A DNA stretch of 64,000 bases, taken from positions 10,313 through 74,312 of the forward strand of contig JAFGPG010000069.1 of the NCBI GenBank assembly GCA_016926075.1. Reading direction: 5' to 3'. Source of the stretch: Methanomassiliicoccales archaeon (lineage in GTDB: Archaea; Thermoplasmatota; Thermoplasmata; Methanomassiliicoccales; UBA472). Both the position numbers and the translations under genes were made by a program. Under the pieces are notes generated by a model. The model saw only the letters and a list, made by a program, of their open reading frames with translations. It had not been told where the DNA came from and did not search any database. Shown piece by piece: positions 1 through 64,000 of the stretch (positions within the stretch are counted from its first letter, which is position 1; the number at the start of each line of letters is the position of its first letter).

Positions 1-1036
1 CCCCGGCCATACGATGCTCCTCCCCCGCTACGATGCTGGAGCACAGGGTCATCAGGCCCCCGCACTCGGCGTAGATGGCCTTGCCCTCCGCGGCGGCCTG
101 CCCCAGCCCCTGCAGGAAGTCCTCGTTCTCGCTCAGCCTTCGGGCATGGACCTCTGGATACCCACCCCCCAGATAATATAGGTCGGCCTCCGGGAGAGGG
201 TCCCCGTCGGTCGGTCGGAAATGTTCAACGGTCGCCCCGGCATAGGACAGGGCCTCCAGGTTCTCCGGGTAGTAGAAACAGAAGGAACGATCACGGGGCA
301 CGGCCACCTTGAGGCCCGCATCCCCCTTGGGATATACAGGCATGCTGCGCGGCGGCAGCTCGGGAGCGGAACCCCCGATCTCGAGCAGTCTTTCCAGGTC
401 GATGTCCTCGACCATTTCCTCCAGGTTCCTCCTCAACGCCCCCAGGTCCCCATTCTCATCCACGGTGACCAGTCCCAGGTGCCTTTCCGAGAGCGTCGCC
501 CCCCGTTCCACCGCCCCCAGTACCGGGACCTTCGCCAGCCGCTCCACCGCTTCCGTCGCTTTCTGGCGGTGCCGCGGTCCGCTGACGTTGTTCAGTATGA
601 CCCCGGCCACCCTGACCCGGGGGTCCAGGGACCGGAACCCCAGCACCACCGCGGCCGCGCTCTTCGCCAGGCTCCTGGCGTTGACCACCAGCACCACCGG
701 GGCGTCCAGAATTTTGGCGATCTCCGCGGTGCTGCCGACGTCGCCGGTGGAAGTGAGCCCGTCGTACAGCCCGCGCACCCCCTCTATCAGGGCCAGATCG
801 GCCCCCTGGCAGGCCCATCTGAAATGTTCCACCATCACCCGGGGTTCGATCATGAAGGAGTCCAGGTTGCGGGACGGACGCCCGGCCGCCAGGGCATGGA
901 ACATCGGATCTATGAAGTCCGGGCCGACCTTGAACGGTTGGACCCTGTACCTCTTGGCCAGACGCATCATGAGCCCGCTGGCGATGCAGGTCTTGCCCAC
1001 CCCGCTACCGGTGCCGGCCAGGACCAGTCTCATCAT
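1..1036 (-). CDS. cfbB: Ni-sirohydrochlorin a,c-diamide synthase (CbiA/CobB-type amidotransferase); C-terminus runs off the left window edge
   Basis: Absent from the ORF track because it has no stop inside the window. My translation of the minus strand from ATG 1036..1034 gives [47 protein letters not shown]...[15 protein letters not shown], open down to position 1. ATGA overlap with the upstream NifH-like gene; cfb operon context. Confidence 0.85.
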
Positions 1037-1830
1037 CTCACGGTCAACTCCCTGAGCATGTCCCGCAGCGCCCCTGGGTCCATGGGAGTGGGCATGACGA
1101 AGTGGTCGTTGGCCAGTATGTCCCGGGCTAACAGACGATAGGCCTGGGCCTGAGGGGAGGAGGGGGCGCCCTCCAATACCGTGCGCCCGGCGTTCTCGCA
1201 GTCCCGCACCACCTGGTGACGGGGGACGAAGCCGATCATCCGGGAGCCCAGGTGTGCCGCTGTGGTCGATACCGCCTCTTTCTCCAGAGGGACGTCGCGG
1301 GAATTGCAGATCAGTCCGCCAAGACCCACCCCCAGGTTATTGAGTCCCCTGCAGATGTTGTTGGCGGCATAGAGGGAGAGGTACTCCCCGGAGGTGACCA
1401 CGTAGACCTCCCGGGCGAAGCCCTGCCGCAGCGGGGTGGCGAACCCCCCGCAGACCACATCGCCCGGGACGTCGTAGAGGACCACATCAGGGTCCTCCGT
1501 GAAATAGTCCCGCTGCAGGGCCTGCAAGGCCACGATGATCCCCCTCCCGGCGCAGCCCACGCCAGCCAAGGGGCCGCCCACCTCCAGACAGCGCACCCCC
1601 AGATAACCGGTGCCCACCTCGTAGCGTCCCACCTCCCCGTCCTTCATCTGGTCCAGGAAGGTGGGGAGGCTCTCCCCGCCCATCAGGGTCAGGGAGCCGT
1701 CGGACTTGGGATCGCAGCCCACGTACCAGACCCGAAGCCCTGCCTCGGCCATGCTGGCCACCAGATTGGCCGATATGGTGGACTTGCCGATGCCGCCCTT
1801 CCCGTAGATGGCGATCTGCCTCAGGTCCAC
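1033..1830 (-). CDS. cfbC: Ni-sirohydrochlorin a,c-diamide reductive cyclase, NifH-like ATPase component
   Basis: 265 aa. P-loop [10 protein letters not shown] plus the CAGRG and VCGGFA cluster-ligand motifs of the NifH/BchL family. Flanked by NifD-like and CbiA-like genes with overlapping junctions. Confidence 0.9.
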
Positions 1831-2909
1831 CCCTCCCTTGCCAGCTCGCGCATGGTGTCCCCGAGCTCCGTGCGCAGCACCCCATGCGCGCCCATCACCC
1901 GGGCATGTATGTCCGGCTCGGACACCACGTCCCGGAACCCTTCGCGCAGGTAGTTGTCCACCTCCCTGGGCTGATCGGACATGAGAACAGCGTCGCGGTC
2001 AAGTCCGGGGATGGCATGGACGATGCCGCAGACCACCAGCAGGTCATGCTCGATGGAGGAGATATGCTCAGCAGCCTTGATCCCCGCCACCGGGTACTCG
2101 TCCAGCCCGCCGGTGACGTGATCGAGACGCACTCCCACTTCGCTCAGATCTCGCATGATGTCCGCTACGTAACGCCTGATGCGCGGAAGACCGACCCCCT
2201 GGTCCAGGTTGGCTATGAAGCTCGTCTCCCCTCCAATAAGTGAGCGGCATTCCTCCACCGCCCTCAGCACATCGGCGTGCCCGTAGGCCAGCTCCTTCTT
2301 GCCGTTGAGCACCACCAGCACCCTCCCTCCTTTTCGCAGGGTGTTGCCTATGCGGCGGGCCGCGCTGTACTTGGTGACACCGTAATTGGGGGAGAGAAGC
2401 TCCTTGCTGGTCAATCCCCTGTCGCGCTCCAGCAACGTGGCCCGGGTCAACATGTCCCGCTGGCGGAGATACTCCTTCTGAGGAATGACGCCCCTCTGCC
2501 AGGCCATCTCCAATGCCCGGATGGCTCCCACAGTGTTGGCGCCCGAACAACCATGTACGTCCACCGGGATGACCTTGGCCCGCAGCCCAGCCTTCTCCAC
2601 GGCCCGGTCCAGGCTCTCTCCGATGATCATGCTGGCGCAGGTGCCGACCACCCCGATCAAGGAAGGGTCGAACCGCTCCTGCACCTTGCGCAGGGTCTGC
2701 GTCAGCTTCTCCTCCGCACCGAAGATGAGGTCGTTCTCCTTCATGCCCGTTGTGACCACCCGGACCCCGGCGTCCTCCAGGCGGCGGGAGACCATGAACC
2801 CGCATCCCGCCGGACCATGGACCACGATCACCTCCACGTCAAGGTCACGCAACGTGTACATGGCGGCCACGATGGGATTGGGACGGGGGTGCAGCACGTC
2901 CTCGTTCAC
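1821..2909 (-). CDS. cfbD: Ni-sirohydrochlorin a,c-diamide reductive cyclase, NifD/NifE-like component
   Basis: Track ORF 1821..2933, NifD/E-like sequence ([10 protein letters not shown]...). I prefer GTG 2909..2907 as the start: AAGGAGG lies 7 nt upstream and it forms a GTGA overlap with the cfbE stop. ATG 2933 is the alternative. Confidence 0.85.
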
Positions 2910-4195
2910 AGATAGCCCTCCTTGGTGGCCCACAGCAACGTGCTGTGGTAACCCAATACCTCGTCCATACCGGTTATGATATGATAACCCTCCTCCTTGG
3001 CCGTGCCCGTTCCATCCGATAATAGGTATCTACCGCGCACCTGGGGAATTTGGTCGCATATTTGTTGGACCCTGCTCAGTTCCAACTTCTCACAGACCCT
3101 GCGGTTCACCGGGTCCAGTACCAGTCCGATGTCCCGGCATCCGTACTCGTGGACCAGCGTCCTCAGCTGGAATTCCAGGGAAGCCGCGCTGATCCCCGGG
3201 TTGCGTTCCCGCACCAACACCCCCCATTCATGCTTGGTCACCTCACACCGACCGGCCAGGCCCCGGTAGTCGGACAGGCGCCGGGCGGCCCCAATGGGAT
3301 CGCGTCCCAGGGCCATGACGACCGCCAGGGCGCAGGCCAGTGCGGTGCGATAGGTGGAATGGATATAGCCGCCCCGAAGTTCGTATTCCCGTCGTTCCCC
3401 GCCCGACCGCACCACCGAGATGGCGGGGCCCCCCAGCTCTCCCAGTCTCAGCTCGACGTCCACGTCCCCACCCTGGCCGAATGTGATCGCCTCCACGTCC
3501 CTGGGGACCTCGTCCCTCCACAGTGCCGCCTCCGAGACCGGGTAGACCACTCTGCCCCGGGCCGACCGGACCATCTGGACCTTGCCTTCCCAGGCCTTTC
3601 TCATGCCCCCTGCGATGGGATAGTCCTCCTGAAGGCCGGTGATGACCCCCACCGAGGCAAGCCCGCTTCCTCCCAGGCTCACCTCCATCACCCCCAGGTC
3701 GTAACCGTCGTACTCCTTCGAGAGGCGAAGCAGGGTGGCCGGGGCTATGCTGACCCTCTCCTCCAGCACACTCACCTCCGGCGCGTAGGACCATAGGCCG
3801 GAACTGGTCAAGGAGAGGACTCGGTAATGTTGGTCCGCTAAAAGGAAGGAGAGCAGGTGACAGGTGCTGGTCTTACCCTTGGTGCCGGTCACCTCCACGG
3901 TGGGAAAGCGGAAATTGGCCAACTCCCCTACCGCCTGATGATGGGTGATGGTACGTAGGGCCTTGGCCGGACCCATGAATCTCAACGGGGCGTGGACAGG
4001 CACTACTGCCAGATCATAGTCCTCGGCCGGCGTCTCGATCGGACATCGCACCCCCATGGCCTTGAGACGATGCACTGCCCGGGCGGAATTACGATAGATG
4101 TCCACCGCGGTCACCTCCCCCCCTTGGGAGAGATATTCCTCGGCCAGGACGTCCCCCCCATGGGTCAGGTCCAGCACCAGCACATTCATATTCAC
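2906..4195 (-). CDS. cfbE: coenzyme F430 synthetase (Mur-ligase-like)
   Basis: 429 aa with the Mur-ligase ATP site VTGTKGKTST. GTG 4195 overlaps the cfbA stop (GTGA); alternative ATG at 4189. Confidence 0.85.
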   Translation of the reverse strand: MNMNVLVLDLTHGGDVLAEEYLSQGGEVTAVDIYRNSARAVHRLKAMGVRCPIETPAEDYDLAVVPVHAPLRFMGPAKALRTITHHQAVGELANFRFPTVEVTGTKGKTSTCHLLSFLLADQHYRVLSLTSSGLWSYAPEVSVLEERVSIAPATLLRLSKEYDGYDLGVMEVSLGGSGLASVGVITGLQEDYPIAGGMRKAWEGKVQMVRSARGRVVYPVSEAALWRDEVPRDVEAITFGQGGDVDVELRLGELGGPAISVVRSGGERREYELRGGYIHSTYRTALACALAVVMALGRDPIGAARRLSDYRGLAGRCEVTKHEWGVLVRERNPGISAASLEFQLRTLVHEYGCRDIGLVLDPVNRRVCEKLELSRVQQICDQIPQVRGRYLLSDGTGTAKEEGYHIITGMDEVLGYHSTLLWATKEGYL

Positions 4196-4581
4196 ATCTC
4201 GGCCCTTATACGGTCCATGAGGATGTCCGCCAATCTGGGGTCCTGACCCATGGGCTGGCAGTAGCGGACCTCCACATCCTTGCCGTCGACGGCCACCTTG
4301 CCGCGGCGCTGTCCCTTGGCAAAACCCAACACCCCAGGTATGTCCTCGGTGGTGTGTATGCCCACGGCCAGGAAGCAGGGCACCACGTAGACCACTTCCG
4401 CTCCCCGTCGGACCACGTTCTGCAGCCCGGTAGGTATGTCCGGGGCGTTCAGCTGCATGAAGGCCGCCTCGACCGGCCCGAACTCCCCTCTTTCCTCCAG
4501 CAGGCTGGCCATCTTGACCGCCAGGTCCATGTTGTGCTCCATCTTGCTACCGTGCCCGACCACTAGAACTCCGTTGCTCAT
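4192..4581 (-). CDS. cfbA: sirohydrochlorin nickel/cobalt chelatase, small CbiX(S) type
   Basis: 129 aa with VVGHGSK near the N-terminus. Size and sequence are typical of CbiXS. First gene of the cfb operon. Confidence 0.85.
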   Translation of the reverse strand: MSNGVLVVGHGSKMEHNMDLAVKMASLLEERGEFGPVEAAFMQLNAPDIPTGLQNVVRRGAEVVYVVPCFLAVGIHTTEDIPGVLGFAKGQRRGKVAVDGKDVEVRYCQPMGQDPRLADILMDRIRAEM

Positions 4582-4724
4582 GTCGATTCACCTTGCGGGG
4601 CAATAACCCCTAGGCTTGATAAATATTACTATAGAATGAAAAAATAACATTAATTCTATAATGTTCATACATATTAAAAATAGGAATTGTTTTATTACTC
4701 ATCGTGCTTAAGGGGGACGAAAAG
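4582..4724. promoter_or_regulatory. AT-rich divergent promoter region between the cfb operon and the tetrapyrrole trunk operon
   Basis: 143 bp strongly AT-rich island in a GC-rich window with several TATA-like runs. Inverted repeat TATAGAAT (4630-4637) / ATTCTATA (4653-4660). Confidence 0.6.
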
Positions 4725-5327
4725 ATGATCCCGCTGTTCCTGGACCTGAGGGGTAAGAAGGCCATCGTCTTCGGATGCGGTCCGGTCGGTCAACGCAAGG
4801 CTGTCTACCTGGCGAAGCAGGCCGATGTGACCGTGGTGGACCGATCGCCCGGACCAGCCCCCGAAGGCGCAAGAAGGATATTGGGGGACGCCCGCTCACA
4901 CCTCCACCTATTGCAACAGGCGGACCTGGTGGTGGCAGCCACCGAGGACGGGGAGCTCAACGACCTCATATGCAGGGAGGCGTCCGACCTCGGCATTTGG
5001 TTCAATCGTGCCGACGGTACCGGTTCCTTCCTCATCCCCTCGGTCGTCGAAAGACGGAACTTCACCGTGGCGGTGTCCACCGAAGGTCGCAGCCCGGGCA
5101 TGTCCCGCCATATCAGGGAACACCTGGACCTCTGCCTGCCCCCGGAATGGGAGGACATGGTCCAGGTCATGGAGATGGTACGCCAGGAGCTCAGGTCGGT
5201 CGTGGAGGACCCGCACGCGCGAGAGAGGACGCTGAGAACGCTGAGCGAGGACCAGGAGGTCTGGGAGGCACTGTCCTCGGGGACGGAGGCCGCCTTCCGG
5301 ACGGCCATGCGCAAGGCGGTGCGTTGA
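4725..5327 (+). CDS. sirC: precorrin-2 dehydrogenase / sirohydrochlorin-forming enzyme (CysG N-terminal / SirC family)
   Basis: Track ORF starts at GTG 4704. I prefer ATG 4725, which has AGGGGGA about 8 nt upstream. Rossmann motif VFGCGPVGQRK. Confidence 0.8.
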   Translation: MIPLFLDLRGKKAIVFGCGPVGQRKAVYLAKQADVTVVDRSPGPAPEGARRILGDARSHLHLLQQADLVVAATEDGELNDLICREASDLGIWFNRADGTGSFLIPSVVERRNFTVAVSTEGRSPGMSRHIREHLDLCLPPEWEDMVQVMEMVRQELRSVVEDPHARERTLRTLSEDQEVWEALSSGTEAAFRTAMRKAVR

Positions 5328-5328
5328 G

Positions 5329-6612
5329 ATGTTCCCCCTGATCAGCGCCCATATCACCCACAAGGAGGCCCCCATGCAGGACCTGGGACGCCTGGGCGAC
5401 GTGGACCCCCAGGCACTGCTCTCCTCGCTGAGAGCCTTGCCCAGGATCGACGAATGTGCCTTGCTGAAGACCTGCAACAGAGTGGAGTTCTACGTGGTCT
5501 CCGAGGACCAGGTGCAGGCCAGGGAAGGACTGGAGCGGTTGGTCGCCTCCCTCCTGCCCTACGATAGGGAGGGCGGGCTGGTCCGTTTCATGACCGGCCG
5601 GGGGTCCATGCATCACCTGCTACGGGTGTCCTGCGGGCTGGAGTCCCTGATCGTGGGGGAGGACCAGATACAATCGCAGGTGAAGGAATGCTATGACCTG
5701 TGCATGAGACAGGGCTGCATCGGAAAGGTGCTGGGGACGGTGTTCCGCAAGGCCATCAGCACCGGTAAGAGGGTCCGGACGGAGACGCGGCTCAACAAGG
5801 GCAACGTTTCGGTGGGCTCGGCCGCGGTGGACATGGCCGAGGCCCGACTGGGCGACCTTCAAGGGCGCACCGTACTGGTGATAGGGGCCGGACAGATGGC
5901 CACCCTCATCGCCAAGCATCTGCTGGGTAAGGGCCCCCAGGCGGTGTTCGTATCCAACCGCACCTATGCCCGGGCGATGGAGCTGGCCTGGTGCCTGAAC
6001 GGGAAGGCGGTACGCTTCGAACAGTTGCAGGATTACCTGGCCAGGGCGGACGTGGTGCTCTGTGCCACGTCGGCCAAGCATATCGTGCTCGGACCGCAGG
6101 AGGTCGGTGAGGCCATGCGTATAAGGGAGGGACGACCCATGTTCATAATCGACGTCTCCTTCCCGCGCAACGTGGCCGAGGAGGTGCGCTCACTGCCCGG
6201 GGTGGAGATGTGCGACCTATCCGGGCTGAACGGCGTGGCCAGGGAGAACCTGGAAAGGCGCAGGTCGGAGATCCTGGAGGCCGAGGCCATCATCAAGGAG
6301 GAACTGCAGCTGTTGACCGCCCGCCTGGAGGAGATGCGTGCGGCGGAGCTGCTGCGGTCTGTGCATAGCAAGTATCAGGACATCAAGCTGCGGGAGGTGC
6401 AAAAGGCCATGAACCGTCTGCGTTCCGGAGAGGAATCGGAGCGCGTGCTGGAGGACCTGGCCGGGGCCTTGGTCAGCCGCTTCCTGGCCGACCCCACGGC
6501 GGCGGTCAAGATGGCCAGCCGTTGCGGGGATTCCCATCTGCTGCGCACCACCCGGGAGCTGTTCGCGTTGGAGGAGCATCATGTTCCCTCAGGAAAGGAT
6601 GAGAAGGATTAG
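5329..6612 (+). CDS. hemA: glutamyl-tRNA reductase
   Basis: 427 aa with the catalytic-Cys motif LKTCNRVEFY and NADPH site VIGAGQMA. Confidence 0.92.
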   Translation: MFPLISAHITHKEAPMQDLGRLGDVDPQALLSSLRALPRIDECALLKTCNRVEFYVVSEDQVQAREGLERLVASLLPYDREGGLVRFMTGRGSMHHLLRVSCGLESLIVGEDQIQSQVKECYDLCMRQGCIGKVLGTVFRKAISTGKRVRTETRLNKGNVSVGSAAVDMAEARLGDLQGRTVLVIGAGQMATLIAKHLLGKGPQAVFVSNRTYARAMELAWCLNGKAVRFEQLQDYLARADVVLCATSAKHIVLGPQEVGEAMRIREGRPMFIIDVSFPRNVAEEVRSLPGVEMCDLSGLNGVARENLERRRSEILEAEAIIKEELQLLTARLEEMRAAELLRSVHSKYQDIKLREVQKAMNRLRSGEESERVLEDLAGALVSRFLADPTAAVKMASRCGDSHLLRTTRELFALEEHHVPSGKDEKD

Positions 6613-7552
6613 ATATCATGCAGGGGTCCGCGACCTGGTACGGGAGAACCGCCTGGCGCCGGAGCAGCTCATACAGCCGCTGTTCGTGGACGAGAACATC
6701 GACCAGCGCCGCTCGGTGCCCTCCCTTCCCGGTCAGTGCGCCCTTCCGCCGGACCAGGTGCTGCGGGAGTGCCGGGAGATAGAGGCCTCCGGGTGCCGGG
6801 CGGTCCTGCTCTTCGGGATCCCCAAACGAAAGGACCCCCTGGGCAAGGGCGCCTATGACGACGAGGGGGTCGTGCAACGGGCCGTACGCAGCATCAAGAA
6901 GGGATGCGGGCTGGCCATCATCACCGACCTCTGCCTCTGCGAGTACACAGACCACGGGCACTGCGGTGTGATGGTGGACGAAGAGGTGGACAACGACGCC
7001 ACCTTGGGACTCTACGCCCGGATCGCCGTCAGCCAGGCCCGTGCCGGGGCGGACATGGTCGCCCCCAGCGGGATGATGGACGGTCAGGTGGCGGCCATAC
7101 GACAGGCTTTGGACCAGCAGGGTCAATCCCGTGTCGGCATCATGGCCTACTCGGCGAAGTTCTGTTCCTGCTTCTACGGGCCCTTCAGGGACCTGGCCGG
7201 GAGCCGTCCCTCCCACGGGGACCGCAGATCACACCAGATAGACCCGGCCAACGGACGGCAGGCCCTGCGGGAGATGGAGCTGGACGTCGAGGAGGGAGCG
7301 GACATGCTCATGGTCAAGCCGGCATTGCCCTATCTGGATGTCATCAAGGAGGCCAGCAATCGATTCGAGATGCCCCTGTGCGCCTTCCAGGTCAGCGGGG
7401 AGTACGCCATGGTAATGGCCGCAGCAGAGAGGGGATGGATCGACCGCGACGCGGCCATCATGGAATCCCTTATCTCGATAAGAAGGGCCGGGGCCGACTG
7501 CATCGTCACCTATTTCGCCAAGGAGGCCGCCCGACTTCTGGAGGGGAAATGA
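6581..7552 (+). CDS. hemB: porphobilinogen synthase (5-aminolevulinate dehydratase), Zn type
   Basis: 323 aa. N-terminus MFPQERMRRIRYH and Cys-rich Zn motif DLCLCEYTDHGHCG. Starts 32 nt inside hemA. Confidence 0.92.
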   Translation: MFPQERMRRIRYHAGVRDLVRENRLAPEQLIQPLFVDENIDQRRSVPSLPGQCALPPDQVLRECREIEASGCRAVLLFGIPKRKDPLGKGAYDDEGVVQRAVRSIKKGCGLAIITDLCLCEYTDHGHCGVMVDEEVDNDATLGLYARIAVSQARAGADMVAPSGMMDGQVAAIRQALDQQGQSRVGIMAYSAKFCSCFYGPFRDLAGSRPSHGDRRSHQIDPANGRQALREMELDVEEGADMLMVKPALPYLDVIKEASNRFEMPLCAFQVSGEYAMVMAAAERGWIDRDAAIMESLISIRRAGADCIVTYFAKEAARLLEGK

Positions 7553-8829
7553 TGGGCTCAGAGCGCTCCAGGATGCTGTACGAAAGGGCCCATGGCCTGA
7601 TGCCCGGAGGGGTCTCCTCCCCGGTGAGGGCCTCCGAGCCCTTTCCCCTGTTCATCAAAGGGGGAAAGGGGGCCACCCTATTCGACGTGGACGGCAATCG
7701 ATACTCGGATTACTGCCTGGCCTACGGCCCCCTCATACTTGGTCACGCCCATCCCCGTGTGGTGGAGGCCCTACGGAAGCAGGCGGGGGAGGGCACGCTG
7801 TATGGGGCGCCCACCGAGCTGGAGGTGGAGATGGCCTCCCTGATCTCCTCGCTATACCCATCCATGCCCATGATGCGATTCGTCAGCTCCGGCACGGAGG
7901 CAACCATGCACGCCCTACGCCTGGCGCGGGGCTTCACCGGTCGCAGCAAGATCATCAAGATCGAGGGGGCCTTCCATGGCGCTCACGACTCGGTGCTGGT
8001 GAAGGCCGGCTCCGGAGCGGCCACACATGGCACCCCGGACTCCCTGGGGGTGCCGGAGGAGGTGGCCAGGAACACCCTGCTGGCGCCCTACAATGACCTG
8101 GATGCGGTGGAGCGACTGATGAGGGAACAGGGCGGGCAGATCGCCGCCCTGATCGTGGAACCGGTGCTGGGCAACATCGGTCCGGTGCTCCCCCGGGAAG
8201 GCTATCTGCAAGGGCTGCGAGAGCTCACCTCCCGGCACGACCTGCTGCTCATCTTCGACGAGGTCATCACCGGCTTCCGCCTAGCCATGGGCGGGGCCCA
8301 GGAATATTACGGCGTTCGGCCGGACATCACCGTGCTGGGCAAGATCGCCGGGGGCGGCCTGCCCATCGGGATCTTCGGCGCCTCGGAAGAGATCATGTCC
8401 TGGGTCTCCCCCCTGGGGAAGGTCTATCAGGCTGGGACGTTCAACGGTAACCCCATGTCCATGACCGCCGGCCTGGAGACCCTGCGAGAACTGCGGGAGA
8501 AGGGGCACGAAGGCCTCTTCCATAACGGGGAGAGGATGAGGAAAGGGCTACAGAATGTCCTTGACGACCTAGGCCTGGGATACAAGGTACAGGGCATCGG
8601 GCCCATGTACCAGCTCTTCCTCGGCCGGGAGGAGGTATGGGACCGCGCGGGGGCCATGCGCAGCGACGCCACCCTCTTCAAGAGGTTATACCAGGGACTG
8701 CTGCATGAAGGGGTCTACATCCCACCCTCCCAGTTCGAGACGTGCTTCCTCTCCACCGCGCATTCCCAGGCGGACATCGACCGCGCTCTGGGGTCCTACG
8801 AGAAAGTGCTCAGGGGGCTGCGGCCATGA
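7549..8829 (+). CDS. hemL: glutamate-1-semialdehyde 2,1-aminomutase
   Basis: Last 426 codons of track ORF 6904..8829. ATG 7549 overlaps the hemB stop (ATGA). MMGSERSRMLYERAHGLMPGGVSSPVRA; class-III aminotransferase motifs FDEVITGFR and GTFNGNP. Confidence 0.92.
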   Translation: MMGSERSRMLYERAHGLMPGGVSSPVRASEPFPLFIKGGKGATLFDVDGNRYSDYCLAYGPLILGHAHPRVVEALRKQAGEGTLYGAPTELEVEMASLISSLYPSMPMMRFVSSGTEATMHALRLARGFTGRSKIIKIEGAFHGAHDSVLVKAGSGAATHGTPDSLGVPEEVARNTLLAPYNDLDAVERLMREQGGQIAALIVEPVLGNIGPVLPREGYLQGLRELTSRHDLLLIFDEVITGFRLAMGGAQEYYGVRPDITVLGKIAGGGLPIGIFGASEEIMSWVSPLGKVYQAGTFNGNPMSMTAGLETLRELREKGHEGLFHNGERMRKGLQNVLDDLGLGYKVQGIGPMYQLFLGREEVWDRAGAMRSDATLFKRLYQGLLHEGVYIPPSQFETCFLSTAHSQADIDRALGSYEKVLRGLRP

Positions 8830-9707
8830 TCATCGGTACCCGTGGAAGCCGCCTGGCAGTGGCCCAGACCGACATTTTCCTGGAGCGGCTGCGCTCGCTC
8901 TTCCCTCTGGTCAATGCGGAGGTGCGGATGATATCCACCACCGGCGACCGTGTCAGGGACCGCCCCCTGCACGCCATGGGGGGCTTCGGGGTCTTCGTCA
9001 AGGAGCTGGACGAGCGTATACTGGCCGGGGACATCGACTGTGCGGTGAACAGCCTGAAGGACATGCCGATGGACCTCACCCCGGGGACCAGGCTGGCCTG
9101 CGTGCTGCCACGCGGCCCGGCCGAGGACGTACTGGTCGCCGACGTCCCTCTGCAGGAATTGAGGGAGGGAGCGGTGCTGGGCACCTCCAGTGTCCGAAGG
9201 AAGGCCATGCTGCTCCACCAACGACCGGACCTGAACATCAGGGAACTGCGGGGCAACCTGACCACCCGCCTGAAGAAGATGCGCAGCGAGGGGATGGACG
9301 GCATCGTCGTCGCCCGGGCCGGCCTGGAGCGGTTGGCGGTGCGCTGCGAGCGTCATACGCTCGACCCGGAGGTCTTCGTGCCGGCCGTGGGCCAGGGGGC
9401 CATCGCGGTCGTGTGCCGCGAAGGGCTGCCCGAAGGACGGCAGTTGAGTGCGCTGGATGACGGCAGGACCCGCCTGGAGGTGGAGTCCGAACGCTTCCTG
9501 CAGCGGGCCCTGGGCGGAGGCTGCTCGGTGCCCGTCGGCATCCATGCGGTGACGGAAGGGAAGCGCATGACGGTGCGGGCCGCGGTCCTCCTTCCCGACG
9601 GTTCCAGACGCTTCGACATGGCCGAGGGGTTCACCATCGCCGATCGCCATGCCGCGTTGAACGATATGGTGGGAACACTACTGGAGGGAGCGGAGGGGAT
9701 GTTATGA
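8826..9707 (+). CDS. hemC: porphobilinogen deaminase (hydroxymethylbilane synthase)
   Basis: ATG 8826 overlaps the hemL stop (ATGA). N-terminus MIIGTRGSRLAVAQT. Confidence 0.92.
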   Translation: MIIGTRGSRLAVAQTDIFLERLRSLFPLVNAEVRMISTTGDRVRDRPLHAMGGFGVFVKELDERILAGDIDCAVNSLKDMPMDLTPGTRLACVLPRGPAEDVLVADVPLQELREGAVLGTSSVRRKAMLLHQRPDLNIRELRGNLTTRLKKMRSEGMDGIVVARAGLERLAVRCERHTLDPEVFVPAVGQGAIAVVCREGLPEGRQLSALDDGRTRLEVESERFLQRALGGGCSVPVGIHAVTEGKRMTVRAAVLLPDGSRRFDMAEGFTIADRHAALNDMVGTLLEGAEGML

Positions 9708-10447
9708 ACGGAAAGGTCTTTCTGGTGGGGGCCGGACCGGGGGACCCCGGGCTGATGACCCTCAGGGGCATGGAGCTGCTCCGCAGCGCGGACGCGGTGG
9801 TGTACGATTCCCTGGCCAACGAAGCGCTGCTTAAGGAGGCCAGGGCGGGCGCCGATCTGATCGACGTGGGCAAGAGGGGCGCCCATCACAAGATGGAGCA
9901 GGAGGACATCAACCGGTTGCTGGTGCAAAGGGCCAGGGAAGGCCTCACGGTGGTCCGCCTCAAGGGAGGGGACCCCTTCCTCTTCGGCCGGGGGGCCGAG
10001 GAGGTACAGGAACTGCGAAGGGCGGGGGTGGAGGTGCACGTGGTCCCAGGGGTGACATCGGCCATCGCCGCCCCGGAGCTGGCCGGGGTACCGGTCACCC
10101 ACCGTGAGCACGCCTCCCTGGTGACCTTCGTCACTGGCAACGAGGGCCAGGAAAAGGAGGAGGACACGATCGACTGGTCCGCCCTGGCCCGAACGGGAGG
10201 GACCATCGTCATCCTCATGGGCATGGCCAACCTGGAACGCAACATGCGCCGACTGATGGAAGGGGGTATGGAACCCTCGACCTCGGTGGCCGTGGTGCAC
10301 CGGGGCTCCTCGCCCTCCCAGAGGACGGTGGTGGGCCGCGTCTCGGACATAGGGGAATTGTGCCGGAGGGAGGGCATCGGCGCCCCCTCCGTGGTGGTGG
10401 TAGGAAGCGTAGCCACTTTGGCCGCCGTGCTGGGGGACCTGAGATGA
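9704..10447 (+). CDS. cobA: uroporphyrinogen-III C-methyltransferase (SUMT)
   Basis: 247 aa with FLVGAGPGDPGLMTLRG. ATGA overlap with the hemC stop. Confidence 0.9.
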   Translation: MNGKVFLVGAGPGDPGLMTLRGMELLRSADAVVYDSLANEALLKEARAGADLIDVGKRGAHHKMEQEDINRLLVQRAREGLTVVRLKGGDPFLFGRGAEEVQELRRAGVEVHVVPGVTSAIAAPELAGVPVTHREHASLVTFVTGNEGQEKEEDTIDWSALARTGGTIVILMGMANLERNMRRLMEGGMEPSTSVAVVHRGSSPSQRTVVGRVSDIGELCRREGIGAPSVVVVGSVATLAAVLGDLR

Positions 10448-11250
10448 CCCGGCTGGCGGTCATGCGGCCCCCGGAGAAGATGGGGGGATCGGTCGAGGTG
10501 GCGCGTTCCCTGGGGTTCGAACCGGTATGCGCCTCCCCTCTCCACGTGGTGACCAACGAGGACCATCGCCTGGGAAGGTTCATGCGGGAACTGATGACCG
10601 GGAAGGTGGACATCATCGTCCTTACCAGCAGCACCGGGGTGAAGGCCCTGTTCGACCTGGCCTCCCCGTCCATCGGACCACAGGAGCTGGCCGGTCTGAT
10701 GCAGAAGGTCACCACCGTGGCCATCGGTCCCCTCACCGCCCAGGCCATGGGGTCCCAGGGGGTCCAGGTCTCCTTCGTCCCCACGGTCTATTCGTCGGAA
10801 GGACTGGTCTCCCAGCTTGATGAGCTGTCGGTGAAGGGGAAGAAGGTCTACGTGCTGCGTTCCGACCACGGGGAAAGGGTCCTGATCGAGGCCATGCGTA
10901 AGGCGGGCGCCAGGGTCATCGAGGTGGTGGTCTATCGGTTGATCAAACAGCTCGATTCCCAGGAGATGCGCTCCCTGGCCCGGGAGTGCATGGAGGGCGG
11001 CATCGACGCCTACGCCTTCACCAGCTCACTGTCCGCCCTCTCGTTCCTGGAATCGGCCAGCATGGAGGCCCCCAGGGAAGAGGTGATAACGGCCATCAAC
11101 CGCAAGGTGGTGGCGGCCGTGGGTACGCCCACAAAGAGAAAGCTGGAAGAGAACGGGATCCAGGTGGAGGTGGTGCCCGCCAACGCCACCTTCGAGGAGA
11201 TGTTGAGGGCCTTGAAGGCCTACATCGATGGTACCGCCCCTCAACGTTAG
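10444..11250 (+). CDS. hemD: uroporphyrinogen-III synthase
   Basis: ATG 10444 overlaps the SUMT stop (ATGA). HEM4-type two-lobe sequence (MTRLAVMRPPEK...VLTSSTGVKALF...AFTSSLSALSF). Confidence 0.8.
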   Translation: MTRLAVMRPPEKMGGSVEVARSLGFEPVCASPLHVVTNEDHRLGRFMRELMTGKVDIIVLTSSTGVKALFDLASPSIGPQELAGLMQKVTTVAIGPLTAQAMGSQGVQVSFVPTVYSSEGLVSQLDELSVKGKKVYVLRSDHGERVLIEAMRKAGARVIEVVVYRLIKQLDSQEMRSLARECMEGGIDAYAFTSSLSALSFLESASMEAPREEVITAINRKVVAAVGTPTKRKLEENGIQVEVVPANATFEEMLRALKAYIDGTAPQR

Positions 11251-11386
11251 GGGTAATGCCCGACAGGTCGTCCTATGGACCTTACCGCAGGGCCCGCCCT
11301 CCCGTTCTCGCGCCTCTTCTCGGTCGTGATCGAGGAAAGGTAGCGTACCACGAAACTAATTAAGCCCGGGCGGCGTTGCTCGGTCC

Positions 11387-12172
11387 ATGAGCAAGGTCGT
11401 GGCCATCATAGGTCCCAGGGACACATGGGCACCACTGTGCCGGGAATATCGCCATCGGGCGGACTTCTTGTGCGTATCGCCGCTCAGGGCGATCCCCCGG
11501 GACGATGCTGGCTTCTCCCTCTTCCTAGTGGACCTCTTCTCCGGGAAGTACGACGTGCTGGTGATCACCTGCTCGGTGGTGATCGACGCCATGGTGGAGA
11601 TGTCCCGGAGACGCGGCATGGAGGACCGCTTGAGAAAGGCCATCAACCGCTCCGAGCTCGTCACCATCGGGGAGAGGACCACCTCGAGCGCCACAGATCA
11701 GGGGTGGACGGTCTCCTCCCGGTCACCGGAGGCCACCACCGATGCCCTGCTCGCCCACCTGAACGAGAGGGAGGGGCGGGGGAGGATCGCCCTGCTCCGG
11801 TCGGACCAGGGCTCGGACCAGCTCAGCAAGGGGCTGGAGGCCTCCGGCTGGAAGGTGGAGGACGTGCAGGTGTACTCCCTGCTCCTGGACGACTCCATGG
11901 ATATGCAGTCCCTCCTGGACCGTCTGGAGGATGGTGAGCTGGATGCCTTGGTGTTCCCGACGCCCGCCCACGTCCAGTCCTTCCTGCTGCAGTTGGAGGA
12001 ACGTTGCGGCATGAACGGGGCCCTGGAGAACCTGAAAGGAAGGATCGTGGCGGCCATCGGACCGGAGAGCCAGAGCGCCCTGGAGGAGCATGGCGTGAAG
12101 GTGCAGGTCGTACCCGACCGGGCGGACCCCCGGTCCCTGCTCGTACTGCTGATGGAAAGGTTGCATGTCTGA
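11387..12172 (+). CDS. second HemD-like (HEM4 domain) protein, divergent paralog
   Basis: 261 aa with the same architecture as hemD (...VLVITCSVVIDAM...ALVFPTPAHVQSFL) but low identity to it. Separated from hemD by 136 nt. Confidence 0.65.
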   Translation: MSKVVAIIGPRDTWAPLCREYRHRADFLCVSPLRAIPRDDAGFSLFLVDLFSGKYDVLVITCSVVIDAMVEMSRRRGMEDRLRKAINRSELVTIGERTTSSATDQGWTVSSRSPEATTDALLAHLNEREGRGRIALLRSDQGSDQLSKGLEASGWKVEDVQVYSLLLDDSMDMQSLLDRLEDGELDALVFPTPAHVQSFLLQLEERCGMNGALENLKGRIVAAIGPESQSALEEHGVKVQVVPDRADPRSLLVLLMERLHV

Positions 12173-12558
12173 GGAGAGGAGCGCTTCCTTACCAGCCAGG
12201 CGTTCAGCGGGTCCAGGACCGGGGCATCTCCGTCCCCGTCTATCGCAGGACGCCCGCGGACCTGCTCATAGCCTTTCATCTTGCCCCTCTCATCCCCCGT
12301 TTTAGGAAAAGGAACGACCTGGTATCTTCGCATTGCCACGTGAACGTAACATTGCTTGCAGCGAACGATCCGTCCTCAACACTGACCATGAGCTCCTACA
12401 GGTGGCATTGGGGGCACATTGCGCCCTTCGGACCATGCCGTACGTCCTAATCGCCATGTTTGCGGACAAGAGCCCGTCACGACAGATGACCATCGTCCCG
12501 TTCAGCAACTGCGGGAGGTCGTAGATCTACGTCACCGTGCACCATCGTTATCAAGGGA

Positions 12559-13788
12559 TCAGGCATCCTCCTGAGACCCCTCCTTGGACAGCAGGGCGCA
12601 TGCGCAGGCAATGACCATTCCCACCAGCATGAGCAGCCATACCGAGCGGTACTCGGAAAGCGAACCCTCCACCACCATGTACCCGGTCAGCTGCTGGAGC
12701 ACCGCCCCTCCCAGGAAGGGGAATATGTTCAGCGCGGCGATGGCCGTCCCGTCCATGGAACTGGGGAACAGGTCCTTCAACTGCCCGTAGATGGGCACGT
12801 ACCAGCCGCCGAAGAAGCCGAAGAGCAGGTGCACGATGATGTAAGGTACCTGGCCCTCCACCCTACCGGCCATGAGCCACATCAGGGCCCAGATGGAAGT
12901 GAAAATGACCATACCGATGACCAGCACCTTCCTCCTGGACCTCAGCACCCGGTCCGATAGCAGGCCGGAGAGAGGACAACCCACGATCATCCCGATGGCG
13001 ATGAAGGTCAGGGAGGTCCCGTAGGTCCCCTTGTCCCAGCCAAGCACGTCGCGGAAGAAGGGGCCGCCCCACAGCCCCTGGTACACCATGATGCCGCCGT
13101 AGACGAAGAAGAAGCACACCGCCAGGGGCCAGAACCTCCTCCCGGAGCCGAAGATGAGGCGCAGGGACCTTCCCACAGGGATTCGTCCGTTCGTGCCGTC
13201 CCTCATCCCCCTCCCGGATGCGAGGTCGACGGGACGCTCATGGTCCGATACGGGAACGTCCTGGGGCCGGTCCCTCACCAACGCCCACATCAGCCAGGTG
13301 AGGGTGGCTGTGAGCACGCCCAGGACCAGGAACACCTGCCTCCACCCCACCGCCTCGGACATGTAGGCCAGGGGACCGGCCGCGGCCAGCCCGCCGATGT
13401 TCCCCACGGTGAGGAGGAGGCCGGTGAGCGAACCGAACTGGTCATGACGGAACCATGCCGACAGGACCTTCAGGGTCGGGACGTAGACCATGGCCACGCC
13501 CAGCCCGATCATGGCCCTGCCCATGACCACGATCCCGAAGCTGGAGGCCAGGGCGGTGACGAAGGCCCCCAGGGCCGCCAGGGCGGTGAAGGCGCACACC
13601 GTCCTCCGAGGGCCCCAGCGATCGGTCAGTATGCCGCAGGGCAGCTGCATGACGGTGTAGGCGTAGAAATAGACCGAGCTGAGCAGGGCGATAGAGGTCA
13701 GTCCGACCCCGAAGGACTCCTGCATGTCAGTGGCCAGCACCGCCGGGGAGACCCGATGGAAATAGACCAGGAAATAGGTCAGGGCCAT
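12559..13788 (-). CDS. MFS transporter (N-terminus probably longer than the ATG-defined ORF)
   Basis: 409 aa, polytopic, with MFS loop motif GILTDRWGPRRT. The frame stays open upstream of ATG 13788 and reads like the missing half of TM1 (see findings). Confidence 0.8.
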   Translation of the reverse strand: MALTYFLVYFHRVSPAVLATDMQESFGVGLTSIALLSSVYFYAYTVMQLPCGILTDRWGPRRTVCAFTALAALGAFVTALASSFGIVVMGRAMIGLGVAMVYVPTLKVLSAWFRHDQFGSLTGLLLTVGNIGGLAAAGPLAYMSEAVGWRQVFLVLGVLTATLTWLMWALVRDRPQDVPVSDHERPVDLASGRGMRDGTNGRIPVGRSLRLIFGSGRRFWPLAVCFFFVYGGIMVYQGLWGGPFFRDVLGWDKGTYGTSLTFIAIGMIVGCPLSGLLSDRVLRSRRKVLVIGMVIFTSIWALMWLMAGRVEGQVPYIIVHLLFGFFGGWYVPIYGQLKDLFPSSMDGTAIAALNIFPFLGGAVLQQLTGYMVVEGSLSEYRSVWLLMLVGMVIACACALLSKEGSQEDA

Positions 13789-14044
13789 GATCCCGAAGAC
13801 CGTCCATGGGTTCCACAGTGTCCGTGCGATCCTCCCCCTGTCGATGACCGTGGTCCCCCCTCCGAGAACGGGCGTGGTGCGCGTCGCGGGACGCGTCGAG
13901 CACGGAAGCCGATGCGCGCCCTTATAGATAACTGCGCGACCGTTCGAGGATGATGCGCAACGATGAGCGGAGGGGCGAGATCCCGCTGTTGGCCAGGCCT
14001 CCGAGGGATGGTCCGTCTCCCGCCTCGTTCACCGGCCGGGACGC

Positions 14045-14845
14045 CTATCGGCCCGGAACGCAGGCCGCGGCCAATCGCCGAACCTCCTCGCGCAAGCGGT
14101 CCGGCGAGCAGCCGTTCAGGGTCAACGCCACCAGGGCGCTGCCCACCACCGCCGCGTCCGCTCCCGCCTCCCCCACCGCCCTCACCTGCTCCGGCCGGGA
14201 GATGCCGAAGCCGGCGGCCAAGGGGACCGCAGGATCGACGGAACGGGCACGTGAGACCATCCTTTTCAGTTCCTGACCCAGGGCCGTTTCCTTACCGGTG
14301 ACCCCCGTCCTGGTCACCAGGTACAGGAAGCCTGAGGTGGCCCGCACCAGCTCCCGGTTCCTGTCCTCAGGGGTGAGGGGGGTGCTCAGCTGGACCAGGT
14401 CCAGGCCCTGCCGGGAACATGTCCCGCGCAGGGAGGCGGACTCGTGCAAGGGTAGGTCAGGCACGATGAGCCCGTCCGCGCCCGCTCTCAGGCAATTCTC
14501 AACGAAGCGCTCCTCCCCCATGCGGAAGATGGGGTTGTAATAGCCCATGAGCACCAGGGGTTTATCGGTGAGCTTCCGGACCTCACGCACCAGCTCCAGC
14601 ACCTGGGGCGGGGTCACCCCTTGCTCCAGGGCGCGCACGCCGGCCGCCTGTATGACCGGCCCATCGGCCACCGGGTCGGAGAAGGGCACACCCACCTCCA
14701 GCACGTCCGCCCCGCCCTCCAGGCAGGCCGCGGCCATCTCCACGAAGGAGCGTGGCGAGGGGACCCCGGCCATGAGGTAGCAGATGAGCGCCATGCGTCC
14801 CTCCCTGCGCACCTCCTCGAAGCGCTGTTCCAGGCGACCCATCAC
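14045..14845 (-). CDS. trpA: tryptophan synthase alpha chain
   Basis: 266 aa with [15 protein letters not shown]. Start (GTG 14845 or ATG 14842) overlaps the trpB stop. Confidence 0.93.
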
Positions 14846-16011
14846 ACCACCCCCATATCGAAAACGGTCTCCAGGTCCTTGTCCCCGCGACCGGAGACGG
14901 TGATGACCACGATCTCGTCCTTCCGCATCCGAGAGGCCTCACGCATCCCGGCGCACACCGCGTGGGCGCTCTCCAGGGCCGGGATGATCCCCTCCACCCG
15001 CGAGAGGGTGACGAAGGCCTCCAGGGCCTCCGCGTCGGTCACTCCCACGTACTTCGCTCGCCCCAGGTCCTTCAGGAGACTGTGCTCCGGTCCCACGCCT
15101 GGATAGTCCAGGCCCGGGGCCAGGCTGTGGGCCTCCTTGATCATGCCGTGCTCATCCTGCAGCAGATAGGACTTGCATCCCTGCAGCACCCCCACCTCAC
15201 CCTTGGTCAGGGAGGCGGAGTGGTGCTCGGTGTGCAGGCCCTCCCCGGCCGCCTCCGCTCCCAAAAGCCGGACGCTCTCATCCTCCAGGAAGGGATGGAA
15301 GGTGCCGATGGCGTTGCTGCCCCCTCCCACGCAGGCCACCAGCAGGTCCGGGGTCCGGCCCTCGGCCTCCTGCAGCTGCCTCCTTATCTCCTGACCGATG
15401 ACGCTCTGGAAGTCCCTCACCATGCTCGGATAGGGATGCGGTCCTGCCACGGTCCCCAGCAGGTAGTGCGTATGCTCCACGCTCCCCGCCCAGTCCCTCA
15501 ACGCCTCGTTGATGGCGTCCTTGAGCAGCATGGAGCCGTTCGTCACCTCGTGCACCTCCGCCCCCATGAGCCTCATGCGGAAGACGTTCATGCGCTGGCG
15601 GGCCATGTCCTTGCGCCCCATGTATATCTCGGCCTTCAACCCCAGCACCGCCGCGGCCATGGCCGTGGCCGTGCCGTGCTGCCCGGCCCCCGTCTCCGCG
15701 ATGATGCGCTCCTTTCCCATACGCCTGGCCAGCAGCGCCTGTCCCATGACGTTGTTGAACTTGTGCGCCCCGCCGTGGCACAGGTCCTCGCGCTTGAGGT
15801 AGATCCTGGCCCCTCCGCAGCGCTCCGTCAGCCTGCGGGCGAGGTACAGAGGGGTCTCCCTCCCGCCGTAGTGCCGATTGTAGCGCCCCAGCTCCTCCTG
15901 GAAGGCGGGGTCCTTCCTGGCCTCCTCGTACGCCCTCTCCAGCTCCTGCAGGGCGGGCACCAGGACCTCAGGCACGTACTGCCCTCCGTACTCCCCGAAT
16001 CTGGATTTCAA
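14842..16011 (-). CDS. trpB: tryptophan synthase beta chain
   Basis: 389 aa with [11 protein letters not shown] and PLP-lysine region [10 protein letters not shown]. The only available start is TTG 16011, which overlaps the trpF stop (TTGA). Confidence 0.93.
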
Positions 16012-16625
16012 TCCTCCTCACCCCTGACCACGGCCATCATCTCGCTGACCCTCGACGGGTCCTTTCCCCCCTTTCCCTCCACACCGCTGGAGACGTCCAC
16101 GGCGAAGGGTCGCACCGTGTCGATGGCCTGCCGCACGTTCTCCGGGCGCAGGCCGCCGGCCAGCACCGTGAGGAGCGGGGCCACCTCCCGGCACAGTCCA
16201 GCGCTGATCGTCCAATCGTGCACTTGCCCGCTGCCCCCCGCCCGGGGGCCCGGGGAGTCGAGAACAAGGGCCTGTAGGGAGGACAGAGCCTTCCGTTCCA
16301 TCTTCAACCCATGGCGCACGGTGACCATGCCCCACAGGGGGACCCCCAGGTCCCTCACGCTCTCCACCACCCCCCGGTCAAGGGGGGAATGCAGCTGCAG
16401 CACGTCCGGCTCCAGGGCGCGCAGCATCTTCCTCAGGAGCGGAGGACGGGTCTCGGTGGTCACCGCCACCCGCGGGCGGTCACAGCAGGACATGAGCCCC
16501 GCCGCCGCGTCCAGGTCCAGGCACCTCGGCGAATCGCTCAGCACGACGAAGCCCAGATAGTCCGCGCCCCGGCAGCATTCCAGGTCGGCCATGCTGCGCA
16601 TCCCGCATATCTTCAACAGGGTCAT
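16008..16625 (-). CDS. trpF: phosphoribosylanthranilate isomerase
   Basis: 205 aa, [13 protein letters not shown] overlap with the trpC stop. Confidence 0.9.
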
Positions 16626-17416
16626 CGCGCCACCCTCAAGGACATGAGCTTGTCCCGGGGGCTGGAGGAGCGGCTCAGAGCGGAGCCGATGAGCACCCCG
16701 GACGCTCCCAGGTCACGGGCCCTGCGCACGTCCTTCACGCTGTCCATCATGCTCATGACCAGGGCCGGTCGGCCGTCCTCCCCCATCAACTGCAAGGCCT
16801 CCCCTGACAGGTCCGTTCCCGCGCGGAAGGTGCGCAGGTCGCGTCTGTTGTATGCGAGCACGTCGGCCTGGGAGCCCAATGCCAACTCAAGCTCCTGCAG
16901 GTCGGAGGCTTCCAGAACAACTTCCAGCCCGCAGCGGTGCGCGCGCTCGATGAGGCTGTCACGTCCTTCGGCCAATCCGCGGTGGAAAACGCCCTCGATG
17001 AGCAGGACCGCGGAGGCCCCGGAACGTGCGGCGGCCTCCACCTGTTCGACGTCCACAACGAAGTCCTTCATGAGCACCGGAAGGCCGGTGCGGGAGGCCA
17101 GACGCAGGTAGCTCAGCGATCCAAGGAAGTAGCGCGGTTCGGTCAGAACGGATAGGGCGGCGGCCCCTCCCCGACGGTAGTCATCGATCAGTTCCTCGGC
17201 CAGATGTGCCCCTAGGCGTCCTGCCGTGGGAGAGGCCAGCTTCACCTCGGCCACGACGGGGAAGTACACGCCCCCTCTCAACGCATCCACCAGGGAGGGC
17301 GGATCGAACGCTCCTGTCCGCATCTTCCCCACAGATCCATGATAGAAACCGCTGTCCACCAGCTCCCGGGCGTTGCGCACCAGCAGGGACAGGCGGTCCT
17401 CTACCCCGCTGAGCAT
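16622..17416 (-). CDS. trpC: indole-3-glycerol-phosphate synthase
   Basis: Real part of track ORF 16622..17746. ATG 17416 overlaps the trpD stop by 1 nt (TGATG). MLSGVEDRL...LMKDFVVD. The upstream 110 codons of the track ORF are an R/G-rich shadow inside trpD. Confidence 0.88.
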   Translation of the reverse strand: MLSGVEDRLSLLVRNARELVDSGFYHGSVGKMRTGAFDPPSLVDALRGGVYFPVVAEVKLASPTAGRLGAHLAEELIDDYRRGGAAALSVLTEPRYFLGSLSYLRLASRTGLPVLMKDFVVDVEQVEAAARSGASAVLLIEGVFHRGLAEGRDSLIERAHRCGLEVVLEASDLQELELALGSQADVLAYNRRDLRTFRAGTDLSGEALQLMGEDGRPALVMSMMDSVKDVRRARDLGASGVLIGSALSRSSSPRDKLMSLRVAR

Positions 17417-18405
17417 CAGCTCGCCCCCCGACTGGCCACGATGTACTCCTGCATCTTGGAGTAGGCCTTCCCGCTGTCCAAGGTCCTCTCGGCCAGGGAA
17501 AGGCCGGAGGCCACATCCCTGCTCCTTCCGAAGATGTATAGGGCGCAGGCGCTGTTCAGCAGGACCATGTCCCGGCGACGGTCCCGACGTCCCCGCAGCA
17601 GCTCGTAGCAGCAACGAGCGGAGGCCTGCGGGGTGAGCTCCCCCACCGCTTCGGGAGCGCAGCGGTCCAGGCCGAGATCCTCGGGGACCATCTCGTACCG
17701 TTCGACGCTCCCGTCCCTCATCTCGGCCACGGACGTGCTGCCGCACAGGGACACCTCGTCCATGCCCGGCTGGCCATGCACCAGCATGGCCCGGTCAACC
17801 CCCAGGGCATCCAGCACCGGTGGGATGGTCCCCAGCAATCGCGGCTCGCATACCCCCATCAAATGCCGGCGCGGTCCCAGCACCGGGTTCATCAACGGCC
17901 CCATGACATTGAATATTGTGCGCCTGGGCACCATCTTGCGAGCCTTGGCCACCTGGCGCATGGCCGGATGAAAGTTGGGAGCGAAGAAGAAGGCGTAACC
18001 GATCCCGTCCAGCATCTCAGCGCAACGCTGGGGTCCGGGGGAGATGTCCGCGCCGATCGCCTCCAGCAGGTCCGCGCTACCGCACTTGCCCTGTGAGGAA
18101 CGGTTGCCGTGCTTGGCCACCGGGACCCCGGCCGCGGCCACGATGAAGGAGCTGATGGTGCTGACGTTGAGGGTGCGCACCTTGGCACCGCCGGTGCCGC
18201 AGAGGTCCATGACCACTTGATGGACGGTAGGTACACGCACGCTCTGTCCGTAGAAGGCGTAGGTCATGCCCAGCAGCTCCTCCGCGCTCTCCCCCCTCTC
18301 TCCCAGCTCCATGAGGCGGTCGGCGATGCCCCGGTCGGAAAGGCGGCCCTCCAGCATATCGCAGGCCAGGCGATGCGCCTGGTCCACAAGCTCGGCCTCG
18401 CTCAT
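17416..18405 (-). CDS. trpD: anthranilate phosphoribosyltransferase
   Basis: 329 aa with CGTGGAKVRTLNVST and KHGNRSSQGKCGSADLLEA. Confidence 0.92.
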   Translation of the reverse strand: MSEAELVDQAHRLACDMLEGRLSDRGIADRLMELGERGESAEELLGMTYAFYGQSVRVPTVHQVVMDLCGTGGAKVRTLNVSTISSFIVAAAGVPVAKHGNRSSQGKCGSADLLEAIGADISPGPQRCAEMLDGIGYAFFFAPNFHPAMRQVAKARKMVPRRTIFNVMGPLMNPVLGPRRHLMGVCEPRLLGTIPPVLDALGVDRAMLVHGQPGMDEVSLCGSTSVAEMRDGSVERYEMVPEDLGLDRCAPEAVGELTPQASARCCYELLRGRRDRRRDMVLLNSACALYIFGRSRDVASGLSLAERTLDSGKAYSKMQEYIVASRGAS

Positions 18406-18995
18406 GAGCCCCCCTCCAGAGAGCGCACGAAGTTGTTCATCAAGTCCTGCCCCCGCTCAGTGAGAACCGATTCGGGATGGAACTGCAGCCCCTCTATGGG
18501 GTATGCTCGATGGCGCAGACCCATCACTGTGCCGTCCTCGCTGCGCGCGGTGACCTCCAGCTCGGGAGGGAGTCCCTCCTCCCGTACGCACAGGGAATGG
18601 TAACGCCCCACGACCAGCGGGGAGGGAAGTCCGCTGAAGACCCCCTTGCCGTCATGCGTCACGCTGGACACCTTCCCGTGACGGGGGCACGCCGACCTCA
18701 CCACCTTCCCCCCATAGGCCTGGGCCACCCCCTGATGCCCCAGGCAGATCGCCAGGGTGGGGATGGACCTGGAGAGCGTGCTCAGCACCTCTATGCACAC
18801 CCCGAAGTCCTCGGGATTACCCGGGTGCCCCGGTCCGGGGGAGATGACGATACCCTGGTAACGCCCATCGACGTCCCCGATCGTCAGCTGGTCGTTCCTG
18901 ACCACCACCGGCTCCGCACCCGCCGCGGCCAGGGAATGAGCCAGGTTGTAGACGAATGAGTCGTAGTTGTCGATGAGCAGCACCCGGGGCCTCAT
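18402..18995 (-). CDS. trpG: anthranilate synthase component II (glutamine amidotransferase)
   Basis: Last 197 codons of track ORF 18402..20312. ATG 18995 overlaps the trpE stop (ATGA). MRPRVLLIDNYDSF, catalytic ICLGHQ, FHPES. Confidence 0.92.
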   Translation of the reverse strand: MRPRVLLIDNYDSFVYNLAHSLAAAGAEPVVVRNDQLTIGDVDGRYQGIVISPGPGHPGNPEDFGVCIEVLSTLSRSIPTLAICLGHQGVAQAYGGKVVRSACPRHGKVSSVTHDGKGVFSGLPSPLVVGRYHSLCVREEGLPPELEVTARSEDGTVMGLRHRAYPIEGLQFHPESVLTERGQDLMNNFVRSLEGGS

Positions 18996-20296
18996 CGCCC
19001 GCCCTCCTCGCACATCTGGAGGGAGCGGTGCACCGCCCCCAGCTTGCCCTGGCATTCCAGATATTCCCTTTCCGGCACTGAGTCCATGACGATGCCCGCA
19101 CCGGCCTGCAGGAAGATGCGATCGCCGTCCACGAAGGCGGAACGGATGGTGATCGCCGTGTCCAGGTCCCCCTGGTCGGAGATGTAGCCCACCGCCCCGG
19201 CGTACGGCCCCCTTCCCCGGGACTCCAGGGACTTGATGAGGCGCATGGCCCGGTGCTTGGGCGCCCCGCTGACCGTCCCCGCCGGGAATACCGCGGCCAG
19301 GGCGTCCAGGGCATCGCGGTCCGCCCGCAGCACCCCCCGCACCCGGGACACCAGGTGCTGCACGTGACTGTACTCCTCCACCCGCATCAGGTCGGCCACC
19401 TCCACCGTGCCGTAATCGCACACCTTGCCCAGGTCGTTGCGGGCCAAATCCACCAACATGATGTGCTCCGCCCGCTCCTTCTCGTCCGCCAGCATCTCCC
19501 GGCGGTTGCTGCGGCGTTCCAGGAGGTCGGAGCCTAGGGGCCTCGTGCCGGCTATGGGGTAGGTGATCGCCTCCCTCCCGCGCACCGTGACCAGGGTCTC
19601 CGGGCTGGAACCCAGCACCTTGCGCTTCCCGAAGTCCAGGTAGAACATGTAGGGGGAAGGGTTGACCTTCCTCAGGCGCAGGTAGAGCTGGAAGGGGTCG
19701 CCCTCGAAGCGGTGCTCCTGGTAACCGGACAGCACCACCTGGAAGGCCTCCCCGTCCAATATCCGGCCCTTGATGTCGTCCACCCCCCGCTCGTACTCCT
19801 CCCTGCCGGTGCCGGAAACCCTTTCCAGCAGGTGGAAGTCGTCCACCCGTCCCTCCTCCTCGAGGGATGAGAGACCATCTTCTCCCTCGGGGTGGAAATG
19901 GTACACCTTGAAGGCCGAGTGGTCGTAGATGAGGCCTCGGTCGTAGAGACCCAGCTCGTAGGCGGGGAATCCCCCGTCGCTCAGGTGCAGGTCCCTCTCC
20001 ACTGAATTGACCAGGTGATAGGAGAAGTATCCGACCAACCCGCCCATGAAGGGGAAGGGGGTCGCCTGCCCGTTCCTCTCCCGCATGGTCTCGCGGATGG
20101 TGTCCAACCCTTCCTCCCCGCGCAGAATGGACCTGGGGGAGGCGCCCAGGAATGAATAGGCAACCGTGCGGGAGGAGCCCTCCGCGCTCTCCAGCAGGAA
20201 GGAGGCTCCCGTCCCCTGGCGCAGCCGGGCGTAGGCCTCGGCCGGGGACAGGCGCAGGTCCACCTCCTCGTAGACCAACTTCGGTACATCTTGCAT
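18992..20296 (-). CDS. trpE: anthranilate synthase component I
   Basis: 434 aa, chorismate-binding family (...FQVVLS...GAGIVMDSVPEREYLE). Confidence 0.92.
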   Translation of the reverse strand: MQDVPKLVYEEVDLRLSPAEAYARLRQGTGASFLLESAEGSSRTVAYSFLGASPRSILRGEEGLDTIRETMRERNGQATPFPFMGGLVGYFSYHLVNSVERDLHLSDGGFPAYELGLYDRGLIYDHSAFKVYHFHPEGEDGLSSLEEEGRVDDFHLLERVSGTGREEYERGVDDIKGRILDGEAFQVVLSGYQEHRFEGDPFQLYLRLRKVNPSPYMFYLDFGKRKVLGSSPETLVTVRGREAITYPIAGTRPLGSDLLERRSNRREMLADEKERAEHIMLVDLARNDLGKVCDYGTVEVADLMRVEEYSHVQHLVSRVRGVLRADRDALDALAAVFPAGTVSGAPKHRAMRLIKSLESRGRGPYAGAVGYISDQGDLDTAITIRSAFVDGDRIFLQAGAGIVMDSVPEREYLECQGKLGAVHRSLQMCEEGGR

Positions 20297-20424
20297 GATA
20301 AAACGTGGACATTAACGAATATATATAAACATTATTGATTTTTATAATACAATAATATATTCATATCACGCTGTATCACGGGTGAAAGATTTACATGAGC
20401 GGCGGCAATGAGAGGGCGAGATAC
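20297..20424. promoter_or_regulatory. AT-rich divergent promoter region (trp operon / flavoprotein-cobO operon)
   Basis: About 130 bp AT-rich island with TATA-like elements (atatatataaac, tttttataatac) between divergent first genes. Confidence 0.6.
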
Positions 20425-21000
20425 ATGAAGGTGGTGGCTTTCAACGGCAGTCCCAGGGTCAGCGGCAACACGCATCAGGCCCTGGAGGTGGTGCTCTCCG
20501 AGCTGAGGAAGGAGGGCATAGGAACGGAGCTGGTCGACATATGCAGGGAGGAGCTGAGGCCCTGCCAGGCCTGCGGGACCTGCGGCCGTAAGAAGGACGA
20601 GCGGTGCGTGATGGTAGACGACCGTCTGAACGAGTACGTGCAGATGATCAAGGCCGCGGACGGGATGCTCATCGGCTCCCCGGTCTACTTCGGCAACATG
20701 ACCGCACAGACGAAGGCACTCATTGATCGCCTGGGATATGTGGCCCGGGCCAACGGGGACCTCTTCCGGCGCAAGGTGGGGGCGGCGGTGGCCATCAACC
20801 GCAGGGCCGGTGCGCTGGAGACCTTCAGCGAGATCAACAAGCTCTTCCTCATCGGGCAGATGATCGTGCCGGGCAGCAACTACTGGAACGTGGGCACCGC
20901 CCAGAGATCGGGGGAGATCATGGAGGACGAGGAGGGGCTGCAGACCCTCCGGGTGCTGGGACGGAACATGGCCTGGCTCATCAAGAAGTTGAGCGAATGA
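20425..21000 (+). CDS. iron-sulfur flavoprotein-like NAD(P)H-dependent FMN reductase family protein
   Basis: MKVVAFNGSPRVSGNT, compact Cys motif CQACGTCGRKKDERC and flavodoxin-like GSPVYFGNM. ATG 20425 preferred (GAGAGGG upstream); track start is 20395. Confidence 0.8.
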   Translation: MKVVAFNGSPRVSGNTHQALEVVLSELRKEGIGTELVDICREELRPCQACGTCGRKKDERCVMVDDRLNEYVQMIKAADGMLIGSPVYFGNMTAQTKALIDRLGYVARANGDLFRRKVGAAVAINRRAGALETFSEINKLFLIGQMIVPGSNYWNVGTAQRSGEIMEDEEGLQTLRVLGRNMAWLIKKLSE

Positions 21001-21518
21001 AGGAACATCTGGGGCTGGTGCACGTCTACACCGGCGAGGGCAAGGGCAAGACCACCGCCGCCCTGGGCCTCTGCGTCAGGGCCGTCGGTCACGGGTACCG
21101 CGCCCTCATCGTGCAGTTCATGAAGACCGGGGGGACATATGGGGAGAACTTCCTGCGCCTTCCGGGACTGACGGTCGTACCGTCCGGGCACGACTGCCTG
21201 GTCTACTCCAAGGAGATCACCCCGGCCGACCGTGAGAAGGCCGCGGAGGGACTGACCCTGGCAAAGGAGGCCATGTCCCGGGGGGAGATGGACGTGGTGG
21301 TCCTGGACGAGGTCAACGTGGCCATCAAGTTCGGTCTGCTCAAGGTGGGGGAAGTGGCGCAGGCGGTGCGTTCACGGGCACCAGGGGTGGAGGTGGTGCT
21401 CACCGGCCGCGGCGCGCCGCAGGAGCTGCTGGACCTGGCCGATTACGTGACCGAGATGGTGGCGGAAAGGCATCCCTACGAGAAGGGCGTGCTCTCCCGG
21501 CAGGGCGTGGACCGGTGA
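20997..21518 (+). CDS. cobO: ATP:cob(I)alamin (corrinoid) adenosyltransferase, CobA/CobO/BtuR type
   Basis: 173 aa, VYTGEGKGKTTAALG P-loop family signature. ATGA overlap with the flavoprotein stop. Confidence 0.88.
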   Translation: MKEHLGLVHVYTGEGKGKTTAALGLCVRAVGHGYRALIVQFMKTGGTYGENFLRLPGLTVVPSGHDCLVYSKEITPADREKAAEGLTLAKEAMSRGEMDVVVLDEVNVAIKFGLLKVGEVAQAVRSRAPGVEVVLTGRGAPQELLDLADYVTEMVAERHPYEKGVLSRQGVDR

Positions 21519-21572
21519 CCGCGGGGGGCATGGGGGCAAGGATTATAGCCTAGCAGGCCCCACCTGATATAT

Positions 21573-21737
21573 ATGGCCGAGAAGGACCCCGAGAAGAACA
21601 AGAAGGAATGCACCTTTTGCGAAGCCTACGACTTTAAGGGCACTTGGACATGCGAATGCGACGCCATCAACCTCTCGCAGGATACCAAGTGCTGGAGATG
21701 CGGACGGTCGCGCTTCGAGGTGGAAGGAAAGGCCTAG
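21573..21737 (+). CDS. 54-aa zinc-finger mini-protein (RanBP2-like / zinc-ribbon)
   Basis: Below the track size cutoff. My translation: MAEKDPEKNKKECTFCEAYDFKGTWTCECDAINLSQDTKCWRCGRSRFEVEGKA. Contains three Cys pairs (CxxC, CxC, CxxC); codon usage resembles neighbouring genes. Confidence 0.6.
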   Translation: MAEKDPEKNKKECTFCEAYDFKGTWTCECDAINLSQDTKCWRCGRSRFEVEGKA

Positions 21738-22000
21738 AACCTCTCTGCCAGCTCCTTCATGTCCAGACGTAGCTGGATGACGTCCCCCACCACCCCGATG
21801 AGGTCGGTGGACACGTTGATGATGACCGGTTTGAACATCTTCTTCTTGATACCCAGCTCGCTGGCCGGTTCCCTAGGCACATCGACCATGATGCTCAGGA
21901 CGGTCCATTTGGTGGGGTCCAGCTTGGCTCCAGCCAACTCCCCCAGCTCGCGGCCGTCCTTGCTGATGACCCTCTTTCTCTCCACGCTGCTCAGTTCCAT
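21734..22000 (-). CDS. PRC-barrel domain protein
   Basis: MELSSVERKRVISKDGRELGELAGAKLDPTKWTVLSIMV... is typical of small archaeal PRC-barrel proteins. ATG 22000 has GGGAGGGG about 8 nt upstream (track start 22021). Confidence 0.75.
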   Translation of the reverse strand: MELSSVERKRVISKDGRELGELAGAKLDPTKWTVLSIMVDVPREPASELGIKKKMFKPVIINVSTDLIGVVGDVIQLRLDMKELAERF

Positions 22001-22048
22001 GTCGGAAGACCCCTCCCGCAATTGTTCAGGGCGGAGATAAGCGTTTGC

Positions 22049-22249
22049 TCATCTGAACAGGACCATGAGCAGGGCCACGATCAGAAATGCCAGGCCGGCC
22101 AGGGTCCAGCTGCCGGTAAGGAGAAGCACTATCAAGGCCACCAGTGTGGCCGGCAGGAACAGGATGAGGCTCCCCACCACCAACAGGAGCACCAATACAC
22201 CTATTCCCACCAGGAGCAGGAAGAGCAGCCAGGCCAATGCAGCGATCAT
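22049..22249 (-). CDS. 66-aa hydrophobic two-helix membrane peptide (hypothetical)
   Basis: MIAALAWLLFLLLVGIGVLVLLLVVGSLILFLPATLVALIVLLLTGSWTLAGLAFLIVALLMVLFR. G-rich SD-like run just upstream. Lies immediately upstream of the PRC-barrel gene on the same strand. Confidence 0.5.
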   Translation of the reverse strand: MIAALAWLLFLLLVGIGVLVLLLVVGSLILFLPATLVALIVLLLTGSWTLAGLAFLIVALLMVLFR

Positions 22250-22346
22250 CGAGCCCCCAGGGAAAACAGCTCATTAATCCTTTTCCGTCGATCCCTGCGA
22301 ACGACGCAGAAGGCTTTAATGGCGCGATCGTGGATTAGACCACTTG

Positions 22347-24206
22347 ATGGAAGAGGCCTTGCAGGAACAGTACCGCTCGAAGCTGCTCAGCGCCGAGGAG
22401 GCGGTGCTGAGGATCTCCCCCGGGAGCACGATCTTCCTGGGAACGGCCTGCGGGGAACCGCAGGCTTTAGTGAAGGCCTTGTTGGAGAAATCCTATGCCA
22501 TGGTGGACAGCGAGCTCATCCAGGCCATCTCGCTCGGCCTCACTTTCTATGCCGAGGAGAGGTTCATGGACCAGTTCCGCCTCAACGCCTTCTTCATCGG
22601 GCCCAACGTGCGCAACGCGGTCAACGAAGGACGCGCGGACTACACCCCGGTCAACCTCTCGGACATCGAACGCCTCTTCTCCAGTGGTCTCAAGCCAGTG
22701 GACGTGGCCCTCATACAGGTCTCCCCTCCGGACCAGGAAGGGTACTGCAACCTGGGGGTGTCGGTGGACATCACCATGTCCGCGGCCAGGCACGCCGACC
22801 TGGTCATCGCGGAGGTCAACCCTAACATGCCCCGGCTGGGCGGGGACAGCCGGCTGCATATCAGGGAGATAGATCATCTGGTGGAGAACGACCAGCCCCT
22901 GCTGGAGTTCACCGGGGAGGACGAGTCGTCCCGGGTGGTCCCCCGCATCGGCAAGAACGTGGCCGAGCTGGTGCCGGACGGAGCGACCATACAGGTGGGT
23001 TACGGAAACGTGCCGGACACCATTCTCACCAGCCTCTCACAAAAGAAGGACCTGGGGGTGCACACCGAGATGTTCTCTGATGGCATCATCGAACTGGTGG
23101 AGAAGGGCGTCATCAACGGCAGGAAGAAGACCCACCATCTCGGCAAGGTGGTGGCCTCCTTCTGCATGGGCAGCAAGCGCCTCTTCGATTTCATCGACGG
23201 CCATGAGATGTTCGAGATGTATCCATCCTCCTATACCAACGACCCCTGCAACATCTCCCGGAACGATGGCATGGTGGCCATCAACTCCGCTCTGGAGGTG
23301 GACCTCACAGGCCAGGTGTGCACCGACCAGATCGGGCAGCGCTTCTATTCGGGCATCGGGGGGCAGGCGGACTTCATGCGCGGGGCGGCCCGTTCCAAGG
23401 GCGGCAAGGCCATCATCGCTTTGCCCTCAACAGCCCATCATCATACCATCTCCCGGATCGTCCCCACCCTATCCTCCGGGGGCGGGGTGACCACCACCAG
23501 GGGGGACGTGCAGTTCGTGGTCACCGAGTACGGGGTGGCCGACCTGCGCGGGAAGAGCATCATGGAAAGGACCCTGGCCCTCATCGGCATCGCCCATCCC
23601 CGCTTCCGCTCCGAGCTGCTCATGCACGCCAAGTCCCTGCACTTCGTCTACCAGGACCAGCTGGAGGCCGGCTACGTGGGCGTGTACCCCGAGAAATGGG
23701 AGTTCGTGCGGGTGGTGGCGGACCACGAGCTGTTCTTCCGTCCGGCCAAGCCCACCGACGAGGGGATGCTCAAGGACATGTTCTACTCCCTGTCCTGGGA
23801 CACGGTGTACAACCGGTTCATGGGGCTCAAGCGCAGTATGCCGCACCGCGAGCTGCAGCGCATCGTGAACATCGACTACGACACACGCATGACCATATGC
23901 GGCTTCAACAACGAGGACGGTGTGTGGTCCATGGTTGCCTTCGCCATGTACGATATGGACAAGCAGAGCAACACCGCCGAGATCTCCTTCGCGGTCAGTG
24001 ACGAGTGGCAGAACAAGCGCATCGGCACCCTTCTCATGGAGACCATGATCGAGATCGCCCGCGAGCGCAAGATCAGGGCCTTCACCGCCGAGCTGCTGAC
24101 CGAGAACATGCGCATGCTGGACCTCTTCTACCGTACCGGGCTCAAGGTGGAGACCAGGCTGGTGGGGGACACCTATCTGGTGACCATCGACCTATGGACC
24201 AAGTGA
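22347..24206 (+). CDS. fusion protein: acetyl-CoA hydrolase/transferase-family domain + C-terminal Pat-type GNAT acetyltransferase domain
   Basis: 619 aa from ATG 22347 (track TTG 22344). The first ~450 aa resemble 4-hydroxybutyrate/acetyl-CoA transferase (...GIGGQADFMRGA...). The last ~170 aa read FRPAKPTDEGML...YNRFMG...IVNIDYDTRMTI...VSDEWQNKRIGTLLME..., matching Pat-like GNAT. Confidence 0.8.
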   Translation: MEEALQEQYRSKLLSAEEAVLRISPGSTIFLGTACGEPQALVKALLEKSYAMVDSELIQAISLGLTFYAEERFMDQFRLNAFFIGPNVRNAVNEGRADYTPVNLSDIERLFSSGLKPVDVALIQVSPPDQEGYCNLGVSVDITMSAARHADLVIAEVNPNMPRLGGDSRLHIREIDHLVENDQPLLEFTGEDESSRVVPRIGKNVAELVPDGATIQVGYGNVPDTILTSLSQKKDLGVHTEMFSDGIIELVEKGVINGRKKTHHLGKVVASFCMGSKRLFDFIDGHEMFEMYPSSYTNDPCNISRNDGMVAINSALEVDLTGQVCTDQIGQRFYSGIGGQADFMRGAARSKGGKAIIALPSTAHHHTISRIVPTLSSGGGVTTTRGDVQFVVTEYGVADLRGKSIMERTLALIGIAHPRFRSELLMHAKSLHFVYQDQLEAGYVGVYPEKWEFVRVVADHELFFRPAKPTDEGMLKDMFYSLSWDTVYNRFMGLKRSMPHRELQRIVNIDYDTRMTICGFNNEDGVWSMVAFAMYDMDKQSNTAEISFAVSDEWQNKRIGTLLMETMIEIARERKIRAFTAELLTENMRMLDLFYRTGLKVETRLVGDTYLVTIDLWTK

Positions 24207-24914
24207 ACCGCAGTCCGGGCACTCCGGGTTCCTGACGAAACGCACCTCGCTGACCTGGTCGTGGCGCAGGTCCAGGAAGAGCGCGTGCCCGTCGGCCTCC
24301 CCCATATCCAGCAACAGCTTGATGGCCTCCATGGCCTGCAGGGCACCGATGACCCCGGCCGCGGCGCCGATGACCGGCACAGGCCTTCTGCTGCTCACCA
24401 GGTCGGGGAAGGCGCAGCGCAGGCATGGCCCCCCTGGCACCAAGGTTAGCACGTGCCCGCCCATGCCCTCCACCGCCCCGTGCACCAGAGGGATGCGCCT
24501 AGCGAGGCAATGCCGGTTGAGGGCGTAGCGGCCCTGAGGGTTGTCCAGGCAGTCCAGGGCCAGGTCGGCGTCCTCCAGTATGTAGGAGTTATCATCCTCC
24601 AACAGCATGGGCAGGGCCTCCACACGCACCTCGGAGTTGAGCGCCTTCAGCTTGATGCGGGCCGATTCCACCTTGAAGCGGGGCAACAGGGCATCCTCCT
24701 CGTAATGCAGCACCTGACGGTTGAGGTTGGAGGCCTCCACCCTCCCGTCGTCAATGAGGATGAGCTTGCCCACCCCCGCCGCGGCCAGGTACTGGCAGGC
24801 CGGGGAGCCCAACCCCCCAATGCCCACCACGGCCACCGTGGACCGGCAGAGGCGTTCCTGGGCCGAGACCCCGAAACCCTCCATGGAAATCTGACGCGCG
24901 TAACGGTCCCTCAT
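24192..24914 (-). CDS. ThiF/MoeB/UbaA-type E1-like adenylyltransferase
   Basis: MRDRYARQISMEGFG, Rossmann VVGIGGLGSPACQYLAAAGVG and C-terminal CPDC. ATG 24914 preferred over track start 24977. Confidence 0.82.
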   Translation of the reverse strand: MRDRYARQISMEGFGVSAQERLCRSTVAVVGIGGLGSPACQYLAAAGVGKLILIDDGRVEASNLNRQVLHYEEDALLPRFKVESARIKLKALNSEVRVEALPMLLEDDNSYILEDADLALDCLDNPQGRYALNRHCLARRIPLVHGAVEGMGGHVLTLVPGGPCLRCAFPDLVSSRRPVPVIGAAAGVIGALQAMEAIKLLLDMGEADGHALFLDLRHDQVSEVRFVRNPECPDCGSLGP

Positions 24915-24975
24915 GGCGGGCCTAGATGACCCTATGCCGTTATAATCGATTCCCAGGGCTCCCCGCGCACGCCGC

Positions 24976-25941
24976 ATGTTTATTATTGGTCTCGATAATC
25001 CCCCTTTTCAGGGGGGACGCGAGGTGGAGACCGTCATCGAGGTCAAGGGCCTGGTCAAGGAATACGGAAAGCTGAGGGCGGTGGACAACATCGACCTGGA
25101 GGTCAAGGCCGGGGAGGTATACTCCATACTGGGCCCCAACGGGGCGGGGAAGACCACCTCCGTGGAGATCATGGAGTGCCTGAGGATCAAGACCTCCGGG
25201 GAGGTGCGCATCCTGGGTTACGACATAGACAAGGAACAGAGGGAGATACGCAAACGCATCGGCGTGCTTCCGCAGTCCTTCAATGCCTTCGAGTATCTGA
25301 CGGTGAAGGAGAACATCGACTATTTCGGCGACCTGTTCGACCGTCGTCTGGGCGCGGACGAGCTCATCGAGGCCGTGCAGCTGCAGGAAAAGCGCAACGT
25401 ATGGTTCATGAACCTTTCCGGAGGACTGAAGCAGAGGGTGGGGGTGGCCATCTCCATGGTCAACGACCCCGAGCTCATCTTCCTGGACGAGCCGACCACG
25501 GAACTGGACCCCAAGGCCCGCCGGGAGGTGTGGGAGGTCATACGCGACCTCAAGTCCAAGAACAAGACGGTCATCCTGACCACGCACTACATGGAGGAGG
25601 CCGAGATCCTCTCCGACCGGGTGGCCATCATGGACGACGGGCGCTTCATCGCCATGGGCACCCCGCGTGAGATCATCGACCGGCACGGCTCGGGCAGCAC
25701 CTGCGTGGTCAAGGCGGCCAACGATGCCGCCCTTCAGGCGGTGAAGGGGGCGGGCATGGACAGCGAGAACAAGGACGGCGACCTCTGGGTGAGGCTGGAG
25801 AACAAGGGGAGCCTGGCACGGCTGGTCAACCTGCTCTCGGCCGGAGAGGTCTCCTACGACGAGATGCTCATCAAGGGGAGCACCCTGGAGGACGTGTTCC
25901 TCAAGCTCACGGGGAAGAAGCTCGCGGAGGCGGAGGCATGA
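24976..25941 (+). CDS. ABC transporter ATP-binding protein (ABC-2 exporter type)
   Basis: Walker A GPNGAGKTT, signature LSGGLKQR, Walker B IFLDEPT. Alternative start GTG 25024 has a GGGGGGA SD upstream. Confidence 0.9.
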   Translation: MFIIGLDNPPFQGGREVETVIEVKGLVKEYGKLRAVDNIDLEVKAGEVYSILGPNGAGKTTSVEIMECLRIKTSGEVRILGYDIDKEQREIRKRIGVLPQSFNAFEYLTVKENIDYFGDLFDRRLGADELIEAVQLQEKRNVWFMNLSGGLKQRVGVAISMVNDPELIFLDEPTTELDPKARREVWEVIRDLKSKNKTVILTTHYMEEAEILSDRVAIMDDGRFIAMGTPREIIDRHGSGSTCVVKAANDAALQAVKGAGMDSENKDGDLWVRLENKGSLARLVNLLSAGEVSYDEMLIKGSTLEDVFLKLTGKKLAEAEA

Positions 25942-27035
25942 GGTTCAAGCACGTCCTGGTGGACCTCAAGGGGCAGGCCAAGTCCTTCTTCCGGGTCAAG
26001 AGCAACCTGTTCTGGACGCTGGCGTTCCCGCTCTTCCTCATCCTGGTGTTCGGGGCCATCTTCTCCAACATGGGGTCGGGAACGGTGATACTCAACGTGC
26101 AGAACCTGGACGGGGGTCCCGGTTCCACGCTCTTCCTGCAGTCCCTCGACGAGACCGGGGCCATCGAGCTCAGGTTCATCGATCCCCAGGCGGACCTGGA
26201 GCAACACATAAAGGACAACTCCCTGGCTCACGTGATGGTCCTGCCCCCGAACTTTTCGGAGGCATTCGTCCCGAACAGCACCGCCACGGCGCAGGTGGAA
26301 CTAAGGCTGGACGAGACCGTGTCCACCTCGTCCATAGTCCGCAACATCGTCAACGCGGTCGTGAACAACTATAACCTGGCCATGTCCGACGGGCGCGAGT
26401 ATCTCGAACTGGAGGTCGGCAGCATCATCCAGAAGCGCTTCACCTTCCTGGACTTCTTCGTACCCGGGGTCGTCGGCCTGACGGTCATGACCACCTGCGT
26501 GTTCTCCATGCAAGGCACCATATCGCGCTTCCGAGCGGCGGGGATATTCCGCAAGCTGGCAACCACGCCGATGACCCCCTTTGAATGGCTGCTTTCCCGC
26601 ATGATCTGGTTCCTGTTCATCTCCTTCCTAACCCTGGCCGTGGTCCTGGTGTTCGGCATACTGGTCTTCGGCATGAGCATGACCCTCAACGCCCCGGCCC
26701 TGCTCATGGTGATCGCCGCAAGCGCCATGTTCTCGGCACTGGGCATGATAATCGCCCGCTTCGTCAAGAACGAGGAGACGGCGAACATGGCCTCCAACGC
26801 CATCATCTTCCCCATGATGTTCCTCTCCGGGACCTTCTTCGAGCTGGAGATGATGCCCGGTTACATGCAGGACATCGCCTCTGTACTCCCCTTGACCTAC
26901 GTGAGCCAGGGGCTCAGGGACGCCATGGTGTTCAATAACTTGGACGGGGCCTACCTCAACCTTTTGGTGGTGGCCGTGATCGCCGTCATCTTCGTGGCCG
27001 TGGCCGTGCTGGTCACCAAGTGGGAGGAGGATTGA
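25938..27035 (+). CDS. ABC-2 type transporter permease
   Basis: 365 aa with an N-terminal TM helix, a large extracytoplasmic loop and a C-terminal 5-TM bundle. ATGA overlap with the ATPase gene. Confidence 0.85.
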   Translation: MRFKHVLVDLKGQAKSFFRVKSNLFWTLAFPLFLILVFGAIFSNMGSGTVILNVQNLDGGPGSTLFLQSLDETGAIELRFIDPQADLEQHIKDNSLAHVMVLPPNFSEAFVPNSTATAQVELRLDETVSTSSIVRNIVNAVVNNYNLAMSDGREYLELEVGSIIQKRFTFLDFFVPGVVGLTVMTTCVFSMQGTISRFRAAGIFRKLATTPMTPFEWLLSRMIWFLFISFLTLAVVLVFGILVFGMSMTLNAPALLMVIAASAMFSALGMIIARFVKNEETANMASNAIIFPMMFLSGTFFELEMMPGYMQDIASVLPLTYVSQGLRDAMVFNNLDGAYLNLLVVAVIAVIFVAVAVLVTKWEED

Positions 27036-27040
27036 AAAAA

Positions 27041-27068
27041 AGGCGCACGGTTAAATAACCCGGTGCGT
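27041..27068 (+). terminator. possible hairpin terminator after the ABC operon
   Basis: ggCGCACGGttaaataaCCcGGTGCGtc imperfect stem-loop 6 nt after the stop, followed by tctttcc. Confidence 0.35.
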
Positions 27069-27084
27069 CTTTCCAGGCGATCAC

Positions 27085-28575
27085 GTGCTCGGCAGAAAAT
27101 CATTCATCCTGTTCCTGTCGAAGATGCTCTCCGCAGCCCTGGCCTACATAGGGCTTTACTTCATCACCAGGTACCTGGGCGCCGAGATCTACGGTACAGT
27201 GGCCTGGACCATGGCCTTCGTGGCCACCTTCAACGCCGTGGCCGACCTAGGCTTCGGAAGCGCCCATGTCAAGCGCATATCGGAAGGATGCGATCCGAAC
27301 GAATGCATAAGCACCTATGCAGTGGTAAAACTGGCCCTGACCGGGATCATGGTGCTTTTCACCCTTTCTTCGGTCCTCATCTGGACCTCCGTGCTGGGAT
27401 ACACCCTGGAGGACACAAGTACGGAACTGATCATTCTCTTTGTACTGTACCAGGTGCTCTATGACGTTTCGACCATAGCTACCACCACCTTCCAGGCTAA
27501 GATGGAAATGGCCAAGATGCCCCTGGTGACATTGATCGACCCTTTTGTCCGGGTGCCCCTGGTCATATTCGTCTCTATAAATTATTTGGGAGTAATGGAA
27601 CTAGCATACGCTTACGTCATTGGGGCGTTGTTCGTTGCCACGTTCGGTACATTCCTACTTTTACGAGGCAAGGTGCGATGGCAACGTCCTGTGCTCTTCC
27701 GCTCCTATCTCACATTCGCCCTTCCCTTAATGGTCATCACCATCATCAGCACGATGAGCGGCAATGTGGATAAGCTTCTGATCGGATTCTTCTGGACCTC
27801 CACGGACGTCGGTCTCTACACCGCCCCGGCGGTGTTCCTGGGAGTTATGGCCACCATCAGCACGGCGGTCTCCACCCTGACCTTCCCTTCCTTTTCCAAA
27901 CTACACGCCGAGGGTAACATAGCCGAGATAAGGAAGATGTCCATGCAGGCAGAGCGGTACATCACTATGATCGGTTTGCCGATCACGTTGCTGATTATCA
28001 TATTCCCATACGAGGTCTGTCTGGTCCTTTTAGGTCCACGTTTCATTGACTCCGGAGACGTCATCGCCATCATGGCGGTGACCAATCTGCTGGTCATGAT
28101 CAATGCCGTGCACTGCTCGCAGATATTGGCCGTCGGCCGTCCCGATATTTCGGCCCGCATCACCATCTTCACGGTGGCATTGAATATTATCATGATGTTG
28201 CTATTCATACCAAACTTCGGTCTAGGGCTCTCGTTCGTAGGGGCGGCCTTGGCACTGATGATCGGTAACATAGTAGGGTTCATCATTGTCCGTTACGTGG
28301 TCTGGAGGCTCACAGGCACATCCCCGTACAAACGTCTTTCATTGCAGCTAGTGGCAGGTCTGTTTGCGGCGCTCACGATGTTCGCACTGGGCATGTTCAT
28401 AAGCATAGACCGGTGGTACACATTGATGCTGTTCGGACTGTTGGCTTTCGGAGTGTACTTAGGTGTGCTCGCTATAATGAGGGAGTTCACCCGGGCCGAC
28501 CTGGCCTACTTCCTTGAACTGGTCAACGTCAAGAAGATGCTGGTGTACATCCGCGACGAGCTAAGGACCAAGTGA
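27085..28575 (+). CDS. polysaccharide/oligosaccharide flippase (MOP/Wzx-like) membrane protein
   Basis: 496 aa from GTG 27085, about 14 TM helices. N-terminus LGRKSFILFLSKMLSAALAYIGLYFITRYLG is typical of the polysaccharide biosynthesis protein family. Visibly more AT-rich than its neighbours. Confidence 0.75.
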   Translation: MLGRKSFILFLSKMLSAALAYIGLYFITRYLGAEIYGTVAWTMAFVATFNAVADLGFGSAHVKRISEGCDPNECISTYAVVKLALTGIMVLFTLSSVLIWTSVLGYTLEDTSTELIILFVLYQVLYDVSTIATTTFQAKMEMAKMPLVTLIDPFVRVPLVIFVSINYLGVMELAYAYVIGALFVATFGTFLLLRGKVRWQRPVLFRSYLTFALPLMVITIISTMSGNVDKLLIGFFWTSTDVGLYTAPAVFLGVMATISTAVSTLTFPSFSKLHAEGNIAEIRKMSMQAERYITMIGLPITLLIIIFPYEVCLVLLGPRFIDSGDVIAIMAVTNLLVMINAVHCSQILAVGRPDISARITIFTVALNIIMMLLFIPNFGLGLSFVGAALALMIGNIVGFIIVRYVVWRLTGTSPYKRLSLQLVAGLFAALTMFALGMFISIDRWYTLMLFGLLAFGVYLGVLAIMREFTRADLAYFLELVNVKKMLVYIRDELRTK

Positions 28576-28608
28576 GAAAAAGAGGAAAATGAAAAGGTTT
28601 TGTAGCGC

Positions 28609-30591
28609 TCATCTCTTGGCCAAGGCCTGACTTCCCTGGATGAGGATGTCCAGTATGCCGGGATCGGCCAGGGTGGTGGTGTCGCCCAGGTCCTCCGCGC
28701 TGCCGGTGGCCACCTTCCTCAGCAGGCGGCGCATGATCTTGCCGCTGCGTGTCTTGGGCATGCCAGGGCAGAACTGGATGACCTCCGGGGTGGCGATGGG
28801 CCCCACCTCCCGGCGCACGTGGGACACCAGCTCCTTGCGCAACTGCTCGCTCTCCTCCACCCCCGTCTTGAGGGTGACGAAGGCGTAGATGGCCTCGCCC
28901 TTGATGGGGTGCGGGACGGGCACTATGGCCGCCTCGGCCACGCTGTGATGGGAGACCAGGGCGCTCTCCACCTCCGCCGCTCCGATGCGGTGCCCGGAGA
29001 CCTTGATGACATCGTCCACCCGGCCCATGATCCAGAAGTAGCCGTCCTCGTCCATGCGGGCCGAGTCCCCGGTGAAGTACTTGTTCGGGAATCGCGTCCA
29101 GTAGAGCTCCCTGAACCGGTCATGCTCCCCCCACACCGTGCGCATGATGGACGGCCACGGCCTGTTGATGCACAGGTAGCCGCCCTCGTTGACCTTGGCC
29201 GTGGTGCCATCGTCCTTGACCACCTCCGGGACCACCCCGAAGAAGGGCAGCGTGGCGGAACCGGGCTTGGTGGTGACCGCCCCGGGTATGGGGGTGATGA
29301 GAATGGAGCCGGTCTCCGTCTGCCACCAGGTGTCCATGATGGGGCAGCGCTCGTTACCGATGTACTTATGGTACCACATCCAGGCCTCGGGGTTGATCGG
29401 CTCGCCCACCGTGCCCAGTATGCGCAGCGAGGACAGGTCCCTGCCCTGCGGCCACTTCTCCCCCTCCCTCATCAGGGAGCGTATGGCCGTGGGGGCGGTG
29501 TAGAAGATGTTCACCTGGAACTTCTCCACGATGTTCCAGAAGCGGTCCACCTGCGGGTAGGTGGGGATGCCCTCGAACATGAGGGTCGTGGCACCGGCGC
29601 AGAGCGGTCCGTAGATGATGTAGCTGTGCCCGGTGACCCAGCCGATGTCCGCGGTGCACCAATAGGTGTCGTCCTCGTGGTAGTCGAAGATGTACTTGAA
29701 GGAGACGCAGGTGCTGAGCAGGTATCCGGCGGTGGTATGCACCACCCCCTTGGGCTTCCCGGTGGACCCGGAGGTGTACAGGATGTATAAGGGGTCCTCG
29801 GAATCGCACCACACTGGCTCGCAGGAGCGGTCCGCCTTGGCCATCTCCTCGTGCCACCATACGTCCCTACCGGGCTCCATGGGGCATTCCGCCCCCGCCC
29901 GCTTGACCACCAGCACCTTCTCCACGATGGCCCCCTTCTCCACGGCAATGTCCGCGTTGCTCTTCAAAGGCACGAACTTGCTGCCGCGATGGTTGCCATC
30001 GGCGGTGATGAGCAGCTTGGACTCGCAGTCCGCGATGCGGTCCTTGAGCGATTCGGAGCTGAAGCCCCCGAACACGATGCTGTGCACCGCCCCGATCCTG
30101 GTGCAGGCCAGCATGGCGATCGCGAGCTCCGGTATCATGGGTAGGTAAATGGAGACCCGGTCGCCCTTCTGCACCCCCAGGGAACGGAGCACGTTGGCGC
30201 AGCGGCAGACCTCGGTGTGCAGCTGCTGATAGGTGTAGGTCCTCACATCGTCCTCGCCCTCTCCCTGCCAGATGATGGCGGCCTTGTTCTTGCGGCCGTT
30301 CTCCAGGTGACGGTCCAGACAGTTGTAGGATACGTTGAGCTTACCGCCCTCGAACCATTTGATGATGACGTTCTCCTTGTCCCAGCTGTGCAATCGATGC
30401 CACCTCTCGAACCAGTGCAGCTCCTCGGTGGCCATCCTGGACCAGAACCCTTCCGGGTCATCGATGGACTCCTTGTACATCTTCTGGTACTGTTCCAGGC
30501 TCTTGATGTGGGCCTTCTCGCTCAATTCCTTGGGGGGTGGGAAGCGCCGCGCTTCCTCCATCACGCTCTCGATGGTCTCTCCGTCGCTCAT
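28609..30591 (-). CDS. acs: acetyl-CoA synthetase (AMP-forming)
   Basis: 660 aa with [11 protein letters not shown] and the C-terminal acetylation-site motif [11 protein letters not shown]. Confidence 0.95.
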
Positions 30592-30754
30592 TCTTCACTT
30601 CCTCCTTGGGCGGGCACGCGTCGGGACCTGCCCGATCGCCAGTTCCACGTCTACGACATGGATGATAAGGATTACGGAAAACGAATAGTACGGACGGGAT
30701 TAATTATAATTTTCTGACATTCTCTACTGATATTGTCGATTTTCCTGCAGAATA

Positions 30755-30792
30755 CGATTCCATTAATATGCATACGATTCTTAATGGAATCG
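30755..30792. repeat. perfect 12-bp inverted repeat CGATTCCATTAA-N14-TTAATGGAATCG
   Basis: Arms at 30755-30766 and 30781-30792. Direct repeat ATACGATTC at 30752-30760 and 30772-30780. Lies 40 nt downstream of the wHTH gene stop and about 165-200 nt upstream of the acs ATG. Confidence 0.8.
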
Positions 30793-30831
30793 AAGGGAAA
30801 GGAGCTTGGAGGAACGGGTTAGCACCATCTC

Positions 30832-31188
30832 TCAAGCATGGGTCTCACGGAACATCTGACCCAGGTCGATGTCCAGGCAATCGTCGGTGCTGCTCCCGTC
30901 CACCATCTCGATGCGGGCACGGATCCGGTTGCGCTCGAAGGTGATGTTGGCATTGCGCACCATGGACTTGTACATGCTCATACGCTTTCCGGACTGGGTC
31001 AGGCGACGTTCGCTGCAGTGGATCAACCCCGCCTCCTCCAGCACCCTGATCTTGCGATAGCAGGCCGCGATGGGGATGCCCAGGGCGTCGCTCAGCTCGA
31101 AGGCGCTCTTGGGGCGGCCCATGGTGGCCATAAGTATCTTGGCCGTGTATTCCTCGGTCAGCAATCGGGATGTCTGCAATACGTGCAT
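30832..31188 (-). CDS. small winged-helix (ArsR/MarR-like) transcriptional regulator
   Basis: 118 aa. EEYTAKILMATMGRPKSAFELSDALGIPIAACYRKIRVLEEAGLI reads as an HTH. Confidence 0.75.
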   Translation of the reverse strand: MHVLQTSRLLTEEYTAKILMATMGRPKSAFELSDALGIPIAACYRKIRVLEEAGLIHCSERRLTQSGKRMSMYKSMVRNANITFERNRIRARIEMVDGSSTDDCLDIDLGQMFRETHA

Positions 31189-31379
31189 ATTTCCACCATT
31201 GATAACGACTGCCGACCGGTGTATTTATTCCGAACCATCTGAGAATCACTTTTGATTCCTGATAATCAGCGAGGGCCAGTATCCTTATCTCCCGAGATTC
31301 CGACCCCTCAACCTATCCTTTCCGGTAATCCCATCCCTCCCCATGTCGCCAAGGGGGACCGCTTAACGGGACATGCCCC

Positions 31380-32264
31380 TCAGTCCGTTCTGGCCAGTAT
31401 CAGGATGGCCGCCAATATGAGGACCGCCCCCGTTCCCGCCAAGGGGTCCAGGTGCTCTTCCAGCAGGGCCCAGCCCAGGAGCACGGCGAAGGCCGATTCC
31501 AGCATGAGCACGGTGGCCGAGGTGACCACACTGATGTGCCGAAGGGCGCCGGTCCACAGCACCGTGGGCATGGTGGTGCACACCGCACCGATGAAGAGCA
31601 TGGCCGGAAGGACGCTCACCTCCAACCCCCCCTCCATGGGGATGATAGGGACGAGCGCCAGCAGGGTGAGGGGCAGCAACGCGTGCATGCCCAGCGTCCA
31701 TTGGTCCGGCTCCAGGTTGCGCAGCGTCACCCGGGAGAGCACCACCAGCCCCCCGATGCCCGCTGCGGAGAGCAATAGGAGGAGGTTGCCCACCAACTGG
31801 TCGCTTTCCAGGACCAACAGGTCCCAGCGGGTGGTGAGGGTCACCAGTCCCGTAATGGCCAGGGCGACGCCCAGCCCCCTCTTCCACCCCAGCCTCTCCT
31901 TGAAGAACAGTCTGCTGAGGAGGACCACGAAGAGGACATTGGTCCCGATGATGAGTCCGGCGGCCGAGGCGGTGGTCATGGTCATCCCGATATAGGAGGT
32001 GCTCACGACCCAGGTATTGATCAGCGAACCGGTCCAGAACTCCCAGCGCCTGAGCAAGGCCCGGGTCAGGGTGCCCCGCCACCACATCGCTGGGAGGAGC
32101 AGCAGAGAGCCCACCGCGGTCACCCCCGCTCCTAACAGCAGGGGATTGGCCACGCCCACGGCCAGCTTGACCGCCACGTAGGAGGTGCCGAACATCAGGC
32201 TGGCGAGGAGGGTGCTGAGCACCGCCCCGGTCCTCGGTAATACCCTGGTCTTCATCATGATCAC
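31380..32264 (-). CDS. EamA/DMT-family transporter
   Basis: 294 aa, 10 predicted TM helices arranged as two EamA-like halves. Confidence 0.8.
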   Translation of the reverse strand: MIMMKTRVLPRTGAVLSTLLASLMFGTSYVAVKLAVGVANPLLLGAGVTAVGSLLLLPAMWWRGTLTRALLRRWEFWTGSLINTWVVSTSYIGMTMTTASAAGLIIGTNVLFVVLLSRLFFKERLGWKRGLGVALAITGLVTLTTRWDLLVLESDQLVGNLLLLLSAAGIGGLVVLSRVTLRNLEPDQWTLGMHALLPLTLLALVPIIPMEGGLEVSVLPAMLFIGAVCTTMPTVLWTGALRHISVVTSATVLMLESAFAVLLGWALLEEHLDPLAGTGAVLILAAILILARTD

Positions 32265-32474
32265 AATGGGGAGAGGTGACAGGCCTCGGGAACCGTTCCC
32301 CGGACATCAACCTTGTGTAGGGAAGGGCGAAAATGATGGGGGTCGAGCATATCCGTGAACGGGCATCGCGATGTGCGCGATCTTCCCGAACAGGATCACC
32401 ACCGAAGCTTCAAGGACCCCCTGCCCTCCGCACCGAAGGTTATTATTGCCCCCTCATGCTGTCATCTCCTTGTC

Positions 32475-33299
32475 ATGTTCAAGAGATTGATGGTACCGGT
32501 GGACCTCTCCCCCCAGTCCTTCCTGATGGTGGAGGTGGCATCGCGTATGTCGCATTACGGGGTGCAAGAGGTGCTGGTCTATTCCCTGGTCCAGGAACCC
32601 TCGAGAAAGGAGAGCATGCTGGAGCTCATGGATTCCAAGCTGAGGGAGGCCGGCATGGACCACCGGCTGCTCGTGGAGACGGGCAGCGACGCCCCCCGGG
32701 CCATCGTGAAGGCCGCCGAGGCCAACGAGGTGGGCATGATCGCCATGGCCGCCTCCGGCAAGGGCCGGGTGCGGGAGTTCTTCGTGGGCAGCACCTCCTT
32801 GGCGGTCATCAGGAGGACCCCTGTCCCGGTCCTGCTGGACAAGTTCCCCCTTGACGCGAACGAGGACCCCGAGGGCTACTGCGAGCGTTGCCCTCCCCTC
32901 CTGGACAGCGTCCTGGTATCCCTGGACCTCTCCAGGGTCTCCCGGCACATGCTTCCCTTCGTGCAGAGCATCATCGATGCGGGTGCCAAACGTGTCACCC
33001 TGTTCCACGTGGTGCAGGCCTCCCGGTACAAGATGGACGACGACCACCGCTTCCGGGAGGTCAGGCGCAAGCTGGACGCCTATCGGAAGAAACTGCGCGC
33101 CGGCGACTGCGCCATCGACCTGCACATACACTTCGGCACCACGACCTATAACATCCTAGAGGTGGCCAGGGAGGTGGAGGCCACGGTCATCGTCATGGGC
33201 ACCACCGGGAAGAGCTATCTACGGGGGGTGACCCTGGGCTCCACCTCCGAGGAGGTGGTGAAGGCCTCCACCCGTCCCGTGCTGCTCATACCGGCCTGA
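32475..33299 (+). CDS. tandem universal stress protein (2 x USP domain)
   Basis: ATG 32475 gives MFKRLMVPVDLS. Two USP-like halves, each ending in a G-x2-G-x9-GS(T/V) ATP motif (ASGKGRVREFFVGSTS and TTGKSYLRGVTLGSTS). Confidence 0.85.
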   Translation: MFKRLMVPVDLSPQSFLMVEVASRMSHYGVQEVLVYSLVQEPSRKESMLELMDSKLREAGMDHRLLVETGSDAPRAIVKAAEANEVGMIAMAASGKGRVREFFVGSTSLAVIRRTPVPVLLDKFPLDANEDPEGYCERCPPLLDSVLVSLDLSRVSRHMLPFVQSIIDAGAKRVTLFHVVQASRYKMDDDHRFREVRRKLDAYRKKLRAGDCAIDLHIHFGTTTYNILEVAREVEATVIVMGTTGKSYLRGVTLGSTSEEVVKASTRPVLLIPA

Positions 33300-34169
33300 T
33301 CAGAAAAGCCCCTCGCGCTGGTTGAGGTCCCTGAGGAAGGAACGGAGCTCTTTCCCGTAGACCGGATGCTTCAGGGCCAGCTCGAACTGCGAACGGATCC
33401 ATCCCGGGATGTCCCCGATGTCATAGCGCCGGCCGATGAACTCCCAGGCCAGCAGCCCTTCCCTCTCCCTTAGCAAGCGCAGGGCGTCGGTCAGCTGCAG
33501 CTCCCCGTTGTGACCAGGCTCGATATGCCTGATGCAGTCGAAGATGGCGGGGGTGAGCACATAGGTCCCGGCGATGCACAGGTCGGAGGGCGCCTCCTCG
33601 GGCCGGGGCTTCTCCACCAGGTCCCTTACCTCGTAGAGACGCTCCCCGATGCTGACGGCGTCAAGCACCCCGTAGTCCTTGACCTTGTCAACGGGCACCC
33701 GCTCGGCGGCGATGACCGACAGGCCGGTGCGGGCGTGCACGTCCATGAGCTGTCCGACCACCGGCACCTCGGAGACGTGTATGGTGTCCCCAAGCATGAC
33801 CGCGAAGGGCTGGTCGCCCACGTGCTGCCGCGCCTGGTAGACCGCGTCGGCCAGTCCCCGGGGCTCCTTCTGGCGGATGAAGTGCAGGTTGGCCAGCTCG
33901 CAGAGGTCCTTGATCTTTTGCAGGTGCTCCTGCCGGTTGCCGTTGTTGAGCACCGCCTCCAGCTCGAAGGAGCGGTCGAAGTGGTCCTCGATGGTCCGCT
34001 TGTGCCGACCGGTGATGATCATGATGTCCTCGATGCCCGCACGCACCGCCTCCTCCACCACGTACTGTATGACCGGTTTGTCGATGACCGGCAGCATCTC
34101 CTTGGGCTGTTCCTTGGTGAGAGGGAGGAAGCGCACCCCCCATCCTGCCGCCGGGATGACCGCTTTCAT
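33300..34169 (-). CDS. galU: UTP--glucose-1-phosphate uridylyltransferase
   Basis: 289 aa with PAAGWGVRFLPLTKEQPKEMLPV. Confidence 0.9.
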   Translation of the reverse strand: MKAVIPAAGWGVRFLPLTKEQPKEMLPVIDKPVIQYVVEEAVRAGIEDIMIITGRHKRTIEDHFDRSFELEAVLNNGNRQEHLQKIKDLCELANLHFIRQKEPRGLADAVYQARQHVGDQPFAVMLGDTIHVSEVPVVGQLMDVHARTGLSVIAAERVPVDKVKDYGVLDAVSIGERLYEVRDLVEKPRPEEAPSDLCIAGTYVLTPAIFDCIRHIEPGHNGELQLTDALRLLREREGLLAWEFIGRRYDIGDIPGWIRSQFELALKHPVYGKELRSFLRDLNQREGLF

Positions 34170-34172
34170 GAC

Positions 34173-35435
34173 CTACCAGCATATCCCTTCGTAGTTATTA
34201 GTCTTGGTGATGCCCCGGCCGTCCACCACCGGCATCTGCCCGTACAGCCCCGGTTCGGAGAACTCCTGCCACTCGGTGAGGATGAGAGCGGCGTCCGCCC
34301 CCCGCAGGCACTCCTTGACCGAGCCGCAGTAGGTGATCTGAGGGAAGAGGGATCGGAAGTTGGGCATGGCCTGAGGGTCGTACGCTCGTATGTCCGCCCC
34401 CTTGCGCAGCAGCTCCCGCACTACGGTCAGGGCGCTGGCCTCCCGTACGTCGTCCGTGCCGGGCTTGAAGGCCAGTCCCAGCACGGCCACCGTGCTCCCG
34501 TACAGTTCCATCCTCCGCTCCAGCAGCTCCACCACCATCAGGGGCTGGCGCTCGTTGACCGCCAGGGTGGCGTCCAGCATGTCCGTGCCCGCCCCCAGGG
34601 CCCTAGCCTGGGCCCGGATGGAGCGCACGTCCTTGGGGAAGCAGGAGCCGCCGAACCCGCACCCCGCCCGCAGGAAGAGCGGACCGATGCGAGGGTCCAT
34701 GCCCACGCCCCTGGCCACCTCCCTGAAGTCCAGGCCGAGGGCCTTGCTCAGGTTCCCCAGCTCGTTGACCAGTGAGATGCGTGCGGCCAGGAAGGCGTTG
34801 GAGCACATCTTGATCATCTCCGCGGTGGAGGTGTCGGTGCGCAGCACCGGCACCTCCAGAGCCTCGTATAGGGAGAGGACCTCCTCGTAGGTGCGGTCGT
34901 CCTGGGTCCCGATGACCACTCGATCGGGGCTCAGGAAATCGTCCACCGCCACTCCCTCTCTGAGGAACTCGGGGTTCATGGCCACACCCAGGTCCTCCCC
35001 CGGTGTCTTGCCCGAGGCCTTCTGCAGAGCGGGGGCCACCAGGTCCCGGGTGGTGTTGGGGGGCACGGTGCTCTTGACCACCACCACATGCCTCCCCTGC
35101 TTCCCCCGGAGCACCTGGCCAAGGTCCTGGGAGGCCTTCAGCACGTACCTCAGGTCCAGGGAGCCGTCCGCCCGGGAGGGTGTGCCAACGCATATGAAGG
35201 TGATGTCCGTGCCCAGCACATCGTCGTATTCGGTGGTGGCCCGGAACCGCCCCTCGGAGAGGTGGCGGCGGAGCATCCCCTCCAGCCCCTCCTCGTATAT
35301 GGGCGGGTCGCCGTCATTGACGCTCTCCACCTTCTCCCGCACGGTGTCCACGCAGATCACTTCGTGGCCTAGCTCGGCGAAGCAGACGCCGGAGACCAGC
35401 CCCACATATCCGGTACCGATGATCGAGACCCTCAT
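34173..35435 (-). CDS. ugd: UDP-glucose 6-dehydrogenase
   Basis: ATG 35435 gives MRVSIIGTGYVGLVSG. Catalytic region GFGGSCFPKD. Confidence 0.92.
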   Translation of the reverse strand: MRVSIIGTGYVGLVSGVCFAELGHEVICVDTVREKVESVNDGDPPIYEEGLEGMLRRHLSEGRFRATTEYDDVLGTDITFICVGTPSRADGSLDLRYVLKASQDLGQVLRGKQGRHVVVVKSTVPPNTTRDLVAPALQKASGKTPGEDLGVAMNPEFLREGVAVDDFLSPDRVVIGTQDDRTYEEVLSLYEALEVPVLRTDTSTAEMIKMCSNAFLAARISLVNELGNLSKALGLDFREVARGVGMDPRIGPLFLRAGCGFGGSCFPKDVRSIRAQARALGAGTDMLDATLAVNERQPLMVVELLERRMELYGSTVAVLGLAFKPGTDDVREASALTVVRELLRKGADIRAYDPQAMPNFRSLFPQITYCGSVKECLRGADAALILTEWQEFSEPGLYGQMPVVDGRGITKTNNYEGICW

Positions 35436-35543
35436 CAGAGCACCATCCGGCATCCAATGTCCGTGGGATATTTAAGTTAAGCTGCGTCCGCCCCCGGCCT
35501 GACCGTTCCCCGACCCACTCATCCCTTCTCCCGCCCCGATGCC

Positions 35544-36773
35544 CTATCTCCCCCTCTCCTTATCCGGCTCGGAGGGAAAGCCCCCTTCCGCTGGGGCCGC
35601 TCCAGATCCTTCGGGCTCCTCGGAGGCCTCCCTGACCTCCGCTCCAGTTCCCTTTGGGCTCGTTCCCTCGGGCCCTGTTCCAGAAGGTTCGGGGGCTGCT
35701 GGCGTGCCAGCCGGGGCCGCTTCCGTTCCCCTCGAGAACTTGACCCTCTTCCCAGGCAGCTCCTTCGGGAACCCCCCCTCCCTCCATTCCCTGCGGTGGA
35801 GGAGCAGCTCCAGGACGTAGTACACGCCCCACAGTGCGATGCCGAAAATAAGGATCAGGAGCAGGGCCGAGTAGTCCAGCGAGAGGCCGAAGCCCTCCTC
35901 GGCCTCCAACACGAACCGCCCCTCCATTCCCAACATCCATATCCAGTATATACTGAGCAGCACGATGGCCAGGGCGGGCAGGAGGCGGGAGAAGGAACCC
36001 TTGGGGTAGAATCCCTTGAAGAAGGAGAGGGCGGTGATGGGCAATCCAAGTAGAAGGAGGAACATGGCCACTGTGTCCAGCCTGGACAGCATCTCCCCCA
36101 TCGCCTCCGCCTCGAAGTCCTCCAAGATGGCTCTCACCACGATGATCATGGCCATGGGAATGACGACGTAACCGAGCAGGGCACCGCGGGACAGCTTGAG
36201 GCCCTTGTACAAGCTACCGTATCGTGCCCGGAAGTCATGATACCAGCGATGCCCCCGGGGGTCCTCCCTCTCCCTGGGGACCAGCTTCTGGCCGGCCTCC
36301 AGCCAGGGCCGGCGATGGTCCACGAACTCGCCCAGCTGCAGGAACACGGTGAATATGGCCAGGACGAAGTAGAGGACGAAGAGAAGCTCCAGGTCCACCT
36401 CGAAGGCCTCCCGGGAAATGGCCGTCTGCAGCCTTCCGCCCAGCAGCAGGCTGAAGATGTAGAGGATGGTGATGACCGCGATGGCAGTCCCCATGGTCAG
36501 ACGGGAGTAGCTGCCCTTGGGATAGACGCCCTTGAAGAAGCCCAGGACGGTCAGCGTCAGACCGAAGGCCAGCACCAGGAACTGCATCTCGGCCACCAGG
36601 TCCCGCAGTTGCTGCGCCCCCTCCCCCCGGTCCAATGCCGTCAGGACCAGTAGGACCAGGGCCAGGGGCAGCACCAGGTACTTCAGGAGATGCAGGACCG
36701 CCGAAAACACGCCCTTGCGCACATCGGCGTACCTCCAGTCGAACTCCCCCGCGTTCACCACGGGGACCACCAC
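35544..36773 (-). CDS. polytopic membrane protein with an internal duplication and a disordered P/G/E/A-rich tail (unknown function)
   Basis: 409 aa. The motif FFKG(V/F)YPKGS(Y/F)SRL occurs at aa 79-92 and 251-264 within two homologous ~140-aa halves. The low-complexity tail covers aa ~340-409. Confidence 0.75.
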   Translation of the reverse strand: MVVPVVNAGEFDWRYADVRKGVFSAVLHLLKYLVLPLALVLLVLTALDRGEGAQQLRDLVAEMQFLVLAFGLTLTVLGFFKGVYPKGSYSRLTMGTAIAVITILYIFSLLLGGRLQTAISREAFEVDLELLFVLYFVLAIFTVFLQLGEFVDHRRPWLEAGQKLVPREREDPRGHRWYHDFRARYGSLYKGLKLSRGALLGYVVIPMAMIIVVRAILEDFEAEAMGEMLSRLDTVAMFLLLLGLPITALSFFKGFYPKGSFSRLLPALAIVLLSIYWIWMLGMEGRFVLEAEEGFGLSLDYSALLLILIFGIALWGVYYVLELLLHRREWREGGFPKELPGKRVKFSRGTEAAPAGTPAAPEPSGTGPEGTSPKGTGAEVREASEEPEGSGAAPAEGGFPSEPDKERGR

Positions 36774-37576
36774 CAGTTCTCCTGCACCGTGTCGGTGCAG
36801 TCCAGGAAGGTGAGGGAAAGGGTGGCGTTCAGCTCCTCCCCCGTCATCGTCAACCGGTCGTAGGTCTCCTGCGGGATGGGCACGTACGCCTCCCTATTTA
36901 CGAAGTCGTTGGCCCCCACCAGCTCCTGGAACTCCCCCTGATAGCCGTAGGAATCGGAGAAGGTGACGGTCACCAGCACAGGCTCTCCCTGCACCCACCC
37001 TCGGGAGAAGAAGGAGTAGGGGATGCGCATGGAGCATTGCGCCCCGTCATAGTAGGGGGCGGCCTCCTCGGTCCACAGGTCCAGGTCGACGAGCATGGCC
37101 TCCCATTCCATGTCGGAGACGATGTCCGCGCCGAACCTGATGAGGTCCATGGTATATCGTGCGGAGATGGAGATGCTGAGGTCCATGGATGTCCCCTCGA
37201 AGACCATCTCCCTCAGCGTCTCCAAGGGGAGGTCGTCCAGGTCAAGCTCTATATCCACCTGAAGTTCGGTCTCCCGCCCCGCGGGGGCGCTCATGGGCCC
37301 GCCGTAGCTCTCGATCAGCGTCCCGCCCCCCTGGTCGCGCATCTCGATATCGACGGTCACCCCGTTGATGTCGAAGAAGCCCCTGTTGTCCACGGTGAAG
37401 GGGGCGGTCAGGCGCAGCGAGCCGTCCTCATAGGCCCACTCGATATCCTCTTCCGACCCCAATCCCAAATGGAGGTTACCCATGATGAGAGGCAGGATGC
37501 TCAGGACAACGATCAACGCCACAAGCAGTTTAATGGCCACTATGGCGATGCGCGTGACCACCAGGGGCATCTTCAT
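36755..37576 (-). CDS. membrane-anchored protein, possibly LEA_2/WHy-like beta-sandwich (unknown function)
   Basis: 273 aa with an N-terminal TM anchor (VVTRIAIVAIKLLVALIVVLSILPLI). LRLTAPFTVDNRGFFDINGVTVDIEM resembles the LEA_2 pattern. Trp-rich C-terminus NWWWSPW. Overlaps the next gene by 19 nt. Confidence 0.7.
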   Translation of the reverse strand: MKMPLVVTRIAIVAIKLLVALIVVLSILPLIMGNLHLGLGSEEDIEWAYEDGSLRLTAPFTVDNRGFFDINGVTVDIEMRDQGGGTLIESYGGPMSAPAGRETELQVDIELDLDDLPLETLREMVFEGTSMDLSISISARYTMDLIRFGADIVSDMEWEAMLVDLDLWTEEAAPYYDGAQCSMRIPYSFFSRGWVQGEPVLVTVTFSDSYGYQGEFQELVGANDFVNREAYVPIPQETYDRLTMTGEELNATLSLTFLDCTDTVQENWWWSPW

Positions 37577-37672
37577 GGGGGGGCCTATTTAATTTCTCGC
37601 TTAAGAATTTATCCGTATGCTGGAAGGAGTCAGGGGGTAGAATTAAGCGCTCCCACGGTCCTTATCCTTGTC

Positions 37673-38167
37673 GTGAGCGAGATCAGGGTGAGGAAGCGCA
37701 AACGGCTTCGCGAGAAGGAGCTAAGAGCCTTAACTGAGACCCTCGAGGCCTCCACCGGAGTAGAGATCCTCTCCCCCAAGGACGTGGTGGACATCGCCGA
37801 GGGTCCGGACTGCGAACTGATCTTCGTGAACAACGTCATCGAGGGCATCATCCTGGAGGGGAAGCCCTTCCTCACCGTGCGCGGGCTGCTCCGGCACCAG
37901 GCCACCAAGCGCTACGTCACCGTGGACATGGGGGCGGTGCCCTATGTCACCAACGGGGCGGACGTCATGTGCCCGGGCATCGTGGAGGTGGACCCCGAGG
38001 TCAGGGAGGGGGACATGGTGTGGATCAGGGACGTGACCCACAGGCGCCCCCTGGCCATAGGCAGGGCACTGGTCCCCGCCGAGGCCATGGCCGCCAAGGC
38101 CCCGGGGAAGGCCATCAAGAACCTGCAGTACGTGGGGGACCGCATCTGGAAGTACGATGAGCGATAG
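37673..38167 (+). CDS. PUA-domain RNA-binding protein (MCT-1/Tma20-like)
   Basis: Real C-terminal part of track ORF 36635..38167. Start is GTG 37673 or GTG 37688 (giving MRKRKRLREKELRAL). PUA signature ...GADVMCPGIVEVD...GDMVWIRD. Confidence 0.8.
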   Translation: MSEIRVRKRKRLREKELRALTETLEASTGVEILSPKDVVDIAEGPDCELIFVNNVIEGIILEGKPFLTVRGLLRHQATKRYVTVDMGAVPYVTNGADVMCPGIVEVDPEVREGDMVWIRDVTHRRPLAIGRALVPAEAMAAKAPGKAIKNLQYVGDRIWKYDER

Positions 38168-38245
38168 GCGGGTTGTAAAAAGCAAGCTGGGTGGCGATAC
38201 CTTAATAACGATAACAGGCCATTACTCTGCCATCCGAGGGATGCA

Positions 38246-38623
38246 ATGCCAATTCTCAAGAAACCGCTGGGAAAGGGTAAGGAGGATGTCAAGAGCGTGG
38301 AGACCGACCAGTACATCGACCTTGGCGCACTGTACTTCCAGGAGGAGAGCAGCATCTCCGCCGCAGGGATCAAGATTGCCGAGATCTATCGATACGAGGA
38401 CGTGGGCCCTATCACCCAGCCGGTGTACCAGGGCAACATCCTGATGATCGACTTCTCCCCCATAGCCAACGACCAGAACACCCTCAAGCGCATCACCAAT
38501 GAGCTTAAGTCAGTGGCCCGCGACACCAACGGCGACGTGGCGGCCATCGGCAACAACTTCATCGTGGTGGCCCCCAACGGCATTCGCATCGACCGGAAGA
38601 AGATCAAGGGCGGTTACCAATGA
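38246..38623 (+). CDS. sepF: cell division protein SepF (archaeal type)
   Basis: 125 aa with YIDLGALY...IKIAEIYRYEDVGPITQPVYQGNILMIDFSPIAND...GDVAAIGNNFIVVAPNGIRI. GAGGGAT SD upstream. Confidence 0.82.
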   Translation: MPILKKPLGKGKEDVKSVETDQYIDLGALYFQEESSISAAGIKIAEIYRYEDVGPITQPVYQGNILMIDFSPIANDQNTLKRITNELKSVARDTNGDVAAIGNNFIVVAPNGIRIDRKKIKGGYQ

Positions 38624-38662
38624 TGCCGCGCCCCCCGGCGGGGCCAACTCACCCTTTTTAAC

Positions 38663-39982
38663 ATGTCCGCACCCGAGCAGAAGACCATACACGACAGCGT
38701 GCACGGTTCGGTGAGGGTGCAAGGGATATTCCTCAAGCTGCTGCATCGTCCGGAGATGCAGAGGCTGCACGGGATCAAGCAGTTAGGCCTGGCCCATCTG
38801 GTCTTCCCAGGCGCCAACCACACCCGTTTCGAGCATTCCCTGGGCACGTACCATGTGGCCGACCTCATGTGCCAGGCCCTGGGGCTGGAGGAGGAGGAGC
38901 GACGGCTGGCCCTGGCCGCGGCCCTGCTTCACGACCTGGGCCACGCCCCCTTCTCCCATACTCTGGAAGAGGTGCTGGAGAACCGCTTCTCCATGGACCA
39001 TATGAGCTTGGGGACCTCCCTGATCAACGGTGAGAGGAAGGTCTACCGTGAGGAGGAGGCGGAACATCTTGGAGGGATGCCCTCCATCGACGCCATGCTG
39101 GAAGAGGCGGGGATCCCCTCCCGAAGGGTCTGCGACATCATCGTCTCCCCCGGGCATGTTGGTCACCGGGGACAGAGCCTGCTCACCGACCACGGCCAGG
39201 CGCACTTCAATGGCCAGGAGTACCTGCACCAGATGCTTCACGGCCCGGTGGACGCCGACCAGATGGACTATCTGCTGCGGGACGCGTACTACACCGGCGT
39301 GGCCCACGGGACCATCGACATGGACCGCATCATGCAGACCATAGAGCTGCACCACGGGGACGTGGTGGTCAGGAAGGGGGGCATGGTGGCAGCGGAGGGG
39401 CTCATGGTGGCCCGGGCCCTCATGTACACCTCGGTGTACTTCCACAAGACGGTGCGTATCGCGGAGATGATGCTGTGCAAGGCCTTGGAGCTGGCCGATG
39501 ACAGCGTGGCCGAGCAGCTTCAGCAGGAGAACGACGCCTCCCTGGGGGAGAGGCTGCTGCGGCAGGGTGGAAGGACCCAGCGTCTGATGACCATGCTGAA
39601 GTACCGGCAGCTCTACAAGCGCGCACATTCCAAGTACATCCCTGACCTCACCGATCAGGAGGTGGAGGCCCTGGTCCGCCTCACCGACTACCGCCGACGC
39701 AAGGCCGTAGAGGAGATGATCGCCGACCGGGCGGGTGTGGACGTCTCCGAGGTCATCCTGGACGTGCCTCACCGGGAGCTCATCACAGGCGAGGCCCAGC
39801 TGGGAAAGACCGAGGTGCCCATACTCAACGAGGGCAAGGTGCGTCCTCTGACCCGCCTGAGCCCGATCAGTAGGGCATTGCAGTCCCGAGGGGTGCACGA
39901 CTGGGCGGTAATGGTGTCATGTCCGGCCCGGCACGTGGAGAGGGTGGAGAGGGCCGCGGTGCACACCTTGGCCGACCTTTAG
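38663..39982 (+). CDS. HD-domain phosphohydrolase (dGTPase/SAMHD1-like family)
   Basis: 439 aa with RFEHSLGTYHVA and LLHDLGHAPFSH. Confidence 0.85.
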   Translation: MSAPEQKTIHDSVHGSVRVQGIFLKLLHRPEMQRLHGIKQLGLAHLVFPGANHTRFEHSLGTYHVADLMCQALGLEEEERRLALAAALLHDLGHAPFSHTLEEVLENRFSMDHMSLGTSLINGERKVYREEEAEHLGGMPSIDAMLEEAGIPSRRVCDIIVSPGHVGHRGQSLLTDHGQAHFNGQEYLHQMLHGPVDADQMDYLLRDAYYTGVAHGTIDMDRIMQTIELHHGDVVVRKGGMVAAEGLMVARALMYTSVYFHKTVRIAEMMLCKALELADDSVAEQLQQENDASLGERLLRQGGRTQRLMTMLKYRQLYKRAHSKYIPDLTDQEVEALVRLTDYRRRKAVEEMIADRAGVDVSEVILDVPHRELITGEAQLGKTEVPILNEGKVRPLTRLSPISRALQSRGVHDWAVMVSCPARHVERVERAAVHTLADL

Positions 39983-41442
39983 CCCTTCATCACGCCCAGG
40001 GGGGTCAACCTGGCCACGGGACGGGAGAGCCCGGCGCCCACCACCACCCTGATCACGTCGTCGATGGCCTTGTAGGCCCCCGGGGCCTCCTCCTGTATGC
40101 CGTCCCTGGTGCTGCCCTTGAGGTAGATGCCCTTCCCCTCCAGCTCCTGGGTGACCTGTTTCACCGAATAGGAGCGTATGGCCGCCTCGCGGGACATGAC
40201 CCGGCCGGCGCCGTGGCAGGTGGAGCCGAAGGATTCCGCCAACGCGCCCTCCGTGCCCACCAGGACGTACGAGCCGTGACTCATGTTCCCCGGGATGAGC
40301 ACCGGCTGTCCTACGGAACGGTAGATGGCAGGGACATCCGGATGGTCCTTGGGGAAGGCCCTGGTGGCCCCTTTGCGATGCACGTACACCTTACGGCGCC
40401 TCCCCTCGACCGTATGTTCCTCCACCTTGGCGATGTTGTGCGCCACGTCATATACCAGGTCCATGCCCATGTCCTCCGCTCGGCGGGAGAAGACCCTCTC
40501 GAAGGACTGACGCACCATATGCATGATCATCTGCCGGTTGGCCCAGGCGTAGTTGGCGCCGCAGGCCATGGCCGCAAAGTAGTCCCGGCCCTCCTGGGAG
40601 CGCACCGGGGCGCAGGCAAGTTGCCGGTCCGGGAGGCGCAGCGACCTTTCCCTCACCGAACGTTCCATGACCCGCAGGTAGTCCGTGGCTATCTGATGCC
40701 CGCAACCGCGCGATCCGCAGTGTATGGAGACGGTGACCTGCCCCTCCTCCACCAGCCCGAAGGTCTTGGCCGCCTCCTGGTCGAAGATGCTCTCCACCCG
40801 GTCCACCTCCAGGAAGTGGTTGCCGGAACCCAGGGAGCCCACCTGGGGCACCCCACGCTGCTTGGCCTTCTGCGAGACCTTGGAGGGGTCGGCGACGTCC
40901 ATGCGCCCCTCCTCCTCTGTGCGCACCAGGTCCTCCGCCCAGCCGTAGCCCTCGGCCACCGCCCACTCCGCGCCCTCCTCCAGGATACGATCGATATGGC
41001 CACTGGCCAGGTCCACCACCCCCTTGGAGCCCACCCCCGCGGGCACGTTACGGAAGAGGAGATCGATGAGCTCCCTTATCCGCGGGGACACCTCCTCCTC
41101 CCGTAGGTTGGTGGTGAGAAGGCGGACCCCGCAGTTGATGTCGAAGCCGATGCCCCCCGGGGATATGACCCCCTCCTCGGCGTCCATGGCTGCCACACCG
41201 CCTATGGGAAAACCGTAGCCCCAGTGTATATCGGGCATGGCCAGGGAATTGCCCACCAGACCGGGAAGGCAGGCCACATTGGCCGCCTGCTCCGGTGAGT
41301 TGTCGGAGACGATGGTCCCGATCATCCTCTGGTCGGCGAAGATGATGGCGTCCGTGTTCATGCACTCCTTGTAGGAGCGGGGTATCCTCCATCGGTAGTC
41401 GTCAACCTTCTCCAATGTCCCTTTCCAGCTCATGTCCATCAC
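39979..41442 (-). CDS. rtcB: RNA-splicing ligase RtcB
   Basis: 487 aa with PDIHWGYGFPIGG, HCGSRGCGHQ and TCHGAGR. Confidence 0.95.
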   Translation of the reverse strand: MMDMSWKGTLEKVDDYRWRIPRSYKECMNTDAIIFADQRMIGTIVSDNSPEQAANVACLPGLVGNSLAMPDIHWGYGFPIGGVAAMDAEEGVISPGGIGFDINCGVRLLTTNLREEEVSPRIRELIDLLFRNVPAGVGSKGVVDLASGHIDRILEEGAEWAVAEGYGWAEDLVRTEEEGRMDVADPSKVSQKAKQRGVPQVGSLGSGNHFLEVDRVESIFDQEAAKTFGLVEEGQVTVSIHCGSRGCGHQIATDYLRVMERSVRERSLRLPDRQLACAPVRSQEGRDYFAAMACGANYAWANRQMIMHMVRQSFERVFSRRAEDMGMDLVYDVAHNIAKVEEHTVEGRRRKVYVHRKGATRAFPKDHPDVPAIYRSVGQPVLIPGNMSHGSYVLVGTEGALAESFGSTCHGAGRVMSREAAIRSYSVKQVTQELEGKGIYLKGSTRDGIQEEAPGAYKAIDDVIRVVVGAGLSRPVARLTPLGVMKG

Positions 41443-41532
41443 GTCCCACGGCGACCGATGCAGCTTCCCTGATATATAGGAAACCTCCGGTCCGTTCCCA
41501 AGGGTGATAATGGGACCTCATCCTTAATACTC

Positions 41533-42732
41533 GTGGGTAGACCTTCCACCATGGCCGTCATGCTCGAGCTCAGCCCGTACGCCCCTTTGTTCCTGGCCAT
41601 CGCTGTCACCGAGCTGTTGCTGGGCCTCTACGTCCTGAGCAGGGGTCGGGGCTCCCTGGCGGCCAGGCCCTTTCTGGGATTCGCGGTCCTGGCCAGCGGG
41701 CTGAGCGTGCTAGGGCTACTGATGGCCAGTTCCATATCGTTGCAGTACGCCTCCCTATTGGACAGGGTCCTCTGGCTCCTGCTGGGCCTGGAGATGGGCC
41801 TGGGCTACCGTCTCAGCCGCCTGCTGCCCCTCGAGCCCAGCTCCGCCCATCTGGGAAGAGGGGGACGCTCCTACGTCCTCCTGGTGCTAGGGGTCGCCCT
41901 GCTGCTCTCCGCGACCGCGGGTGCCGTGCAACAGGACCGGTACGGTTGGTTCTCGGCGTCTAACCTTCCCCTGACCGCCTCGGCCATGCTGCTATACGTC
42001 ATGCTCATCGTCGTTGGGGTGAGGCGAAAGGTCGCGGTTATGGACGATAGAGAGGGAAGGGCTCGCACGGCCCTGCTCTCCCTGGCCTTGGCCTTCCCCA
42101 TGCTCCTCCTGCTGTCCATGATTGTCCTAGGCCATCTGGGCCTCCCCGTCCCGCGCATCTACGGCCTGGGCGAGCTGGTCGCGGTCTCCCTGGTCGGCTA
42201 CGGCATCCTCAGGTACGGGCTCTCCATCCCTCCCCGGGTGTCTGAACGTGCGGCGTTACCGGAAGGGAACCTGCCGGCTCTGCAACAGGGGAGGGCCTAC
42301 CTCTTCGAAGGCCAAGACCCGGACCTCATGTTCCGTTGCGTGCAGCGCGAGGTGGGACAGGGCCTCTCCGCCCTCATCATCTGCCGTACCCACCCCGACC
42401 AGCTGAGGGCGAGGTACCGCCTGTCCCATACTCCCATGATATGGCTGGCCGAGAGCCCCGGTCCGGGGCGGGTGGACCCCGGCAACCTGCAGATGCTGTA
42501 CCACATGACCTTGGAATTCGTCAAGGGAGGGCCTTCCTTGGTGGCCGTCGAGGGGTTGGAATACCTGATGGTGAACAACGAGCTCAACAAGGTGCTACGG
42601 TTCATCGGTCAACTGAGGGACAACATAATAGTCCAAGGGAACATGTTGACGGTGGCCGTGGACCCCCGCACCCTCACCGAGAGACAGAGGGCCATATTGG
42701 AACGGGAGCTGGAGCATGTTGTTGAAAAATGA
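41533..42732 (+). CDS. membrane protein with a C-terminal DUF835-like domain
   Basis: 399 aa. The N-terminal ~230 aa are polytopic. The C-terminus (...LIICRTHPDQLRARY...IWLAE...VAVEGLEYLMVNNELNKVLRFIGQLRD) matches my memory of DUF835. GTG 41533 or ATG 41551. Confidence 0.7.
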   Translation: MGRPSTMAVMLELSPYAPLFLAIAVTELLLGLYVLSRGRGSLAARPFLGFAVLASGLSVLGLLMASSISLQYASLLDRVLWLLLGLEMGLGYRLSRLLPLEPSSAHLGRGGRSYVLLVLGVALLLSATAGAVQQDRYGWFSASNLPLTASAMLLYVMLIVVGVRRKVAVMDDREGRARTALLSLALAFPMLLLLSMIVLGHLGLPVPRIYGLGELVAVSLVGYGILRYGLSIPPRVSERAALPEGNLPALQQGRAYLFEGQDPDLMFRCVQREVGQGLSALIICRTHPDQLRARYRLSHTPMIWLAESPGPGRVDPGNLQMLYHMTLEFVKGGPSLVAVEGLEYLMVNNELNKVLRFIGQLRDNIIVQGNMLTVAVDPRTLTERQRAILERELEHVVEK

Positions 42733-42734
42733 GG

Positions 42735-42809
42735 GGCCGAGACCGCGATTTGAACGCGGGTCTAGGGATCCACAGTCCCACAGGATAACCAGGCTACCCC
42801 ATCCCGGCC
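42735..42809 (-). tRNA. tRNA-His (anticodon GUG) with a genome-encoded G-1
   Basis: Hand-folded cloverleaf. 8-bp acceptor stem including G-1:C73. D-arm has A14, G18G19 and A21. Anticodon loop CUGUGGA, T-arm CCGCG/TTCAAAT/CGCGG. No encoded CCA. Confidence 0.88.
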
Positions 42810-42856
42810 ATGATGGGATTTCTGCAACGCTTCCGGACTAATAAACATTCCCCTCC

Positions 42857-43438
42857 TCACTCGTATGGGAAGATGGAATAGAGGATGGCGAACTTGGGCC
42901 TCCCCTCCTCGGTATGTCTGTCCGACAGGTCCTTGAGACGATCGTCCAGGTCGGTGATGAGCCGCTCTGCTTCCTGGGACGTGGATTCGTTGACCGGCAG
43001 GATGACGTAATTGGCACCGAAGGGATAGCTGGGCCGTTCGGACACATTGATGAAGTAGTCCCTTTTCTGGTCCATGAGCTTGATCCCCCGGTTCAGGATG
43101 CCCTTGATGGCCCCCAGGGCGGCGAAGACGATGTCCAGCCGTTCGGCCATGTCCACGGTGCTGACCCCCGCGGCGTCCCCCATGATGCCCGGTTCGAAGG
43201 CCGAGCGGTAGTACTTCTCCACCAGGTTGCCCACCAGCTCAGTGCGGGTGGGCGCGATCAGCCCGGCCTCCAGCAACTTCTTCAGATGGTACTGTGCATT
43301 CTGAATGCTAAGCCCCAGCAGATCGGACACCGCGGTGGTGGTCATCTCGCGCATGGAGAGGAGTGAGAGCATGGCCAGACGGTTGGGGTCCGACAGCAAC
43401 TTAATCTGTTCGACTCCGATATTGGTCATTTTTACCAC
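42857..43438 (-). CDS. ArsR-family HTH transcriptional regulator with a C-terminal extension
   Basis: 193 aa. IKLLSDPNRLAMLSLLSMREMTTTAVSDLLGLSIQNAQYHLKKLLEAGLI is a classic ArsR wHTH. Confidence 0.82.
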   Translation of the reverse strand: MVKMTNIGVEQIKLLSDPNRLAMLSLLSMREMTTTAVSDLLGLSIQNAQYHLKKLLEAGLIAPTRTELVGNLVEKYYRSAFEPGIMGDAAGVSTVDMAERLDIVFAALGAIKGILNRGIKLMDQKRDYFINVSERPSYPFGANYVILPVNESTSQEAERLITDLDDRLKDLSDRHTEEGRPKFAILYSIFPYE

Positions 43439-43539
43439 TAAAATTTGATTTTAACGTTATAGTATGAAGATAATGTTCAAATACTATTTCTAAATTCACT
43501 AAAATGAGATTGGAACGATTATAACTCGTTAAAGAGGTG

Positions 43540-43614
43540 ATGAAGGTGAGGAAGAAGGCGATGAGCAACAACTACGTGATCGTCAACGGGAACATATTCT
43601 TCATGAGGACCTAG
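43540..43614 (+). CDS. candidate 24-aa mini-ORF (MKVRKKAMSNNYVIVNGNIFFMRT)
   Basis: Preceded by AAAGAGGTGAT, a near-perfect anti-SD complement ending at the ATG. Followed by the T-tract ccttttttcttttctcttctc. Sits in an AT-rich spacer between the ArsR and CPBP protease genes. Confidence 0.3.
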   Translation: MKVRKKAMSNNYVIVNGNIFFMRT

Positions 43615-43698
43615 ACCAAGCGTTCCCTTCACGGACCTTTTTTCTTTTCTCTTCTCGTCGAACGATAATAAATAAATGTCCAGCGCATCTCCGCAAGG

Positions 43699-44499
43699 AT
43701 GCGGGAAAAGGCCGGACTGCTTCTGCCCGTCGCCCTTATCGTCCTAGCGGAGGCCATGCTATTCGACTCCCAGACCGAAGGCAGCCTGGGCCTGCATGCC
43801 CTGAACATCCTTCTGTGCATCCTTCTTCCCATATGGGTGGAGGGGCGAACGCTCCTCTACCAGTCCCTGGCCCTGGTCTCCCTGCTCCGGGTGCTCAACA
43901 TCGGCATGCCCGTGTTCTTCACCTGGACCCTCTACTGGTTACCCTTCATCTACGGCCCCATCATCCTGGCCGGCTACATCGTCTGGAGACAGACGGTGGT
44001 GGAGGCCGACCGCCTGCACTGGCGCAACCTGCTGGGCTTCATCAACGGACAAGGGCTCCGGGAGAAGGTGCGCTGGTCCTGGGAGTACGTGCTCTACGCC
44101 ATCCTCTTCGGCTTCCTGGTGGCCAACCTGGAGTACCTCGTGCTGGGCAATGAGGCCCTGGTGACCGCCGTAGCCCTGCCGGACCTGCTGCTGCTCCTGC
44201 TGGTCATGGTGGCCTTCGTGGGCTTCGGGGAGGAACTGGTCTTCAGGGCGCTGCTGCAGGGTGCGGTGCGGCCGATCCACGGGACGACGGCGGCCATACT
44301 GCTCTCCAGCCTGCTCTTCGCGGTCATGCACTCCGGGTACCAGGACCTGGGCTACATGGTCTTCGTCTTCTTCATCGGTCTGTCCTTGGCATGGAGCTAC
44401 GAGAGGACCGGGAGCCTGGCCCTGGTGGCGCTGATGCATGGCCTGCTCAACTTCTTCCTCTTCTCCTTCGTGCCCCTCGGCTATGGCCTGCTCCCCTGA
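43699..44499 (+). CDS. CPBP-family intramembrane glutamic endopeptidase (CAAX protease / Abi-like)
   Basis: 266 aa with GEELVFRA (EExxxR), FAVMH (FxxxH) and ALMHGLLN. Confidence 0.85.
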   Translation: MREKAGLLLPVALIVLAEAMLFDSQTEGSLGLHALNILLCILLPIWVEGRTLLYQSLALVSLLRVLNIGMPVFFTWTLYWLPFIYGPIILAGYIVWRQTVVEADRLHWRNLLGFINGQGLREKVRWSWEYVLYAILFGFLVANLEYLVLGNEALVTAVALPDLLLLLLVMVAFVGFGEELVFRALLQGAVRPIHGTTAAILLSSLLFAVMHSGYQDLGYMVFVFFIGLSLAWSYERTGSLALVALMHGLLNFFLFSFVPLGYGLLP

Positions 44500-44523
44500 T
44501 CGGGGTAGCGCCCACTAAGACCG

Positions 44524-44548
44524 AACGGGGACAAACCATCCCGTTTTT
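44524..44548 (+). terminator. hairpin plus T5 terminator candidate after the CPBP gene
   Basis: AACGGG-N10-CCCGTT stem followed by TTTTT, 25 nt after the stop. Confidence 0.45.
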
Positions 44549-44648
44549 GTCACCCTCCTGTCATCCCATTTATTAGAGGGTGGGCTTTCCTACGACACCC
44601 TGGCGGTATCGGTATCCACGCCAGGGACATGACGCGACGGTGCTTGGG

Positions 44649-45560
44649 ATGAAACGAGACCTCATCACGATGCTGGACGTCCAGGACGATATACTGGACA
44701 TTTTGGACTTGGCGGATCGCATGAAGAAGGAGCGGAACAAGGACCACCAACCGCTGAAGGGCAAGACCTTGGCCATGATCTTCGAGAAGTCCTCCACCCG
44801 CACCCGCGTGTCCTTCGAGGTGGGCATGATCGAGCTGGGCGGGTTCGCGGTGACCCTGAACAGCAAGGACCTCCAGATGGGACGGGGGGAGACGGTGGCC
44901 GATACCGCTCGGGTGCTCTCCCGCTACGTGAGCGGCATAATGTACCGAGCTTACGAGCACAGCATGGTGTTGGAGCTCGCCAAGTACGCAACGGTGCCCA
45001 TCATCAACGGGCTGGACAACTTCGAGCATCCCTGCCAGATTATGGCCGACCTCCTCACGGTCAAGGAGCGCTTCGGACGGCTTAGCGGCATCAAGATGGC
45101 CTATGTGGGGGACGGCAACAACGTGTGCAACTCCCTCATGCTGGGCTGCTCCATGGTGGGCATGGACATCTCCTGCGGCTGTCCGAAGGGCTACGAGCCG
45201 GACCCCGGGGTGGTGGCCAAGGCCAAGGAGATCGCCTGGAAGAGGGGTTCGAAACTGGAGCTCATGGAGAGCCCGCATCAAGCCGCGCAGGGGGCGGACG
45301 TCGTCTACACCGACGTATGGGTCTCCATGGGTCAGGAGGAGGAGTCCAGGATGAGGCAGAAGGTGTTCAACCCCTATCAGGTCAACGCCAAGCTGCTCTC
45401 GGTGGCCAATCCCCGGGCCATAGTCATGCACTGCCTACCGGCCCACCGGGGCATGGAGATCACCGACGAGGTCATCGACAGCGAGCGCAGCGTGGTGCTG
45501 GACCAGGCGGAGAACCGTCTGCATGCGCAGAAGGCCATACTGGTCACCTTGATGGGCTGA
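44649..45560 (+). CDS. argF: ornithine carbamoyltransferase
   Basis: ATG 44649 gives MKRDLITMLDV. SSTRTR, FEHPCQ, DVWVSMG and HCLPAHRG are OTC-specific motifs. Confidence 0.92.
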   Translation: MKRDLITMLDVQDDILDILDLADRMKKERNKDHQPLKGKTLAMIFEKSSTRTRVSFEVGMIELGGFAVTLNSKDLQMGRGETVADTARVLSRYVSGIMYRAYEHSMVLELAKYATVPIINGLDNFEHPCQIMADLLTVKERFGRLSGIKMAYVGDGNNVCNSLMLGCSMVGMDISCGCPKGYEPDPGVVAKAKEIAWKRGSKLELMESPHQAAQGADVVYTDVWVSMGQEEESRMRQKVFNPYQVNAKLLSVANPRAIVMHCLPAHRGMEITDEVIDSERSVVLDQAENRLHAQKAILVTLMG

Positions 45561-47088
45561 ATCGGGAGAGCTGCTGTCCTATCTCCTCGTCCAAGGCCTC
45601 CAGGAACTTCCTGATCTTCTTCTTGGGGATATTGGCGCCGGCAGCCACGTCGTGCCCCCCTCCGCCCCCACCGACCTGGATGGAGGCCTGACCGATGGCC
45701 TTTCCAAGGTTGATGCCCCGGTTGACGAGCTCCCTGTTCATACGGGTGGAGACCTTGACCATGGGGTCCTTGCCCATCTCCGAGGAGCCCATCTTCTCCG
45801 CCATGGCCACCAGGGGCTTGTCCGGGTCCAGGCCCTGAAGGGCATCCCCCCCTCGCTGGTCAAGGACCATGCTGGTGATGATGCCCAATATGGTATCGTT
45901 GACCTTCAGGCAATAACCGCTCTTGGGCTTGGGCATGAGATATTGGATGTGGACCTTCTGCTCCACCCGGTGCACCTTCCGTACCCCCTCGCGTATGTTC
46001 CCTTTGTGATTCTCCACGTTCTGGAGGGCCGTTTCGGAATAGATCCTGGGATTGAGGCAGACCTTGACGATGAGATCCCCACGCTCCTCGTCCCCCTCCC
46101 CCTGGGGGGTCAGGATGTAACGCCCTGAGGCGTTGAGCAGGGTAGCGAACTCCTTGGCCTCCCGGGTGGGAGAGCCCGGTGGATGTTCCGGGAAAAGGTA
46201 CACATCGCCCAGCATACGGTCCAGGGACTGATGGTCGAGCCCCAACCTCTCCAAGCGTTCCCTCAGGGAGATCATCATGATCCTCCGTTCGGAGGGCTCA
46301 AGTTCCGACCAACTGCGCCAGCCCGTGCCCCCCTCCCCCTTCTGGTACCCCCCCGACCTTTTCAAAGGCACCCTGGCCTCGTGGAACAGGGCCGCCACCT
46401 CCTTGATGGTATCCGAATAACCGATGCCCTTGAGGTCGTTGGAGAAGGCCAGCATGGCCGCGGCAGACCTGGTCACCCAACCGAAGAAGGGCAGCTCCCC
46501 CTTCTCCACCTTGAGCGACCCGGTGGCGCGAGCGTCCTCGATGACCATCTCATGCAGAGGCCCGATGAGCCCTCCGTGCCCGCGGTCCTGCATGTCGCCC
46601 ACCGCCCCCACGACCGAAAGATAGGCCAGACGACGATTTCGGGGGTCCAGCTCCCGGGCCACGAAGTAGGTGTTGCCCGCCCCGCTCAGATGGTAGGAGC
46701 CGTCCATGCCGAAGAGCAGGGGATTGAGCATGTGTCCGGTGCCACCGAACTGGTCCAGGCGGGCCTGTCCTCCCTCGAAAAGACGATGATGGTCGGCGAT
46801 GATGCAATGCTGGGCGGCCATGCTCTGGCAGCAGGAGGCGCCCAGATCGCATATCCAAAGCATATCCTCCGGGAAAAGGGAAATGGCATGCATCTCCCCC
46901 TCTCCCAAGGAAGGCACGAACTGCAGGCGATGGGGGACCTCCAGAAGCTCCAAGGCCCCTTTGGCGATGGCGGCGGAGGCTATGCCGTCCGCATCGATAT
47001 GGGAGACCACGGCCACGGACCCCGCGGAGCGTACCACCTCCGCCAAACGCCTTGCGCGGTCCAGAAAGCCCTCGACGTCCTCGCTCAT
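45544..47088 (-). CDS. DHH/DHHA1 phosphoesterase, archaeal RecJ/GAN(Cdc45)-like nuclease
   Basis: VVSHIDADGIASAA (DxD), IIADHH (DHH) and GGGGGGHDVAAG (DHHA1 GGGH). ATG 47088 forms an ATGA overlap with the upstream exonuclease stop (track start GTG 47097). Confidence 0.82.
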   Translation of the reverse strand: MSEDVEGFLDRARRLAEVVRSAGSVAVVSHIDADGIASAAIAKGALELLEVPHRLQFVPSLGEGEMHAISLFPEDMLWICDLGASCCQSMAAQHCIIADHHRLFEGGQARLDQFGGTGHMLNPLLFGMDGSYHLSGAGNTYFVARELDPRNRRLAYLSVVGAVGDMQDRGHGGLIGPLHEMVIEDARATGSLKVEKGELPFFGWVTRSAAAMLAFSNDLKGIGYSDTIKEVAALFHEARVPLKRSGGYQKGEGGTGWRSWSELEPSERRIMMISLRERLERLGLDHQSLDRMLGDVYLFPEHPPGSPTREAKEFATLLNASGRYILTPQGEGDEERGDLIVKVCLNPRIYSETALQNVENHKGNIREGVRKVHRVEQKVHIQYLMPKPKSGYCLKVNDTILGIITSMVLDQRGGDALQGLDPDKPLVAMAEKMGSSEMGKDPMVKVSTRMNRELVNRGINLGKAIGQASIQVGGGGGGHDVAAGANIPKKKIRKFLEALDEEIGQQLSRFSPSR

Positions 47089-47849
47089 TCCCCGCACCCC
47101 TGCAATAGTCGATCAGCCAAACGTGCGTATACCGTCCCGGCCAGGGGCTCTAGGTTTCGCGCGTCCTCCTGATTGTAGCGCCTCAGCAGGCGCAACGCGT
47201 TCTCGTTACCCTTCCTCTCCCACAGGTGCCAGAGGTACACCGCCTCCTCTCCGGTGACGTATTCCACCTCCTGAGGGCGGCGGTATCCCAACATGAACTC
47301 CACATGCTTCAATCCTCCTCTCAGTCCCACCTTGGGACAGGCGTGCCGCAGGTCGTAATGGGGTACCCTGGGCACGGAGAAGGGGAACTCCCTCTCGATC
47401 ATCGGCAGGTCGAAGGTGCTGCCATTGAAGGTGACCAGCAATTTGGCTCTATTCATGGCCCTGCCGATGTTCTCGGCGGTGAGGTCCATACCACGGGTCA
47501 GGGTGACCGTCTCCCCGGCACGATGTACGGAGAGCATGGTCACCACCGCCGATGGCCCCAGCCCATCCGTCTCTATGTCCAGGTAGACGGTGTCCTCCCT
47601 GAGGCGCTCGTACATGCGCCAGTGCTGCCCGCTGGGCAACAGACGGCTGAAGTACTCGGTCCTACCTCGCTCCCAGGAATCCATGGCCATATCCAGCTCC
47701 CGGTCCAGGACAGGCTTTCGGGCCGGAGATATACCCTCCAGGCGCTTGCACTGTGAGAACTCCTCCCAGGATCGCACACCGCGCTCCCACAGCCTCCGCT
47801 CCTTGACCTGACCGATGCCCGGCAGAAGGAGGAAGGTGCGCTTGATCAT
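47085..47849 (-). CDS. RNase H-fold 3'-5' exonuclease-like protein (DEDD type, COG3359/YprB-like)
   Basis: 254 aa. Exo motifs YLDIETDG, TFNGSTFDLPMI and YNQEDARNL. The N-terminal LLPGIGQVKERRLWERG looks helix-hairpin-helix-like. Confidence 0.75.
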   Translation of the reverse strand: MIKRTFLLLPGIGQVKERRLWERGVRSWEEFSQCKRLEGISPARKPVLDRELDMAMDSWERGRTEYFSRLLPSGQHWRMYERLREDTVYLDIETDGLGPSAVVTMLSVHRAGETVTLTRGMDLTAENIGRAMNRAKLLVTFNGSTFDLPMIEREFPFSVPRVPHYDLRHACPKVGLRGGLKHVEFMLGYRRPQEVEYVTGEEAVYLWHLWERKGNENALRLLRRYNQEDARNLEPLAGTVYARLADRLLQGCGE

Positions 47850-47932
47850 CGTTCTTCCAGCGGACCATCCGTATAATATCCTTTTGCACCCAGCGCAGAA
47901 AATGTCGAGGGATTGATATCCTTCCTCCTCCT

Positions 47933-48676
47933 TTGGTGGATCGTATGCGACAGCTCGAGATCGCCCCCGGTCTGAGCATCACCAACGACCGCTGCGCCCT
48001 CCTGACCCGCTCCCGCACCCTGGTACTGGGCGACCTACACCTGGGCATAGAGGCCAGCCTGGAGCTGGAAGGGCTGCAGCTGCCCCGGGTGCAAGGGGCC
48101 ACCATGCACCAACGCCTGTCCTCCGCCGTCGAGGCCTTCCGACCCGAGCGCATAGTGGTGCTAGGAGACCTGAAGCACGAGTTCTCTCGCAATCTGGACC
48201 AGGAATGGAGGGAGGTGCGCGGCATGCTGGAGCACATGCTCTCCCTGGCCCAGGTGACCGTGGTACGGGGCAACCATGACAATTACCTGGCCAACATCAC
48301 CTCCCGTATGGGGGTGGAACTGGTGGAGGGACTGAGGGTGGACGGCTATCACCTGACGCACGGCCACCTCCCCGTCTCCGAAAGGCCTCTCGTCCAAGGG
48401 CATGAGCATCCCTCGGTCCGCCTCATGGACGGAGTGGGGGGGCACATCAAATTGCCCGCCTTCCTTCACCTGCCCGGGGAGGGGGTGCTCATCATTCCAG
48501 CCTTCAGTCCGCTGGTCACAGGCAACGACATCAACAATCTGTCCCCCCAAGACATGCTCTCCCCCGGCCTTCGCAGCGTGGACCTTGAGCCGGCCGAGGT
48601 CTTCGGTTGCAGCGACATCGGCCTCATCCGGCTGGGGACCAAGGGCGGCCTGCTCGCACGCACTGGAGGACGATAG
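47933..48676 (+). CDS. calcineurin-like metallophosphoesterase (SbcD/Mre11-related small family)
   Basis: 247 aa with VLGDLHLG, VVLGDLKHEF, VRGNHDNYL and THGH. GTG 47933 or ATG 47942. Confidence 0.8.
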   Translation: MVDRMRQLEIAPGLSITNDRCALLTRSRTLVLGDLHLGIEASLELEGLQLPRVQGATMHQRLSSAVEAFRPERIVVLGDLKHEFSRNLDQEWREVRGMLEHMLSLAQVTVVRGNHDNYLANITSRMGVELVEGLRVDGYHLTHGHLPVSERPLVQGHEHPSVRLMDGVGGHIKLPAFLHLPGEGVLIIPAFSPLVTGNDINNLSPQDMLSPGLRSVDLEPAEVFGCSDIGLIRLGTKGGLLARTGGR

Positions 48677-48722
48677 TACCATATCCCCTTTAGAAGATGC
48701 AGGGGCGATGAAGGAGGATCAC

Positions 48723-49658
48723 ATGGAAGGGCGCCGCGTGCTCATCACCGGTGGTGCGGGCTTCATCGGCTCGCATCTGGCGGAGGCCCTGTGCGAAAGG
48801 AACGAGGTCATCGTGCTGGACGACCTCTCCAGCGGTCGGAGGGAGAACCTGCAGGGGATGGAGGTGGAGCTGGTCCAGGGCAGCATCAGGGACCCTGAAC
48901 TGGTCCGAAGGACCATGGAAGGGGTAGACTATGTCTTCCACGAGGCGGCCATCGCCTCAGTGCCGAAGAGCCTGGACGATCCTATCGCAAGCAATCAGGT
49001 CAACGTCTGCGGCACCCTGAGGGTGCTCTGCGAGGCCCGGGAGGCCAAGGTGCGCAAGCTGGTCTTCGCCTCCTCCGCGGCCATATATGGGGATGCCCCT
49101 ACGGAGATCAAGAGGGAGGGGGACCCTCCAGTGCCCATATCCCCTTACGCGGTCACCAAGCTCACCGGGGAGCTCTATTGCCGTAACTTCTGGGTCAATT
49201 TCGGACTGCCCACCTGCTGTCTGCGTTATTTCAACGTCTACGGCCCCCGCCAGGACCCCTCCTCCGAGTACGCCGCAGCGGTCCCCCGCTTCATTGACGC
49301 CGCCAGTAGGGGTCAGCCCCTCACCATATACGGGGACGGGGAGCAGACCCGGGACTTCACCTACGTGGGCGACGTGGTGCAGGCCAACATCCTGGCCGCC
49401 CTGGACGTTGATCATAACGGAGAGGTGTTCAACGTCGCGCGCCAGGAGGCCGTCTCCGTGAACGAGCTGGCCAGGACCGTCCTGGAGCTCTTTGGGCGAG
49501 AGGTGGAGGGGGGAACGGTCCATCTCCCTCCGCGACAGGGCGACGTACGCCATTCGATGGCCGACATTAGCAGGGCCCGGGCCGATCTGGGATATCATCC
49601 GGAATTCGACATGCGCAGGGGGCTGGAACTGACCTTACAGGCCCTTGAGAACCGATGA
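48723..49658 (+). CDS. NAD-dependent nucleotide-sugar epimerase/dehydratase (GalE-like SDR)
   Basis: Real part of track ORF 48402..49658. ATG 48723 has AAGGAGGA 5 nt upstream (alternative ATG 48708). ITGGAGFIGSH; YxxxK as YAVTK. Confidence 0.88.
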   Translation: MEGRRVLITGGAGFIGSHLAEALCERNEVIVLDDLSSGRRENLQGMEVELVQGSIRDPELVRRTMEGVDYVFHEAAIASVPKSLDDPIASNQVNVCGTLRVLCEAREAKVRKLVFASSAAIYGDAPTEIKREGDPPVPISPYAVTKLTGELYCRNFWVNFGLPTCCLRYFNVYGPRQDPSSEYAAAVPRFIDAASRGQPLTIYGDGEQTRDFTYVGDVVQANILAALDVDHNGEVFNVARQEAVSVNELARTVLELFGREVEGGTVHLPPRQGDVRHSMADISRARADLGYHPEFDMRRGLELTLQALENR

Positions 49659-49761
49659 GAGCAACACTCCGAGCGATCGCCGGGGACCCCTTTCATCGCG
49701 TGGCCGAACGCTCATCGAAACTTAATTACGCTGGGAGGCCTATTTTACATTCGAGGTTTTG

Positions 49762-49857
49762 ATGGCGGAGTGCATTGTTTGCGGGTGCGTTCTAAAGAAG
49801 CACCAGGACAAATGCCCCATATGCGGAGCTTCTCAGACCGAAGATGATGATTATTGA
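49762..49857 (+). CDS. 31-aa zinc-ribbon mini-protein
   Basis: Below the track cutoff. MAECIVCGCVLKKHQDKCPICGASQTEDDDY has two CxxC knuckles 10 residues apart. GAGG lies 6-9 nt upstream. Confidence 0.5.
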   Translation: MAECIVCGCVLKKHQDKCPICGASQTEDDDY

Positions 49858-50309
49858 CCGCCTGTCGGGGTCCGTTTCGGCCATTTCGGGGACAGGTCCA
49901 GTCGAATGACTCCACGTCCATGTGATCGCTTGTTCTTTCCTAAGCTCACCGAGGGACTAGGGGCATTGGGATCACCGCACTGTGCGGACAAGGTCCCAGG
50001 TCAAAGGCCCTCTGTGCAGCTCCACAGTACCGCCAAGCGTATCGCCGCCTACCTCCCTCCGCCCCATCTTGAAGAACGTCGAGGAGATCGGAGCGTAAGG
50101 GCGCGTTTTGCGGTGCTATGGTATGGATCGTAAGGTCGCTGCAATGAAGTCCTAGCTAAATGCGTACAGAGATTTAAATGAAGATAGCCGTCCATGGCAG
50201 CAACGGCTTAGCGGTCCACGTATGTGAAAAAACTGAGATATATTATCTCGATAAAAAAATGAAACGTATGCGGATAAACAGCATTAACAATAGTAGATGG
50301 CACGTCAAT

Positions 50310-50364
50310 ATGGATGTATTATCCATCCATCCAAAACGGCATGGATATTTCATCCATCCATCCA
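50310..50364. promoter_or_regulatory. tandem palindromic operator candidate: 2 x ATGGAT-N5-ATCCAT(CCATCCA), 31 bp apart
   Basis: Copy 1: ATGGAT 50310-50315 / ATCCAT 50321-50326, extended to (ATCC)3A at 50321-50333. Copy 2: ATGGAT 50341-50346 / ATCCAT 50352-50357, extended at 50352-50364. Immediately upstream of the TATA-like box of the corrinoid gene. Confidence 0.6.
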
Positions 50365-50376
50365 AGGGTTTATTAC

Positions 50377-50424
50377 TTTAAATTGAAATTGGGACACAGA
50401 AAACATCTTAGGAGGAAAACTGAA
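50377..50424 (+). promoter_or_regulatory. TATA-like box and SD of the corrinoid protein gene
   Basis: TTTAAATT at 50377-50384, about 41-48 nt before the ATG. GGAGG at 50411-50415, 9 nt before ATG 50425. Confidence 0.55.
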
Positions 50425-51060
50425 ATGGCAAACTTCGACGCATTGATCGAAATAGTTGTTAAGGGGAAAATCAAGGAGGCCAAGGGAGAGACCCAGAAGC
50501 TCCTTGATTCGGGGATCTCCGCAAAAGAAATCATCTTCAACGGGCTAAGTGAGGCCATGAAGATAGTGGGCGACAAGTACGAGAAGAAGGAGTACTTCCT
50601 GCCTCAGGTTCTTCTTTCGGCGCAGACCCTGTACCAGGGATTGAACTTAGCCTTGCCAAAGTTGGACAAGACCTCGGCCGATGCAGCCGGTAAGATCGTC
50701 ATCTGCGTGGTCGAAGGTGATGTGCACGATATCGGCAAGAACATCTGCAAGGCCCTGCTGACCGGCGCCGGTAACACCATGTTCGACCTGGGCCGCGATG
50801 TGCCCCTGAAGGACATTGTAGACAAGGCCAAGACCGAGAGCGCCCAGATCATAGCCACCTCGACCCTTATGACCCCCACCCTGGCGGGCATGAAGGAGAT
50901 CGAGAAGATGCTCAAAGAGGGCGGCTTAAAGGGACAGATCAAGACCATGGTCGGTGGCGGTGCCACTTCCCCGGACTTCGCCAAGTCCATCGGTGCAGAC
51001 GGCTGGGGCTACGACGCCAACGAGGCCGTCCGCGTGGCCATTGACCTGCTGAAGAAGTAA
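50425..51060 (+). CDS. methyltransferase-cognate corrinoid (B12-binding) protein, MtaC/MtbC/MtsB family
   Basis: 211 aa, the real part of track ORF 50314..51060. Contains an N-terminal helical cap, VEGDVHDIGKN (DxHxxG), ATSTLMT (SxL) and MVGGG. Strong SD and highly-expressed-looking codon usage. Confidence 0.9.
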   Translation: MANFDALIEIVVKGKIKEAKGETQKLLDSGISAKEIIFNGLSEAMKIVGDKYEKKEYFLPQVLLSAQTLYQGLNLALPKLDKTSADAAGKIVICVVEGDVHDIGKNICKALLTGAGNTMFDLGRDVPLKDIVDKAKTESAQIIATSTLMTPTLAGMKEIEKMLKEGGLKGQIKTMVGGGATSPDFAKSIGADGWGYDANEAVRVAIDLLKK

Positions 51061-51062
51061 AA

Positions 51063-51090
51063 GGGGCATACGCCCCGTCACATTTTTTTT
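51063..51090 (+). terminator. hairpin plus T8 terminator after the corrinoid gene
   Basis: GGGGC-ATAC-GCCCC (51063-51076), then TTTTTTTT (51083-51090), starting 3 nt after the stop. Confidence 0.65.
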
Positions 51091-51179
51091 ATCACCAATT
51101 GTTAATATAATATATTTACAATAAAAATTTTGTGCACTCTATTATACAGGAAGGTCATGCCTATACTAGGAGCGTTCCC

Positions 51180-51995
51180 ATGAGCGATAATGGCATATCG
51201 GTAGAGAAGGAACTGCTGGAACTGAAGGACCGGGTGAAGGAGATGGACATGGGGTTGAGACACATACTAGCCCTCTTACAGACCTCACCGCCCCTGTCCC
51301 ATCCCGTCGACCGGACGTTCCTCCTGCTGCGGGAGGAGGCCAGAGATAGGGCGCTCACCCGTCTGGACGCGGGAATGGTAAAAAGATGCGAACTGCGCAA
51401 GGACTGTCGACATAAGTTCGCCGATTTCCTGGAACGGAACCTGGAGCTGCTCGACCTTCCGCGTATAGAGGAGGACAACATCCTATCGCGCATGGAGGAG
51501 CTGGAGGCCATGAGGTCCAAGGCGGTGCCCGGACGATGTGACGACTGCTTTGACGAGGTGGGCACGCTCTTCAGGCAGCAACAGGAGCTGATGAAGGCGC
51601 TGAGACTATACCGAAGCCATGAGGAGGTGAGGCAGAGCCTGGACACGCTTCCGGAGGCGGAGGTGGTGAAGGAACTGCTCGAACCCCTATCTAATGTTCA
51701 ACGACTGAACATAATGAAATCCCTGGTCAAGGCCCCCCGCTCCTTCTCCGAGCTTTCCTCTGTCACCAACCTGCGCGGTGGCAACCTGCTGTACCATCTG
51801 CAGCGACTGACCGCGACGCAGATGATCGTTCAGAGGGGCGGCCGGGGCGACTATGCGCTCTCCGAGAGAGGGACCAGGGCCCTAGAGATGGTCAACGACC
51901 TGTACCTGAGGACCCTGACCACAGCGACGGGGAAGGTGACGGAGAAGGCAGATCAGGGTCGTACTGTGATGGGACCAAGTCCTCCTTGCCCATGA
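51180..51995 (+). CDS. ArsR-type wHTH regulator with a long N-terminal coiled-coil / 4-Cys domain
   Basis: ATG 51180 (track GTG 51132). C-terminal LEPLSNVQRLNIMKSLVKAPRSFSELSSVTNLRGGNLLYHLQRLTATQMI is an ArsR HTH. N-terminal ~165 aa are heptad-rich with Cx5C (C70, C76) and CxxC (C120, C123). Confidence 0.8.
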   Translation: MSDNGISVEKELLELKDRVKEMDMGLRHILALLQTSPPLSHPVDRTFLLLREEARDRALTRLDAGMVKRCELRKDCRHKFADFLERNLELLDLPRIEEDNILSRMEELEAMRSKAVPGRCDDCFDEVGTLFRQQQELMKALRLYRSHEEVRQSLDTLPEAEVVKELLEPLSNVQRLNIMKSLVKAPRSFSELSSVTNLRGGNLLYHLQRLTATQMIVQRGGRGDYALSERGTRALEMVNDLYLRTLTTATGKVTEKADQGRTVMGPSPPCP

Positions 51996-52042
51996 CCGTT
52001 CACGGAACGGGCGCGGCTACGTAAGTTCTATTAATATTCAAT

Positions 52043-53437
52043 ATGGTCACCCTCAGCAAAGGGGAGAGTGGAGGAATGAGGACACCATCCAGCCGCATTA
52101 TCATCGGTCTGATATTGGGCTGGGTCCTGACCTTCGAGGGCTTCTTCGCCCTGTCCGTCGCGGACTCGGCGACCATTGCGGGCTTCGGAGGGATCAAGGG
52201 GACAACATTCACCACGGCCGCGGTGCAGTTGGTCCTTCTGGGCGTCATCATCTCCATCAGTTGGGCTTTCCAGTCCTGCAAGTTCGGTATCCACCTTTCC
52301 CTGCCGCCCAAGGTCATGACGGCCACGGTCTATCTGACCATGCTCCTGGTCACGATGGAAGGGCTGGTCGTGGTGCTCCTGGCCGGGGACGTCACGGTCG
52401 CCGGTTGGGGAACGGTGGGCAAGGAGTACATCGCCTTGGTCGGAGCGCAGATGTGCGCCCTGGGACTCCTCTCCCTCCGCAACTGGAGACTACGGGAAAC
52501 CCCACCCACCAACTGGGCCGTGGACCTGCTCGGTTCTCTGGCCGCCGTTCTGCTGGTATTGGAAGGGTTGACCGCCATGGGCATCGCCGGTAGGACCGTC
52601 ATCGAGGATTTCGGAGGGATAGGGGGAGGCACCTTCTACCTGGCAGGGATACAGCTCTTGCTATTGGGCCTCTTGCTGTTCATCATGTGGACCTTACCGC
52701 CCCGACTTTCCTTCTCCCGACTAGGTAGGTTGCTGAGCGATAGATGGTCCTGGGTCATAGTGATGACCTTGGGAACGCTGGCGGCATTGGAAGCATTGGT
52801 CGCTTCCACCCTGGCCGGGAGGATGGTCATCGCGGACATTGGCAGCATCTCCAAGATATACGTGGTGGTCGGATGCTCCCAGTTATTCGTTCTCGGCCTG
52901 GCAGCCCCGTTGCTCTGGAAGCTTCGCAACGCTTCTCTCGACCGCAGGGCGCTCCTGGACCTCCTGAACGTCACCGCCATGACCGTGCTGGCCTTCGAAG
53001 GGGTCTTCGCCATAGGTCTGGCGGCCCAGACCCATATCGATGGCCTGGGCATCATACGGGAGCGGACCTTCCTCCTGGCCGGAGCGCAGTTGCTGGTCCT
53101 GTCCCTACTAGGCCTGTCCGCTTTTTTTGTCCAGGGAAACCTGCTCCTGGGCAGGTTGGGCAACAGAGCTTTCTCCTCACTGCCCGTCGCAGTCCTGACC
53201 TTGATCGGGCTGGAAGGGTTGGCGGTGACGCTCCTAGCGTCCAATATGAACATCTCAGATTTCGGGGGAATAAGGGAACGTTATGTTCTGCTAGGAGGGG
53301 TTCAGATGGTCCTGCTCTCAACGACGGCCCTACTCCTTTGGGTTCGTTCGCGCCGTATCCCGCCCAGGTGCATGAAGGTGGCCATATCGGCCGCGATCTT
53401 CCTTGTGCTCATGATCCCGATAGCCATTCTTCTTTGA
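52043..53437 (+). CDS. polytopic membrane protein built from six tandem ~72-aa two-helix repeats (unknown family)
   Basis: 464 aa. Each repeat reads helix-with-Glu (xxEGxx), loop (I/V)x(D/G)(F/W/I/L)G(G/T/S)I, then helix (G/A)xQ(L/M)xxLxLL...W. The Glu residues sit at aa 32, 106, 174, 250, 319 and 391. Alternative start ATG 52076. Confidence 0.8.
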   Translation: MVTLSKGESGGMRTPSSRIIIGLILGWVLTFEGFFALSVADSATIAGFGGIKGTTFTTAAVQLVLLGVIISISWAFQSCKFGIHLSLPPKVMTATVYLTMLLVTMEGLVVVLLAGDVTVAGWGTVGKEYIALVGAQMCALGLLSLRNWRLRETPPTNWAVDLLGSLAAVLLVLEGLTAMGIAGRTVIEDFGGIGGGTFYLAGIQLLLLGLLLFIMWTLPPRLSFSRLGRLLSDRWSWVIVMTLGTLAALEALVASTLAGRMVIADIGSISKIYVVVGCSQLFVLGLAAPLLWKLRNASLDRRALLDLLNVTAMTVLAFEGVFAIGLAAQTHIDGLGIIRERTFLLAGAQLLVLSLLGLSAFFVQGNLLLGRLGNRAFSSLPVAVLTLIGLEGLAVTLLASNMNISDFGGIRERYVLLGGVQMVLLSTTALLLWVRSRRIPPRCMKVAISAAIFLVLMIPIAILL

Positions 53438-53490
53438 GGTCCTTAAATTAATCTTAAATATCGATTCCTCTTTCCTTAGGGATTGTTAAT

Positions 53491-55467
53491 ATGACGAGGC
53501 GGAGATTAGGGCTGGGAATAGACACCGGTGGTACCTACACCGATGCGGCGGTGGTGGACATGAGCGACCTGACGGTCTTGGCCAAGGCCAAGTCCCCCAC
53601 CACCTACCACGACCTATCCATCGGGGTCATGGGAGCCATCGACGGCATACTGGAACAGAAGACCTATGACCTGGAGGACATCGCCTTCGTCGGTCTCTCC
53701 ACCACTCTGGCCACCAACTCCATACTTACCGGCAAAGGGGGAAAGGTAGGGCATATCGGTATCGGGTGGACCCCCCAGCCCAACTTCAGCTCCGGAGCGG
53801 ACATGGACGCCTATGTCAAGGGAGGGCACGGGGTGTGGGCCCAGCAGCAGGAGCCTCTGGACATCGAGGCTGTTATGGAGGCCATCGAGAGGATGAAGGG
53901 AGAGGTGGACTCCTTCGTCGTTTCCGCGCACTTCAGCGTTTACAATCCGGTACATGAGAGGGATGTCGCCGAACTCATCAAGAAGATGAGCGGCCTACCC
54001 GTTGTGCTGGGGCATCAGCTCAGTTCCGAGCTGGGGGTCCCCCAGCGTTCCGTCACCGCCGTGCTCAACGCGCGGCTCCTGCCCGTCATATCAGAGTTCC
54101 TGGAGGGGGTGGAGAGGTCCCTTACCGAACGGGGGGTCACCGCCACTATACTGGTGTTCAAGGGCGACGGTACTTTGATGAACCTGAACATGGCCCGGGA
54201 GAGACCGGTGGAGACCATACTCTCCGGGCCAGCGGCCAGCCTCATGGGCGGCAAGATGCTGTGCAACGAGCAGAACTGCATAGTGGTGGACATAGGGGGC
54301 ACATCCACCGACATCGCCTATCTCGACGATGGGTTCCCCCGCATATCCAAGGAAGGGGCCTCCGTGGGCAATTGGCGCACCAGGGTGAAGGCCATCGACA
54401 TATGGACGGTGGGCTTGGGAGGGGACTCCCACGTCATCTCGGACCAGAGGGGCATGTTCAAGATCGGACCGGAGAGGGTCATCCCCCTGGCCATCGCCGC
54501 CTCCAGCCATCCGTTCATCAAGGAGAAGATGGTGACCACCAGCGAGACGAACTACTATCTGCACGTGGAGAGGGACACCAGCAAGCTGACCTCTCGGGAG
54601 AAGGAGATCTACGACTTCGTCAAGGCCAATCCCATGTGCACCCTGAACGAGATCAGGATGGGCGCACCGGAGGTCTACAACTACCGCAACATAGTGAACA
54701 GGATCAAGGAGCGCGGGTTCCTGCAGATGACCGGGCTCACCCCCACCGATTTCATGCACGTACAGGGCACCTTCGATCGCTTCGACACGGAGGCCGCCCG
54801 CCTGGGCGTGGAGTTCATGGCCAACTGGGGACACATGTCCAAAGAGGATTACATGAACGCCTTCCAGAAGGAGATGATCACCAGAGTGGGTGAGGAGGTC
54901 ATGCGGAAGGTCATCCTGGACGAGGTGGGGGAGGTCTCGGAGAACGGCGGCTTCAACTATCTCCTGCGGGCCACGGTGAACGGCAACAACGGGAGCAGCA
55001 TCACCGCTAGGACCAAGCTTGACCGGCCTCTGGTGGGCATTGGGGCGCCCACGCACATCTACATGCCTCCCCTGGAGGACAGGATGGAGGTCAAGGTCAT
55101 CATCCCCCGGGACCACGACGTGGGGAATGCGGTAGGGGCGGTGTGCAGTCAGATATCAGAGACCATCAGCGTTCAGGTGTACCCGGACAAGGACAATCGC
55201 TTCTTCGTGCTCACCCCCTTCGGTCCTCCCAGGACCTTCACGCACATCTCCTCGGCGCTCGAGAGCGCACGCCGTCAGGCCGAGGAATGGGTCCGTAGGA
55301 GGGCCTACGAGGCGGGGGCGGAGAACATACGCGTGCGCAGCGATACCTACGAGAACACCTACTACGGCGGATTCCTGGTCGAGGGGGAGCAGACCGCCTG
55401 GATCGACGTGGTGGCCCGGGCCACCGGGGAACCACGTGTCCAGCCCAGGAAGAACAGCTCACTCTAG
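53491..55467 (+). CDS. hydantoinase/oxoprolinase-family (ASKHA ATPase fold) protein
   Basis: 658 aa. LGIDTGGTYTDAAVVD N-terminus and VDIGGTSTDIA second phosphate motif. Confidence 0.8.
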   Translation: MTRRRLGLGIDTGGTYTDAAVVDMSDLTVLAKAKSPTTYHDLSIGVMGAIDGILEQKTYDLEDIAFVGLSTTLATNSILTGKGGKVGHIGIGWTPQPNFSSGADMDAYVKGGHGVWAQQQEPLDIEAVMEAIERMKGEVDSFVVSAHFSVYNPVHERDVAELIKKMSGLPVVLGHQLSSELGVPQRSVTAVLNARLLPVISEFLEGVERSLTERGVTATILVFKGDGTLMNLNMARERPVETILSGPAASLMGGKMLCNEQNCIVVDIGGTSTDIAYLDDGFPRISKEGASVGNWRTRVKAIDIWTVGLGGDSHVISDQRGMFKIGPERVIPLAIAASSHPFIKEKMVTTSETNYYLHVERDTSKLTSREKEIYDFVKANPMCTLNEIRMGAPEVYNYRNIVNRIKERGFLQMTGLTPTDFMHVQGTFDRFDTEAARLGVEFMANWGHMSKEDYMNAFQKEMITRVGEEVMRKVILDEVGEVSENGGFNYLLRATVNGNNGSSITARTKLDRPLVGIGAPTHIYMPPLEDRMEVKVIIPRDHDVGNAVGAVCSQISETISVQVYPDKDNRFFVLTPFGPPRTFTHISSALESARRQAEEWVRRRAYEAGAENIRVRSDTYENTYYGGFLVEGEQTAWIDVVARATGEPRVQPRKNSSL

Positions 55468-55788
55468 GAAGAGGACCTCGTTGGACCTCTGGGCCAGGGC
55501 CCTAGACCGGGCGACGAGCCCGGCCTCCACCCAGGCCGCGCTGAGCAGGCCCGCGGGCACCAGGCAGTTGGCGCTCATCTTGACCTCCCGCATGCGATCG
55601 AAGACCCTGCTATGGGACTTGTCCGTAAGGTCATCCATGGTCAGGACCTCCAGGGTCCTGGCGAACTCCCGCACGTTGGGACAGGGGCTCTCCACCCTGA
55701 TGTTGAAGGTACCGTCGCCGTTGTCGGAAGCCTCCACCACGGTCTCATGTGAGCACACCCTCATCTCGATTCGGACCTTGGATACCAT
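55459..55788 (-). CDS. 109-aa hypothetical protein with three Cys
   Basis: MVSKVRIEMRVCSHETVVEASDNGDGTFNIRVESPCPNVREFARTLEV...MSANCLVPAGLLSAAWVEAGL. Good codon usage, no family recognised. The 3' end overlaps the hydantoinase-like gene by 9 nt (convergent). Confidence 0.6.
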   Translation of the reverse strand: MVSKVRIEMRVCSHETVVEASDNGDGTFNIRVESPCPNVREFARTLEVLTMDDLTDKSHSRVFDRMREVKMSANCLVPAGLLSAAWVEAGLVARSRALAQRSNEVLFLE

Positions 55789-55925
55789 GGAACTCAGCTA
55801 TTTCGAGAATATTTCAAATGGTATTTATTGTCTACATTAACATCGTTAAATCCATCATGGAAAGGTTATTATACACTCGATGACCGTTTACTGTTTCAAA
55901 TAATATCGAAATTGTAGGTGGCTTG
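55789..55925. promoter_or_regulatory. AT-rich divergent promoter region containing palindrome TCCAT-C-ATGGA
   Basis: AT-rich island. Palindrome at 55851-55861, TATA-like ttattataca downstream, SD GTAGGTGG before ATG 55926. Confidence 0.5.
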
Positions 55926-56978
55926 ATGCTGGACATCCTTCTTGGGGGGCTCGAGAGCGGCATAGATGGCCTGATCGAATACCTCTCAGAACACACCCTG
56001 ACTTGTCTGATACCCGCCTTCTTCATCGCCGGGGCCATTGCCGCCTTCGTGAAGAAGGAGGCCATCCTCAAATACTTCGGACCGCAGACCAAGAAATTCA
56101 TATCATATCCCGTGGCCTCTGTCTCCGGGATCGTCCTGGCCGTGTGCAGTTGCACAATATTACCACTGTTCGCCGGAATATACAAGAAGGGCAGCGGACT
56201 GGGGCCGGCCATCACCTTCCTGTTCGCTGGGCCGGGGATCAATATACTGGCGATCATCTATACGGCTCAGGTGCTGGGATACGACATCGGTCTGGCCAGG
56301 GCGGTGGCGGCCATCGGGATGTCCCTTATCGTGGGCGCGATCATGGGCTGGATGTTCCGGAACGAACGACCCCAGGGTGAGTTCAAACTGCTTTCAAGTG
56401 GTGAAGGGAAGCCCCGATGGGTAATGTTCAGTTTCTTCCTGCTGCTGGTCCTCATCATGGTCGTAGGCGCCGCCAAGATAGAGTGGGTCCCCAAGCTGGC
56501 CATAATCTATGTCCTGACCTTATTGATAGCCTACCTGGTCATCTACCACTTCGAAAGGGAGGAGGTGACTGACTGGGGGCTGGAGACCTGGGACCTGACC
56601 AAGAAGATCTTTCCCATACTGCTCATCGGGACCTTCCTCGTCGGTGTGCTGGCCTTCTTTCTGCCCCCGGAGACCTTCAGGCCTTACCTGGGGGAGAACA
56701 CCATACCGGCAAACCTTGTAGCCGCGTTCATGGGCACAATACTCTACATGCCTACATTGCTGGAGGTACCTATTATAGGCACCACCTTCGGTTATTCCAC
56801 GGGGGTCATGGCCGCCGGCCCTGCCCTATCCCTCCTGCTGGCCGGTCCTACAGTAAGCGCACCCTCACTTGTAGTGCTCTGGAGGATCATGGGCTGGAAG
56901 AGGACCGTGGTCTATGCCCTTCTAGTGGTGGCGGCCTCATCCCTGGCCGGATTGATCTTTGGGACTATGATGGGGTGA
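55926..56978 (+). CDS. COG0701-type permease (ArsP-like / two-Cys membrane permease family)
   Basis: 350 aa from ATG 55926 (track TTG 55923). ...LTCLIPAFFIAGAIAAF...VLAVCSCTILPLFAGIYKKGSGLGPAITFLFAGPGINILAI... matches the family's Cys-x-Cys TM motif. Confidence 0.8.
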   Translation: MLDILLGGLESGIDGLIEYLSEHTLTCLIPAFFIAGAIAAFVKKEAILKYFGPQTKKFISYPVASVSGIVLAVCSCTILPLFAGIYKKGSGLGPAITFLFAGPGINILAIIYTAQVLGYDIGLARAVAAIGMSLIVGAIMGWMFRNERPQGEFKLLSSGEGKPRWVMFSFFLLLVLIMVVGAAKIEWVPKLAIIYVLTLLIAYLVIYHFEREEVTDWGLETWDLTKKIFPILLIGTFLVGVLAFFLPPETFRPYLGENTIPANLVAAFMGTILYMPTLLEVPIIGTTFGYSTGVMAAGPALSLLLAGPTVSAPSLVVLWRIMGWKRTVVYALLVVAASSLAGLIFGTMMG

Positions 56979-57049
56979 TGATATAACATTCGGACGGAGG
57001 AGCTCAGAATGAGGACGGAGAGGGCGTTGGACTCGCGAGGTGATATAAT

Positions 57050-57283
57050 ATGAGGATCGAGGTTTTCGGTATCGGATGCGTGAAGTGCAAGAGGCTGGAG
57101 AAGAACGTAAGGGAGGCGCTGGCCAAGGCCGGGGTAGATGCCGAGGTGGTCAAGGTGGATGATATGACGGCCATCATGGACCAGGGCATCATGGTCACAC
57201 CCGCCCTGGCCATCGACGGAGAGGTCAAGTTCATGGGCAAGGTGCCCTCGGTGGAAGAGCTGATCGGCATGATCAAGGGGTGA
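57050..57283 (+). CDS. thioredoxin-fold redox-active disulfide protein 2 family
   Basis: 77 aa. MRIEVFGIGCVKCKRLEKNV (CxxC) ...TPALAIDGEVKFMGKVPS. GAGGTGAT SD upstream. Confidence 0.85.
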   Translation: MRIEVFGIGCVKCKRLEKNVREALAKAGVDAEVVKVDDMTAIMDQGIMVTPALAIDGEVKFMGKVPSVEELIGMIKG

Positions 57284-57288
57284 GAGGT

Positions 57289-57680
57289 ATGGCCGAGGTG
57301 AGATGCGCCTGCGAGGGCGGTTCGGTGATCGTCTATCCCTGTTCCGGCGCCGCCAACCTGGGACAGGCCTACAACGAGATGGGGCTCAGATTGATGGAAC
57401 AGGGCAGGGCCATCATGTCCTGCCTGGCCGGTGTGGGGGCCACGTTCCCAATCTCACGATGTCCGCCAAGAGCGCGGACCTTGTCATAGCCCTGGACGGA
57501 TGTCAGGTGGAATGCGCCAGGAAGGTCCTGGAACATGCGGGGGTGAAGCCCGGCGTGCACATCGTGGCCACCGAACTGGGATTGACCAAGAAGGTAGATG
57601 AAAGGTGGACGGAGGAGCAGGTGCAGGTCATTGACCAGGCCTTGAGCATCAGGATGCCGAGGAGAAGCTTTCCCGAATGA
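57289..57680 (+). pseudogene. DGC-domain putative zinc-binding protein, interrupted by a 1-nt frameshift in a G5 run
   Basis: Frame A (57289-57489) reads MAEVRCACEGGSVIVYPCSGAANLGQAYNEMGLRLMEQGRAIMSCLAGVG then nonsense and TAG. Frame B (to 57680) reads HVPNLTMSAKSADLVIALDGCQVECARKVLEHAGV.... One extra G at 57435-57439 restores ...CLAGVGGHVPN.... Confidence 0.8.
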
Positions 57681-58021
57681 GGGCCCTGGTCCATACCCCG
57701 AAGAGATGGACGGAATCCCTACCAAAGGCCGAGTTCTCCATCGATCCACGGATGTCTCCCGACCTCGGAGAGCGCACGGAGCGTCGACCGTGGATATGAA
57801 TGCATGATCCCCTTCATGAACAGGTGCGCGATTCCCGTTCCATCATTGGTGCGAGATGACCCGGCATCCCATTGATGGAACATCGTTCGTACCCTTATTC
57901 CTTTCACGCGCGGCAGGATGCCAATTGGGTGAAAAGAGCGATCGTGGCATGGTTAAGTATGCCCTTCATACATCGATCCTGGCCCATGGACGACATGACC
58001 GGTCACTGGAGAGTGATCATG

Positions 58022-58056
58022 AAAAAATAAAAAAAAGAAAGGAAAAAGGAAAAGGG
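58022..58056 (-). terminator. oligo-T terminator tract downstream of the MtaA-like gene
   Basis: The minus strand reads ccccttttcctttttcctttctttttttttatttttt, starting 5 nt after the stop. Archaeal terminators are oligo-T runs. Confidence 0.6.
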
Positions 58057-58060
58057 GCGT

Positions 58061-59068
58061 TCAACCCTTGATGGCCTTTACCAGTGCAGTCAGGTTGTCG
58101 TTCTCGATCAACGCGGAGAGCCCGCATCCCGGAGCGACCACATTGAAACCGGCGGCGGCGCAGCGCTTCGCATGGGCCATACAATCCGCCGGGGTCCCCT
58201 GCAGCAATGGGTTGACCACGCCGATGTTACCGATAAGGGCGGCGCGCTTGTTGACGATCTTCACGCCCTCCTCCGGAACGACCTTCTCCTCGATGGACAA
58301 GGCCTTCACTCCGACAGCTATCATGTTGTTCAGGATGTCGGTCGTGTTGCCGCATATGTGCAGCACACCGATGCCGCCCCTGATGGTCGCCAACGAATCG
58401 CCCATGTAGTTCCCGGCGTACTCGGTGAACATGTCCGGGGACAGCAGATCGGTGCTGGCGGACGGTTCGGACATCTGCACCACGTCGCCACCAGCATCAG
58501 CCAGGGCCTGGGTGTAGGCCTTGCAGATGACGTTGGCGGCAGCGACCCACTTCTTGACCAGGTCCGGGTCCACCATGATGTACAGCACGAGGTTCTCGGT
58601 GCTGACGCAGTGACCAGCCAGGGTGAAGGGTCCAGTGTTACCAGCGATGACCGGGTATTCGGCACCATGGCTGGCCTTCAGTTTCCCTATGGCCTCCTGG
58701 ACGATCGCGGCTCGGCCGCTCTTCAGGAATTCATCAGGCGCCATGAGGTTCGGCTCGTCCTCGAGGGCGAAGGGGTGTCCCTTGACCATCGGGGTCCTGT
58801 CCTTGCGTCCCTGTTCGACGGTGGTCACTTTCAGGCTGTCGATCTCGACGGTCAGGCAGAACGGGGCGCGCACGGCCTCGAACCCGAAGACCTCGGCCTG
58901 AGCCGCGCCCAATTTCGCCATCTTGTCAGCGTCATAGTGGGCCTCTGGCCAGGCAACGCCGATCTTGTCCATCTGTCCCATCGTAGCGCTTTGGGTGAAG
59001 ATAGCGACCGGTGGCCGGTCGAGGTCCTTCAGAGCCAATGCGTCCATCACTCTTTCCCTTGGAGTCAT
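58061..59068 (-). CDS. methylcobamide:CoM methyltransferase (MT2; MtaA/MtbA/MtsA-like, URO-D family)
   Basis: ATG 59068 gives MTPRERVMDAL (track start TTG 59077). Zn motif VLHICGNT plus downstream APGCG. URO-D fold length of about 335 aa. Confidence 0.88.
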   Translation of the reverse strand: MTPRERVMDALALKDLDRPPVAIFTQSATMGQMDKIGVAWPEAHYDADKMAKLGAAQAEVFGFEAVRAPFCLTVEIDSLKVTTVEQGRKDRTPMVKGHPFALEDEPNLMAPDEFLKSGRAAIVQEAIGKLKASHGAEYPVIAGNTGPFTLAGHCVSTENLVLYIMVDPDLVKKWVAAANVICKAYTQALADAGGDVVQMSEPSASTDLLSPDMFTEYAGNYMGDSLATIRGGIGVLHICGNTTDILNNMIAVGVKALSIEEKVVPEEGVKIVNKRAALIGNIGVVNPLLQGTPADCMAHAKRCAAAGFNVVAPGCGLSALIENDNLTALVKAIKG

Positions 59069-59077
59069 TTTTGCCAA

Positions 59078-59272
59078 ATCTATTCCCCCTATAATCCAGT
59101 AGGATTCTGACCTGTCGGAATATCCATTTTACTGTACATTAATCTATCGGGTCTTTCGATGCGTATACTCTCATATAAACAAGTTCAACCCTTGAACACT
59201 GGCTGGATGGTCTTTCTACGAAACGATTGTAAAATTATTAACAAGTGTTCAATCATCCCGGACTTTCCAGTC
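59078..59272. promoter_or_regulatory. AT-rich internal promoter region upstream of the MtaA-like gene
   Basis: 195-bp AT-rich spacer. The minus strand carries TTTATATGA (59171-59180), and the palindrome GTTCAA-CCC-TTGAAC (59183-59197) lies just upstream of it. Confidence 0.45.
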
Positions 59273-60307
59273 CTATGCCTTCCACCCCTGTACAGCCTCC
59301 CTGAGGGCGACGATGTTACCCAAGGGGGTCTTGAAGGGCATCTCACATCCGGGAGCGATCATGAAGCCCGCCCCCTCCCCCCAATCCCCGTGCATGGCAT
59401 CGACCTCCATGACCACCTCCTCCGGCGTGCCCTGGAAGAGCAGGAACATGTGGTCTATGCCCCCGATGACCGTGGTCCGTCCCCTGAACTTTTCATAGGA
59501 GGAGGCACGGTCCTCTCTTCGGGGAGTGAAGTGCAGGGCGACCGGCCGCATGGCCAGATATCCATCCAGATATGGATCGGAGGAGCAATTGTGCACTATG
59601 GAACCCAACCCCTGCGACGTGAAGGAGGACAGAACCTTGGAGAGGTTCCCCAGGTCGAAACGTTCCAAACCCTCAACAGAATTGGTGTCCAGCCCGCAGC
59701 TCCCGTCCTCTATGAACACGTGCCCTACGCCCATCTGCGCCAACCGCTCCCCGTAGGCCGCCGAGGACTGGACCATGACGTCCATCAGCCCCTGGACCAG
59801 GTCCGGATCGGTCCATGTGGCTATGAGCAGAGATTCGTATCCCATCACCTCCCCTGCCATCATCATGGGTCCCGTGATGCATCCCAGCACCGGCAGCTCC
59901 TTGCCCACACTCTCCTGCATGAGCCCCGCGGCCCGCAGGGGGACCGACCATCCCTCGTCCTTCAGGGGGTCCACCGGACGCACGCGGTCCAGTTCGGAAA
60001 GGGAGGCGATGGCGTAGCGCTCCACGCGGGGATAGTAGTCCCGTTCCGGCCATCTCCAGCTGGTACCATGGGCATGCGCCTCCACCAAAAGGTCCCCCCA
60101 ACCGGCCATGACGTTGTCGAAGCCGGTCACCCGCTGAGCGGCGATGGCGATGCGGGCAAAGGCCTCGGGGTCCTCCATGCCCTGACGGATGCTCAGGCCG
60201 GTCGCTCCCAGGATGCTATTGGCCGCTCCCAGATGCTGGTACATGATGGGCGGATGATCGACCGCCTCACTTTTTAACGCCCCTTCGAAACGTTCCCGGG
60301 GGGTCAT
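59273..60307 (-). CDS. second URO-D-family, Zn-type corrinoid methyltransferase paralog (substrate unknown)
   Basis: 344 aa, MTPRERFEGAL. HxC motif as IVHNCSS and APGCE downstream. Only distantly similar to the neighbouring MtaA-like protein. Confidence 0.8.
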   Translation of the reverse strand: MTPRERFEGALKSEAVDHPPIMYQHLGAANSILGATGLSIRQGMEDPEAFARIAIAAQRVTGFDNVMAGWGDLLVEAHAHGTSWRWPERDYYPRVERYAIASLSELDRVRPVDPLKDEGWSVPLRAAGLMQESVGKELPVLGCITGPMMMAGEVMGYESLLIATWTDPDLVQGLMDVMVQSSAAYGERLAQMGVGHVFIEDGSCGLDTNSVEGLERFDLGNLSKVLSSFTSQGLGSIVHNCSSDPYLDGYLAMRPVALHFTPRREDRASSYEKFRGRTTVIGGIDHMFLLFQGTPEEVVMEVDAMHGDWGEGAGFMIAPGCEMPFKTPLGNIVALREAVQGWKA

Positions 60308-60349
60308 GAGGAAGGGTAGGCCGCTTGAAAGTATTATGCTTTACCAGGA

Positions 60350-60817
60350 TCAGTCCTTGATGCGCTTCTCCTTCTCGTAGAAATCGTTGATGATCTCGTA
60401 GTCGATGCCCCGCTGCCTCATGAAGTCGTTGGTGAAGCTCAGCGAGGCCTCCCGCACCTGGGGGTCCCACATACCGTGAACGATGACGTGCACGATGAGC
60501 TCCCCCCGTACCATCACCGTCCCGTCGAAACGGTTCTGCACGGACGGGGGAATGTCCAGATCGATGAGGCTGACGCTGATGGTCGACCCCCCTTCGGCCG
60601 TAAGGAAGGACTTGATGTGCCCGATCATGTCCGCCCCCCGTCTGAAGCACTCCTCTGTAATGCCCTGGACCAGGTCCAGGACCATGCTCTCCGACCCTTC
60701 CTGGTCCAGCGGGTCCCGGACGTAGAGGCGCAACCACATGGAGAACTTGCCCAGCTCGTCCGTGGCCCGGTGCGTCAACAGCTGCCTCTCCTTCTGGTCC
60801 ATCTCATCACTCCCCAT
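60350..60817 (-). CDS. 155-aa hypothetical protein, possibly a detached CobW C-terminal-like domain
   Basis: Overlaps the G3E GTPase gene by 11 nt; alternative ATG 60802 lies 4 nt after its stop. ...MIGHIKSFLTAEGGSTISVSLIDLD...GELIVHVIVHGM... is reminiscent of the CobW_C pattern. Confidence 0.6.
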   Translation of the reverse strand: MGSDEMDQKERQLLTHRATDELGKFSMWLRLYVRDPLDQEGSESMVLDLVQGITEECFRRGADMIGHIKSFLTAEGGSTISVSLIDLDIPPSVQNRFDGTVMVRGELIVHVIVHGMWDPQVREASLSFTNDFMRQRGIDYEIINDFYEKEKRIKD

Positions 60818-61478
60818 ATTCCTTGTCGAAGCGGTCCTCCGCCTCGGTCATGTCCTGGCCGCTCACCTTTTCATGCACCATCAGGTCCGCCACCTCCTTG
60901 ACCCCCTGACCGGTGCGGGAGGAGCCGTATAGGATGCGGACCTGAGGATTGATCCCTCGGACCATGTCGGTGACGCATTGCAGTCGCAAGGCGTCCACCG
61001 CGTCCACTTTGTTGATGAGCACCACATCGGCCTCCACGATCTGTGTCTCCACCAGGCGCCGCACGTTGTCCATGAGCCTGTCGATGCGCAGGGCGTCCAC
61101 GAAGGTGATGATGGGGGACTGCTCCAACATCTTGGGCATCCTCTTGACCGTCTCCGCCGCTGCCTGCCTCAGACCCAATGGTATGGCCACCCCGGTGGGC
61201 TCCACCAATATGACGTCCGGCCGGAAGCTCATGAAGATGTTGGTGACGGTGGTGGTCAGGGTGCCCTGCACCTCGCAGCATATGCACCCTCCGGAGATCT
61301 CCCGGGTATGTATCCCATGCACCTCCATGCACCTGCGGTCCACGTTTATATGCCCCACGTCGTTGACGATGGTTGCCACTTTAAGACCACGGGAGCTCAT
61401 CTCCTTGGCCACCTCTATGAGGAAGGAGGTCTTGCCGCTACCCAAGAACCCTGTCACCTGGGCTATCCGCATTTTCAT
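60807..61478 (-). CDS. G3E-family metallochaperone GTPase (CobW/ZigA/YjiA-like), N-terminal domain only
   Basis: ATG 61478 gives MKMRIAQVTGFLGSGKTS (Walker A). Also GGCICCE (CxCC), ILVEPTG and LINKVD (NKxD). The upstream 54 codons of track ORF 60807..61640 are rejected. Confidence 0.85.
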   Translation of the reverse strand: MKMRIAQVTGFLGSGKTSFLIEVAKEMSSRGLKVATIVNDVGHINVDRRCMEVHGIHTREISGGCICCEVQGTLTTTVTNIFMSFRPDVILVEPTGVAIPLGLRQAAAETVKRMPKMLEQSPIITFVDALRIDRLMDNVRRLVETQIVEADVVLINKVDAVDALRLQCVTDMVRGINPQVRILYGSSRTGQGVKEVADLMVHEKVSGQDMTEAEDRFDKEYGE

Positions 61479-61638
61479 CACACCGGCGCCCTCTATGGCG
61501 TTAATGATATAATTCCATTGCTCCTGAGCACCGTGGGCGACCGCTCTGCTTTCAAGGTACTGGAGCGCATTGAAAACCATCGAAGATTCGGGGACAACAT
61601 TATAAATGAAGTGAGGATATTGTCCCCCGAGGTTATCC
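61479..61638. promoter_or_regulatory. divergent promoter region; 8-bp inverted repeat GGGGACAA-N22-TTGTCCCC brackets the ramA TATA-like box
   Basis: Arms at 61590-61597 and 61620-61627. TTATAAAT at 61600-61607. GAGGT SD at 61629-61633. Confidence 0.55.
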
Positions 61639-63297
61639 ATGGCTTTGGGAGTCGCGCTCGACTTGGGAACTAGCGGTTACCGGGGGCATTTGGTCGATCT
61701 GGATAAAAAGGGGAAGATTCTGGCCACGGCCATCACTATGAGGCACCCCCTGCCGGGGGCCAATATCATGGACCATCTCCATTTCTGGTTAGAGAATGGA
61801 GCGGACGTGGGCCACCGCATTGTCATCGAGACGGTGGACAAGCTGATAACCAGTCTGGGCGCCAAACCGGAGAGGATCGAGCGTGTTTCGGTATGTGGTA
61901 ACCCGGCCCAGATGTCCATGTTCGAGAAGATCGAGATCAGGGACCTGGCCTACGCCGGCCAGTCCATTTTGAAAAGACTGAACGTCAAGATCCCAGAGAG
62001 AAGGGCACATACCATCAAGGCCGAGGAGCTGGGCATAAGTGCCGTACGGCCCACCGCTGACGTTCGCATACCCCCGGCCATTCGCCACGAGATCGGGGCG
62101 GACGCCCTGGCCATGATCATGAAGACCGGACTGATGGAGAAGAAGGAGACCTGCATAGTGACCGATTACGGCACCAATGCGGAGATGGGGCTCTTCTACA
62201 AGGGCGAACTGTACAGTGGCTCCGCCGCGGCGGGACCGGCCATGGAAGGCCAGTCCATCGACTTCGGCATGCTGGCCGCGCCCCAGGCCATATCCGATAT
62301 CAATCTGGGCGAGAACGGAAGATGGTACAACGTGGTGCTCAACGACAAGCTGCATCCCATCAAGTCCGCCCTGGTCGATCCACGGAGCGGGGAGGAGCAG
62401 CGACTGGACGGGGTCATCGCCAGGGGAATCACCGGCACCGGCACCGTAGCGGCCATGGCCGTGGGGCTGGAGACGGGGATCATCAAACTACCTTACGTGG
62501 ATACCCCCGACCGCAAGATCCACCTGACCAACGGCATATACTTCTGCGAGGAGGATGTCCGGGAGGCGGGCAAGGCCAGCGGGGCCATCCGCGCTGGCCA
62601 TCGCACCCTCATCGAGGAGGTGGGAGTAGAGGACGAGGAGGTCAAGACCATGTACATGGCCGGGGCCTCAGGCACATACGTCGATCCCTTAAAGGCGCAG
62701 GTCGTGGGACTCATACCGCGCATCCTGGAGAGGACCGTACAGGCCGGCAACACATCCCTCATGATGTCCTACGACATCCTGGTGGACGATGACGGTCTGG
62801 ACAAGATGCAGGACGTGGCCAATGCCATCTCCAGCAAGCATATCATGTTCGCCCTGAGCAAGGTCTTCGAGGACATCTATGTCAACGAGATCGCCTATTG
62901 GACGGAGGGGATGAGTATGGAGATGTACAACCAGATGGTCAAGGACTCCGGCCTGAGGCCGCTTCCGGACATCAAGCGTCCCAAGGAGATCATTCGCCTG
63001 GTGGTCTCGGACATACCGGTCATCGGGGCCCGCGGCCTACGCACCTTGGACGACGTGGGGGTGTACCTGCTCGGTTCCTTCGAGGGCTGCACGGGCTGCA
63101 AGAAATGCGCTCGAAGCTGCCCTGAATGCGCGCTGATGGTCTCCTCCGTCGGTGATAAGAAGGACAAGAAGTTCCTGGTGAGGGTCAACACCGAGCACTG
63201 TCTGGGCACGGCCTGCAAGAAGTGCCAGTCCTCATGCCCAGAAGGGGTCCTCGATTTCAGCGCCCTCTCCATCGTCAAGAAAGGGGCTGACGTTTAA
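61639..63297 (+). CDS. ramA: corrinoid protein reductive activase (RamA-type: ASKHA ATPase + C-terminal 2x[4Fe-4S] ferredoxin domain)
   Basis: 552 aa with ALDLGTSGYRGHLVD and VTDYGTNAEMG. C-terminal CTGCKKCARSCPEC and CLGTACKKCQSSCPEG. Confidence 0.85.
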   Translation: MALGVALDLGTSGYRGHLVDLDKKGKILATAITMRHPLPGANIMDHLHFWLENGADVGHRIVIETVDKLITSLGAKPERIERVSVCGNPAQMSMFEKIEIRDLAYAGQSILKRLNVKIPERRAHTIKAEELGISAVRPTADVRIPPAIRHEIGADALAMIMKTGLMEKKETCIVTDYGTNAEMGLFYKGELYSGSAAAGPAMEGQSIDFGMLAAPQAISDINLGENGRWYNVVLNDKLHPIKSALVDPRSGEEQRLDGVIARGITGTGTVAAMAVGLETGIIKLPYVDTPDRKIHLTNGIYFCEEDVREAGKASGAIRAGHRTLIEEVGVEDEEVKTMYMAGASGTYVDPLKAQVVGLIPRILERTVQAGNTSLMMSYDILVDDDGLDKMQDVANAISSKHIMFALSKVFEDIYVNEIAYWTEGMSMEMYNQMVKDSGLRPLPDIKRPKEIIRLVVSDIPVIGARGLRTLDDVGVYLLGSFEGCTGCKKCARSCPECALMVSSVGDKKDKKFLVRVNTEHCLGTACKKCQSSCPEGVLDFSALSIVKKGADV

Positions 63298-64000
63298 TTG
63301 CGCCTGAGCTGCGTGATCGACGATCGCACCGGTTCCCGGGACGGTTCACGTATAGTACATAAGGCCAGCGGCAACTTCCTCTCCGAGCACGGCATATCCC
63401 TTCTCATCGAGACCAGCGGGGGGAAGAGGGTGCTCATGGACACAGGGTCCTCAGAAAAGGCCTTCTCCCATAACCTGGAACTACTGGGACTGGGACCGGA
63501 CGACCTGGACCTGGTCTTCATCACCCACGGGCACTACGATCATCTGGGGGCCCTGCCCATGCTGCTGCGCGAAGGGGTGCCCTGCCACACCCACCCCCTC
63601 ACCTTCCAGGGAAAGCGCTTCTTCGATGCCCCAGGCAAACGGAGGGACATCGGGCCGTCCCAGGAACTGCTCTCGTTGCTCGAGGAGTTCCCCCCGGAAT
63701 ATGACGATCGGCCCCGCGAGCTGGTCCCAGGGGTCTGGACCAGCGGGGAGATCAGGCGCGGCAATCGTTTCGAAAGGCCGGTGCACTTCACCGTCGATCG
63801 GGACGGGGAGGAGGAAGAGGACATCATCATCGAGGAGCAGGCCCTCTGCGTCTCCACGCGCAAGGGGCTGCTGGTGCTCACCGGCTGCGGCCATGCCGGT
63901 GTGGTCAACATCCTCTCCCAGATACGGCGGCGCAGCGACAGGAAGCTGCACATGGTGGCCGGAGGGTTCCACCTGGTCAACGCCCCTCCCTCCACCCTGC
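63298..64000 (+). CDS. MBL-fold metallo-hydrolase (COG1237-like); 3' end beyond the window
   Basis: Absent from the track because it has no stop in the window. My translation from TTG 63298 (or GTG 63313): ...SEHGISLLIETSGGKRVLMDTGSS...LVFITHGHYDHLGALP...LTGCGHAGVVN. Starts directly after the ramA stop. Confidence 0.75.
   Translation, partial: MRLSCVIDDRTGSRDGSRIVHKASGNFLSEHGISLLIETSGGKRVLMDTGSSEKAFSHNLELLGLGPDDLDLVFITHGHYDHLGALPMLLREGVPCHTHPLTFQGKRFFDAPGKRRDIGPSQELLSLLEEFPPEYDDRPRELVPGVWTSGEIRRGNRFERPVHFTVDRDGEEEEDIIIEEQALCVSTRKGLLVLTGCGHAGVVNILSQIRRRSDRKLHMVAGGFHLVNAPPSTL

Follow-up and report, generated by a model that had tools for sequence, protein, structure and literature searches.

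A family-I CoA-transferase fused to a Pat-type acetyltransferase domain: a candidate regulator of acetyl-CoA synthetase

Introduction

The control of acetyl-CoA synthetase (Acs) by lysine acetylation is the best-studied prokaryotic case of metabolic regulation by acylation. The enzymes known to write this modification (Pat/PatZ, SlPatA, MtPat, AcuA and a few others) have been described mostly in cultivated Proteobacteria, Actinobacteria and Firmicutes. In the stretch of DNA analysed here (64 kb from a Methanomassiliicoccales archaeon, referred to below as the window), a first-pass annotation had pointed to one gene in which an acetyl-CoA hydrolase/transferase is joined to a GNAT domain, at a short distance from an acs gene. 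What kind of enzyme is encoded by this fusion, is its transferase half catalytic or only a sensor, and is Acs its likely target? These questions were addressed by domain and structure searches, by alignment of homologues and by a comparison of gene neighbourhoods.

Results

A single gene encodes both domains

The reading frame of the fusion, located on the plus strand, can start at either TTG 22344 or ATG 22347 and terminates at 24206. The ATG was selected as the start, since the resulting protein of 619 aa is then as long as its closest homologues (619 aa in P0001, which is 97% identical). Domain HMMs had been suggested as a check of the annotation, and all three of the expected Pfam domains were detected: AcetylCoA_hydro at residues 6-183 (E 2.4e-29, 103 bits), AcetylCoA_hyd_C at residues 275-427 (E 4.1e-66, 222 bits) and Acetyltransf_1 at residues 508-598 (E 4.8e-10). 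The three matches exceed the gathering scores and are thus far beyond chance, and the proposed joining of an acetyl-CoA hydrolase/transferase to a GNAT is upheld; the peptide strings originally quoted for the protein are also present in the translation. The features of the locus are collected in Table 1.

Table 1. Coordinates of the fusion gene, its functional elements and the proposed substrate gene in the window
Feature	Position	Strand	Basis
CoA-transferase / Pat-type GNAT fusion gene (stop codon included)	22347..24206	+	ORF, Pfam, homologues, AF2
Family-I CoA-transferase module, residues 6-433	22362..23645	+	Pfam, PDB sequence matches, Foldseek
E241 codon, predicted CoA-transferase nucleophile, HTEM motif	23067..23069	+	alignment
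GIGGQ (GXGGQ) motif of the CoA-transferase active site	23352..23366	+	alignment of 191 homologues
Invariant Y447-P448, opening the N-terminal extension before the GNAT core	23685..23690	+	alignment
Pat-type GNAT domain, residues 453-615	23703..24191	+	Acetyltransf_1, PDB matches, AF2 + Foldseek
E545 codon, predicted general-base Glu, AEISF	23979..23981	+	alignment
Acetyl-CoA pyrophosphate-binding loop QNKRIG	24009..24026	+	alignment
AMP-forming acetyl-CoA synthetase, 660 aa, proposed substrate	28609..30591	-	TIGR02188, Pfam
K618 codon in Acs, predicted acetylation site	28738..28740	-	motif position

Full-length homologues with 97-51% identity were recovered by sequence search. As the complete architecture (query residues ~6-616) was present in 80/80 loci retrieved from other species, the fusion is not an artefact of assembly or of a frameshift. 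The full-length AF2 model (pLDDT 88, pTM 0.83) was compared by Foldseek with solved structures, none of which spanned both domains (best TMq 0.67). Among the NCBIfam models, none reached its cutoff for either half: the best GNAT-family match, the mycobacterial Pat model NF058543, scored 72 bits against a cutoff of 460, and TIGR03948 (butyryl-CoA:acetate CoA-transferase) scored 302.6 bits against 674.8. With both values far under the cutoff, the fusion is an equivalog of neither family. The protein is also not a Pat of type I or II, because no CoA_binding, Succ_CoA_lig or ATP-grasp_5 domain was found by Pfam and residues 6-433 are occupied by the CoA-transferase.

The C-terminal domain belongs to the Pat-type acetyltransferases

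When the GNAT half was compared with PDB sequences, the best eight matches were all Pat-family KATs (E 1e-9 to 1e-8), and the next, a generic GNAT, followed at 1e-3. The AF2 model of this domain alone (pLDDT 93) gave the same picture: its top eight Foldseek matches were all Pat-type KATs, including 4u5y, the complex of the SlPatA GNAT with Acs (E 3e-17). TM values of 0.80-0.87 were obtained against 4u5y, 4nxy, 9it0 and 4avb (SlPatA, PatZ and MtPat; TMq 0.87 for PatZ), compared to at most 0.67 against generic and small-molecule GNATs. In a search of 1.84 billion representatives the domain fell among Pat architectures of types I, II and III. The earlier assignment of the C-terminal domain to the Pat-type GNATs is therefore supported by matches in both sequence and predicted structure.

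The alignment revealed in the fusion the N-terminal extension of Pat catalytic domains (YP...FRP...Y-RF). Its opening pair, Y447-P448, is invariant in 76 homologues and aligns with the YP of SlPatA (YPAHWE) and of PatZ (YPHQLE). The predicted general base, E545, corresponds to the glutamate in the AEVAF stretch of SlPatA and MsPat (E234 in the latter) and in AEFAV of PatZ; the catalytic Glu is E123 in SlPatA and E809 in PatZ (PMC12184503). Among 191 homologues this position is Glu in 180 and Asp in 11, and the adjacent A544 is invariant. The acetyl-CoA P-loop, canonically Q/R-x-x-G-x-G/A (PMC8556138), carries Gly at its fourth position (558) in 162/191 homologues and Arg in 27/191, Arg being the residue of the window's own clade. 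The replacement of this Gly by Arg might alter donor binding.

The N-terminal half retains a CoA-transferase active site

The two-lobed alpha/beta fold of family-I CoA-transferases extends over ~430 aa of the N-terminal half, as seen with both Pfam and Foldseek. In the PDB sequence search this half matched 4-hydroxybutyrate CoA-transferases with E values of 1e-129 to 1e-104, and its model could be superimposed on 2oas and 3gk7 with a TMt of 0.92-0.93, an rmsd of 1.9 and 36-45% identity. Judged by sequence, it appears closest to the 4-hydroxybutyrate/butyryl-CoA transferases.

The GXGGQ sequence, an active-site motif of class I CoA-transferases, is present as GIGGQ; no homologue departs from G336, G339 or D342, while Q340 is found in 166/191. 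The putative nucleophile, E241, aligns with residue 238 of AbfT (3gk7, HSEM) and with E249 of RipA, and is Glu in 179 and Asp in 12 of the 191 homologues. The catalytic Glu, singled out in the first-pass annotation as the residue to inspect, is thus kept, with E or D in 191/191 sequences; its role as a conserved residue in family I has been described (PMC3180442). Since the catalytic Glu and GXGG are kept across the fusion homologues, the transferase half resembles a working enzyme more than a degenerate sensor, in contrast to the regulatory domain of Pat, and we infer from this conservation that it is active.

The nearby Acs carries the lysine motif of known Pat targets

The proposed substrate gene encodes an Acs with ACAS_N, AMP-binding and AMP-binding_C domains, which scored 1018.6 bits with TIGR02188 (cutoff 724.95). 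The 11-residue lysine motif is encoded at nucleotides 28726-28758; PKTRSGK is kept, and the lysine is K618. The homologous residue is K609 in SeAcs and K549 in BsAcsA, known targets of Pat/AcuA (PMC12184503; PMC11532494), and its acetylation by Pat, AcuA and MtPat has been reported (PMC12184503, PMC11255334, PMC11910552). The claim that an Acs 4.4 kb away retains the Pat-target motif was thus found to hold: the intergenic distance is 4402 bp, with the two genes on opposite strands and four unrelated genes between them.

Related Methanomassiliicoccales loci were compared with this arrangement. In two of them (L082 and L085) acs lies immediately beside the fusion in convergent orientation, at a distance of 241 bp and 17 bp, respectively; a third (L083) has the gene order of the window, and two others (L081 and L084) have no acs within 10 kb of the fusion. 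Taken together with the presence of acs in 15/85 fusion loci (see below), the adjacency in L082 and L085 suggests a link to Acs much stronger than a 4.4-kb proximity alone would imply.

The window was also searched for further components. No HDAC homologue or ADP-forming ligase was detected in the 64 kb by tblastn with representatives of conserved neighbours (1e-3), and no sirtuin by a regex for the GAGIS...GIP-FR motif. As neither a deacetylase nor an ADP-forming ligase was found there, the full module described below is absent from the window.

Gene neighbourhoods in other lineages

The full-length fusion was found in at least 600 species from many bacterial and archaeal phyla, mostly bacteria. 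The carriers, mostly uncultivated anaerobes, include Planctomycetota, Desulfobacterota, Verrucomicrobiota, Anaerolineae, Thorarchaeota and two groups of methanogens, Methanomassiliicoccales and Methanothrix. Desulfobulbus propionicus, Desulfoferrobacter suflitae and Chthonomonas calidirosea are examples of carriers in culture. The architecture is neither archaeal-specific nor rare.

Neighbours were counted at 85 loci, covering 1.24 Mb of flanking DNA. The commonest was an ADP-forming acyl-CoA synthetase (37/85 loci), often translationally coupled to the fusion with gaps of -19 to +7 bp. We considered whether this ligase could act in trans as the regulatory domain of a Pat, and ruled this out: the phospho-histidine motif is kept in 30/33 of the neighbouring ligases, and a representative scored higher against true ligases (494 bits with 8wzu) than against the regulatory domain of PatZ (311 bits).

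One possible explanation for this neighbourhood is that the fusion is mainly a metabolic CoA-transferase, which together with the ligase would convert acyl-CoA to acid and ATP through acetyl-CoA, while the GNAT would regulate the pathway by auto-acetylation or by acetylation of the ligase, and not of Acs. The frequency and coupling of the ligase gene fit this scenario, as do the features that mark the ligase as a genuine one and the intact active site of the transferase. However, the 64-kb window has no such ligase, the conserved neighbour in Methanomassiliicoccales is Acs, and the closest resemblance of the GNAT is to the domain of SlPatA that was crystallised with the C-terminal domain of Acs. 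We also know of no ADP-forming ligase that serves as a substrate of Pat. On balance we regard this explanation as unlikely, although the higher count of the ligase relative to Acs (37/85 versus 15/85) means that the main target of the fusion could be the ligase or other proteins.

A gene for an HDAC-type deacetylase was present in 16-22 of 80-85 fusion loci, often following the fusion at a distance of 9-17 bp within one operon, and its best PDB matches were the protein deacetylases HDAC6/8/2 and RPD3. These matches bear on another scenario, in which the GNAT would be a small-molecule N-acetyltransferase whose acceptor is a metabolite with an amine group, either a polyamine or an amino acid, and whose donors are CoA thioesters handled by the transferase, and the HDAC neighbours would be acetyl-polyamine amidohydrolases. 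The promiscuity of GNATs would allow it, the Pfam and NCBIfam matches of the GNAT half are generic or under cutoff, and the HDAC family does include acetylpolyamine amidohydrolases (PMC11532494). The grouping of the domain with Pat-type KATs, separated by a clear gap in sequence and structure from small-molecule GNATs, speaks against it, as do the Pat-specific N-terminal extension and the resemblance of the neighbour to protein deacetylases; the association with Acs would also be left without an explanation. On the PDB and Foldseek matches of the GNAT and the matches of the HDAC neighbour, we rate this identity as very improbable.

A true Acs was encoded within 10 kb of the fusion at 15/85 loci, distributed over many phyla. 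This corresponds to 15 genes per 1.24 Mb of flanks, or ~1 per 82 kb; genome-wide, roughly 1 per 2-3 Mb would be expected by our own estimate, which is not a computed value. The lysine motif was identical in 10/10 of the true Acs neighbours from other phyla. A CBS protein was found near the fusion at 6/85 loci, of the AcuB-like kind in those of Desulfobulbales; the window has no CBS gene, unlike some of these homologous loci.

A monocarboxylate transporter of the SfMCT type recurs beside the fusion, at 12/85 loci. Its presence is in line with a third scenario, in which the transferase would make a non-acetyl acyl-CoA from a free acid and acetyl-CoA, and the fused GNAT would use this product directly. 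Propionyl-, butyryl-, 4-hydroxybutyryl- and lactyl-CoA are candidates, and the enzyme would then write lysine acylations, in place of plain acetylation, that mirror the set of available carboxylic acids. It is also in favour of this scenario that both active sites are conserved and that the transferase is closest to 4-hydroxybutyrate/butyryl-CoA enzymes; the pTM of the full-length model may suggest a fixed arrangement of the two domains, and a separate CoA-transferase has reportedly been discussed in connection with lysine lactylation by E. coli YiaC. The conserved partners, Acs and the ADP-forming acetate ligase, point instead to acetate/acetyl-CoA metabolism, and known Pat enzymes work with acetyl-CoA, some of them with propionyl-CoA as well, and have no donor-forming domain fused to them. 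The scenario therefore seems to us an improbable one.

Discussion

Comparison with known acetyltransferase systems

The fusion shares with Pat/PatZ (YfiQ) of Salmonella enterica and E. coli the C-terminal Pat-type GNAT, including its catalytic Glu and YP...FRP extension, a large N-terminal domain that binds CoA thioesters and a genomic tie to AMP-forming Acs, which in Pat/PatZ is also a functional one, the target being the PX4GK lysine of Acs. The N-terminal domains themselves have unrelated folds, a family-I CoA-transferase of ~430 aa in the fusion as opposed to an ADP-forming ligase-like domain of ~700 aa. Moreover, the catalytic nucleophile is kept in the fusion, whereas the N-terminal domain of PatZ has lost its catalytic His (H254 to L245; PMC12184503).

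In overall layout the protein resembles the type III KATs (MtPat/MsPat with a cNMP domain, MaPatB with ACT, MxActC with NADP+), in which a non-ACD N-terminal domain of ~300-450 aa precedes a Pat-type GNAT; its likeness to mycobacterial Pat is also seen in the NF058543 match of 72 bits and in 4avb (TMq 0.80). It has the type III arrangement, but a CoA-transferase is not among the described cAMP, ACT and NADP+ domain types, and its N-terminal half has the fold and the intact active site of an enzyme rather than being a small-ligand sensor. A CoA-transferase regulatory domain is absent from the published schemes of KAT types I-V (PMC11254643, PMC8556138, PMC12184503, PMC6456759). In the full-text literature, with partial coverage of subscription journals, we found no description of a CoA-transferase-GNAT fusion, and an earlier description is possible.

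The acsA/acuABC system of B. subtilis offers a parallel at the level of gene organisation: a writer of the GNAT family, an eraser of the HDAC type (AcuC in B. subtilis) and in some cases an AcuB-like CBS protein beside acs are also seen in homologous fusion loci. AcuA, however, consists of a GNAT domain alone and comes from another subfamily; HDAC and CBS genes are both missing from the window, and the fusion modules usually add an ADP-forming acyl-CoA synthetase. AbfT, Yersinia RipA and butyryl-CoA:acetate CoA-transferase, finally, share with the transferase half the whole-length fold, the catalytic Glu and GXGGQ; unlike the fusion, these are stand-alone proteins of ~430-450 aa with no GNAT.

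Proposed function

In view of the observed domain composition, Pat-type GNAT, conservation of both active sites and neighbourhood associations, we think it reasonably probable that the fusion is a Pat-like KAT in which the N-terminal regulatory domain, in Pat/PatZ a dead NDP-forming acyl-CoA synthetase, has been replaced by a complete, apparently active family-I CoA-transferase of the 4-hydroxybutyrate/butyryl-CoA:acetate transferase subgroup, and that it couples acetylation of Acs to acyl-CoA/carboxylate status. The original suggestion of a Pat analogue with a swapped acyl-CoA module is supported in silico by the Pat-type GNAT and by the CoA-transferase at residues 6-433. We infer that Acs is the substrate, as well as how the two halves communicate. 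The neighbouring genes for Acs, an acetate-forming ligase and a deacetylase point to an enzyme that probably turns off acetate activation by acetylating Acs.

According to this proposal, acetyl-CoA would be bound by the C-terminal GNAT and adenylation by the acetylated Acs would be blocked, so that the ATP-costly activation of acetate would be shut down when acyl-CoA is plentiful. The N-terminal transferase would bind acyl-CoA and react with it by way of E241. A glutamyl-CoA thioester, as is typical of the family, would probably be formed in this step, and the output of the acetyltransferase would thereby be coupled to the acyl-CoA/carboxylate status of the cell. Such coupling might proceed through control of the conformation of the GNAT, through local interconversion of acyl-CoA and acetyl-CoA, or through both. 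In many other lineages the fusion shares an operon with genes for an ADP-forming acyl-CoA synthetase, which forms acetate and ATP, and for an HDAC eraser, and acs and a monocarboxylate transporter gene are often close by; such a module would avert futile cycling between the formation and the activation of acetate.

Implications

A more far-reaching proposition, which we put forward tentatively and consider more doubtful than not, is that the fusion represents a widespread, so far unrecognised type of protein acyltransferase in prokaryotes, the sixth, and that lysine acylation is directly gated or fed by the glutamyl-CoA state of an active CoA-transferase or by the acyl-CoA that this enzyme produces from free short-chain acids. 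Together with the ADP-forming ligase, HDAC, Acs and monocarboxylate transporter it would then form a conserved 'acetate switch' module in more than 20 phyla of bacteria and archaea, and would also be the first enzyme assigned to the regulation of Acs in methanogens. If true, a regulatory domain that is a live enzyme with a covalent CoA intermediate, as its sequence predicts, would link protein acylation to acyl-CoA/carboxylate status in a new manner.

Through the fusion family, the control of Acs by acetylation would reach a great many anaerobes, most of them uncultivated. Multi-domain Pat-type enzymes of archaea and the regulation of archaeal Acs are essentially undescribed. A single-domain GNAT architecture is common among archaeal homologues (PMC12607858). 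Genome-based work has indicated acetate as a possible carbon source for Methanomassiliicoccales (PMC7824343), and the fusion would therefore sit at the entry point of carbon assimilation in these organisms.

Results

Architecture of the fusion protein

The first-pass annotation had read the gene as an acetyl-CoA hydrolase/transferase fold joined to a Pat-type GNAT, with an acetyl-CoA synthetase (Acs) nearby carrying the lysine motif that Pat enzymes acetylate. All three Pfam domains were recovered above their gathering scores, and each part of this reading was borne out by the analyses below. The closest database relatives of the protein are found in Methanomassiliicoccales MAGs, the nearest of them (P0001) being 97% identical and likewise 619 aa long; the GC content of the window is ~0.62, and a Methanomassiliicoccales archaeon is on these grounds its most likely source.

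Features of the fusion locus (nucleotide positions in the window unless given as residues)
Feature	Position	Strand	Remarks
Fusion ORF	22344/22347-24206	+	619 aa counted from ATG
AcetylCoA_hydro	fusion residues 6-183		Pfam, E 2.4e-29, above gathering score
AcetylCoA_hyd_C	fusion residues 275-427		Pfam, E 4.1e-66, above gathering score
Acetyltransf_1	fusion residues 508-598		Pfam, E 4.8e-10, above gathering score
Transferase nucleophile position	23067-23069		Asp in the HTDM variants
Acetyl-CoA P-loop	24009-24026		QNKRIG in the window clade
Four genes between fusion and acs	24192-28575		in order: ThiF (-), ABC ATPase, ABC-2 permease, Polysacc_synt flippase
Overlap of ThiF and fusion 3' ends	24192-24206		15 bp
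AMP-forming acetyl-CoA synthetase	28609-30591	-	TIGR02188, 1018.6 bits vs cutoff 724.95
Acs Lys motif [11 protein letters not shown]	28738-28740 (Lys)	-	Lys = K618; ORF translation
95-aa ORF	21734-22021	-	divergent from the fusion
636-aa mechanical ORF	18402-20312	-	GATase domain in the last ~190 residues
TrpE-like ORF	18992-20296		different frame from the 636-aa ORF

In a PDB sequence search, residues 6-433 matched solved 4-hydroxybutyrate CoA-transferases (E 1e-129 to 1e-104) and RipA (E ~1e-83), and the full-length AF2 model (pLDDT 88, pTM 0.83) was superimposed on 2oas and 3gk7 with TMt 0.92-0.93 and an rmsd of 1.9 Å. With a TIGR03948 score of 302.6 against a cutoff of 674.8, the protein does not qualify as an equivalog of butyryl-CoA:acetate CoA-transferase. 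Its E241 (HTEM) is aligned to residue 238 (HSEM) of AbfT chain 3gk7 and occupies the position of the catalytic Glu249 of RipA, at which the CoA thioester is formed in the family-I ping-pong mechanism (PMC3180442). This glutamate is retained: across 191 aligned full-length fusions the position is E in 179 and D in the others, and the GXGGQxDF motif never varies at G336, G339 or D342. The transferase half thus keeps both E241 and GXGGQxDF, whereas the ACD-like regulatory domain of Pat/PatZ has lost its catalytic His (PMC12184503).

The 12/191 proteins with Asp as the nucleophile (HTDM) comprise L071, L072, L073, L076, P0050, P0051, P0053-P0055, P0066, P0070 and P0074. Four are Desulfobacterota-type loci (L071, L072, L073 and L076), including that of the isolate Desulfoferrobacter suflitae; P0066, P0070 and P0074 come from Halobacteriota MAGs. 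Because a Glu-to-Asp change in class I CoA-transferases can convert them to acyl-CoA hydrolases, these lineages may carry a hydrolase-GNAT variant; a structure of RipA E249D is on record (4n8l).

As to the GNAT half, the eight top PDB sequences for residues 441-619 were all Pat-type lysine acetyltransferases (E 1e-9 to 1e-8), namely the SlPatA GNAT (4nxy/4u5y), MsPat, PatZ and MtPat, while the next GNAT reached only 1e-3. The alignment extended to the region preceding the core (YPEKWE...FRPAKPTDE...YNRF in the fusion versus YPAHWE / YPHQLE...FRP...YYRY). E545 (AEISF) is aligned to the catalytic Glu of SlPatA and PatZ, E123 and E809, respectively (PMC12184503); the 191 homologues carry either E (180) or D (11) at this position, and none departs from A544 or N587. 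When the GNAT was modeled by itself with AF2 (pLDDT 93), the best Foldseek matches included 4u5y, in which the SlPatA GNAT is bound to the C-terminal domain of Acs (E 3e-17, TMq 0.84), 9it0 (PatZ, TMq 0.87) and 4avb (MtPat, TMq 0.80); from rank 9 down the matches were generic and small-molecule GNATs, with TM at most 0.67. Searched by itself against 1.84 billion representatives, the GNAT yielded 1448 clusters at E<=1e-10. The best matches were of mixed length: fusions of ~620 aa, 880-967-aa proteins that have the domain at either the C- or the N-terminus (type I/II lengths), ~340-aa proteins (like type III in length) and short ones. Sequence, structure and scan all favor Pat-type kinship, and an affiliation with small-molecule N-acetyltransferases was therefore not found; a small-molecule acceptor is very unlikely.

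The window clade departs from the usual donor loop. Most homologues read Q-x-K/R-G-I-G; the fourth position (558) is G in 162 and R in 27 of 191, R being found in the window and its close relatives. Non-acetyl acyl donors fed to the GNAT by the fused transferase are an alternative that we regard as unlikely.

Distribution and relation to known acetyltransferases

When one genome per GTDB species was searched by pattern, at least 600 stretches with the fusion were returned, every one confirmed by tblastn; the 80 best-scoring loci, covering query residues ~6-616, were retained. The architecture does occur in archaea, but it is neither rare nor specific to them. Bacterial carriers among the 80 loci belong to Planctomycetota, Desulfobacterota, Verrucomicrobiota, Anaerolineae, Acidobacteriota, Myxococcota, Spirochaetota, Calditrichia, Elusimicrobia and others, and archaeal ones to Thermoplasmata, Bathyarchaeia, Thorarchaeota, Methanolliviera and Methanosaeta. 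Named carriers are D. suflitae strain DRH4 and MAGs classified as Chthonomonas calidirosea and Desulfobulbus propionicus. The Methanolliviera and Methanosaeta carriers are Ca. Methanolliviera (L045) and a Methanosaeta/Methanothrix MAG (Methanosaeta sp. NSP1, L053), in whose 7.2-kb contig no acs was found; in Methanosaeta/Methanothrix, AMP-forming Acs is the entry enzyme for aceticlastic methanogenesis.

By arrangement the fusion resembles type III KATs, in which a non-ACD N-terminal domain precedes a C-terminal GNAT; the sequence and structure of its GNAT place it among the Pat enzymes, and it is without the ACD-like regulatory domain that defines types I/II. The regulatory domains named in published KAT classifications are confined to the ACD-like, cAMP, ACT and NADP+ types (PMC11254643; PMC8556138; PMC12184503; PMC6456759), and a single-domain GNAT architecture is common among archaeal homologues (PMC12607858, 2025). 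No description of a CoA-transferase-GNAT fusion was found in the full-text literature searched, whose coverage often leaves out subscription journals. Database labels are generic ('acyl-CoA hydrolase/GNAT superfamily N-acetyltransferase', 'GNAT family N-acetyltransferase').

Gene neighborhood

Fusion and acs are convergent and 4402 bp apart in the window, where the order is trp operon, FMN reductase, CobA, a small unannotated ORF, the fusion, the four intervening genes, acs, an HTH_20 regulator (-), EamA (-) and Usp. This order, with all four intervening genes, is exactly repeated in an 84% identical relative (L083). The four genes are absent from two more distant relatives, in which fusion and acs are direct convergent neighbors with gaps of 241 bp (L082, followed by HTH_20 and, farther, EamA) and 17 bp (L085); in two others (L081 and L084) no acs lies within 10 kb of the fusion. 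The simplest reading is that the adjacency is ancestral in Methanomassiliicoccales and that the ~4.4-kb block, which looks like a lineage-specific insertion, was gained later by the window lineage. No eraser (deacetylase) gene was found in the 64-kb window.

Upstream of the fusion, the 95-aa ORF has a high GC3 (0.85) and no Pfam match; unannotated genes of 67-93 aa hold the same position in L081, L083 and L084, and the ORF may encode a small partner or regulator that is conserved. The 636-aa ORF has a low overall GC3 (0.55) and its upstream part overlaps the TrpE-like ORF, the true gene there probably being a short TrpG; in L081 and L084, too, the trp operon containing it is conserved ahead of the fusion.

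Neighbors were counted by tblastn over 85 loci with 1.24 Mb of flanks, statistics that rest on the 80 best-scoring of at least 600 loci, with flanks often incomplete. An ADP-forming acyl-CoA synthetase of ~700 aa (CoA_binding_2 + Succ_CoA_lig + Ligase_CoA_2 + ATP-grasp_5) was present in 37 loci, an HDAC-family protein in 16 (22 by ORF clustering), true Acs in 15, an SfMCT-type monocarboxylate transporter in 12 and an AcuB-like CBS protein in 6; at least one of ligase, HDAC and Acs was present in 46/85. The Acs neighbors are 55-66% identical to that of the window (12 GTDB loci measured), and [10 protein letters not shown] was found in 10/10 full-length Acs recovered by ORF clustering. Acs occurs in the flanks at ~1 per 82 kb; since a genome of several Mb is expected to hold roughly one or two, we estimate that Acs is enriched near the fusion by an order of magnitude or more.

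In the typical operon the gene order is ligase-fusion-HDAC and the gaps range from -19 to +17 bp; this module seems not to be described in the literature searched. It was seen in tight form in several bacterial phyla (L010, L013, L018, L022, L060 and other loci), often with Acs and the transporter within 2-8 kb; the AcuB-like protein is added in Desulfobulbales loci (L059, L075, L078 and L079). The best PDB matches of the HDAC neighbor are the protein deacetylases HDAC6/8/2 and RPD3.

The possibility that the ligase is a detached Pat regulatory domain was ruled out: the phospho-His motif is kept in 30/33 ligase neighbors, and the score was 494 bits against true ADP-forming ligases versus 311 against PatZ. 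The ligase is therefore an enzyme partner. That this ligase, or the fusion itself, is the real acetylation target appears improbable.

Discussion

The fusion combines a Pat-type GNAT with a CoA-transferase, both with conserved active sites; its gene is recurrently linked to those for Acs, for a ligase that forms acetate, for an eraser of the lysine-deacetylase type and for a monocarboxylate transporter. The reading we favor, and hold to be moderately likely, is that the GNAT acetylates Acs at K618 and so turns acetate activation off, while the transferase half, by binding and reacting with acyl-CoA, would tune GNAT output or supply its donor. The HDAC, where encoded, would remove the mark. An ADP-forming ligase converts acetyl-CoA to acetate and ATP, and AMP-forming Acs spends two ATP equivalents to return acetate to acetyl-CoA; in organisms with both, the proposed switch would keep the two from running as a futile cycle. 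Acetylation of Acs has precedents in Pat, AcuA and MtPat (PMC12184503; PMC11255334; PMC11910552), and unchecked Acs is stated to deplete ATP (PMC11910552).

The window gene is an ordinary representative of a large family, annotated but uncharacterised, and the point of interest is the whole fusion family rather than this single gene. For Methanomassiliicoccales, genome analyses have suggested acetate as a carbon source (PMC7824343); if so, the target of the fusion would be the entry step of carbon assimilation.

Follow-up and report, generated by a model that had tools for sequence, protein, structure and literature searches.

Ptr2 of Methanocaldococcus acts in activator mode, from upstream activating sites positioned upstream of the core promoter. 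Dimers of the ArsR family bind inverted repeats, as in the ArsR/SmtB pairs of BigR, NolR, SqrR, and CzrA. In the Thermococcales, TrmB and TrmBL1 are associated with the Thermococcales glycolytic motif (TGM), the 6-N5-6 inverted repeat TATCAC-N5-GTGATA, and TrmBL1 sites located upstream of BRE/TATA activate, whereas downstream sites repress (PMC4706686). Ss-LrpB recognises three 15-bp boxes at regular spacing, 5'-TTGCAAAATTTGCAA-3', in which 5-bp arms enclose a weak-pair centre (PMC1802622), and TFB-RF1 (PF1088) of Pyrococcus occupies a site directly upstream of the BRE, from where it activates by recruitment of TFB (PMC5937170). AmzR, the Msr family, and MreA of Methanosarcina control corrinoid/MT1 operons at the transcriptional level. 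These regulators are not known to share a cis motif: MreA lacks a common motif (PMC3419521), and AmzR, which uses a basic coiled coil and not a winged helix, binds over 100 bp that include the TATA box, BRE, and start site (bioRxiv 10.1101/2025.05.05.652248).

The 64-kb stretch of Methanomassiliicoccales DNA analysed here, referred to as the window, carries two copies of a palindromic box, with the consensus TGGAT-N5-ATCCATCCAT, in front of a corrinoid gene. Like the TGM, the box is a 6-N5-6 inverted repeat and a regulon-wide promoter motif of one metabolic module in one archaeal order, and it lies in the position from which TrmBL1 activates. The half-sites of the two motifs are unrelated, however, and the box has an extended asymmetric proximal arm. 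It also keeps a nearly constant distance of 8 nt to the TATA box, in contrast to the variable placement of the TGM, and no link to a TrmB-family gene was seen at the loci examined. The box resembles Ss-LrpB sites in its 15-bp core palindrome with 5-bp arms, in part in its A/T-rich centre, and, in the tandem form, in its regular phasing, but the half-site sequence differs from that of Lrp-type sites and most box promoters contain a single box. The Methanosarcina regulators act on the same gene class but in a different order of archaea. TFB-RF1 represents the mechanism that we propose for the box, although it is known for a single operon and an unrelated sequence, whereas the box is regulon-wide. 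The protein encoded next to the corrinoid gene in the window shares the ArsR/SmtB fold but differs from the described pairs in that it is not co-transcribed behind the box, has no cysteine in its winged helix, and carries an additional 4-Cys N-terminal domain of ~150 amino acids. A full-text literature search found no published description of the motif, or of a cis-element or regulator in Methanomassiliicoccales, and a search with the raw sequence returned primers only. The motif and its regulon thus appear to be new, while a palindromic factor site beside an archaeal core promoter is a familiar kind of element.

The tandem box and core promoter in the window

The promoter elements and the corrinoid gene described in this section are on the + strand. 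The distal copy reads ATGGAT gtatt ATCCAT (50310-50326) and the proximal copy ATGGAT atttc ATCCAT (50341-50357), and both are extended as ATGGAT-N5-ATCCATCCATCCAA. These two copies and their 31-bp spacing had been pointed out in a preliminary description and were confirmed in the sequence. The repeat of about 24 nt including the ATCC extension, also noted there, corresponds to two 25-nt direct repeats (50310-50334 and 50341-50365) that are 88% identical with a start-to-start distance of 31 bp. The cores, TGGAT-N5-ATCCATCCA, are located at 50311-50329 and 50342-50360. The half-sites TGGAT-N5-ATCCA form an inverted repeat with centres 10 bp apart, or about one helical turn, and the right arm of the window box consists of 2.5-3 tandem ATCC units. 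In the complete window, ATGGAT-N5-ATCCAT gives three overlapping matches, all at the corrinoid promoter and none elsewhere, compared with an expectation of 0.19, and none of 100 shuffles reached three. A weight matrix trained solely on sites from outside the window's own clade gave scores of 35.5 bits for the proximal copy and 34.4 bits for the distal copy, compared with a shuffle maximum of 14.4, and the only other standouts were shifted or reverse-strand registers overlapping the two copies. The proximal copy, supported by the matrix and by conservation, corresponds to the order-wide conserved site, while the distal copy, identified by the repeat search and the matrix, is confined to the window's clade.

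The box lies next to the core promoter, as had been claimed. In the 115 unique boxes with a corrinoid gene downstream, a TATA-like element begins exactly 8 nt past the core in 80 and 9 nt past it in 13, indicating that the probable TATA box of the window is TTTATTAC (50369-50376), which follows the proximal core by 8 nt and is conserved in relatives. The sequence TTTAAATT, previously proposed as the TATA box, is indeed present at 50377-50384 but is shared within the window-clade promoters by the window and L001 only. In the 12 other close relatives it is replaced by GTCTCGATTG, GTTTAGATAG, or similar sequences, whereas 13 of the 14 window-clade promoters keep TTTATTA, with TTTATAA as the variant of L166, and TTTAWWA is found across the order. 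The spacer TCCAAGGG (50361-50368) between the proximal core and the TATA box is assigned as a putative BRE by its position, its 8 nt also fitting a BRE in size, and the consensus past the core is T-aaaAg-nn followed by TTTA. Archaeal start sites are usually found about 25-30 nt from the TATA box. This distance predicts a transcription start at 50397-50401, where 50398 and 50399 are purines, so that transcription would be expected to start near 50398 with a leader of about 26 nt. A Shine-Dalgarno sequence, AGGAGGA (50410-50416), is positioned 8 nt before the ATG at 50425, and its GGAGG is conserved in orthologous leaders. The gene at 50425-51060 encodes a corrinoid (B12-binding) methyl-carrier protein with Pfam B12-binding_2 and B12-binding domains. 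The NCBIfam models pyl_corrinoid, MtgC, and MtbC all score under cut-off for this product, and its closest relatives, with identities of 65-98%, are all from Methanomassiliicoccales.

An RNA element was considered and rejected. Rfam at gathering thresholds identified nothing in the whole window except a tRNA-His (42735-42808), the region 49600-50450 gave no Rfam match at an E value of 1 or less, and the box would not be transcribed because it is upstream of the TATA box. A candidate auxiliary element, the 'TTAAC box' TTAACAATAG (50284-50293), is located 17 nt upstream of the distal copy. The pattern TTAACRATNG has two matches in the window compared with 0.11 expected, a significant enrichment, with the second at 51096-51105, and TTAAC(G/A)ATAGT is conserved in 14 of 14 window-clade promoters. 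Its position and orientation vary in other clades, its enrichment in pooled promoters is not clearly separable from that of generic AT-rich words, and relatives do not share it in their regulator promoters. The TTAAC box is a tentative candidate for the site of a second factor.

The genes that follow the corrinoid gene in the window encode an HTH_5/DUF7347 protein, a multi-pass membrane protein of 464 aa that matches no Pfam family and is not a methyltransferase, a hydantoinase_A/GlmL-like protein, and an ArsP_1 permease, and farther downstream two URO-D-type methylcobamide:CoM methyltransferases, a CobW GTPase, and RamA. A palindrome near the permease gene had been described as related to the box. 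The sequence TCCAT-C-ATGGA is present at 55851-55861, but it was rejected as an instance of the motif, having the opposite half-site polarity, a 1-nt spacer, and a matrix score of <8 bits. The sole box-like resemblance in the permease upstream region is a lone ATCCATC half-site followed by a TATA box.

Conservation and range of the box

A scan of a genome collection with the corrinoid protein as the query yielded 79 loci. The core TGGAT-N5-ATCCATCCA was found with at most two mismatches in all 29 orthologous loci with upstream sequence, where protein identity is 59-90%, and was located 65-96 nt ahead of the tblastn match in otherwise unalignable DNA. Conservation in orthologous promoters, one of the checks put forward in the preliminary description, was thus observed. 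The distribution of the box is also non-random: the exact core occurs 43 times in 827 kb of related loci and not once in 50 block shuffles, and 42 of these 43 matches are 65-200 nt upstream of a corrinoid gene. Among the paralogous corrinoid genes of the order (41-53% identical), behind which a URO-D-type methyltransferase of ~365 aa is encoded, most have the box upstream, as do second corrinoid paralogues inside the same loci and an MtaC-like gene. The box is missing at six of roughly 31 Methanomassiliicoccales paralogue loci. No box matches were found at the examined loci of corrinoid genes from Methanosarcina, ANME-2, Bathyarchaeota, Methylarchaceae, Hydrothermarchaeota, and bona fide bacteria. 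The consensus of 56 unique promoters is TGGATgt..cATCCATCCATaaaAg..TTTAtta. Column information in this set is near 2 bits at GGA and CCATCCA (14-15 box positions) and about 0 in the flanks, with genes 41-75% identical in protein, and is inflated because the sites were chosen partly by pattern match, which leaves the result for the 29 orthologues unaffected. Across sites, the number of ATCC units is always 2.25-3 and the TATA distance is fixed, with no microsatellite-like variation in copy number. The palindrome is therefore a strongly conserved candidate cis-regulatory element that is specific to the order Methanomassiliicoccales.

The tandem form was identified in 14 distinct promoters, all from the window's clade, with a spacing of exactly 31 bp in every one. 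Both cores are conserved in these promoters, while the ~12 nt between the copies and the flanks diverge freely. The preliminary description had argued that a 31-bp spacing, corresponding to three helical turns, would place both sites on the same face of the DNA, and the invariance of this distance supports that argument. In the relatives, AAAA(C/G)G.. comes after the distal copy and resembles the BRE-like spacer of single-box promoters. The tandem accordingly looks like a 31-bp duplication of a box-plus-BRE module, inserted at the old TATA box.

Public metagenome contigs were scanned for TGGAT-N5-ATCCATCCAT-N6-9-TTTA without use of gene identity, giving 120 loci. A corrinoid gene was present on the same strand within 500 nt downstream in 65 of 121 instances, comprising 55 orthologues, 8 paralogues, and 2 MtaC-like genes, a distribution in which the orthologue group is favoured because the pattern was taken from corrinoid promoters. 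On contigs of at least 45% GC, the proportion with a corrinoid gene downstream was 62 of 73. The others come mostly from AT-rich contigs, in sequence containing runs like ATCCATCCATATTTTTTTTTTA, and have the appearance of chance matches. Several instances at other genes look real: in L183 and L198 the box precedes atwA, the gene for Mcr activation component A2 (TIGR03269 at 754 bits), and in L084 it precedes a Peripla_BP_2 substrate-binding protein gene. An exact box is also located about 130 nt upstream of mcrB in one Methanomassiliicoccaceae contig (L206, 18499-18517), while two other mcrB promoters examined are without it.

Proposed function of the box

We propose, with a probability of about 0.55 on the sequence evidence, that throughout the order the box, which abuts the BRE, is bound by a dimeric transcription factor and most likely acts as an upstream activating site. 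The factor would bind the consensus immediately upstream of BRE/TATA in corrinoid promoters, with one box per promoter in most genomes, and once bound would help to recruit TFB/TBP. In the window lineage, duplication of the 31-bp unit would have put a second box three helical turns upstream, presumably for cooperative occupancy. The analysis shows the sequence of the box, its conservation, its fixed geometry, and the genes with which it is associated; from these we infer that a protein binds, which proteins are candidates, and, by position, in which direction regulation runs. The box is upstream of and abuts the BRE, does not cover the TATA box or start site, and keeps a rigid distance to the core promoter, an arrangement that makes an upstream activating site most likely, given that TrmBL1 activates from sites upstream of BRE/TATA (PMC4706686) and TFB-RF1 activates through TFB recruitment (PMC5937170). 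The box is asymmetric, with the arm ATCCATCCAT opposite TGGAT and the longer arm nearly always directed toward the TATA box, and this asymmetry is not accounted for by a simple symmetric dimer. Substrate affects the various corrinoid genes of M. luminyensis in different ways (PMC5688252), and a box that is common to several systems therefore cannot alone provide substrate specificity.

A site abutting the BRE could equally well block TFB, and the main rival to an activating site is a repressor that occludes the BRE. In such a repressor operator, a bound dimer, or two cooperating dimers in the window lineage, would cover the BRE flank and block TFB/TBP until released by an inducer, for example a redox signal, a corrinoid, or a methylated substrate. 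With 8 nt between the end of the box and the TATA box, a protein bound there would reach up to or into the BRE, and duplicated in-phase operators are typical of cooperative repression. De-repression is also compatible with the 75-325-fold induction of methylamine corrinoid genes by TMA in M. luminyensis (PMC5688252), and AmzR represses Methanosarcina MT1 promoters by occupying the TATA/BRE/start-site region (bioRxiv 10.1101/2025.05.05.652248). The conserved core, however, is clear of the TATA box and the start site, where most archaeal repressors act (PMC4706686), and very high expression is expected of some genes behind the box, among them mcrB (L206) and atwA (L183/L198). The repressor operator is the less likely of the two modes. 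A reading without any protein site would have the box arise by chance or by slippage of the tetranucleotide ATCC, or persist as vertically inherited promoter sequence that has not yet been randomised. The 2.5-3 tandem ATCC units of the right arm are in keeping with such an origin, and the two copies in the window could stem from one 31-bp duplication. This explanation is nevertheless highly improbable in view of the 43 core matches observed versus none in shuffles, the 14-15 positions near 2 bits against flanks of about 0 bits in promoters of proteins that are 41-75% identical, the fixed number of units and TATA distance, and the presence of the box at non-homologous promoters including those of mcrB and atwA.

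The activating-site reading can be widened to the regulon as a whole. Tentatively, the box may be the target of one master regulator specific to Methanomassiliicoccales that switches on the whole methyl-entry branch of methanogenesis, comprising every corrinoid carrier class and, in some lineages, the mcr operon and A2. The targets are almost all cobamide-binding proteins, together with one Peripla_BP_2 transporter gene, and the signal could accordingly be the availability of cobamide or cobalt rather than the methylated substrate.

Candidate binding proteins and significance

The preliminary description regarded the ArsR-type regulator encoded right after the corrinoid gene as the obvious binder of both palindromes and controller of the corrinoid gene. 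The open reading frame at 51180-51995 (+ strand) is real, and its product is predicted to comprise a helical N-terminal domain with four cysteines, followed by a winged helix of the ArsR fold at the C-terminus, as indicated by Pfam HTH_5 (25 bits versus a cut-off of 22), DUF7347, and a structure model with a pLDDT of 82. Foldseek matched the C-terminal domain to BigR, NolR, SqrR, CadC, and CzrA, with target TM-scores of 0.66-0.76 over about 90-100 aa, and HlyU was also among the best structural matches. The cysteines C70, C76, C120, and C123 are invariant in the helical N-terminal region of ~150 aa, while winged-helix residues 165-250 contain no cysteine and neither an alpha3 CXC nor an alpha5 site for sensing metals or metalloids. 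In favour of this protein are a fold whose family dimers bind inverted repeats and the location of its gene, which immediately follows the corrinoid gene with the box both in the window clade and in another clade (L006, L008-L015, and metagenome relatives). Its distribution and its own promoter argue against the role of binder. The regulator adjoins the corrinoid gene in only part of the order, the synteny being absent in Methanomassiliicoccus-type, L028/L030/L208/L209-type, and Methanomethylophilaceae-type loci, whereas the box is order-wide. By profile search, the family reaches Methanoperedens, ANME-2, Methanosarcina, and Methanobacterium, taxa whose sampled corrinoid promoters are without the box, and three homologue loci, one each from Methanobacterium, Methanoperedens, and Methanosarcina, have neither a corrinoid gene nor a box nearby. 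Regulator and box thus do not consistently co-occur, as judged at linked loci (+-10 kb around the proteins). The regulator gene is separated from the corrinoid gene by a terminator-like hairpin, GGGGC-ATAC-GCCCC followed by T8 (51063-51090, + strand), which together with its T-run is conserved in L001-L005 and related metagenome loci. The AT-rich promoter behind this hairpin contains no box by sequence reading and matrix scan, and so gives no sign of autoregulation through it. In several clades, the promoters of homologues contain instead another palindrome, GACC-N5-GGTC, whose position is constant at about -54. This is only a hint, since the loose pattern is common in GC-rich DNA. Taken together, these features make the ArsR-fold neighbour quite an improbable binder.

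A better order-wide candidate than the ArsR-fold neighbour, judging from gene content, is an Lrp/AsnC regulator of a conserved methanogenesis island, which could bind the box as a Ptr2-like activator, with the 31-bp tandem accommodating dimers of an Lrp oligomer. On larger contigs, the island has the order DHH, RNase H-like, (metallophosphatase or radical SAM), corrinoid, (hydantoinase-like), MT2, RamA, Lactamase_B, MtrH/MtrA, DUF169, Lrp/AsnC, YcaO, TfuA, mcrBDCGA. The Lrp/AsnC gene, encoding 157-166 aa with HTH_AsnC and AsnC_trans_reg domains, is present in this island at 10 loci (L014, L016, L021, L119, L155, L206, L207, and L210-L212) that include both Methanomassiliicoccus-type and Methanomethylophilaceae-type loci and thus cover two families. 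TGGAT-N5-ATCCA forms a 15-bp core palindrome, in the spacer of which the A/T content is 63%, 84%, and 77% at the three central positions and about 40% at the two outer ones, and Ss-LrpB likewise binds regularly spaced 15-bp palindromes with a 5-bp weak-pair centre (PMC1802622). Conservation in the box runs 5 nt past the 15-bp core on one side, and this extended ATCCATCCAT arm is atypical of Lrp sites. There is no such gene in the window, which ends inside the Lactamase_B gene, so that an Lrp gene would lie beyond it, and none was found within the 10-kb flanks of L208 and L209. The upstream regions of the Lrp gene that were examined are without the box, and adjacency to ycaO and mcr may point to a different target. 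Across seven 20-kb loci, no consistently adjacent factor gene with an order-wide association with the box was found. Recognition of the box by the island Lrp/AsnC protein, and specifically in the form of a Ptr2-like activator, is on these grounds unlikely, and most of the probability falls to a protein other than these two candidates.

Methanomassiliicoccales are H2-dependent methylotrophic methanogens of the human gut, rumen, and wetlands that remove trimethylamine and emit methane. Methyltransferase genes in this order are strongly regulated, with changes of 75-325-fold in M. luminyensis (PMC5688252). A box of roughly 20 bp that marks nearly every corrinoid-gene promoter offers a bait for purification of its factor by DNA affinity, a means of predicting the regulon from sequence in uncultured genomes, and a native regulatory part for the genetic systems under development for Methanomassiliicoccales, while the 31-bp tandem variant constitutes a natural experiment on cooperative binding. 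If a master regulator acts through the box and senses cobamide or cobalt, this would be a protein-based counterpart of bacterial B12 riboswitch control. The box makes the control of methyltransferase systems in gut and rumen methanogens directly testable.

A second promoter element and the corrinoid-gene leader

Besides the palindromic box (TGGAT-N5-ATCCA), a second element, TTAACRATNG / CAATTGTTAA, recurs in the window. The exact TTAACRATNG pattern has two matches in the whole window compared with 0.11 expected, one in the promoter of the corrinoid gene (50284-50293) and one in that of the following gene, which encodes the ArsR-like regulator (51096-51105). Looser copies are positioned in the permease promoter (55838-55850) and, as a pair, in the promoter of the methylcobamide:CoM methyltransferase gene MT2 (59222-59249). 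The 17-mer TCACCAATTGTTAATAT is common to the regulator promoter of the window and the corrinoid promoter of the related locus L210. The element may be bound by another factor, possibly the ArsR-like protein.

The stretch GAAATTTGGACGCAGAAAACTTCTTTGGAGGAAA at 50385-50420 comprises the initially transcribed region and leader of the corrinoid gene. Comparison with the equivalent stretch in the close relatives L001-L005, in L090, and in others indicates that it is better conserved within the clade than the inter-box spacer, and a related word, AAATTCTTT, is seen again in the leaders of remoter orthologues (L007, L208, and L209). L001-L005 carry a radical-SAM gene of ~360 amino acids with a Zn-ribbon end between the epimerase and corrinoid genes. 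This gene is absent from the window, where its place is taken by ~417 nt of non-coding DNA (49855-50271) that is unrelated and in part GC-rich; the segment gave no Rfam match, and a tblastn search of it for the lost gene returned no trace.

The regulator family

The regulator (51180-51995 in the window; also L008, L009, L011, L013, L127, L176, and L204) belongs to a family of ~250 amino acids that is widespread among methanogens and ANME. A CX5C...CX2C motif within the helical N-terminal domain is invariant, which makes it possible that the family senses metal, Fe-S, or redox state. In several members, GACC-N5-GGTC is present near position -54, counted from the start codon of the member's own gene. 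Directly 3' of the corrinoid stop codon, the hairpin GGGGC-ATAC-GCCCC followed by T8 (51063-51090) is retained in close relatives; its shape is that of a bacterial-style intrinsic terminator, which is notable for an archaeon.

Boxes at other genes and in bacterial bins

Exact boxes also occur upstream of mcrB on one Methanomassiliicoccaceae contig (L206, 18499-18517), upstream of atwA/Mcr component A2 on two contigs (L183 and L198), and upstream of a Peripla_BP_2 transporter gene (L084, 2986-3015), the last being a perfect 9-1-9 palindrome, TGGATGGATAATCCATCCA. Among the genome loci, the sole exact box not preceding a corrinoid gene is at 3024-3042 of L064 (= L106); the 503-aa ORF behind it has no Pfam match, and calling it a transposase is an unsupported guess. 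Four contigs assigned to bacterial bins (L012, L036, L038, and L074; Anaerovoracaceae, Clostridiales, and Lachnospiraceae) contain Methanomassiliicoccales-type corrinoid loci with box and archaeal TATA promoters, and are probably mis-binned archaeal contigs.

Neighboring genes

The long (+) ORF at 59159-60277 was rejected as a gene, its translation being Pro/Arg/Gly/His-rich nonsense; the real gene lies opposite (59273-60307, (-) strand) and encodes a second URO-D/MtaA-type methyltransferase paralogue. The 464-aa protein encoded at 52043-53437 is built of repeated hydrophobic modules with recurring ..FGGI..-type motifs and has no match in Pfam or NCBIfam; its conservation is limited to the window clade plus, at a weak level, L007. 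A Hydant_A_N/Hydantoinase_A protein of 660-735 amino acids (window 53491-55467; L007-L062, L207, and L209-L212) shows synteny throughout the order with corrinoid genes, those of the orthologue group as well as those of the paralogue group (47 tblastn matches, >25 loci). Its similarity to MutL/GlmL is weak. Because GlmL is an accessory protein of a B12 enzyme, the Hydant_A_N/Hydantoinase_A protein may, by analogy, act as an ATP-dependent corrinoid chaperone or reactivase beside RamA.

Follow-up and report, generated by a model that had tools for sequence, protein, structure and literature searches.

The window, that is the whole 64,000-nt stretch of DNA analysed, carries towards its end a cluster of genes for corrinoid-dependent methyl transfer (Table 1); the same 64 kb also encode F430 biosynthesis. 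Each gene listed by the first-pass annotation, which was made from the letters alone, is present at its given place according to profile matches and translations. However, the limits proposed there (50310-63297) were too narrow: the cluster continues beyond 63297, and the gene of a metallo-beta-lactamase (MBL)-fold protein runs from 63298 past the window edge. Contig L005, which is 100% identical to window positions 49273-64000, reaches 6.3 kb beyond the window and continues the same conserved cluster in the order MBL-MtrH-MtrA straight after RamA, with the MtrH and MtrA homologs 0.1-1.8 kb past the window end. A pterin-side methyltransferase (MtrH) and a second corrinoid carrier (MtrA) thus lay just outside the earlier reader's view.

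Table 1. Genes of the cluster and of the insertion within it, in window coordinates
Feature	Position	Strand	Basis
Orphan corrinoid protein, 211 aa, MttC/MtbC-like architecture	50425..51060	+	Pfam B12-binding_2 and B12-binding; DxHxxG
ArsR/DUF7347-type HTH regulator, 271 aa	51180..51995	+	Weak: DUF7347 30 bits, HTH_5 25 bits
Membrane protein, 453-464 aa, six ~72-aa repeats, ~12 TM helices	52076..53437	+	Repeats, hydropathy
Hydantoinase-A-type ASKHA ATPase, 658 aa, full-length	53491..55467	+	Pfam Hydant_A_N, Hydantoinase_A
DUF6951 small protein (insertion, not core)	55459..55764	-	Pfam DUF6951 69 bits
ArsP_1 family permease (insertion, not core)	55926..56978	+	Pfam ArsP_1 240 bits
Thioredoxin_3 small redox protein (insertion)	57050..57283	+	Pfam Thioredoxin_3 92 bits
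DGC-domain gene, frameshift-split (insertion)	57280..57680	+	Pfam DGC
URO-D #1, MtaA ortholog (methylcobamide:CoM methyltransferase, MT2)	58061..59077	-	PRK06252, TIGR01463, NJ tree
URO-D #2 (UROD2), new clade of putative metal-site URO-D methyltransferases	59273..60307	-	Tree, identity, signature, AF2
150-aa protein	60350..60802	-	No Pfam match; always directly downstream of CobW gene
CobW/COG0523-type G3E GTPase, N-terminal GTPase domain only	60807..61580	-	Pfam cobW 127 bits
RamA-type ATP-dependent reductive activase of corrinoid proteins	61639..63297	+	RACo_C_ter 217 bits, Raco_middle, Fer4_7
MBL-fold protein, 281 aa	63298..64000, 3' end past window	+	Pfam Lactamase_B
MtrH homolog	64140-65024 (window-equivalent)	-	Pfam MtrH 215 bits; PDB match to MtrH
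Soluble MtrA homolog	65026-65796 (window-equivalent)	-	Pfam MtrA 149 bits; PDB match to MtrA cytoplasmic domain

Both URO-D proteins keep the metal-site motif H-x-C...C. URO-D #1 scores above the MtaA/CmuA family cut-off (PRK06252, 302 bits, cut-off 244; TIGR01463, 288 bits, cut-off 235), contains the motif H-I-C-G...G-C-G, and is 52-58% identical to Methanomethylophilaceae MtaA, with which it clusters in the URO-D tree (neighbour-joining only), and 35% identical to M. mazei MtaA (4AY7). By its sequence it is an ordinary Methanomassiliicoccales MtaA, and the two paralogs are not equivalent. The possibility that both nest inside the MtaA/MtbA clades holds for URO-D #1 but not for UROD2, which lies outside all characterised clades. 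UROD2 falls below every NCBIfam cut-off, is 22-25% identical to MtaA, MtbA and MtsA, and forms a clade of its own in the tree. Its active-site signature, H239-N240-C/D241...C321-E322, differs from the H-I-C-G...G-C-G of CoM methyltransferases. The nearest characterised relatives are methylcobamide:CoM methyltransferases, as is the best structural match of the AF2 model (pLDDT 95.8), namely MtaA (TM 0.87-0.89). Orthology with MtsA, MtpA, MtoB, MtvB, OdmB or VdmB is ruled out by identity and tree. In the URO-D superfamily a His-Cys-Cys set is typical of S-methyltransferases, and a carboxylate substitution at the metal site is associated with O-methyltransferases (PMC10418091); UROD2 of the window has His-Cys-Cys, and its orthologs in type-B clusters (see below) have His-Asp-Cys. 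UROD2 represents an undescribed family of putative zinc-type methyltransferases.

The gene of the orphan corrinoid protein probably starts at 50425, not 50314, and the cobamide motif of its product reads D-V-H-D-I-G. The protein scores 189 bits with TIGR02370, under the cut-off of 215, and is 38-42% identical to MttC, MtbC, MtgC and MtpC, 32% to MtaC and 31-32% to MtsB; at no more than 42% identity to MtaC, MtbC, MttC or MtsB, it is an ortholog of none of these, MtaC and MtbC being the two for which the first-pass annotation had allowed. Its conservation in type-A relatives is 87-91%. RamA (83-89% conserved in relatives) comprises RACo middle and C-terminal domains and a C-terminal 2x[4Fe-4S] domain. 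The CobW-type GTPase contains the motif GCICC (CxCC), its label as a metallochaperone being drawn from family membership, and it co-occurs with the 150-aa protein in 14/14 loci. The regulator is conserved in 13 of 68 loci. Of the "three transport-type genes" reported earlier, those of the repeat membrane protein and ArsP_1 can be upheld, while the third is not clearly transport-type. The repeat membrane protein has no Pfam or NCBIfam match; its gene adjoins that of the hydantoinase-A-type ATPase in type-A and some type-B clusters. The ATPase is encoded without a HyuB-type partner; in 19 of the 36 fully flanked loci its gene is no more than 10 kb away from UROD2. Its AF2 model (pLDDT 86.8) gave full-length Foldseek matches to NMHase, acetone carboxylase beta, acetophenone carboxylase and caprolactamase alpha (TM 0.57-0.64).

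The MtrA homolog has no transmembrane helix, keeps the G-H cobamide ligand and carries a conserved C-terminal domain. The MtrH homolog is closest to canonical MtrH and next to MtgA. No MtrB-G genes are found within 10 kb. The soluble mtrAH of this clade has been noted before, unexplained, and methyl-THF:CoM transfer has been proposed (PMC6147122; PMC9635834). A tblastn search of the 64 kb, which also covers TAG-interrupted pyrrolysine genes, gave no match at E <= 1e-3 to MtaB, MttB, MtgB, MtbB, MtmB, MtvB or the O-demethylase MT1 Dhaf_4610, and found one corrinoid gene and two URO-D genes only; the earlier statement that a canonical MT1 is missing is thus borne out. Since MtrH and MtrA belong to the cluster, the missing partner substrate may be a methyl-pterin, which makes an exotic growth substrate unnecessary, though possible.

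All 68 genome loci of UROD2 (68/68) belong to Methanomassiliicoccales, the CoM-using order in which alone the family was found, with 2-3 paralogs per genome. UROD2 recurs with RamA, MtaA, the orphan corrinoid protein, the CobW GTPase and the full-length hydantoinase-A-type ATPase. In type-A and type-B clusters the same gene set is repeated across many genomes, with all parts co-localised though the families have diverged to 42-50% identity; gene order and strand vary between cluster types. The claim of a real, conserved corrinoid methyl-transfer unit is confirmed by its recovery in dozens of Methanomassiliicoccales genomes, and no account of such a cluster was found in the literature searched. 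The link between UROD2 and soluble MtrAH is seen from either side: of the 36 genome loci of UROD2 that are fully flanked, 16 carry MtrAH, and of 20 metagenome loci that are 8 kb or longer and carry the soluble MtrA type, 17 have UROD2 within ~6 kb, two of the other three being cut by contig ends. Type-C loci show the minimal unit, UROD2-mtrA-mtrH, in which 5 bp separate UROD2 from mtrA; the hydantoinase-like gene is convergent there.

We tentatively propose, at slightly less than even confidence, that the cluster encodes a soluble hub derived from Mtr, through which methyl groups pass between a pterin and CoM and in which UROD2 partners MtrA on the thiol side. The window would then contain most of a conserved cluster, specific to Methanomassiliicoccales, for this hub. 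We infer the roles, including each reaction, substrate and direction, from synteny and from the families to which the proteins belong. Methyl exchange between cob(I)amide and a methyl-pterin, most likely methyl-tetrahydrofolate as proposed by Speth and Orphan, would fall to the MtrH homolog. Two carriers would serve, the MttC-like orphan corrinoid protein and soluble MtrA, which would have lost the membrane anchor and gained its C-terminal domain. Of the two zinc-type URO-D enzymes on the thiol side, the MtaA ortholog would methylate CoM from carriers with B12-binding domains, while UROD2 would be a soluble stand-in for the absent membrane MtrCDE/MtrE half-reaction, coupling MtrA to CoM in either direction. 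RamA would re-reduce inactivated Co(II), and the CobW GTPase and its 150-aa partner probably load metal sites. The cluster is a testable candidate for linking methyl-coenzyme M to folate-bound C1 units in these archaea.

Several observations speak against the hub. About one third of UROD2 paralogs are solo or lie beside other corrinoid proteins or MtaBC (L061, L063, L075), several type-B clusters have no MtrAH within 10 kb, and the His-Asp-Cys set of type B is of the kind associated with O-methyltransferases. As an MtaA ortholog is already present, a second CoM methyltransferase would be required only if MtaA cannot use an MtrA-type carrier. The conserved hydantoinase-type ATPase has no place in the scheme, and the regulator and membrane protein of the operon are typical of substrate-specific catabolic clusters. 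The main rival, which refines the idea of the first-pass annotation and which we consider somewhat unlikely, is that UROD2 is itself the MT1, or a bifunctional MtsA-like enzyme, for a methylated S-, O-, Se- or metalloid compound imported by the repeat membrane protein, with the ArsR-like protein regulating the operon. The orphan corrinoid protein or MtrA would then carry the methyl group, MtaA would pass it to CoM for methanogenesis, and MtrH to pterin for oxidation or assimilation, as in Mto methoxydotrophy, which is a precedent for an MtrH-like MT2. With UROD2 as MT1, the MT1/CP/MT2/Ram layout would be complete; UROD2 also diverges more quickly than the genes around it (60-75% identity, against 87-91% for the corrinoid protein), its several paralogs per genome are typical of substrate-specific MT1 families, and its signature is unlike that of CoM methyltransferases. 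In L063 it has a corrinoid protein of its own as partner, next to an MtsD/F/H-like pair, and some solo paralogs adjoin ACR3 and an ArsR::SAM-methyltransferase fusion. Ellenbogen et al. assigned methyl-sulfide use to Stordalen Methanomassiliicoccales, and cluster-bearing contigs appear in its gene list. However, besides the lack of orthology to characterised enzymes, the true MtsA/MtsB of M. luminyensis are quite different, the type-C operon combines UROD2 with MtrA and MtrH only, without MtaA or a transporter, the ArsP-type permease is part of an insertion, there is no candidate substrate to name, and the MALP/UBA472 group is read in the literature as methanol-only.

It is improbable that the genes are mere neighbours, with MtaA, RamA and CobW as shared housekeeping parts of methanol/methylamine methanogenesis, MtrAH and the orphan corrinoid protein supplying methyl-THF for biosynthesis, and UROD2 and the hydantoinase-like ATPase forming an unrelated two-protein enzyme. 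The ordinary MtaA, the generic RamA and the differing gene order and strand agree with such a division, as do L006/L007 and L029, where UROD2 and the hydantoinase-like gene occur together with no further partner, and acetophenone carboxylase, which pairs hydantoinase-A-type ATPases with ApcE (a URO-D/MetE-like barrel). Yet the co-localisation persists across the diverged type-A and type-B families, and UROD2 and MtrA are closely linked in type C and prove linked whichever of the two is taken as the starting point.

A role in which metals or metalloids (As, Se, Hg) are methylated or demethylated, to detoxify them or to acquire nutrients, is very improbable: the ArsR-type regulator, ArsP_1 permease, thioredoxin and DGC gene of the window, the arsenic genes beside some UROD2 paralogs, and the possible parallel with mlp/sdm clusters, proposed for methyl-selenide use (mlp, with several MtaA-like proteins, a corrinoid protein and Ram but no MT1, for methyl-S/Se metabolism), point that way, but the ArsP_1 family is described only as a "predicted permease", the regulator is weakly matched, the MtrAH linkage is left unexplained, and the ArsP_1, thioredoxin and DGC genes belong, with DUF6951, to a variable insertion, not the core. 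Being present in only some orthologous clusters (ArsP_1 in 5 of 68 loci; DUF6951 missing from most, e.g. L001 and L009), these genes are uninformative on a transported methylated compound, of which the permease had been read as a sign. The Thioredoxin_3 gene had been overlooked in the first-pass annotation. The DGC gene, in two frames in the window, is one intact ORF in L011, L014 and L015.

A genuine and conserved gene cluster, previously undescribed, lies at about 50–64 kb of the window and continues past the window end; it encodes a member of a new clade of URO-D proteins. ORF listing and Pfam/NCBIfam scans recovered every gene that the first-pass annotation had listed, namely those for a corrinoid protein, a regulator, a membrane protein, a hydantoinase-like protein, an ArsP_1 permease, two URO-D proteins, a CobW-type GTPase and RamA, with three small corrections: a Thioredoxin_3 gene had been overlooked, a frameshift interrupts the DGC gene, and no more than two genes can clearly be assigned to transport. 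The reported absence of a canonical substrate:corrinoid methyltransferase (MT1) was borne out by tblastn over the whole 64 kb, in which MtaB, MttB, MtgB, MtbB, MtmB, MtvB and Dhaf_4610, represented mostly by sequences from the supplement of PMC10805028, found no match; hidden pyrrolysine or canonical MT1 genes in the window were rejected on the empty searches with the first five.

Features of the window and of related loci (strand in brackets where assigned)
Sequence	Feature	Position	Properties
Window	F430 biosynthesis genes	1-4581 (-) and 4704-9707 (+)	CbiA/CfbB-like ORF truncated at the window start, followed by cfbC, cfbD, cfbE and cfbA
Window	CoA-transferase-like protein	22344-24206 (+)	C-terminal acetyltransferase-like region
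Window	AMP-forming acetate-CoA ligase	28609-30591 (-)	1061 bits
Window	Intergenic gap upstream of corrinoid gene	49659-50424	766 bp, unusually long, lower GC
Window	Corrinoid protein	from 50425 (likely true start)	motif DVHDIG
Window	Regulator		ArsR/DUF7347-type (Pfam scan)
Window	Membrane protein		six repeats of about 72 aa; without family match
Window	Hydantoinase-like protein	53491-55467 (+)	658 aa; Hydantoinase_A-like
Window	ArsP_1 permease		Pfam family assignment
Window	Thioredoxin_3 gene	57050-57283	
Window	DGC-domain gene	57280-57680	split, two overlapping frames near 57450-57490
Window	URO-D #1	58061-59077 (-)	H-x-C...C retained
Window	URO-D #2 (UROD2)	59273-60307 (-)	H-x-C...C retained
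Window	150-aa protein adjoining the CobW gene		no Pfam match
Window	CobW-type GTPase		GCICC motif
Window	RamA	61639-63297	C-terminal 2x[4Fe-4S] domain
L005	Genes upstream of mtrA	426-4206	
L006	Arsenic-type genes	17940-19993	
L041	Solo UROD2 and flanking genes	9032-13570	
L063	UROD2 locus, Methanomassiliicoccaceae	7639-19300	
L134	Distant MtrA-MtrH locus	8001-16294	

The corrinoid protein combines the B12-binding_2 and B12-binding Pfam domains and carries the DxHxxG motif. Its TIGR02370 score of 189 lies below the cut-off of 215, so that 'methyltransferase cognate' is an assignment at the family level only. It shares 38–42% identity with MttC, MtbC, MtgC and MtpC and 31–32% with MtsB and MtaC, and is not orthologous to any of the six. 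RamA has RACo_C_ter (217 bits), Raco_middle (52 bits) and Fer4_7 (residues 484–537), that is, the predicted middle, ASKHA C-terminal and Fe-S domains by which RamA/RACo activases are recognised. The GTPase contains a cobW domain (127 bits) with a CxCC-type motif, while the CobW_C domain was not detected in it.

The two URO-D paralogs parted company in identity comparisons and a neighbour-joining tree, one proving to be a plain MtaA and the other forming a clade of its own. URO-D #1 exceeds the cut-offs of the MtaA/CmuA family models TIGR01463 (288 bits, cut-off 235) and PRK06252 (302 bits, cut-off 244), is 52–58% identical to the Methanomethylophilaceae MtaA proteins with which it groups in the tree, 35% identical to M. 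mazei MtaA and 30–32% to MtsA, and carries the zinc-ligand motif H-I-C-G...G-C-G. Against NF040654, an equivalog model trained on Methanosarcina, it scores 313 bits, below the cut-off of 400. On this sequence evidence, it is the ordinary methylcobamide:CoM methyltransferase of the order, an MtaA ortholog.

The second paralog, UROD2, is 100% identical to the NCBI protein JXA45_04390 and falls below every curated cut-off, with 107 and 131 bits for the MtaA/CmuA models TIGR01463 and PRK06252. It shares 22–25% identity with MtaA, MtbA and MtsA and about 22% with MtpA, aligns weakly and partially to the MT1 proteins of O-demethylases (MtoB/MtvB/OdmB/VdmB), and forms a separate clade outside MtsA and MtpA in a neighbour-joining tree for which few reference sequences were used. 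Its AF2 model (pLDDT 95.8) finds its best structural match in MtaA (TM 0.87–0.89). In the UROD2 alignment H239-N240 and E322 are invariant, position 241 is Cys or Asp and position 321 is Cys, giving H-N-C/D...C-E, whereas CoM methyltransferases have H-I-C-G...G-C-G. A word-indexed search of 5.8 billion proteins returned about 80 UROD2 clusters down to 40% identity, followed by a gap to 26%, and all source-named matches were from Methanomassiliicoccales or unclassified archaeal MAGs; in a HMMER profile search, about 35 family representatives score above 180 bits, after which the scores blend into the general URO-D continuum.

According to a rule proposed for this superfamily, His-Cys-Cys sites belong to S/Se-methyltransferases and carboxylate substitutions to O-methyltransferases (PMC10418091). 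The window UROD2, with His-Cys-Cys, would be of the thiol type by that rule, whereas its orthologs in clusters of a second architecture (type B, described below) have His-Asp-Cys; because orthologous clusters switch between Cys and Asp, the rule leaves the choice between S- and O-chemistry indecisive. MtsAB, the usual annotation in this order, was rejected as an identity, M. luminyensis MtsA/MtsB being about 30% or less identical to the window proteins, and so was an O-demethylase, given the weak partial alignment, the separate clade and the lack of any tblastn MT1 match in the window. Another contig of the same MAG encodes a more distant paralog of the UROD2 superfamily (P0363, JXA45_03250), in which the metal ligands are degenerate (S-N-C...A-G-E).

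The continuation of the cluster is found on a contig, L005, that matches window positions 49273–64000 with 0 mismatches over 14,728 bases and runs 6.3 kb further. RamA is followed by a gene of the metallo-beta-lactamase (MBL) fold, which starts inside the window and takes up its final 703 bases. An MtrH homolog (Pfam MtrH, 215 bits) is encoded 0.1 kb past the window end, on the opposite strand to the MBL-fold gene, and is followed by an MtrA homolog (Pfam MtrA, 149 bits). The MtrH protein scores highest against its counterparts in solved Mtr complexes (163 bits), with D. hafniense MtgA (126 bits) in second place. For MtrA, the match is to the cobamide-binding cytoplasmic domain (140 bits to the solved Mtr subunit); the protein retains the G-H ligand and ends in a conserved domain of about 100 aa that its relatives share; no transmembrane helix or hydrophobic segment was found in it, and no MtrB-G genes were found within 10 kb. 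Both proteins are thus homologous to parts of the membrane-bound methyl-H4MPT:CoM methyltransferase MtrA-H, down to the conserved His ligand of the cobamide domain. Unlike that complex, the cluster lacks MtrB-G and a membrane anchor on MtrA, so that, from its gene content, it is not the membrane Mtr complex, Na+ coupling would be absent, and a soluble enzyme would have to perform the CoM half-reaction.

A scan covering one genome per species revealed 68 UROD2 loci, all in Methanomassiliicoccales and most of them from MAGs, which were annotated by tblastn with the cluster proteins. Type A clusters, represented by the window, UBA472 and others, comprise MtrA-MtrH, MBL-RamA and CobW-150aa-UROD2-MtaA, followed by the hydantoinase-like protein, the repeat membrane protein, the regulator and the corrinoid protein. 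Type B has the type-A content without the CobW and 150-aa genes, with MtaA inverted and MtrAH present in many, not all, of the clusters. In type C, found in Methanomassiliicoccus spp., including MXMAG1, the order is UROD2-mtrA-mtrH, the first two genes lying 5 bp apart, accompanied by a convergent hydantoinase-like gene and by MtaBC a few kb upstream. About 21 UROD2 paralogs stand alone. A Methanomassiliicoccaceae locus, L063, combines a corrinoid protein, an MtsD/F/H-like URO-D protein, UROD2, a second corrinoid protein, CobW, the 150-aa protein and two hydantoinase-like genes, with MtaA, RamA and MtrAH absent within 10 kb.

Among the 36 loci with full 10-kb flanks, MtrAH lies within 10 kb of UROD2 in 16, RamA and MtaA in 18 each, the hydantoinase-like gene in 19 and an orphan corrinoid protein in 20; at least one of these five is present within that distance in 24. 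In the reciprocal census, metagenomes were scanned with an alignment of MtrA sequences of the soluble type. Twenty loci carrying this type (at least 44% identity) span 8 kb or more; UROD2 lies within about 6 kb in 17 of them, and in two of the other three a contig end truncates the locus. No UROD2 was found in the metagenome scan beside more distant MtrA homologs, including those of canonical mtr operons. The linkage of UROD2 and MtrA is therefore reciprocal, being seen from both sides. The block of ArsP_1, thioredoxin, DGC and DUF6951 genes is an insertion, because ArsP_1 occurs in only 5 of the 68 loci. It was rejected as a substrate clue, and the transport context from which the first-pass annotation had argued for import or export of a methylated compound is largely this variable insertion; instead of an exotic substrate, the partner missing from the window cluster is plausibly the MtrAH pair just beyond the window end.

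Corrinoid methyl transfer requires two methyltransferases in addition to a carrier. In type C, the minimal unit, MtrA would be the carrier and MtrH the pterin-side methyltransferase, with UROD2 as the sole candidate for the other half-reaction; UROD2 would couple methyl-MtrA to CoM in either direction. In the fuller window cluster, MtaA and the orphan corrinoid protein may open a second route, either parallel to this one or complementary, and the cofactors would be maintained by RamA and CobW. This is the most economical reading, which we favour tentatively, at a little under an even chance, and all of whose reactions we infer. Bearing on the half-reaction assigned to UROD2 are the absence of the membrane MtrCDE/E half, the retained thiol-type metal site, the CoM methyltransferases as nearest relatives, and the fact that the family was found only in a CoM-using order.

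A soluble mtrAH was reported in the genome of MALP, an environmental member of the Methanomassiliicoccales, and proposed to form a methyl-THF:CoM methyltransferase, with two problems raised: the membrane subunits are missing, and the reverse reaction would need energy input (Speth & Orphan 2018, PMC6147122). Later surveys repeat the observation. MtrA and MtrH persist without other Mtr subunits in many archaea, and a review-type analysis describes what they do on their own as unclear (PMC9635834). The MALP genes belong to the same clade, with the same soluble MtrA bearing a C-terminal extension and a divergent MtrH, and UBA472, a relative of MALP, carries an orthologous cluster (L011). In contrast to the present analysis, PMC6147122 covers mtrAH only and does not name the CoM-side enzyme, and neither it nor later surveys mention the genes linked to mtrAH here, which encode UROD2, MtaA, the orphan corrinoid protein, RamA, CobW, an MBL-fold protein and a hydantoinase-like protein; no mention of neighbouring URO-D, hydantoinase-like, CobW or MBL genes was found in the literature on mtrAH, on hydantoinase with corrinoid proteins, or on MtsA. 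The cluster supplies candidates for the proposed link between methyl-THF and CoM, whose CoM half-reaction was left without a known enzyme in PMC6147122: UROD2, tightly linked to soluble MtrA, the co-located MtaA, the second carrier and the maintenance proteins. The question of stand-alone MtrAH function becomes directly testable. If this favoured scheme operates as proposed, it alters what is predicted for the carbon and energy metabolism of methanogens that are widespread in wetlands and sediments, with respect to the assimilation of methyl groups and to a possible disproportionation of methanol or use of acetate; these predictions feed into substrate assignment in MAG-based methane models.

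In a bolder form, UROD2, the anchor-less MtrA, MtrH and the hydantoinase-A-type ATPase could constitute an unrecognised soluble methyltransferase, possibly ATP-assisted, that replaces the Na+-pumping Mtr in H2-dependent methyl-reducing methanogens and serves as a CoM/tetrahydrofolate methyl shuttle, UROD2 being a new class of corrinoid:thiol methyltransferase specific for an MtrA-type carrier. We regard this as unlikely; were it true, such methanogens could assimilate methyl groups into acetyl-CoA, disproportionate them or form methane from acetate.

The main rival, somewhat unlikely in our judgement, makes UROD2 an MT1 or a bifunctional enzyme for an unspecified methyl donor, with MtaA and MtrH as two outlets by analogy with Mto; UROD2 would then mark an unrecognised methanogenic substrate. 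The paralogy of UROD2, its faster evolution and altered active-site signature, the regulator and membrane protein of the operon, and the L063 arrangement point in this direction. As in Mto (MtoABCD) and bacterial O-demethylases, a corrinoid protein, an MtrH-like pterin methyltransferase, an enzyme of the URO-D superfamily and an activase occur together; however, an MT1 of the MtoB/MtvB/OdmB type is lacking, the activase is of the RamA type with C-terminal 4Fe-4S, and MtaA and MtrA are additional. The methyl-thiol systems MtsA/MtsB and MtpA/MtpC likewise have a URO-D protein with a His-Cys-Cys site adjoining a corrinoid protein, which makes a bifunctional logic possible, but the window corrinoid protein lacks the N-terminal extension of MtsB, and UROD2 branches outside. 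With MtaABC/MtbA-type systems (MT1, corrinoid protein, MT2 and RamA), the cluster shares an MtaA ortholog, a B12-binding corrinoid protein and RamA, whereas the window has no MtaB or Pyl-type MT1, the corrinoid protein is orthologous to no characterised one, and the extra divergent URO-D paralog is present.

The mlp clusters lack an MT1 and combine several proteins resembling MtaA with a corrinoid protein and Ram, those of type 1 being found in Firmicutes and Methanococcales (Kountz & Balskus preprint, PMC10418091). The likeness of the window cluster to type 1 is one of architecture, in the several MtaA-like URO-D proteins, the corrinoid protein, Ram and the absence of a recognisable MT1; unlike it, mlp clusters have no pterin methyltransferase, MtrAH, hydantoinase-like or CobW genes. 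Ellenbogen et al. (PMC10805028) include genes from contigs carrying the window-type cluster in a methyltransferase gene list and argue that Stordalen Methanomassiliicoccales use methyl sulfides.

The AF2 model of the hydantoinase-like protein (pLDDT 86.8) matches, over its full length, A-type ATPase subunits from four enzymes (N-methylhydantoinase, acetone carboxylase, acetophenone carboxylase and caprolactamase; TM 0.57–0.64), and its RACo match is confined to the common ASKHA core. A RACo- or GlmL-type B12 reactivase was dropped as a lead, the support being that core only and the full-length fold that of hydantoinase-A/ketone carboxylases. A HyuB-type (Hydantoinase_B) partner is absent from the gene lists of all loci. 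The UROD2 model also matches HemE and ApcE, the epsilon subunit of acetophenone carboxylase (PDB 9fou; TM about 0.6–0.7 and 12% identity for ApcE), an accessory subunit that acts with hydantoinase-A-type subunits (PMC5214803). In acetophenone carboxylase (ApcABCDE), as potentially here, ATPase subunits of the hydantoinase-A type work with a protein whose fold resembles the URO-D/MetE barrel; the likeness is at the fold level only, and the beta and gamma subunits are absent from the window cluster. The conserved association between UROD2 and the hydantoinase-like protein may have a fold-level precedent in ApcE, which is a lead rather than evidence of membership or function. At two loci (L006 and L029) UROD2 is accompanied by the hydantoinase-like gene only. 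That the neighbours are independent modules, and UROD2 and this ATPase a separate enzyme, is a lesser rival that we consider quite improbable beside the coupling of methyl-MtrA to CoM.

The neighbours of solo UROD2 paralogs are mostly housekeeping genes and uninformative, the exceptions being arsenic-type genes at L041, L049 and L006. The solo UROD2 genes at L041 and L049 have TerC and an ACR3-type (SBF) transporter as neighbours, together with an ArsR-HTH::SAM-methyltransferase fusion; ArsR, an LMW phosphatase (ArsC-like) and SBF lie nearby at L006. These are hints of an arsenic link for certain UROD2 paralogs; a metalloid-related role of the cluster itself is very improbable.

Upstream of mtrA, type-A clusters contain conserved genes for DUF169, DUF1616, an 86-aa protein, a Cys-rich 241-aa protein and a 261-aa protein with a SAM-methyltransferase-like glycine motif (L005), and DUF169 adjoins mtrA also in type-B clusters and many metagenome loci. 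A distant soluble MtrA-MtrH pair (37–39% identity) from another lineage occurs at metagenome loci L134 and L133 (GC 0.49–0.55), where a corrinoid protein and a URO-D protein, itself distant, are also encoded within 8 kb; because of this arrangement, the combination of MtrAH, URO-D and a carrier may recur beyond Methanomassiliicoccales. No Rfam match to a riboswitch or other RNA element was obtained across 49000–64000, including the gap upstream of the corrinoid gene. The DGC gene is a single intact ORF of about 135 aa at loci L011, L014 and L015, and its frameshifted window copy is either a pseudogene or an assembly error common to two assemblies of one sample.

The window encodes F430 biosynthesis, with cfbD (394 bits, cut-off 268), cfbE (264, cut-off 250) and cfbA (131, cut-off 120), which shows the organism to be an Mcr-type methanogen; siroheme/tetrapyrrole genes (sirC-like, hemA and hemC) follow. 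The acetate-CoA ligase and the CoA-transferase-like protein encoded elsewhere in the window bear on acetate-use hypotheses for the MALP group.
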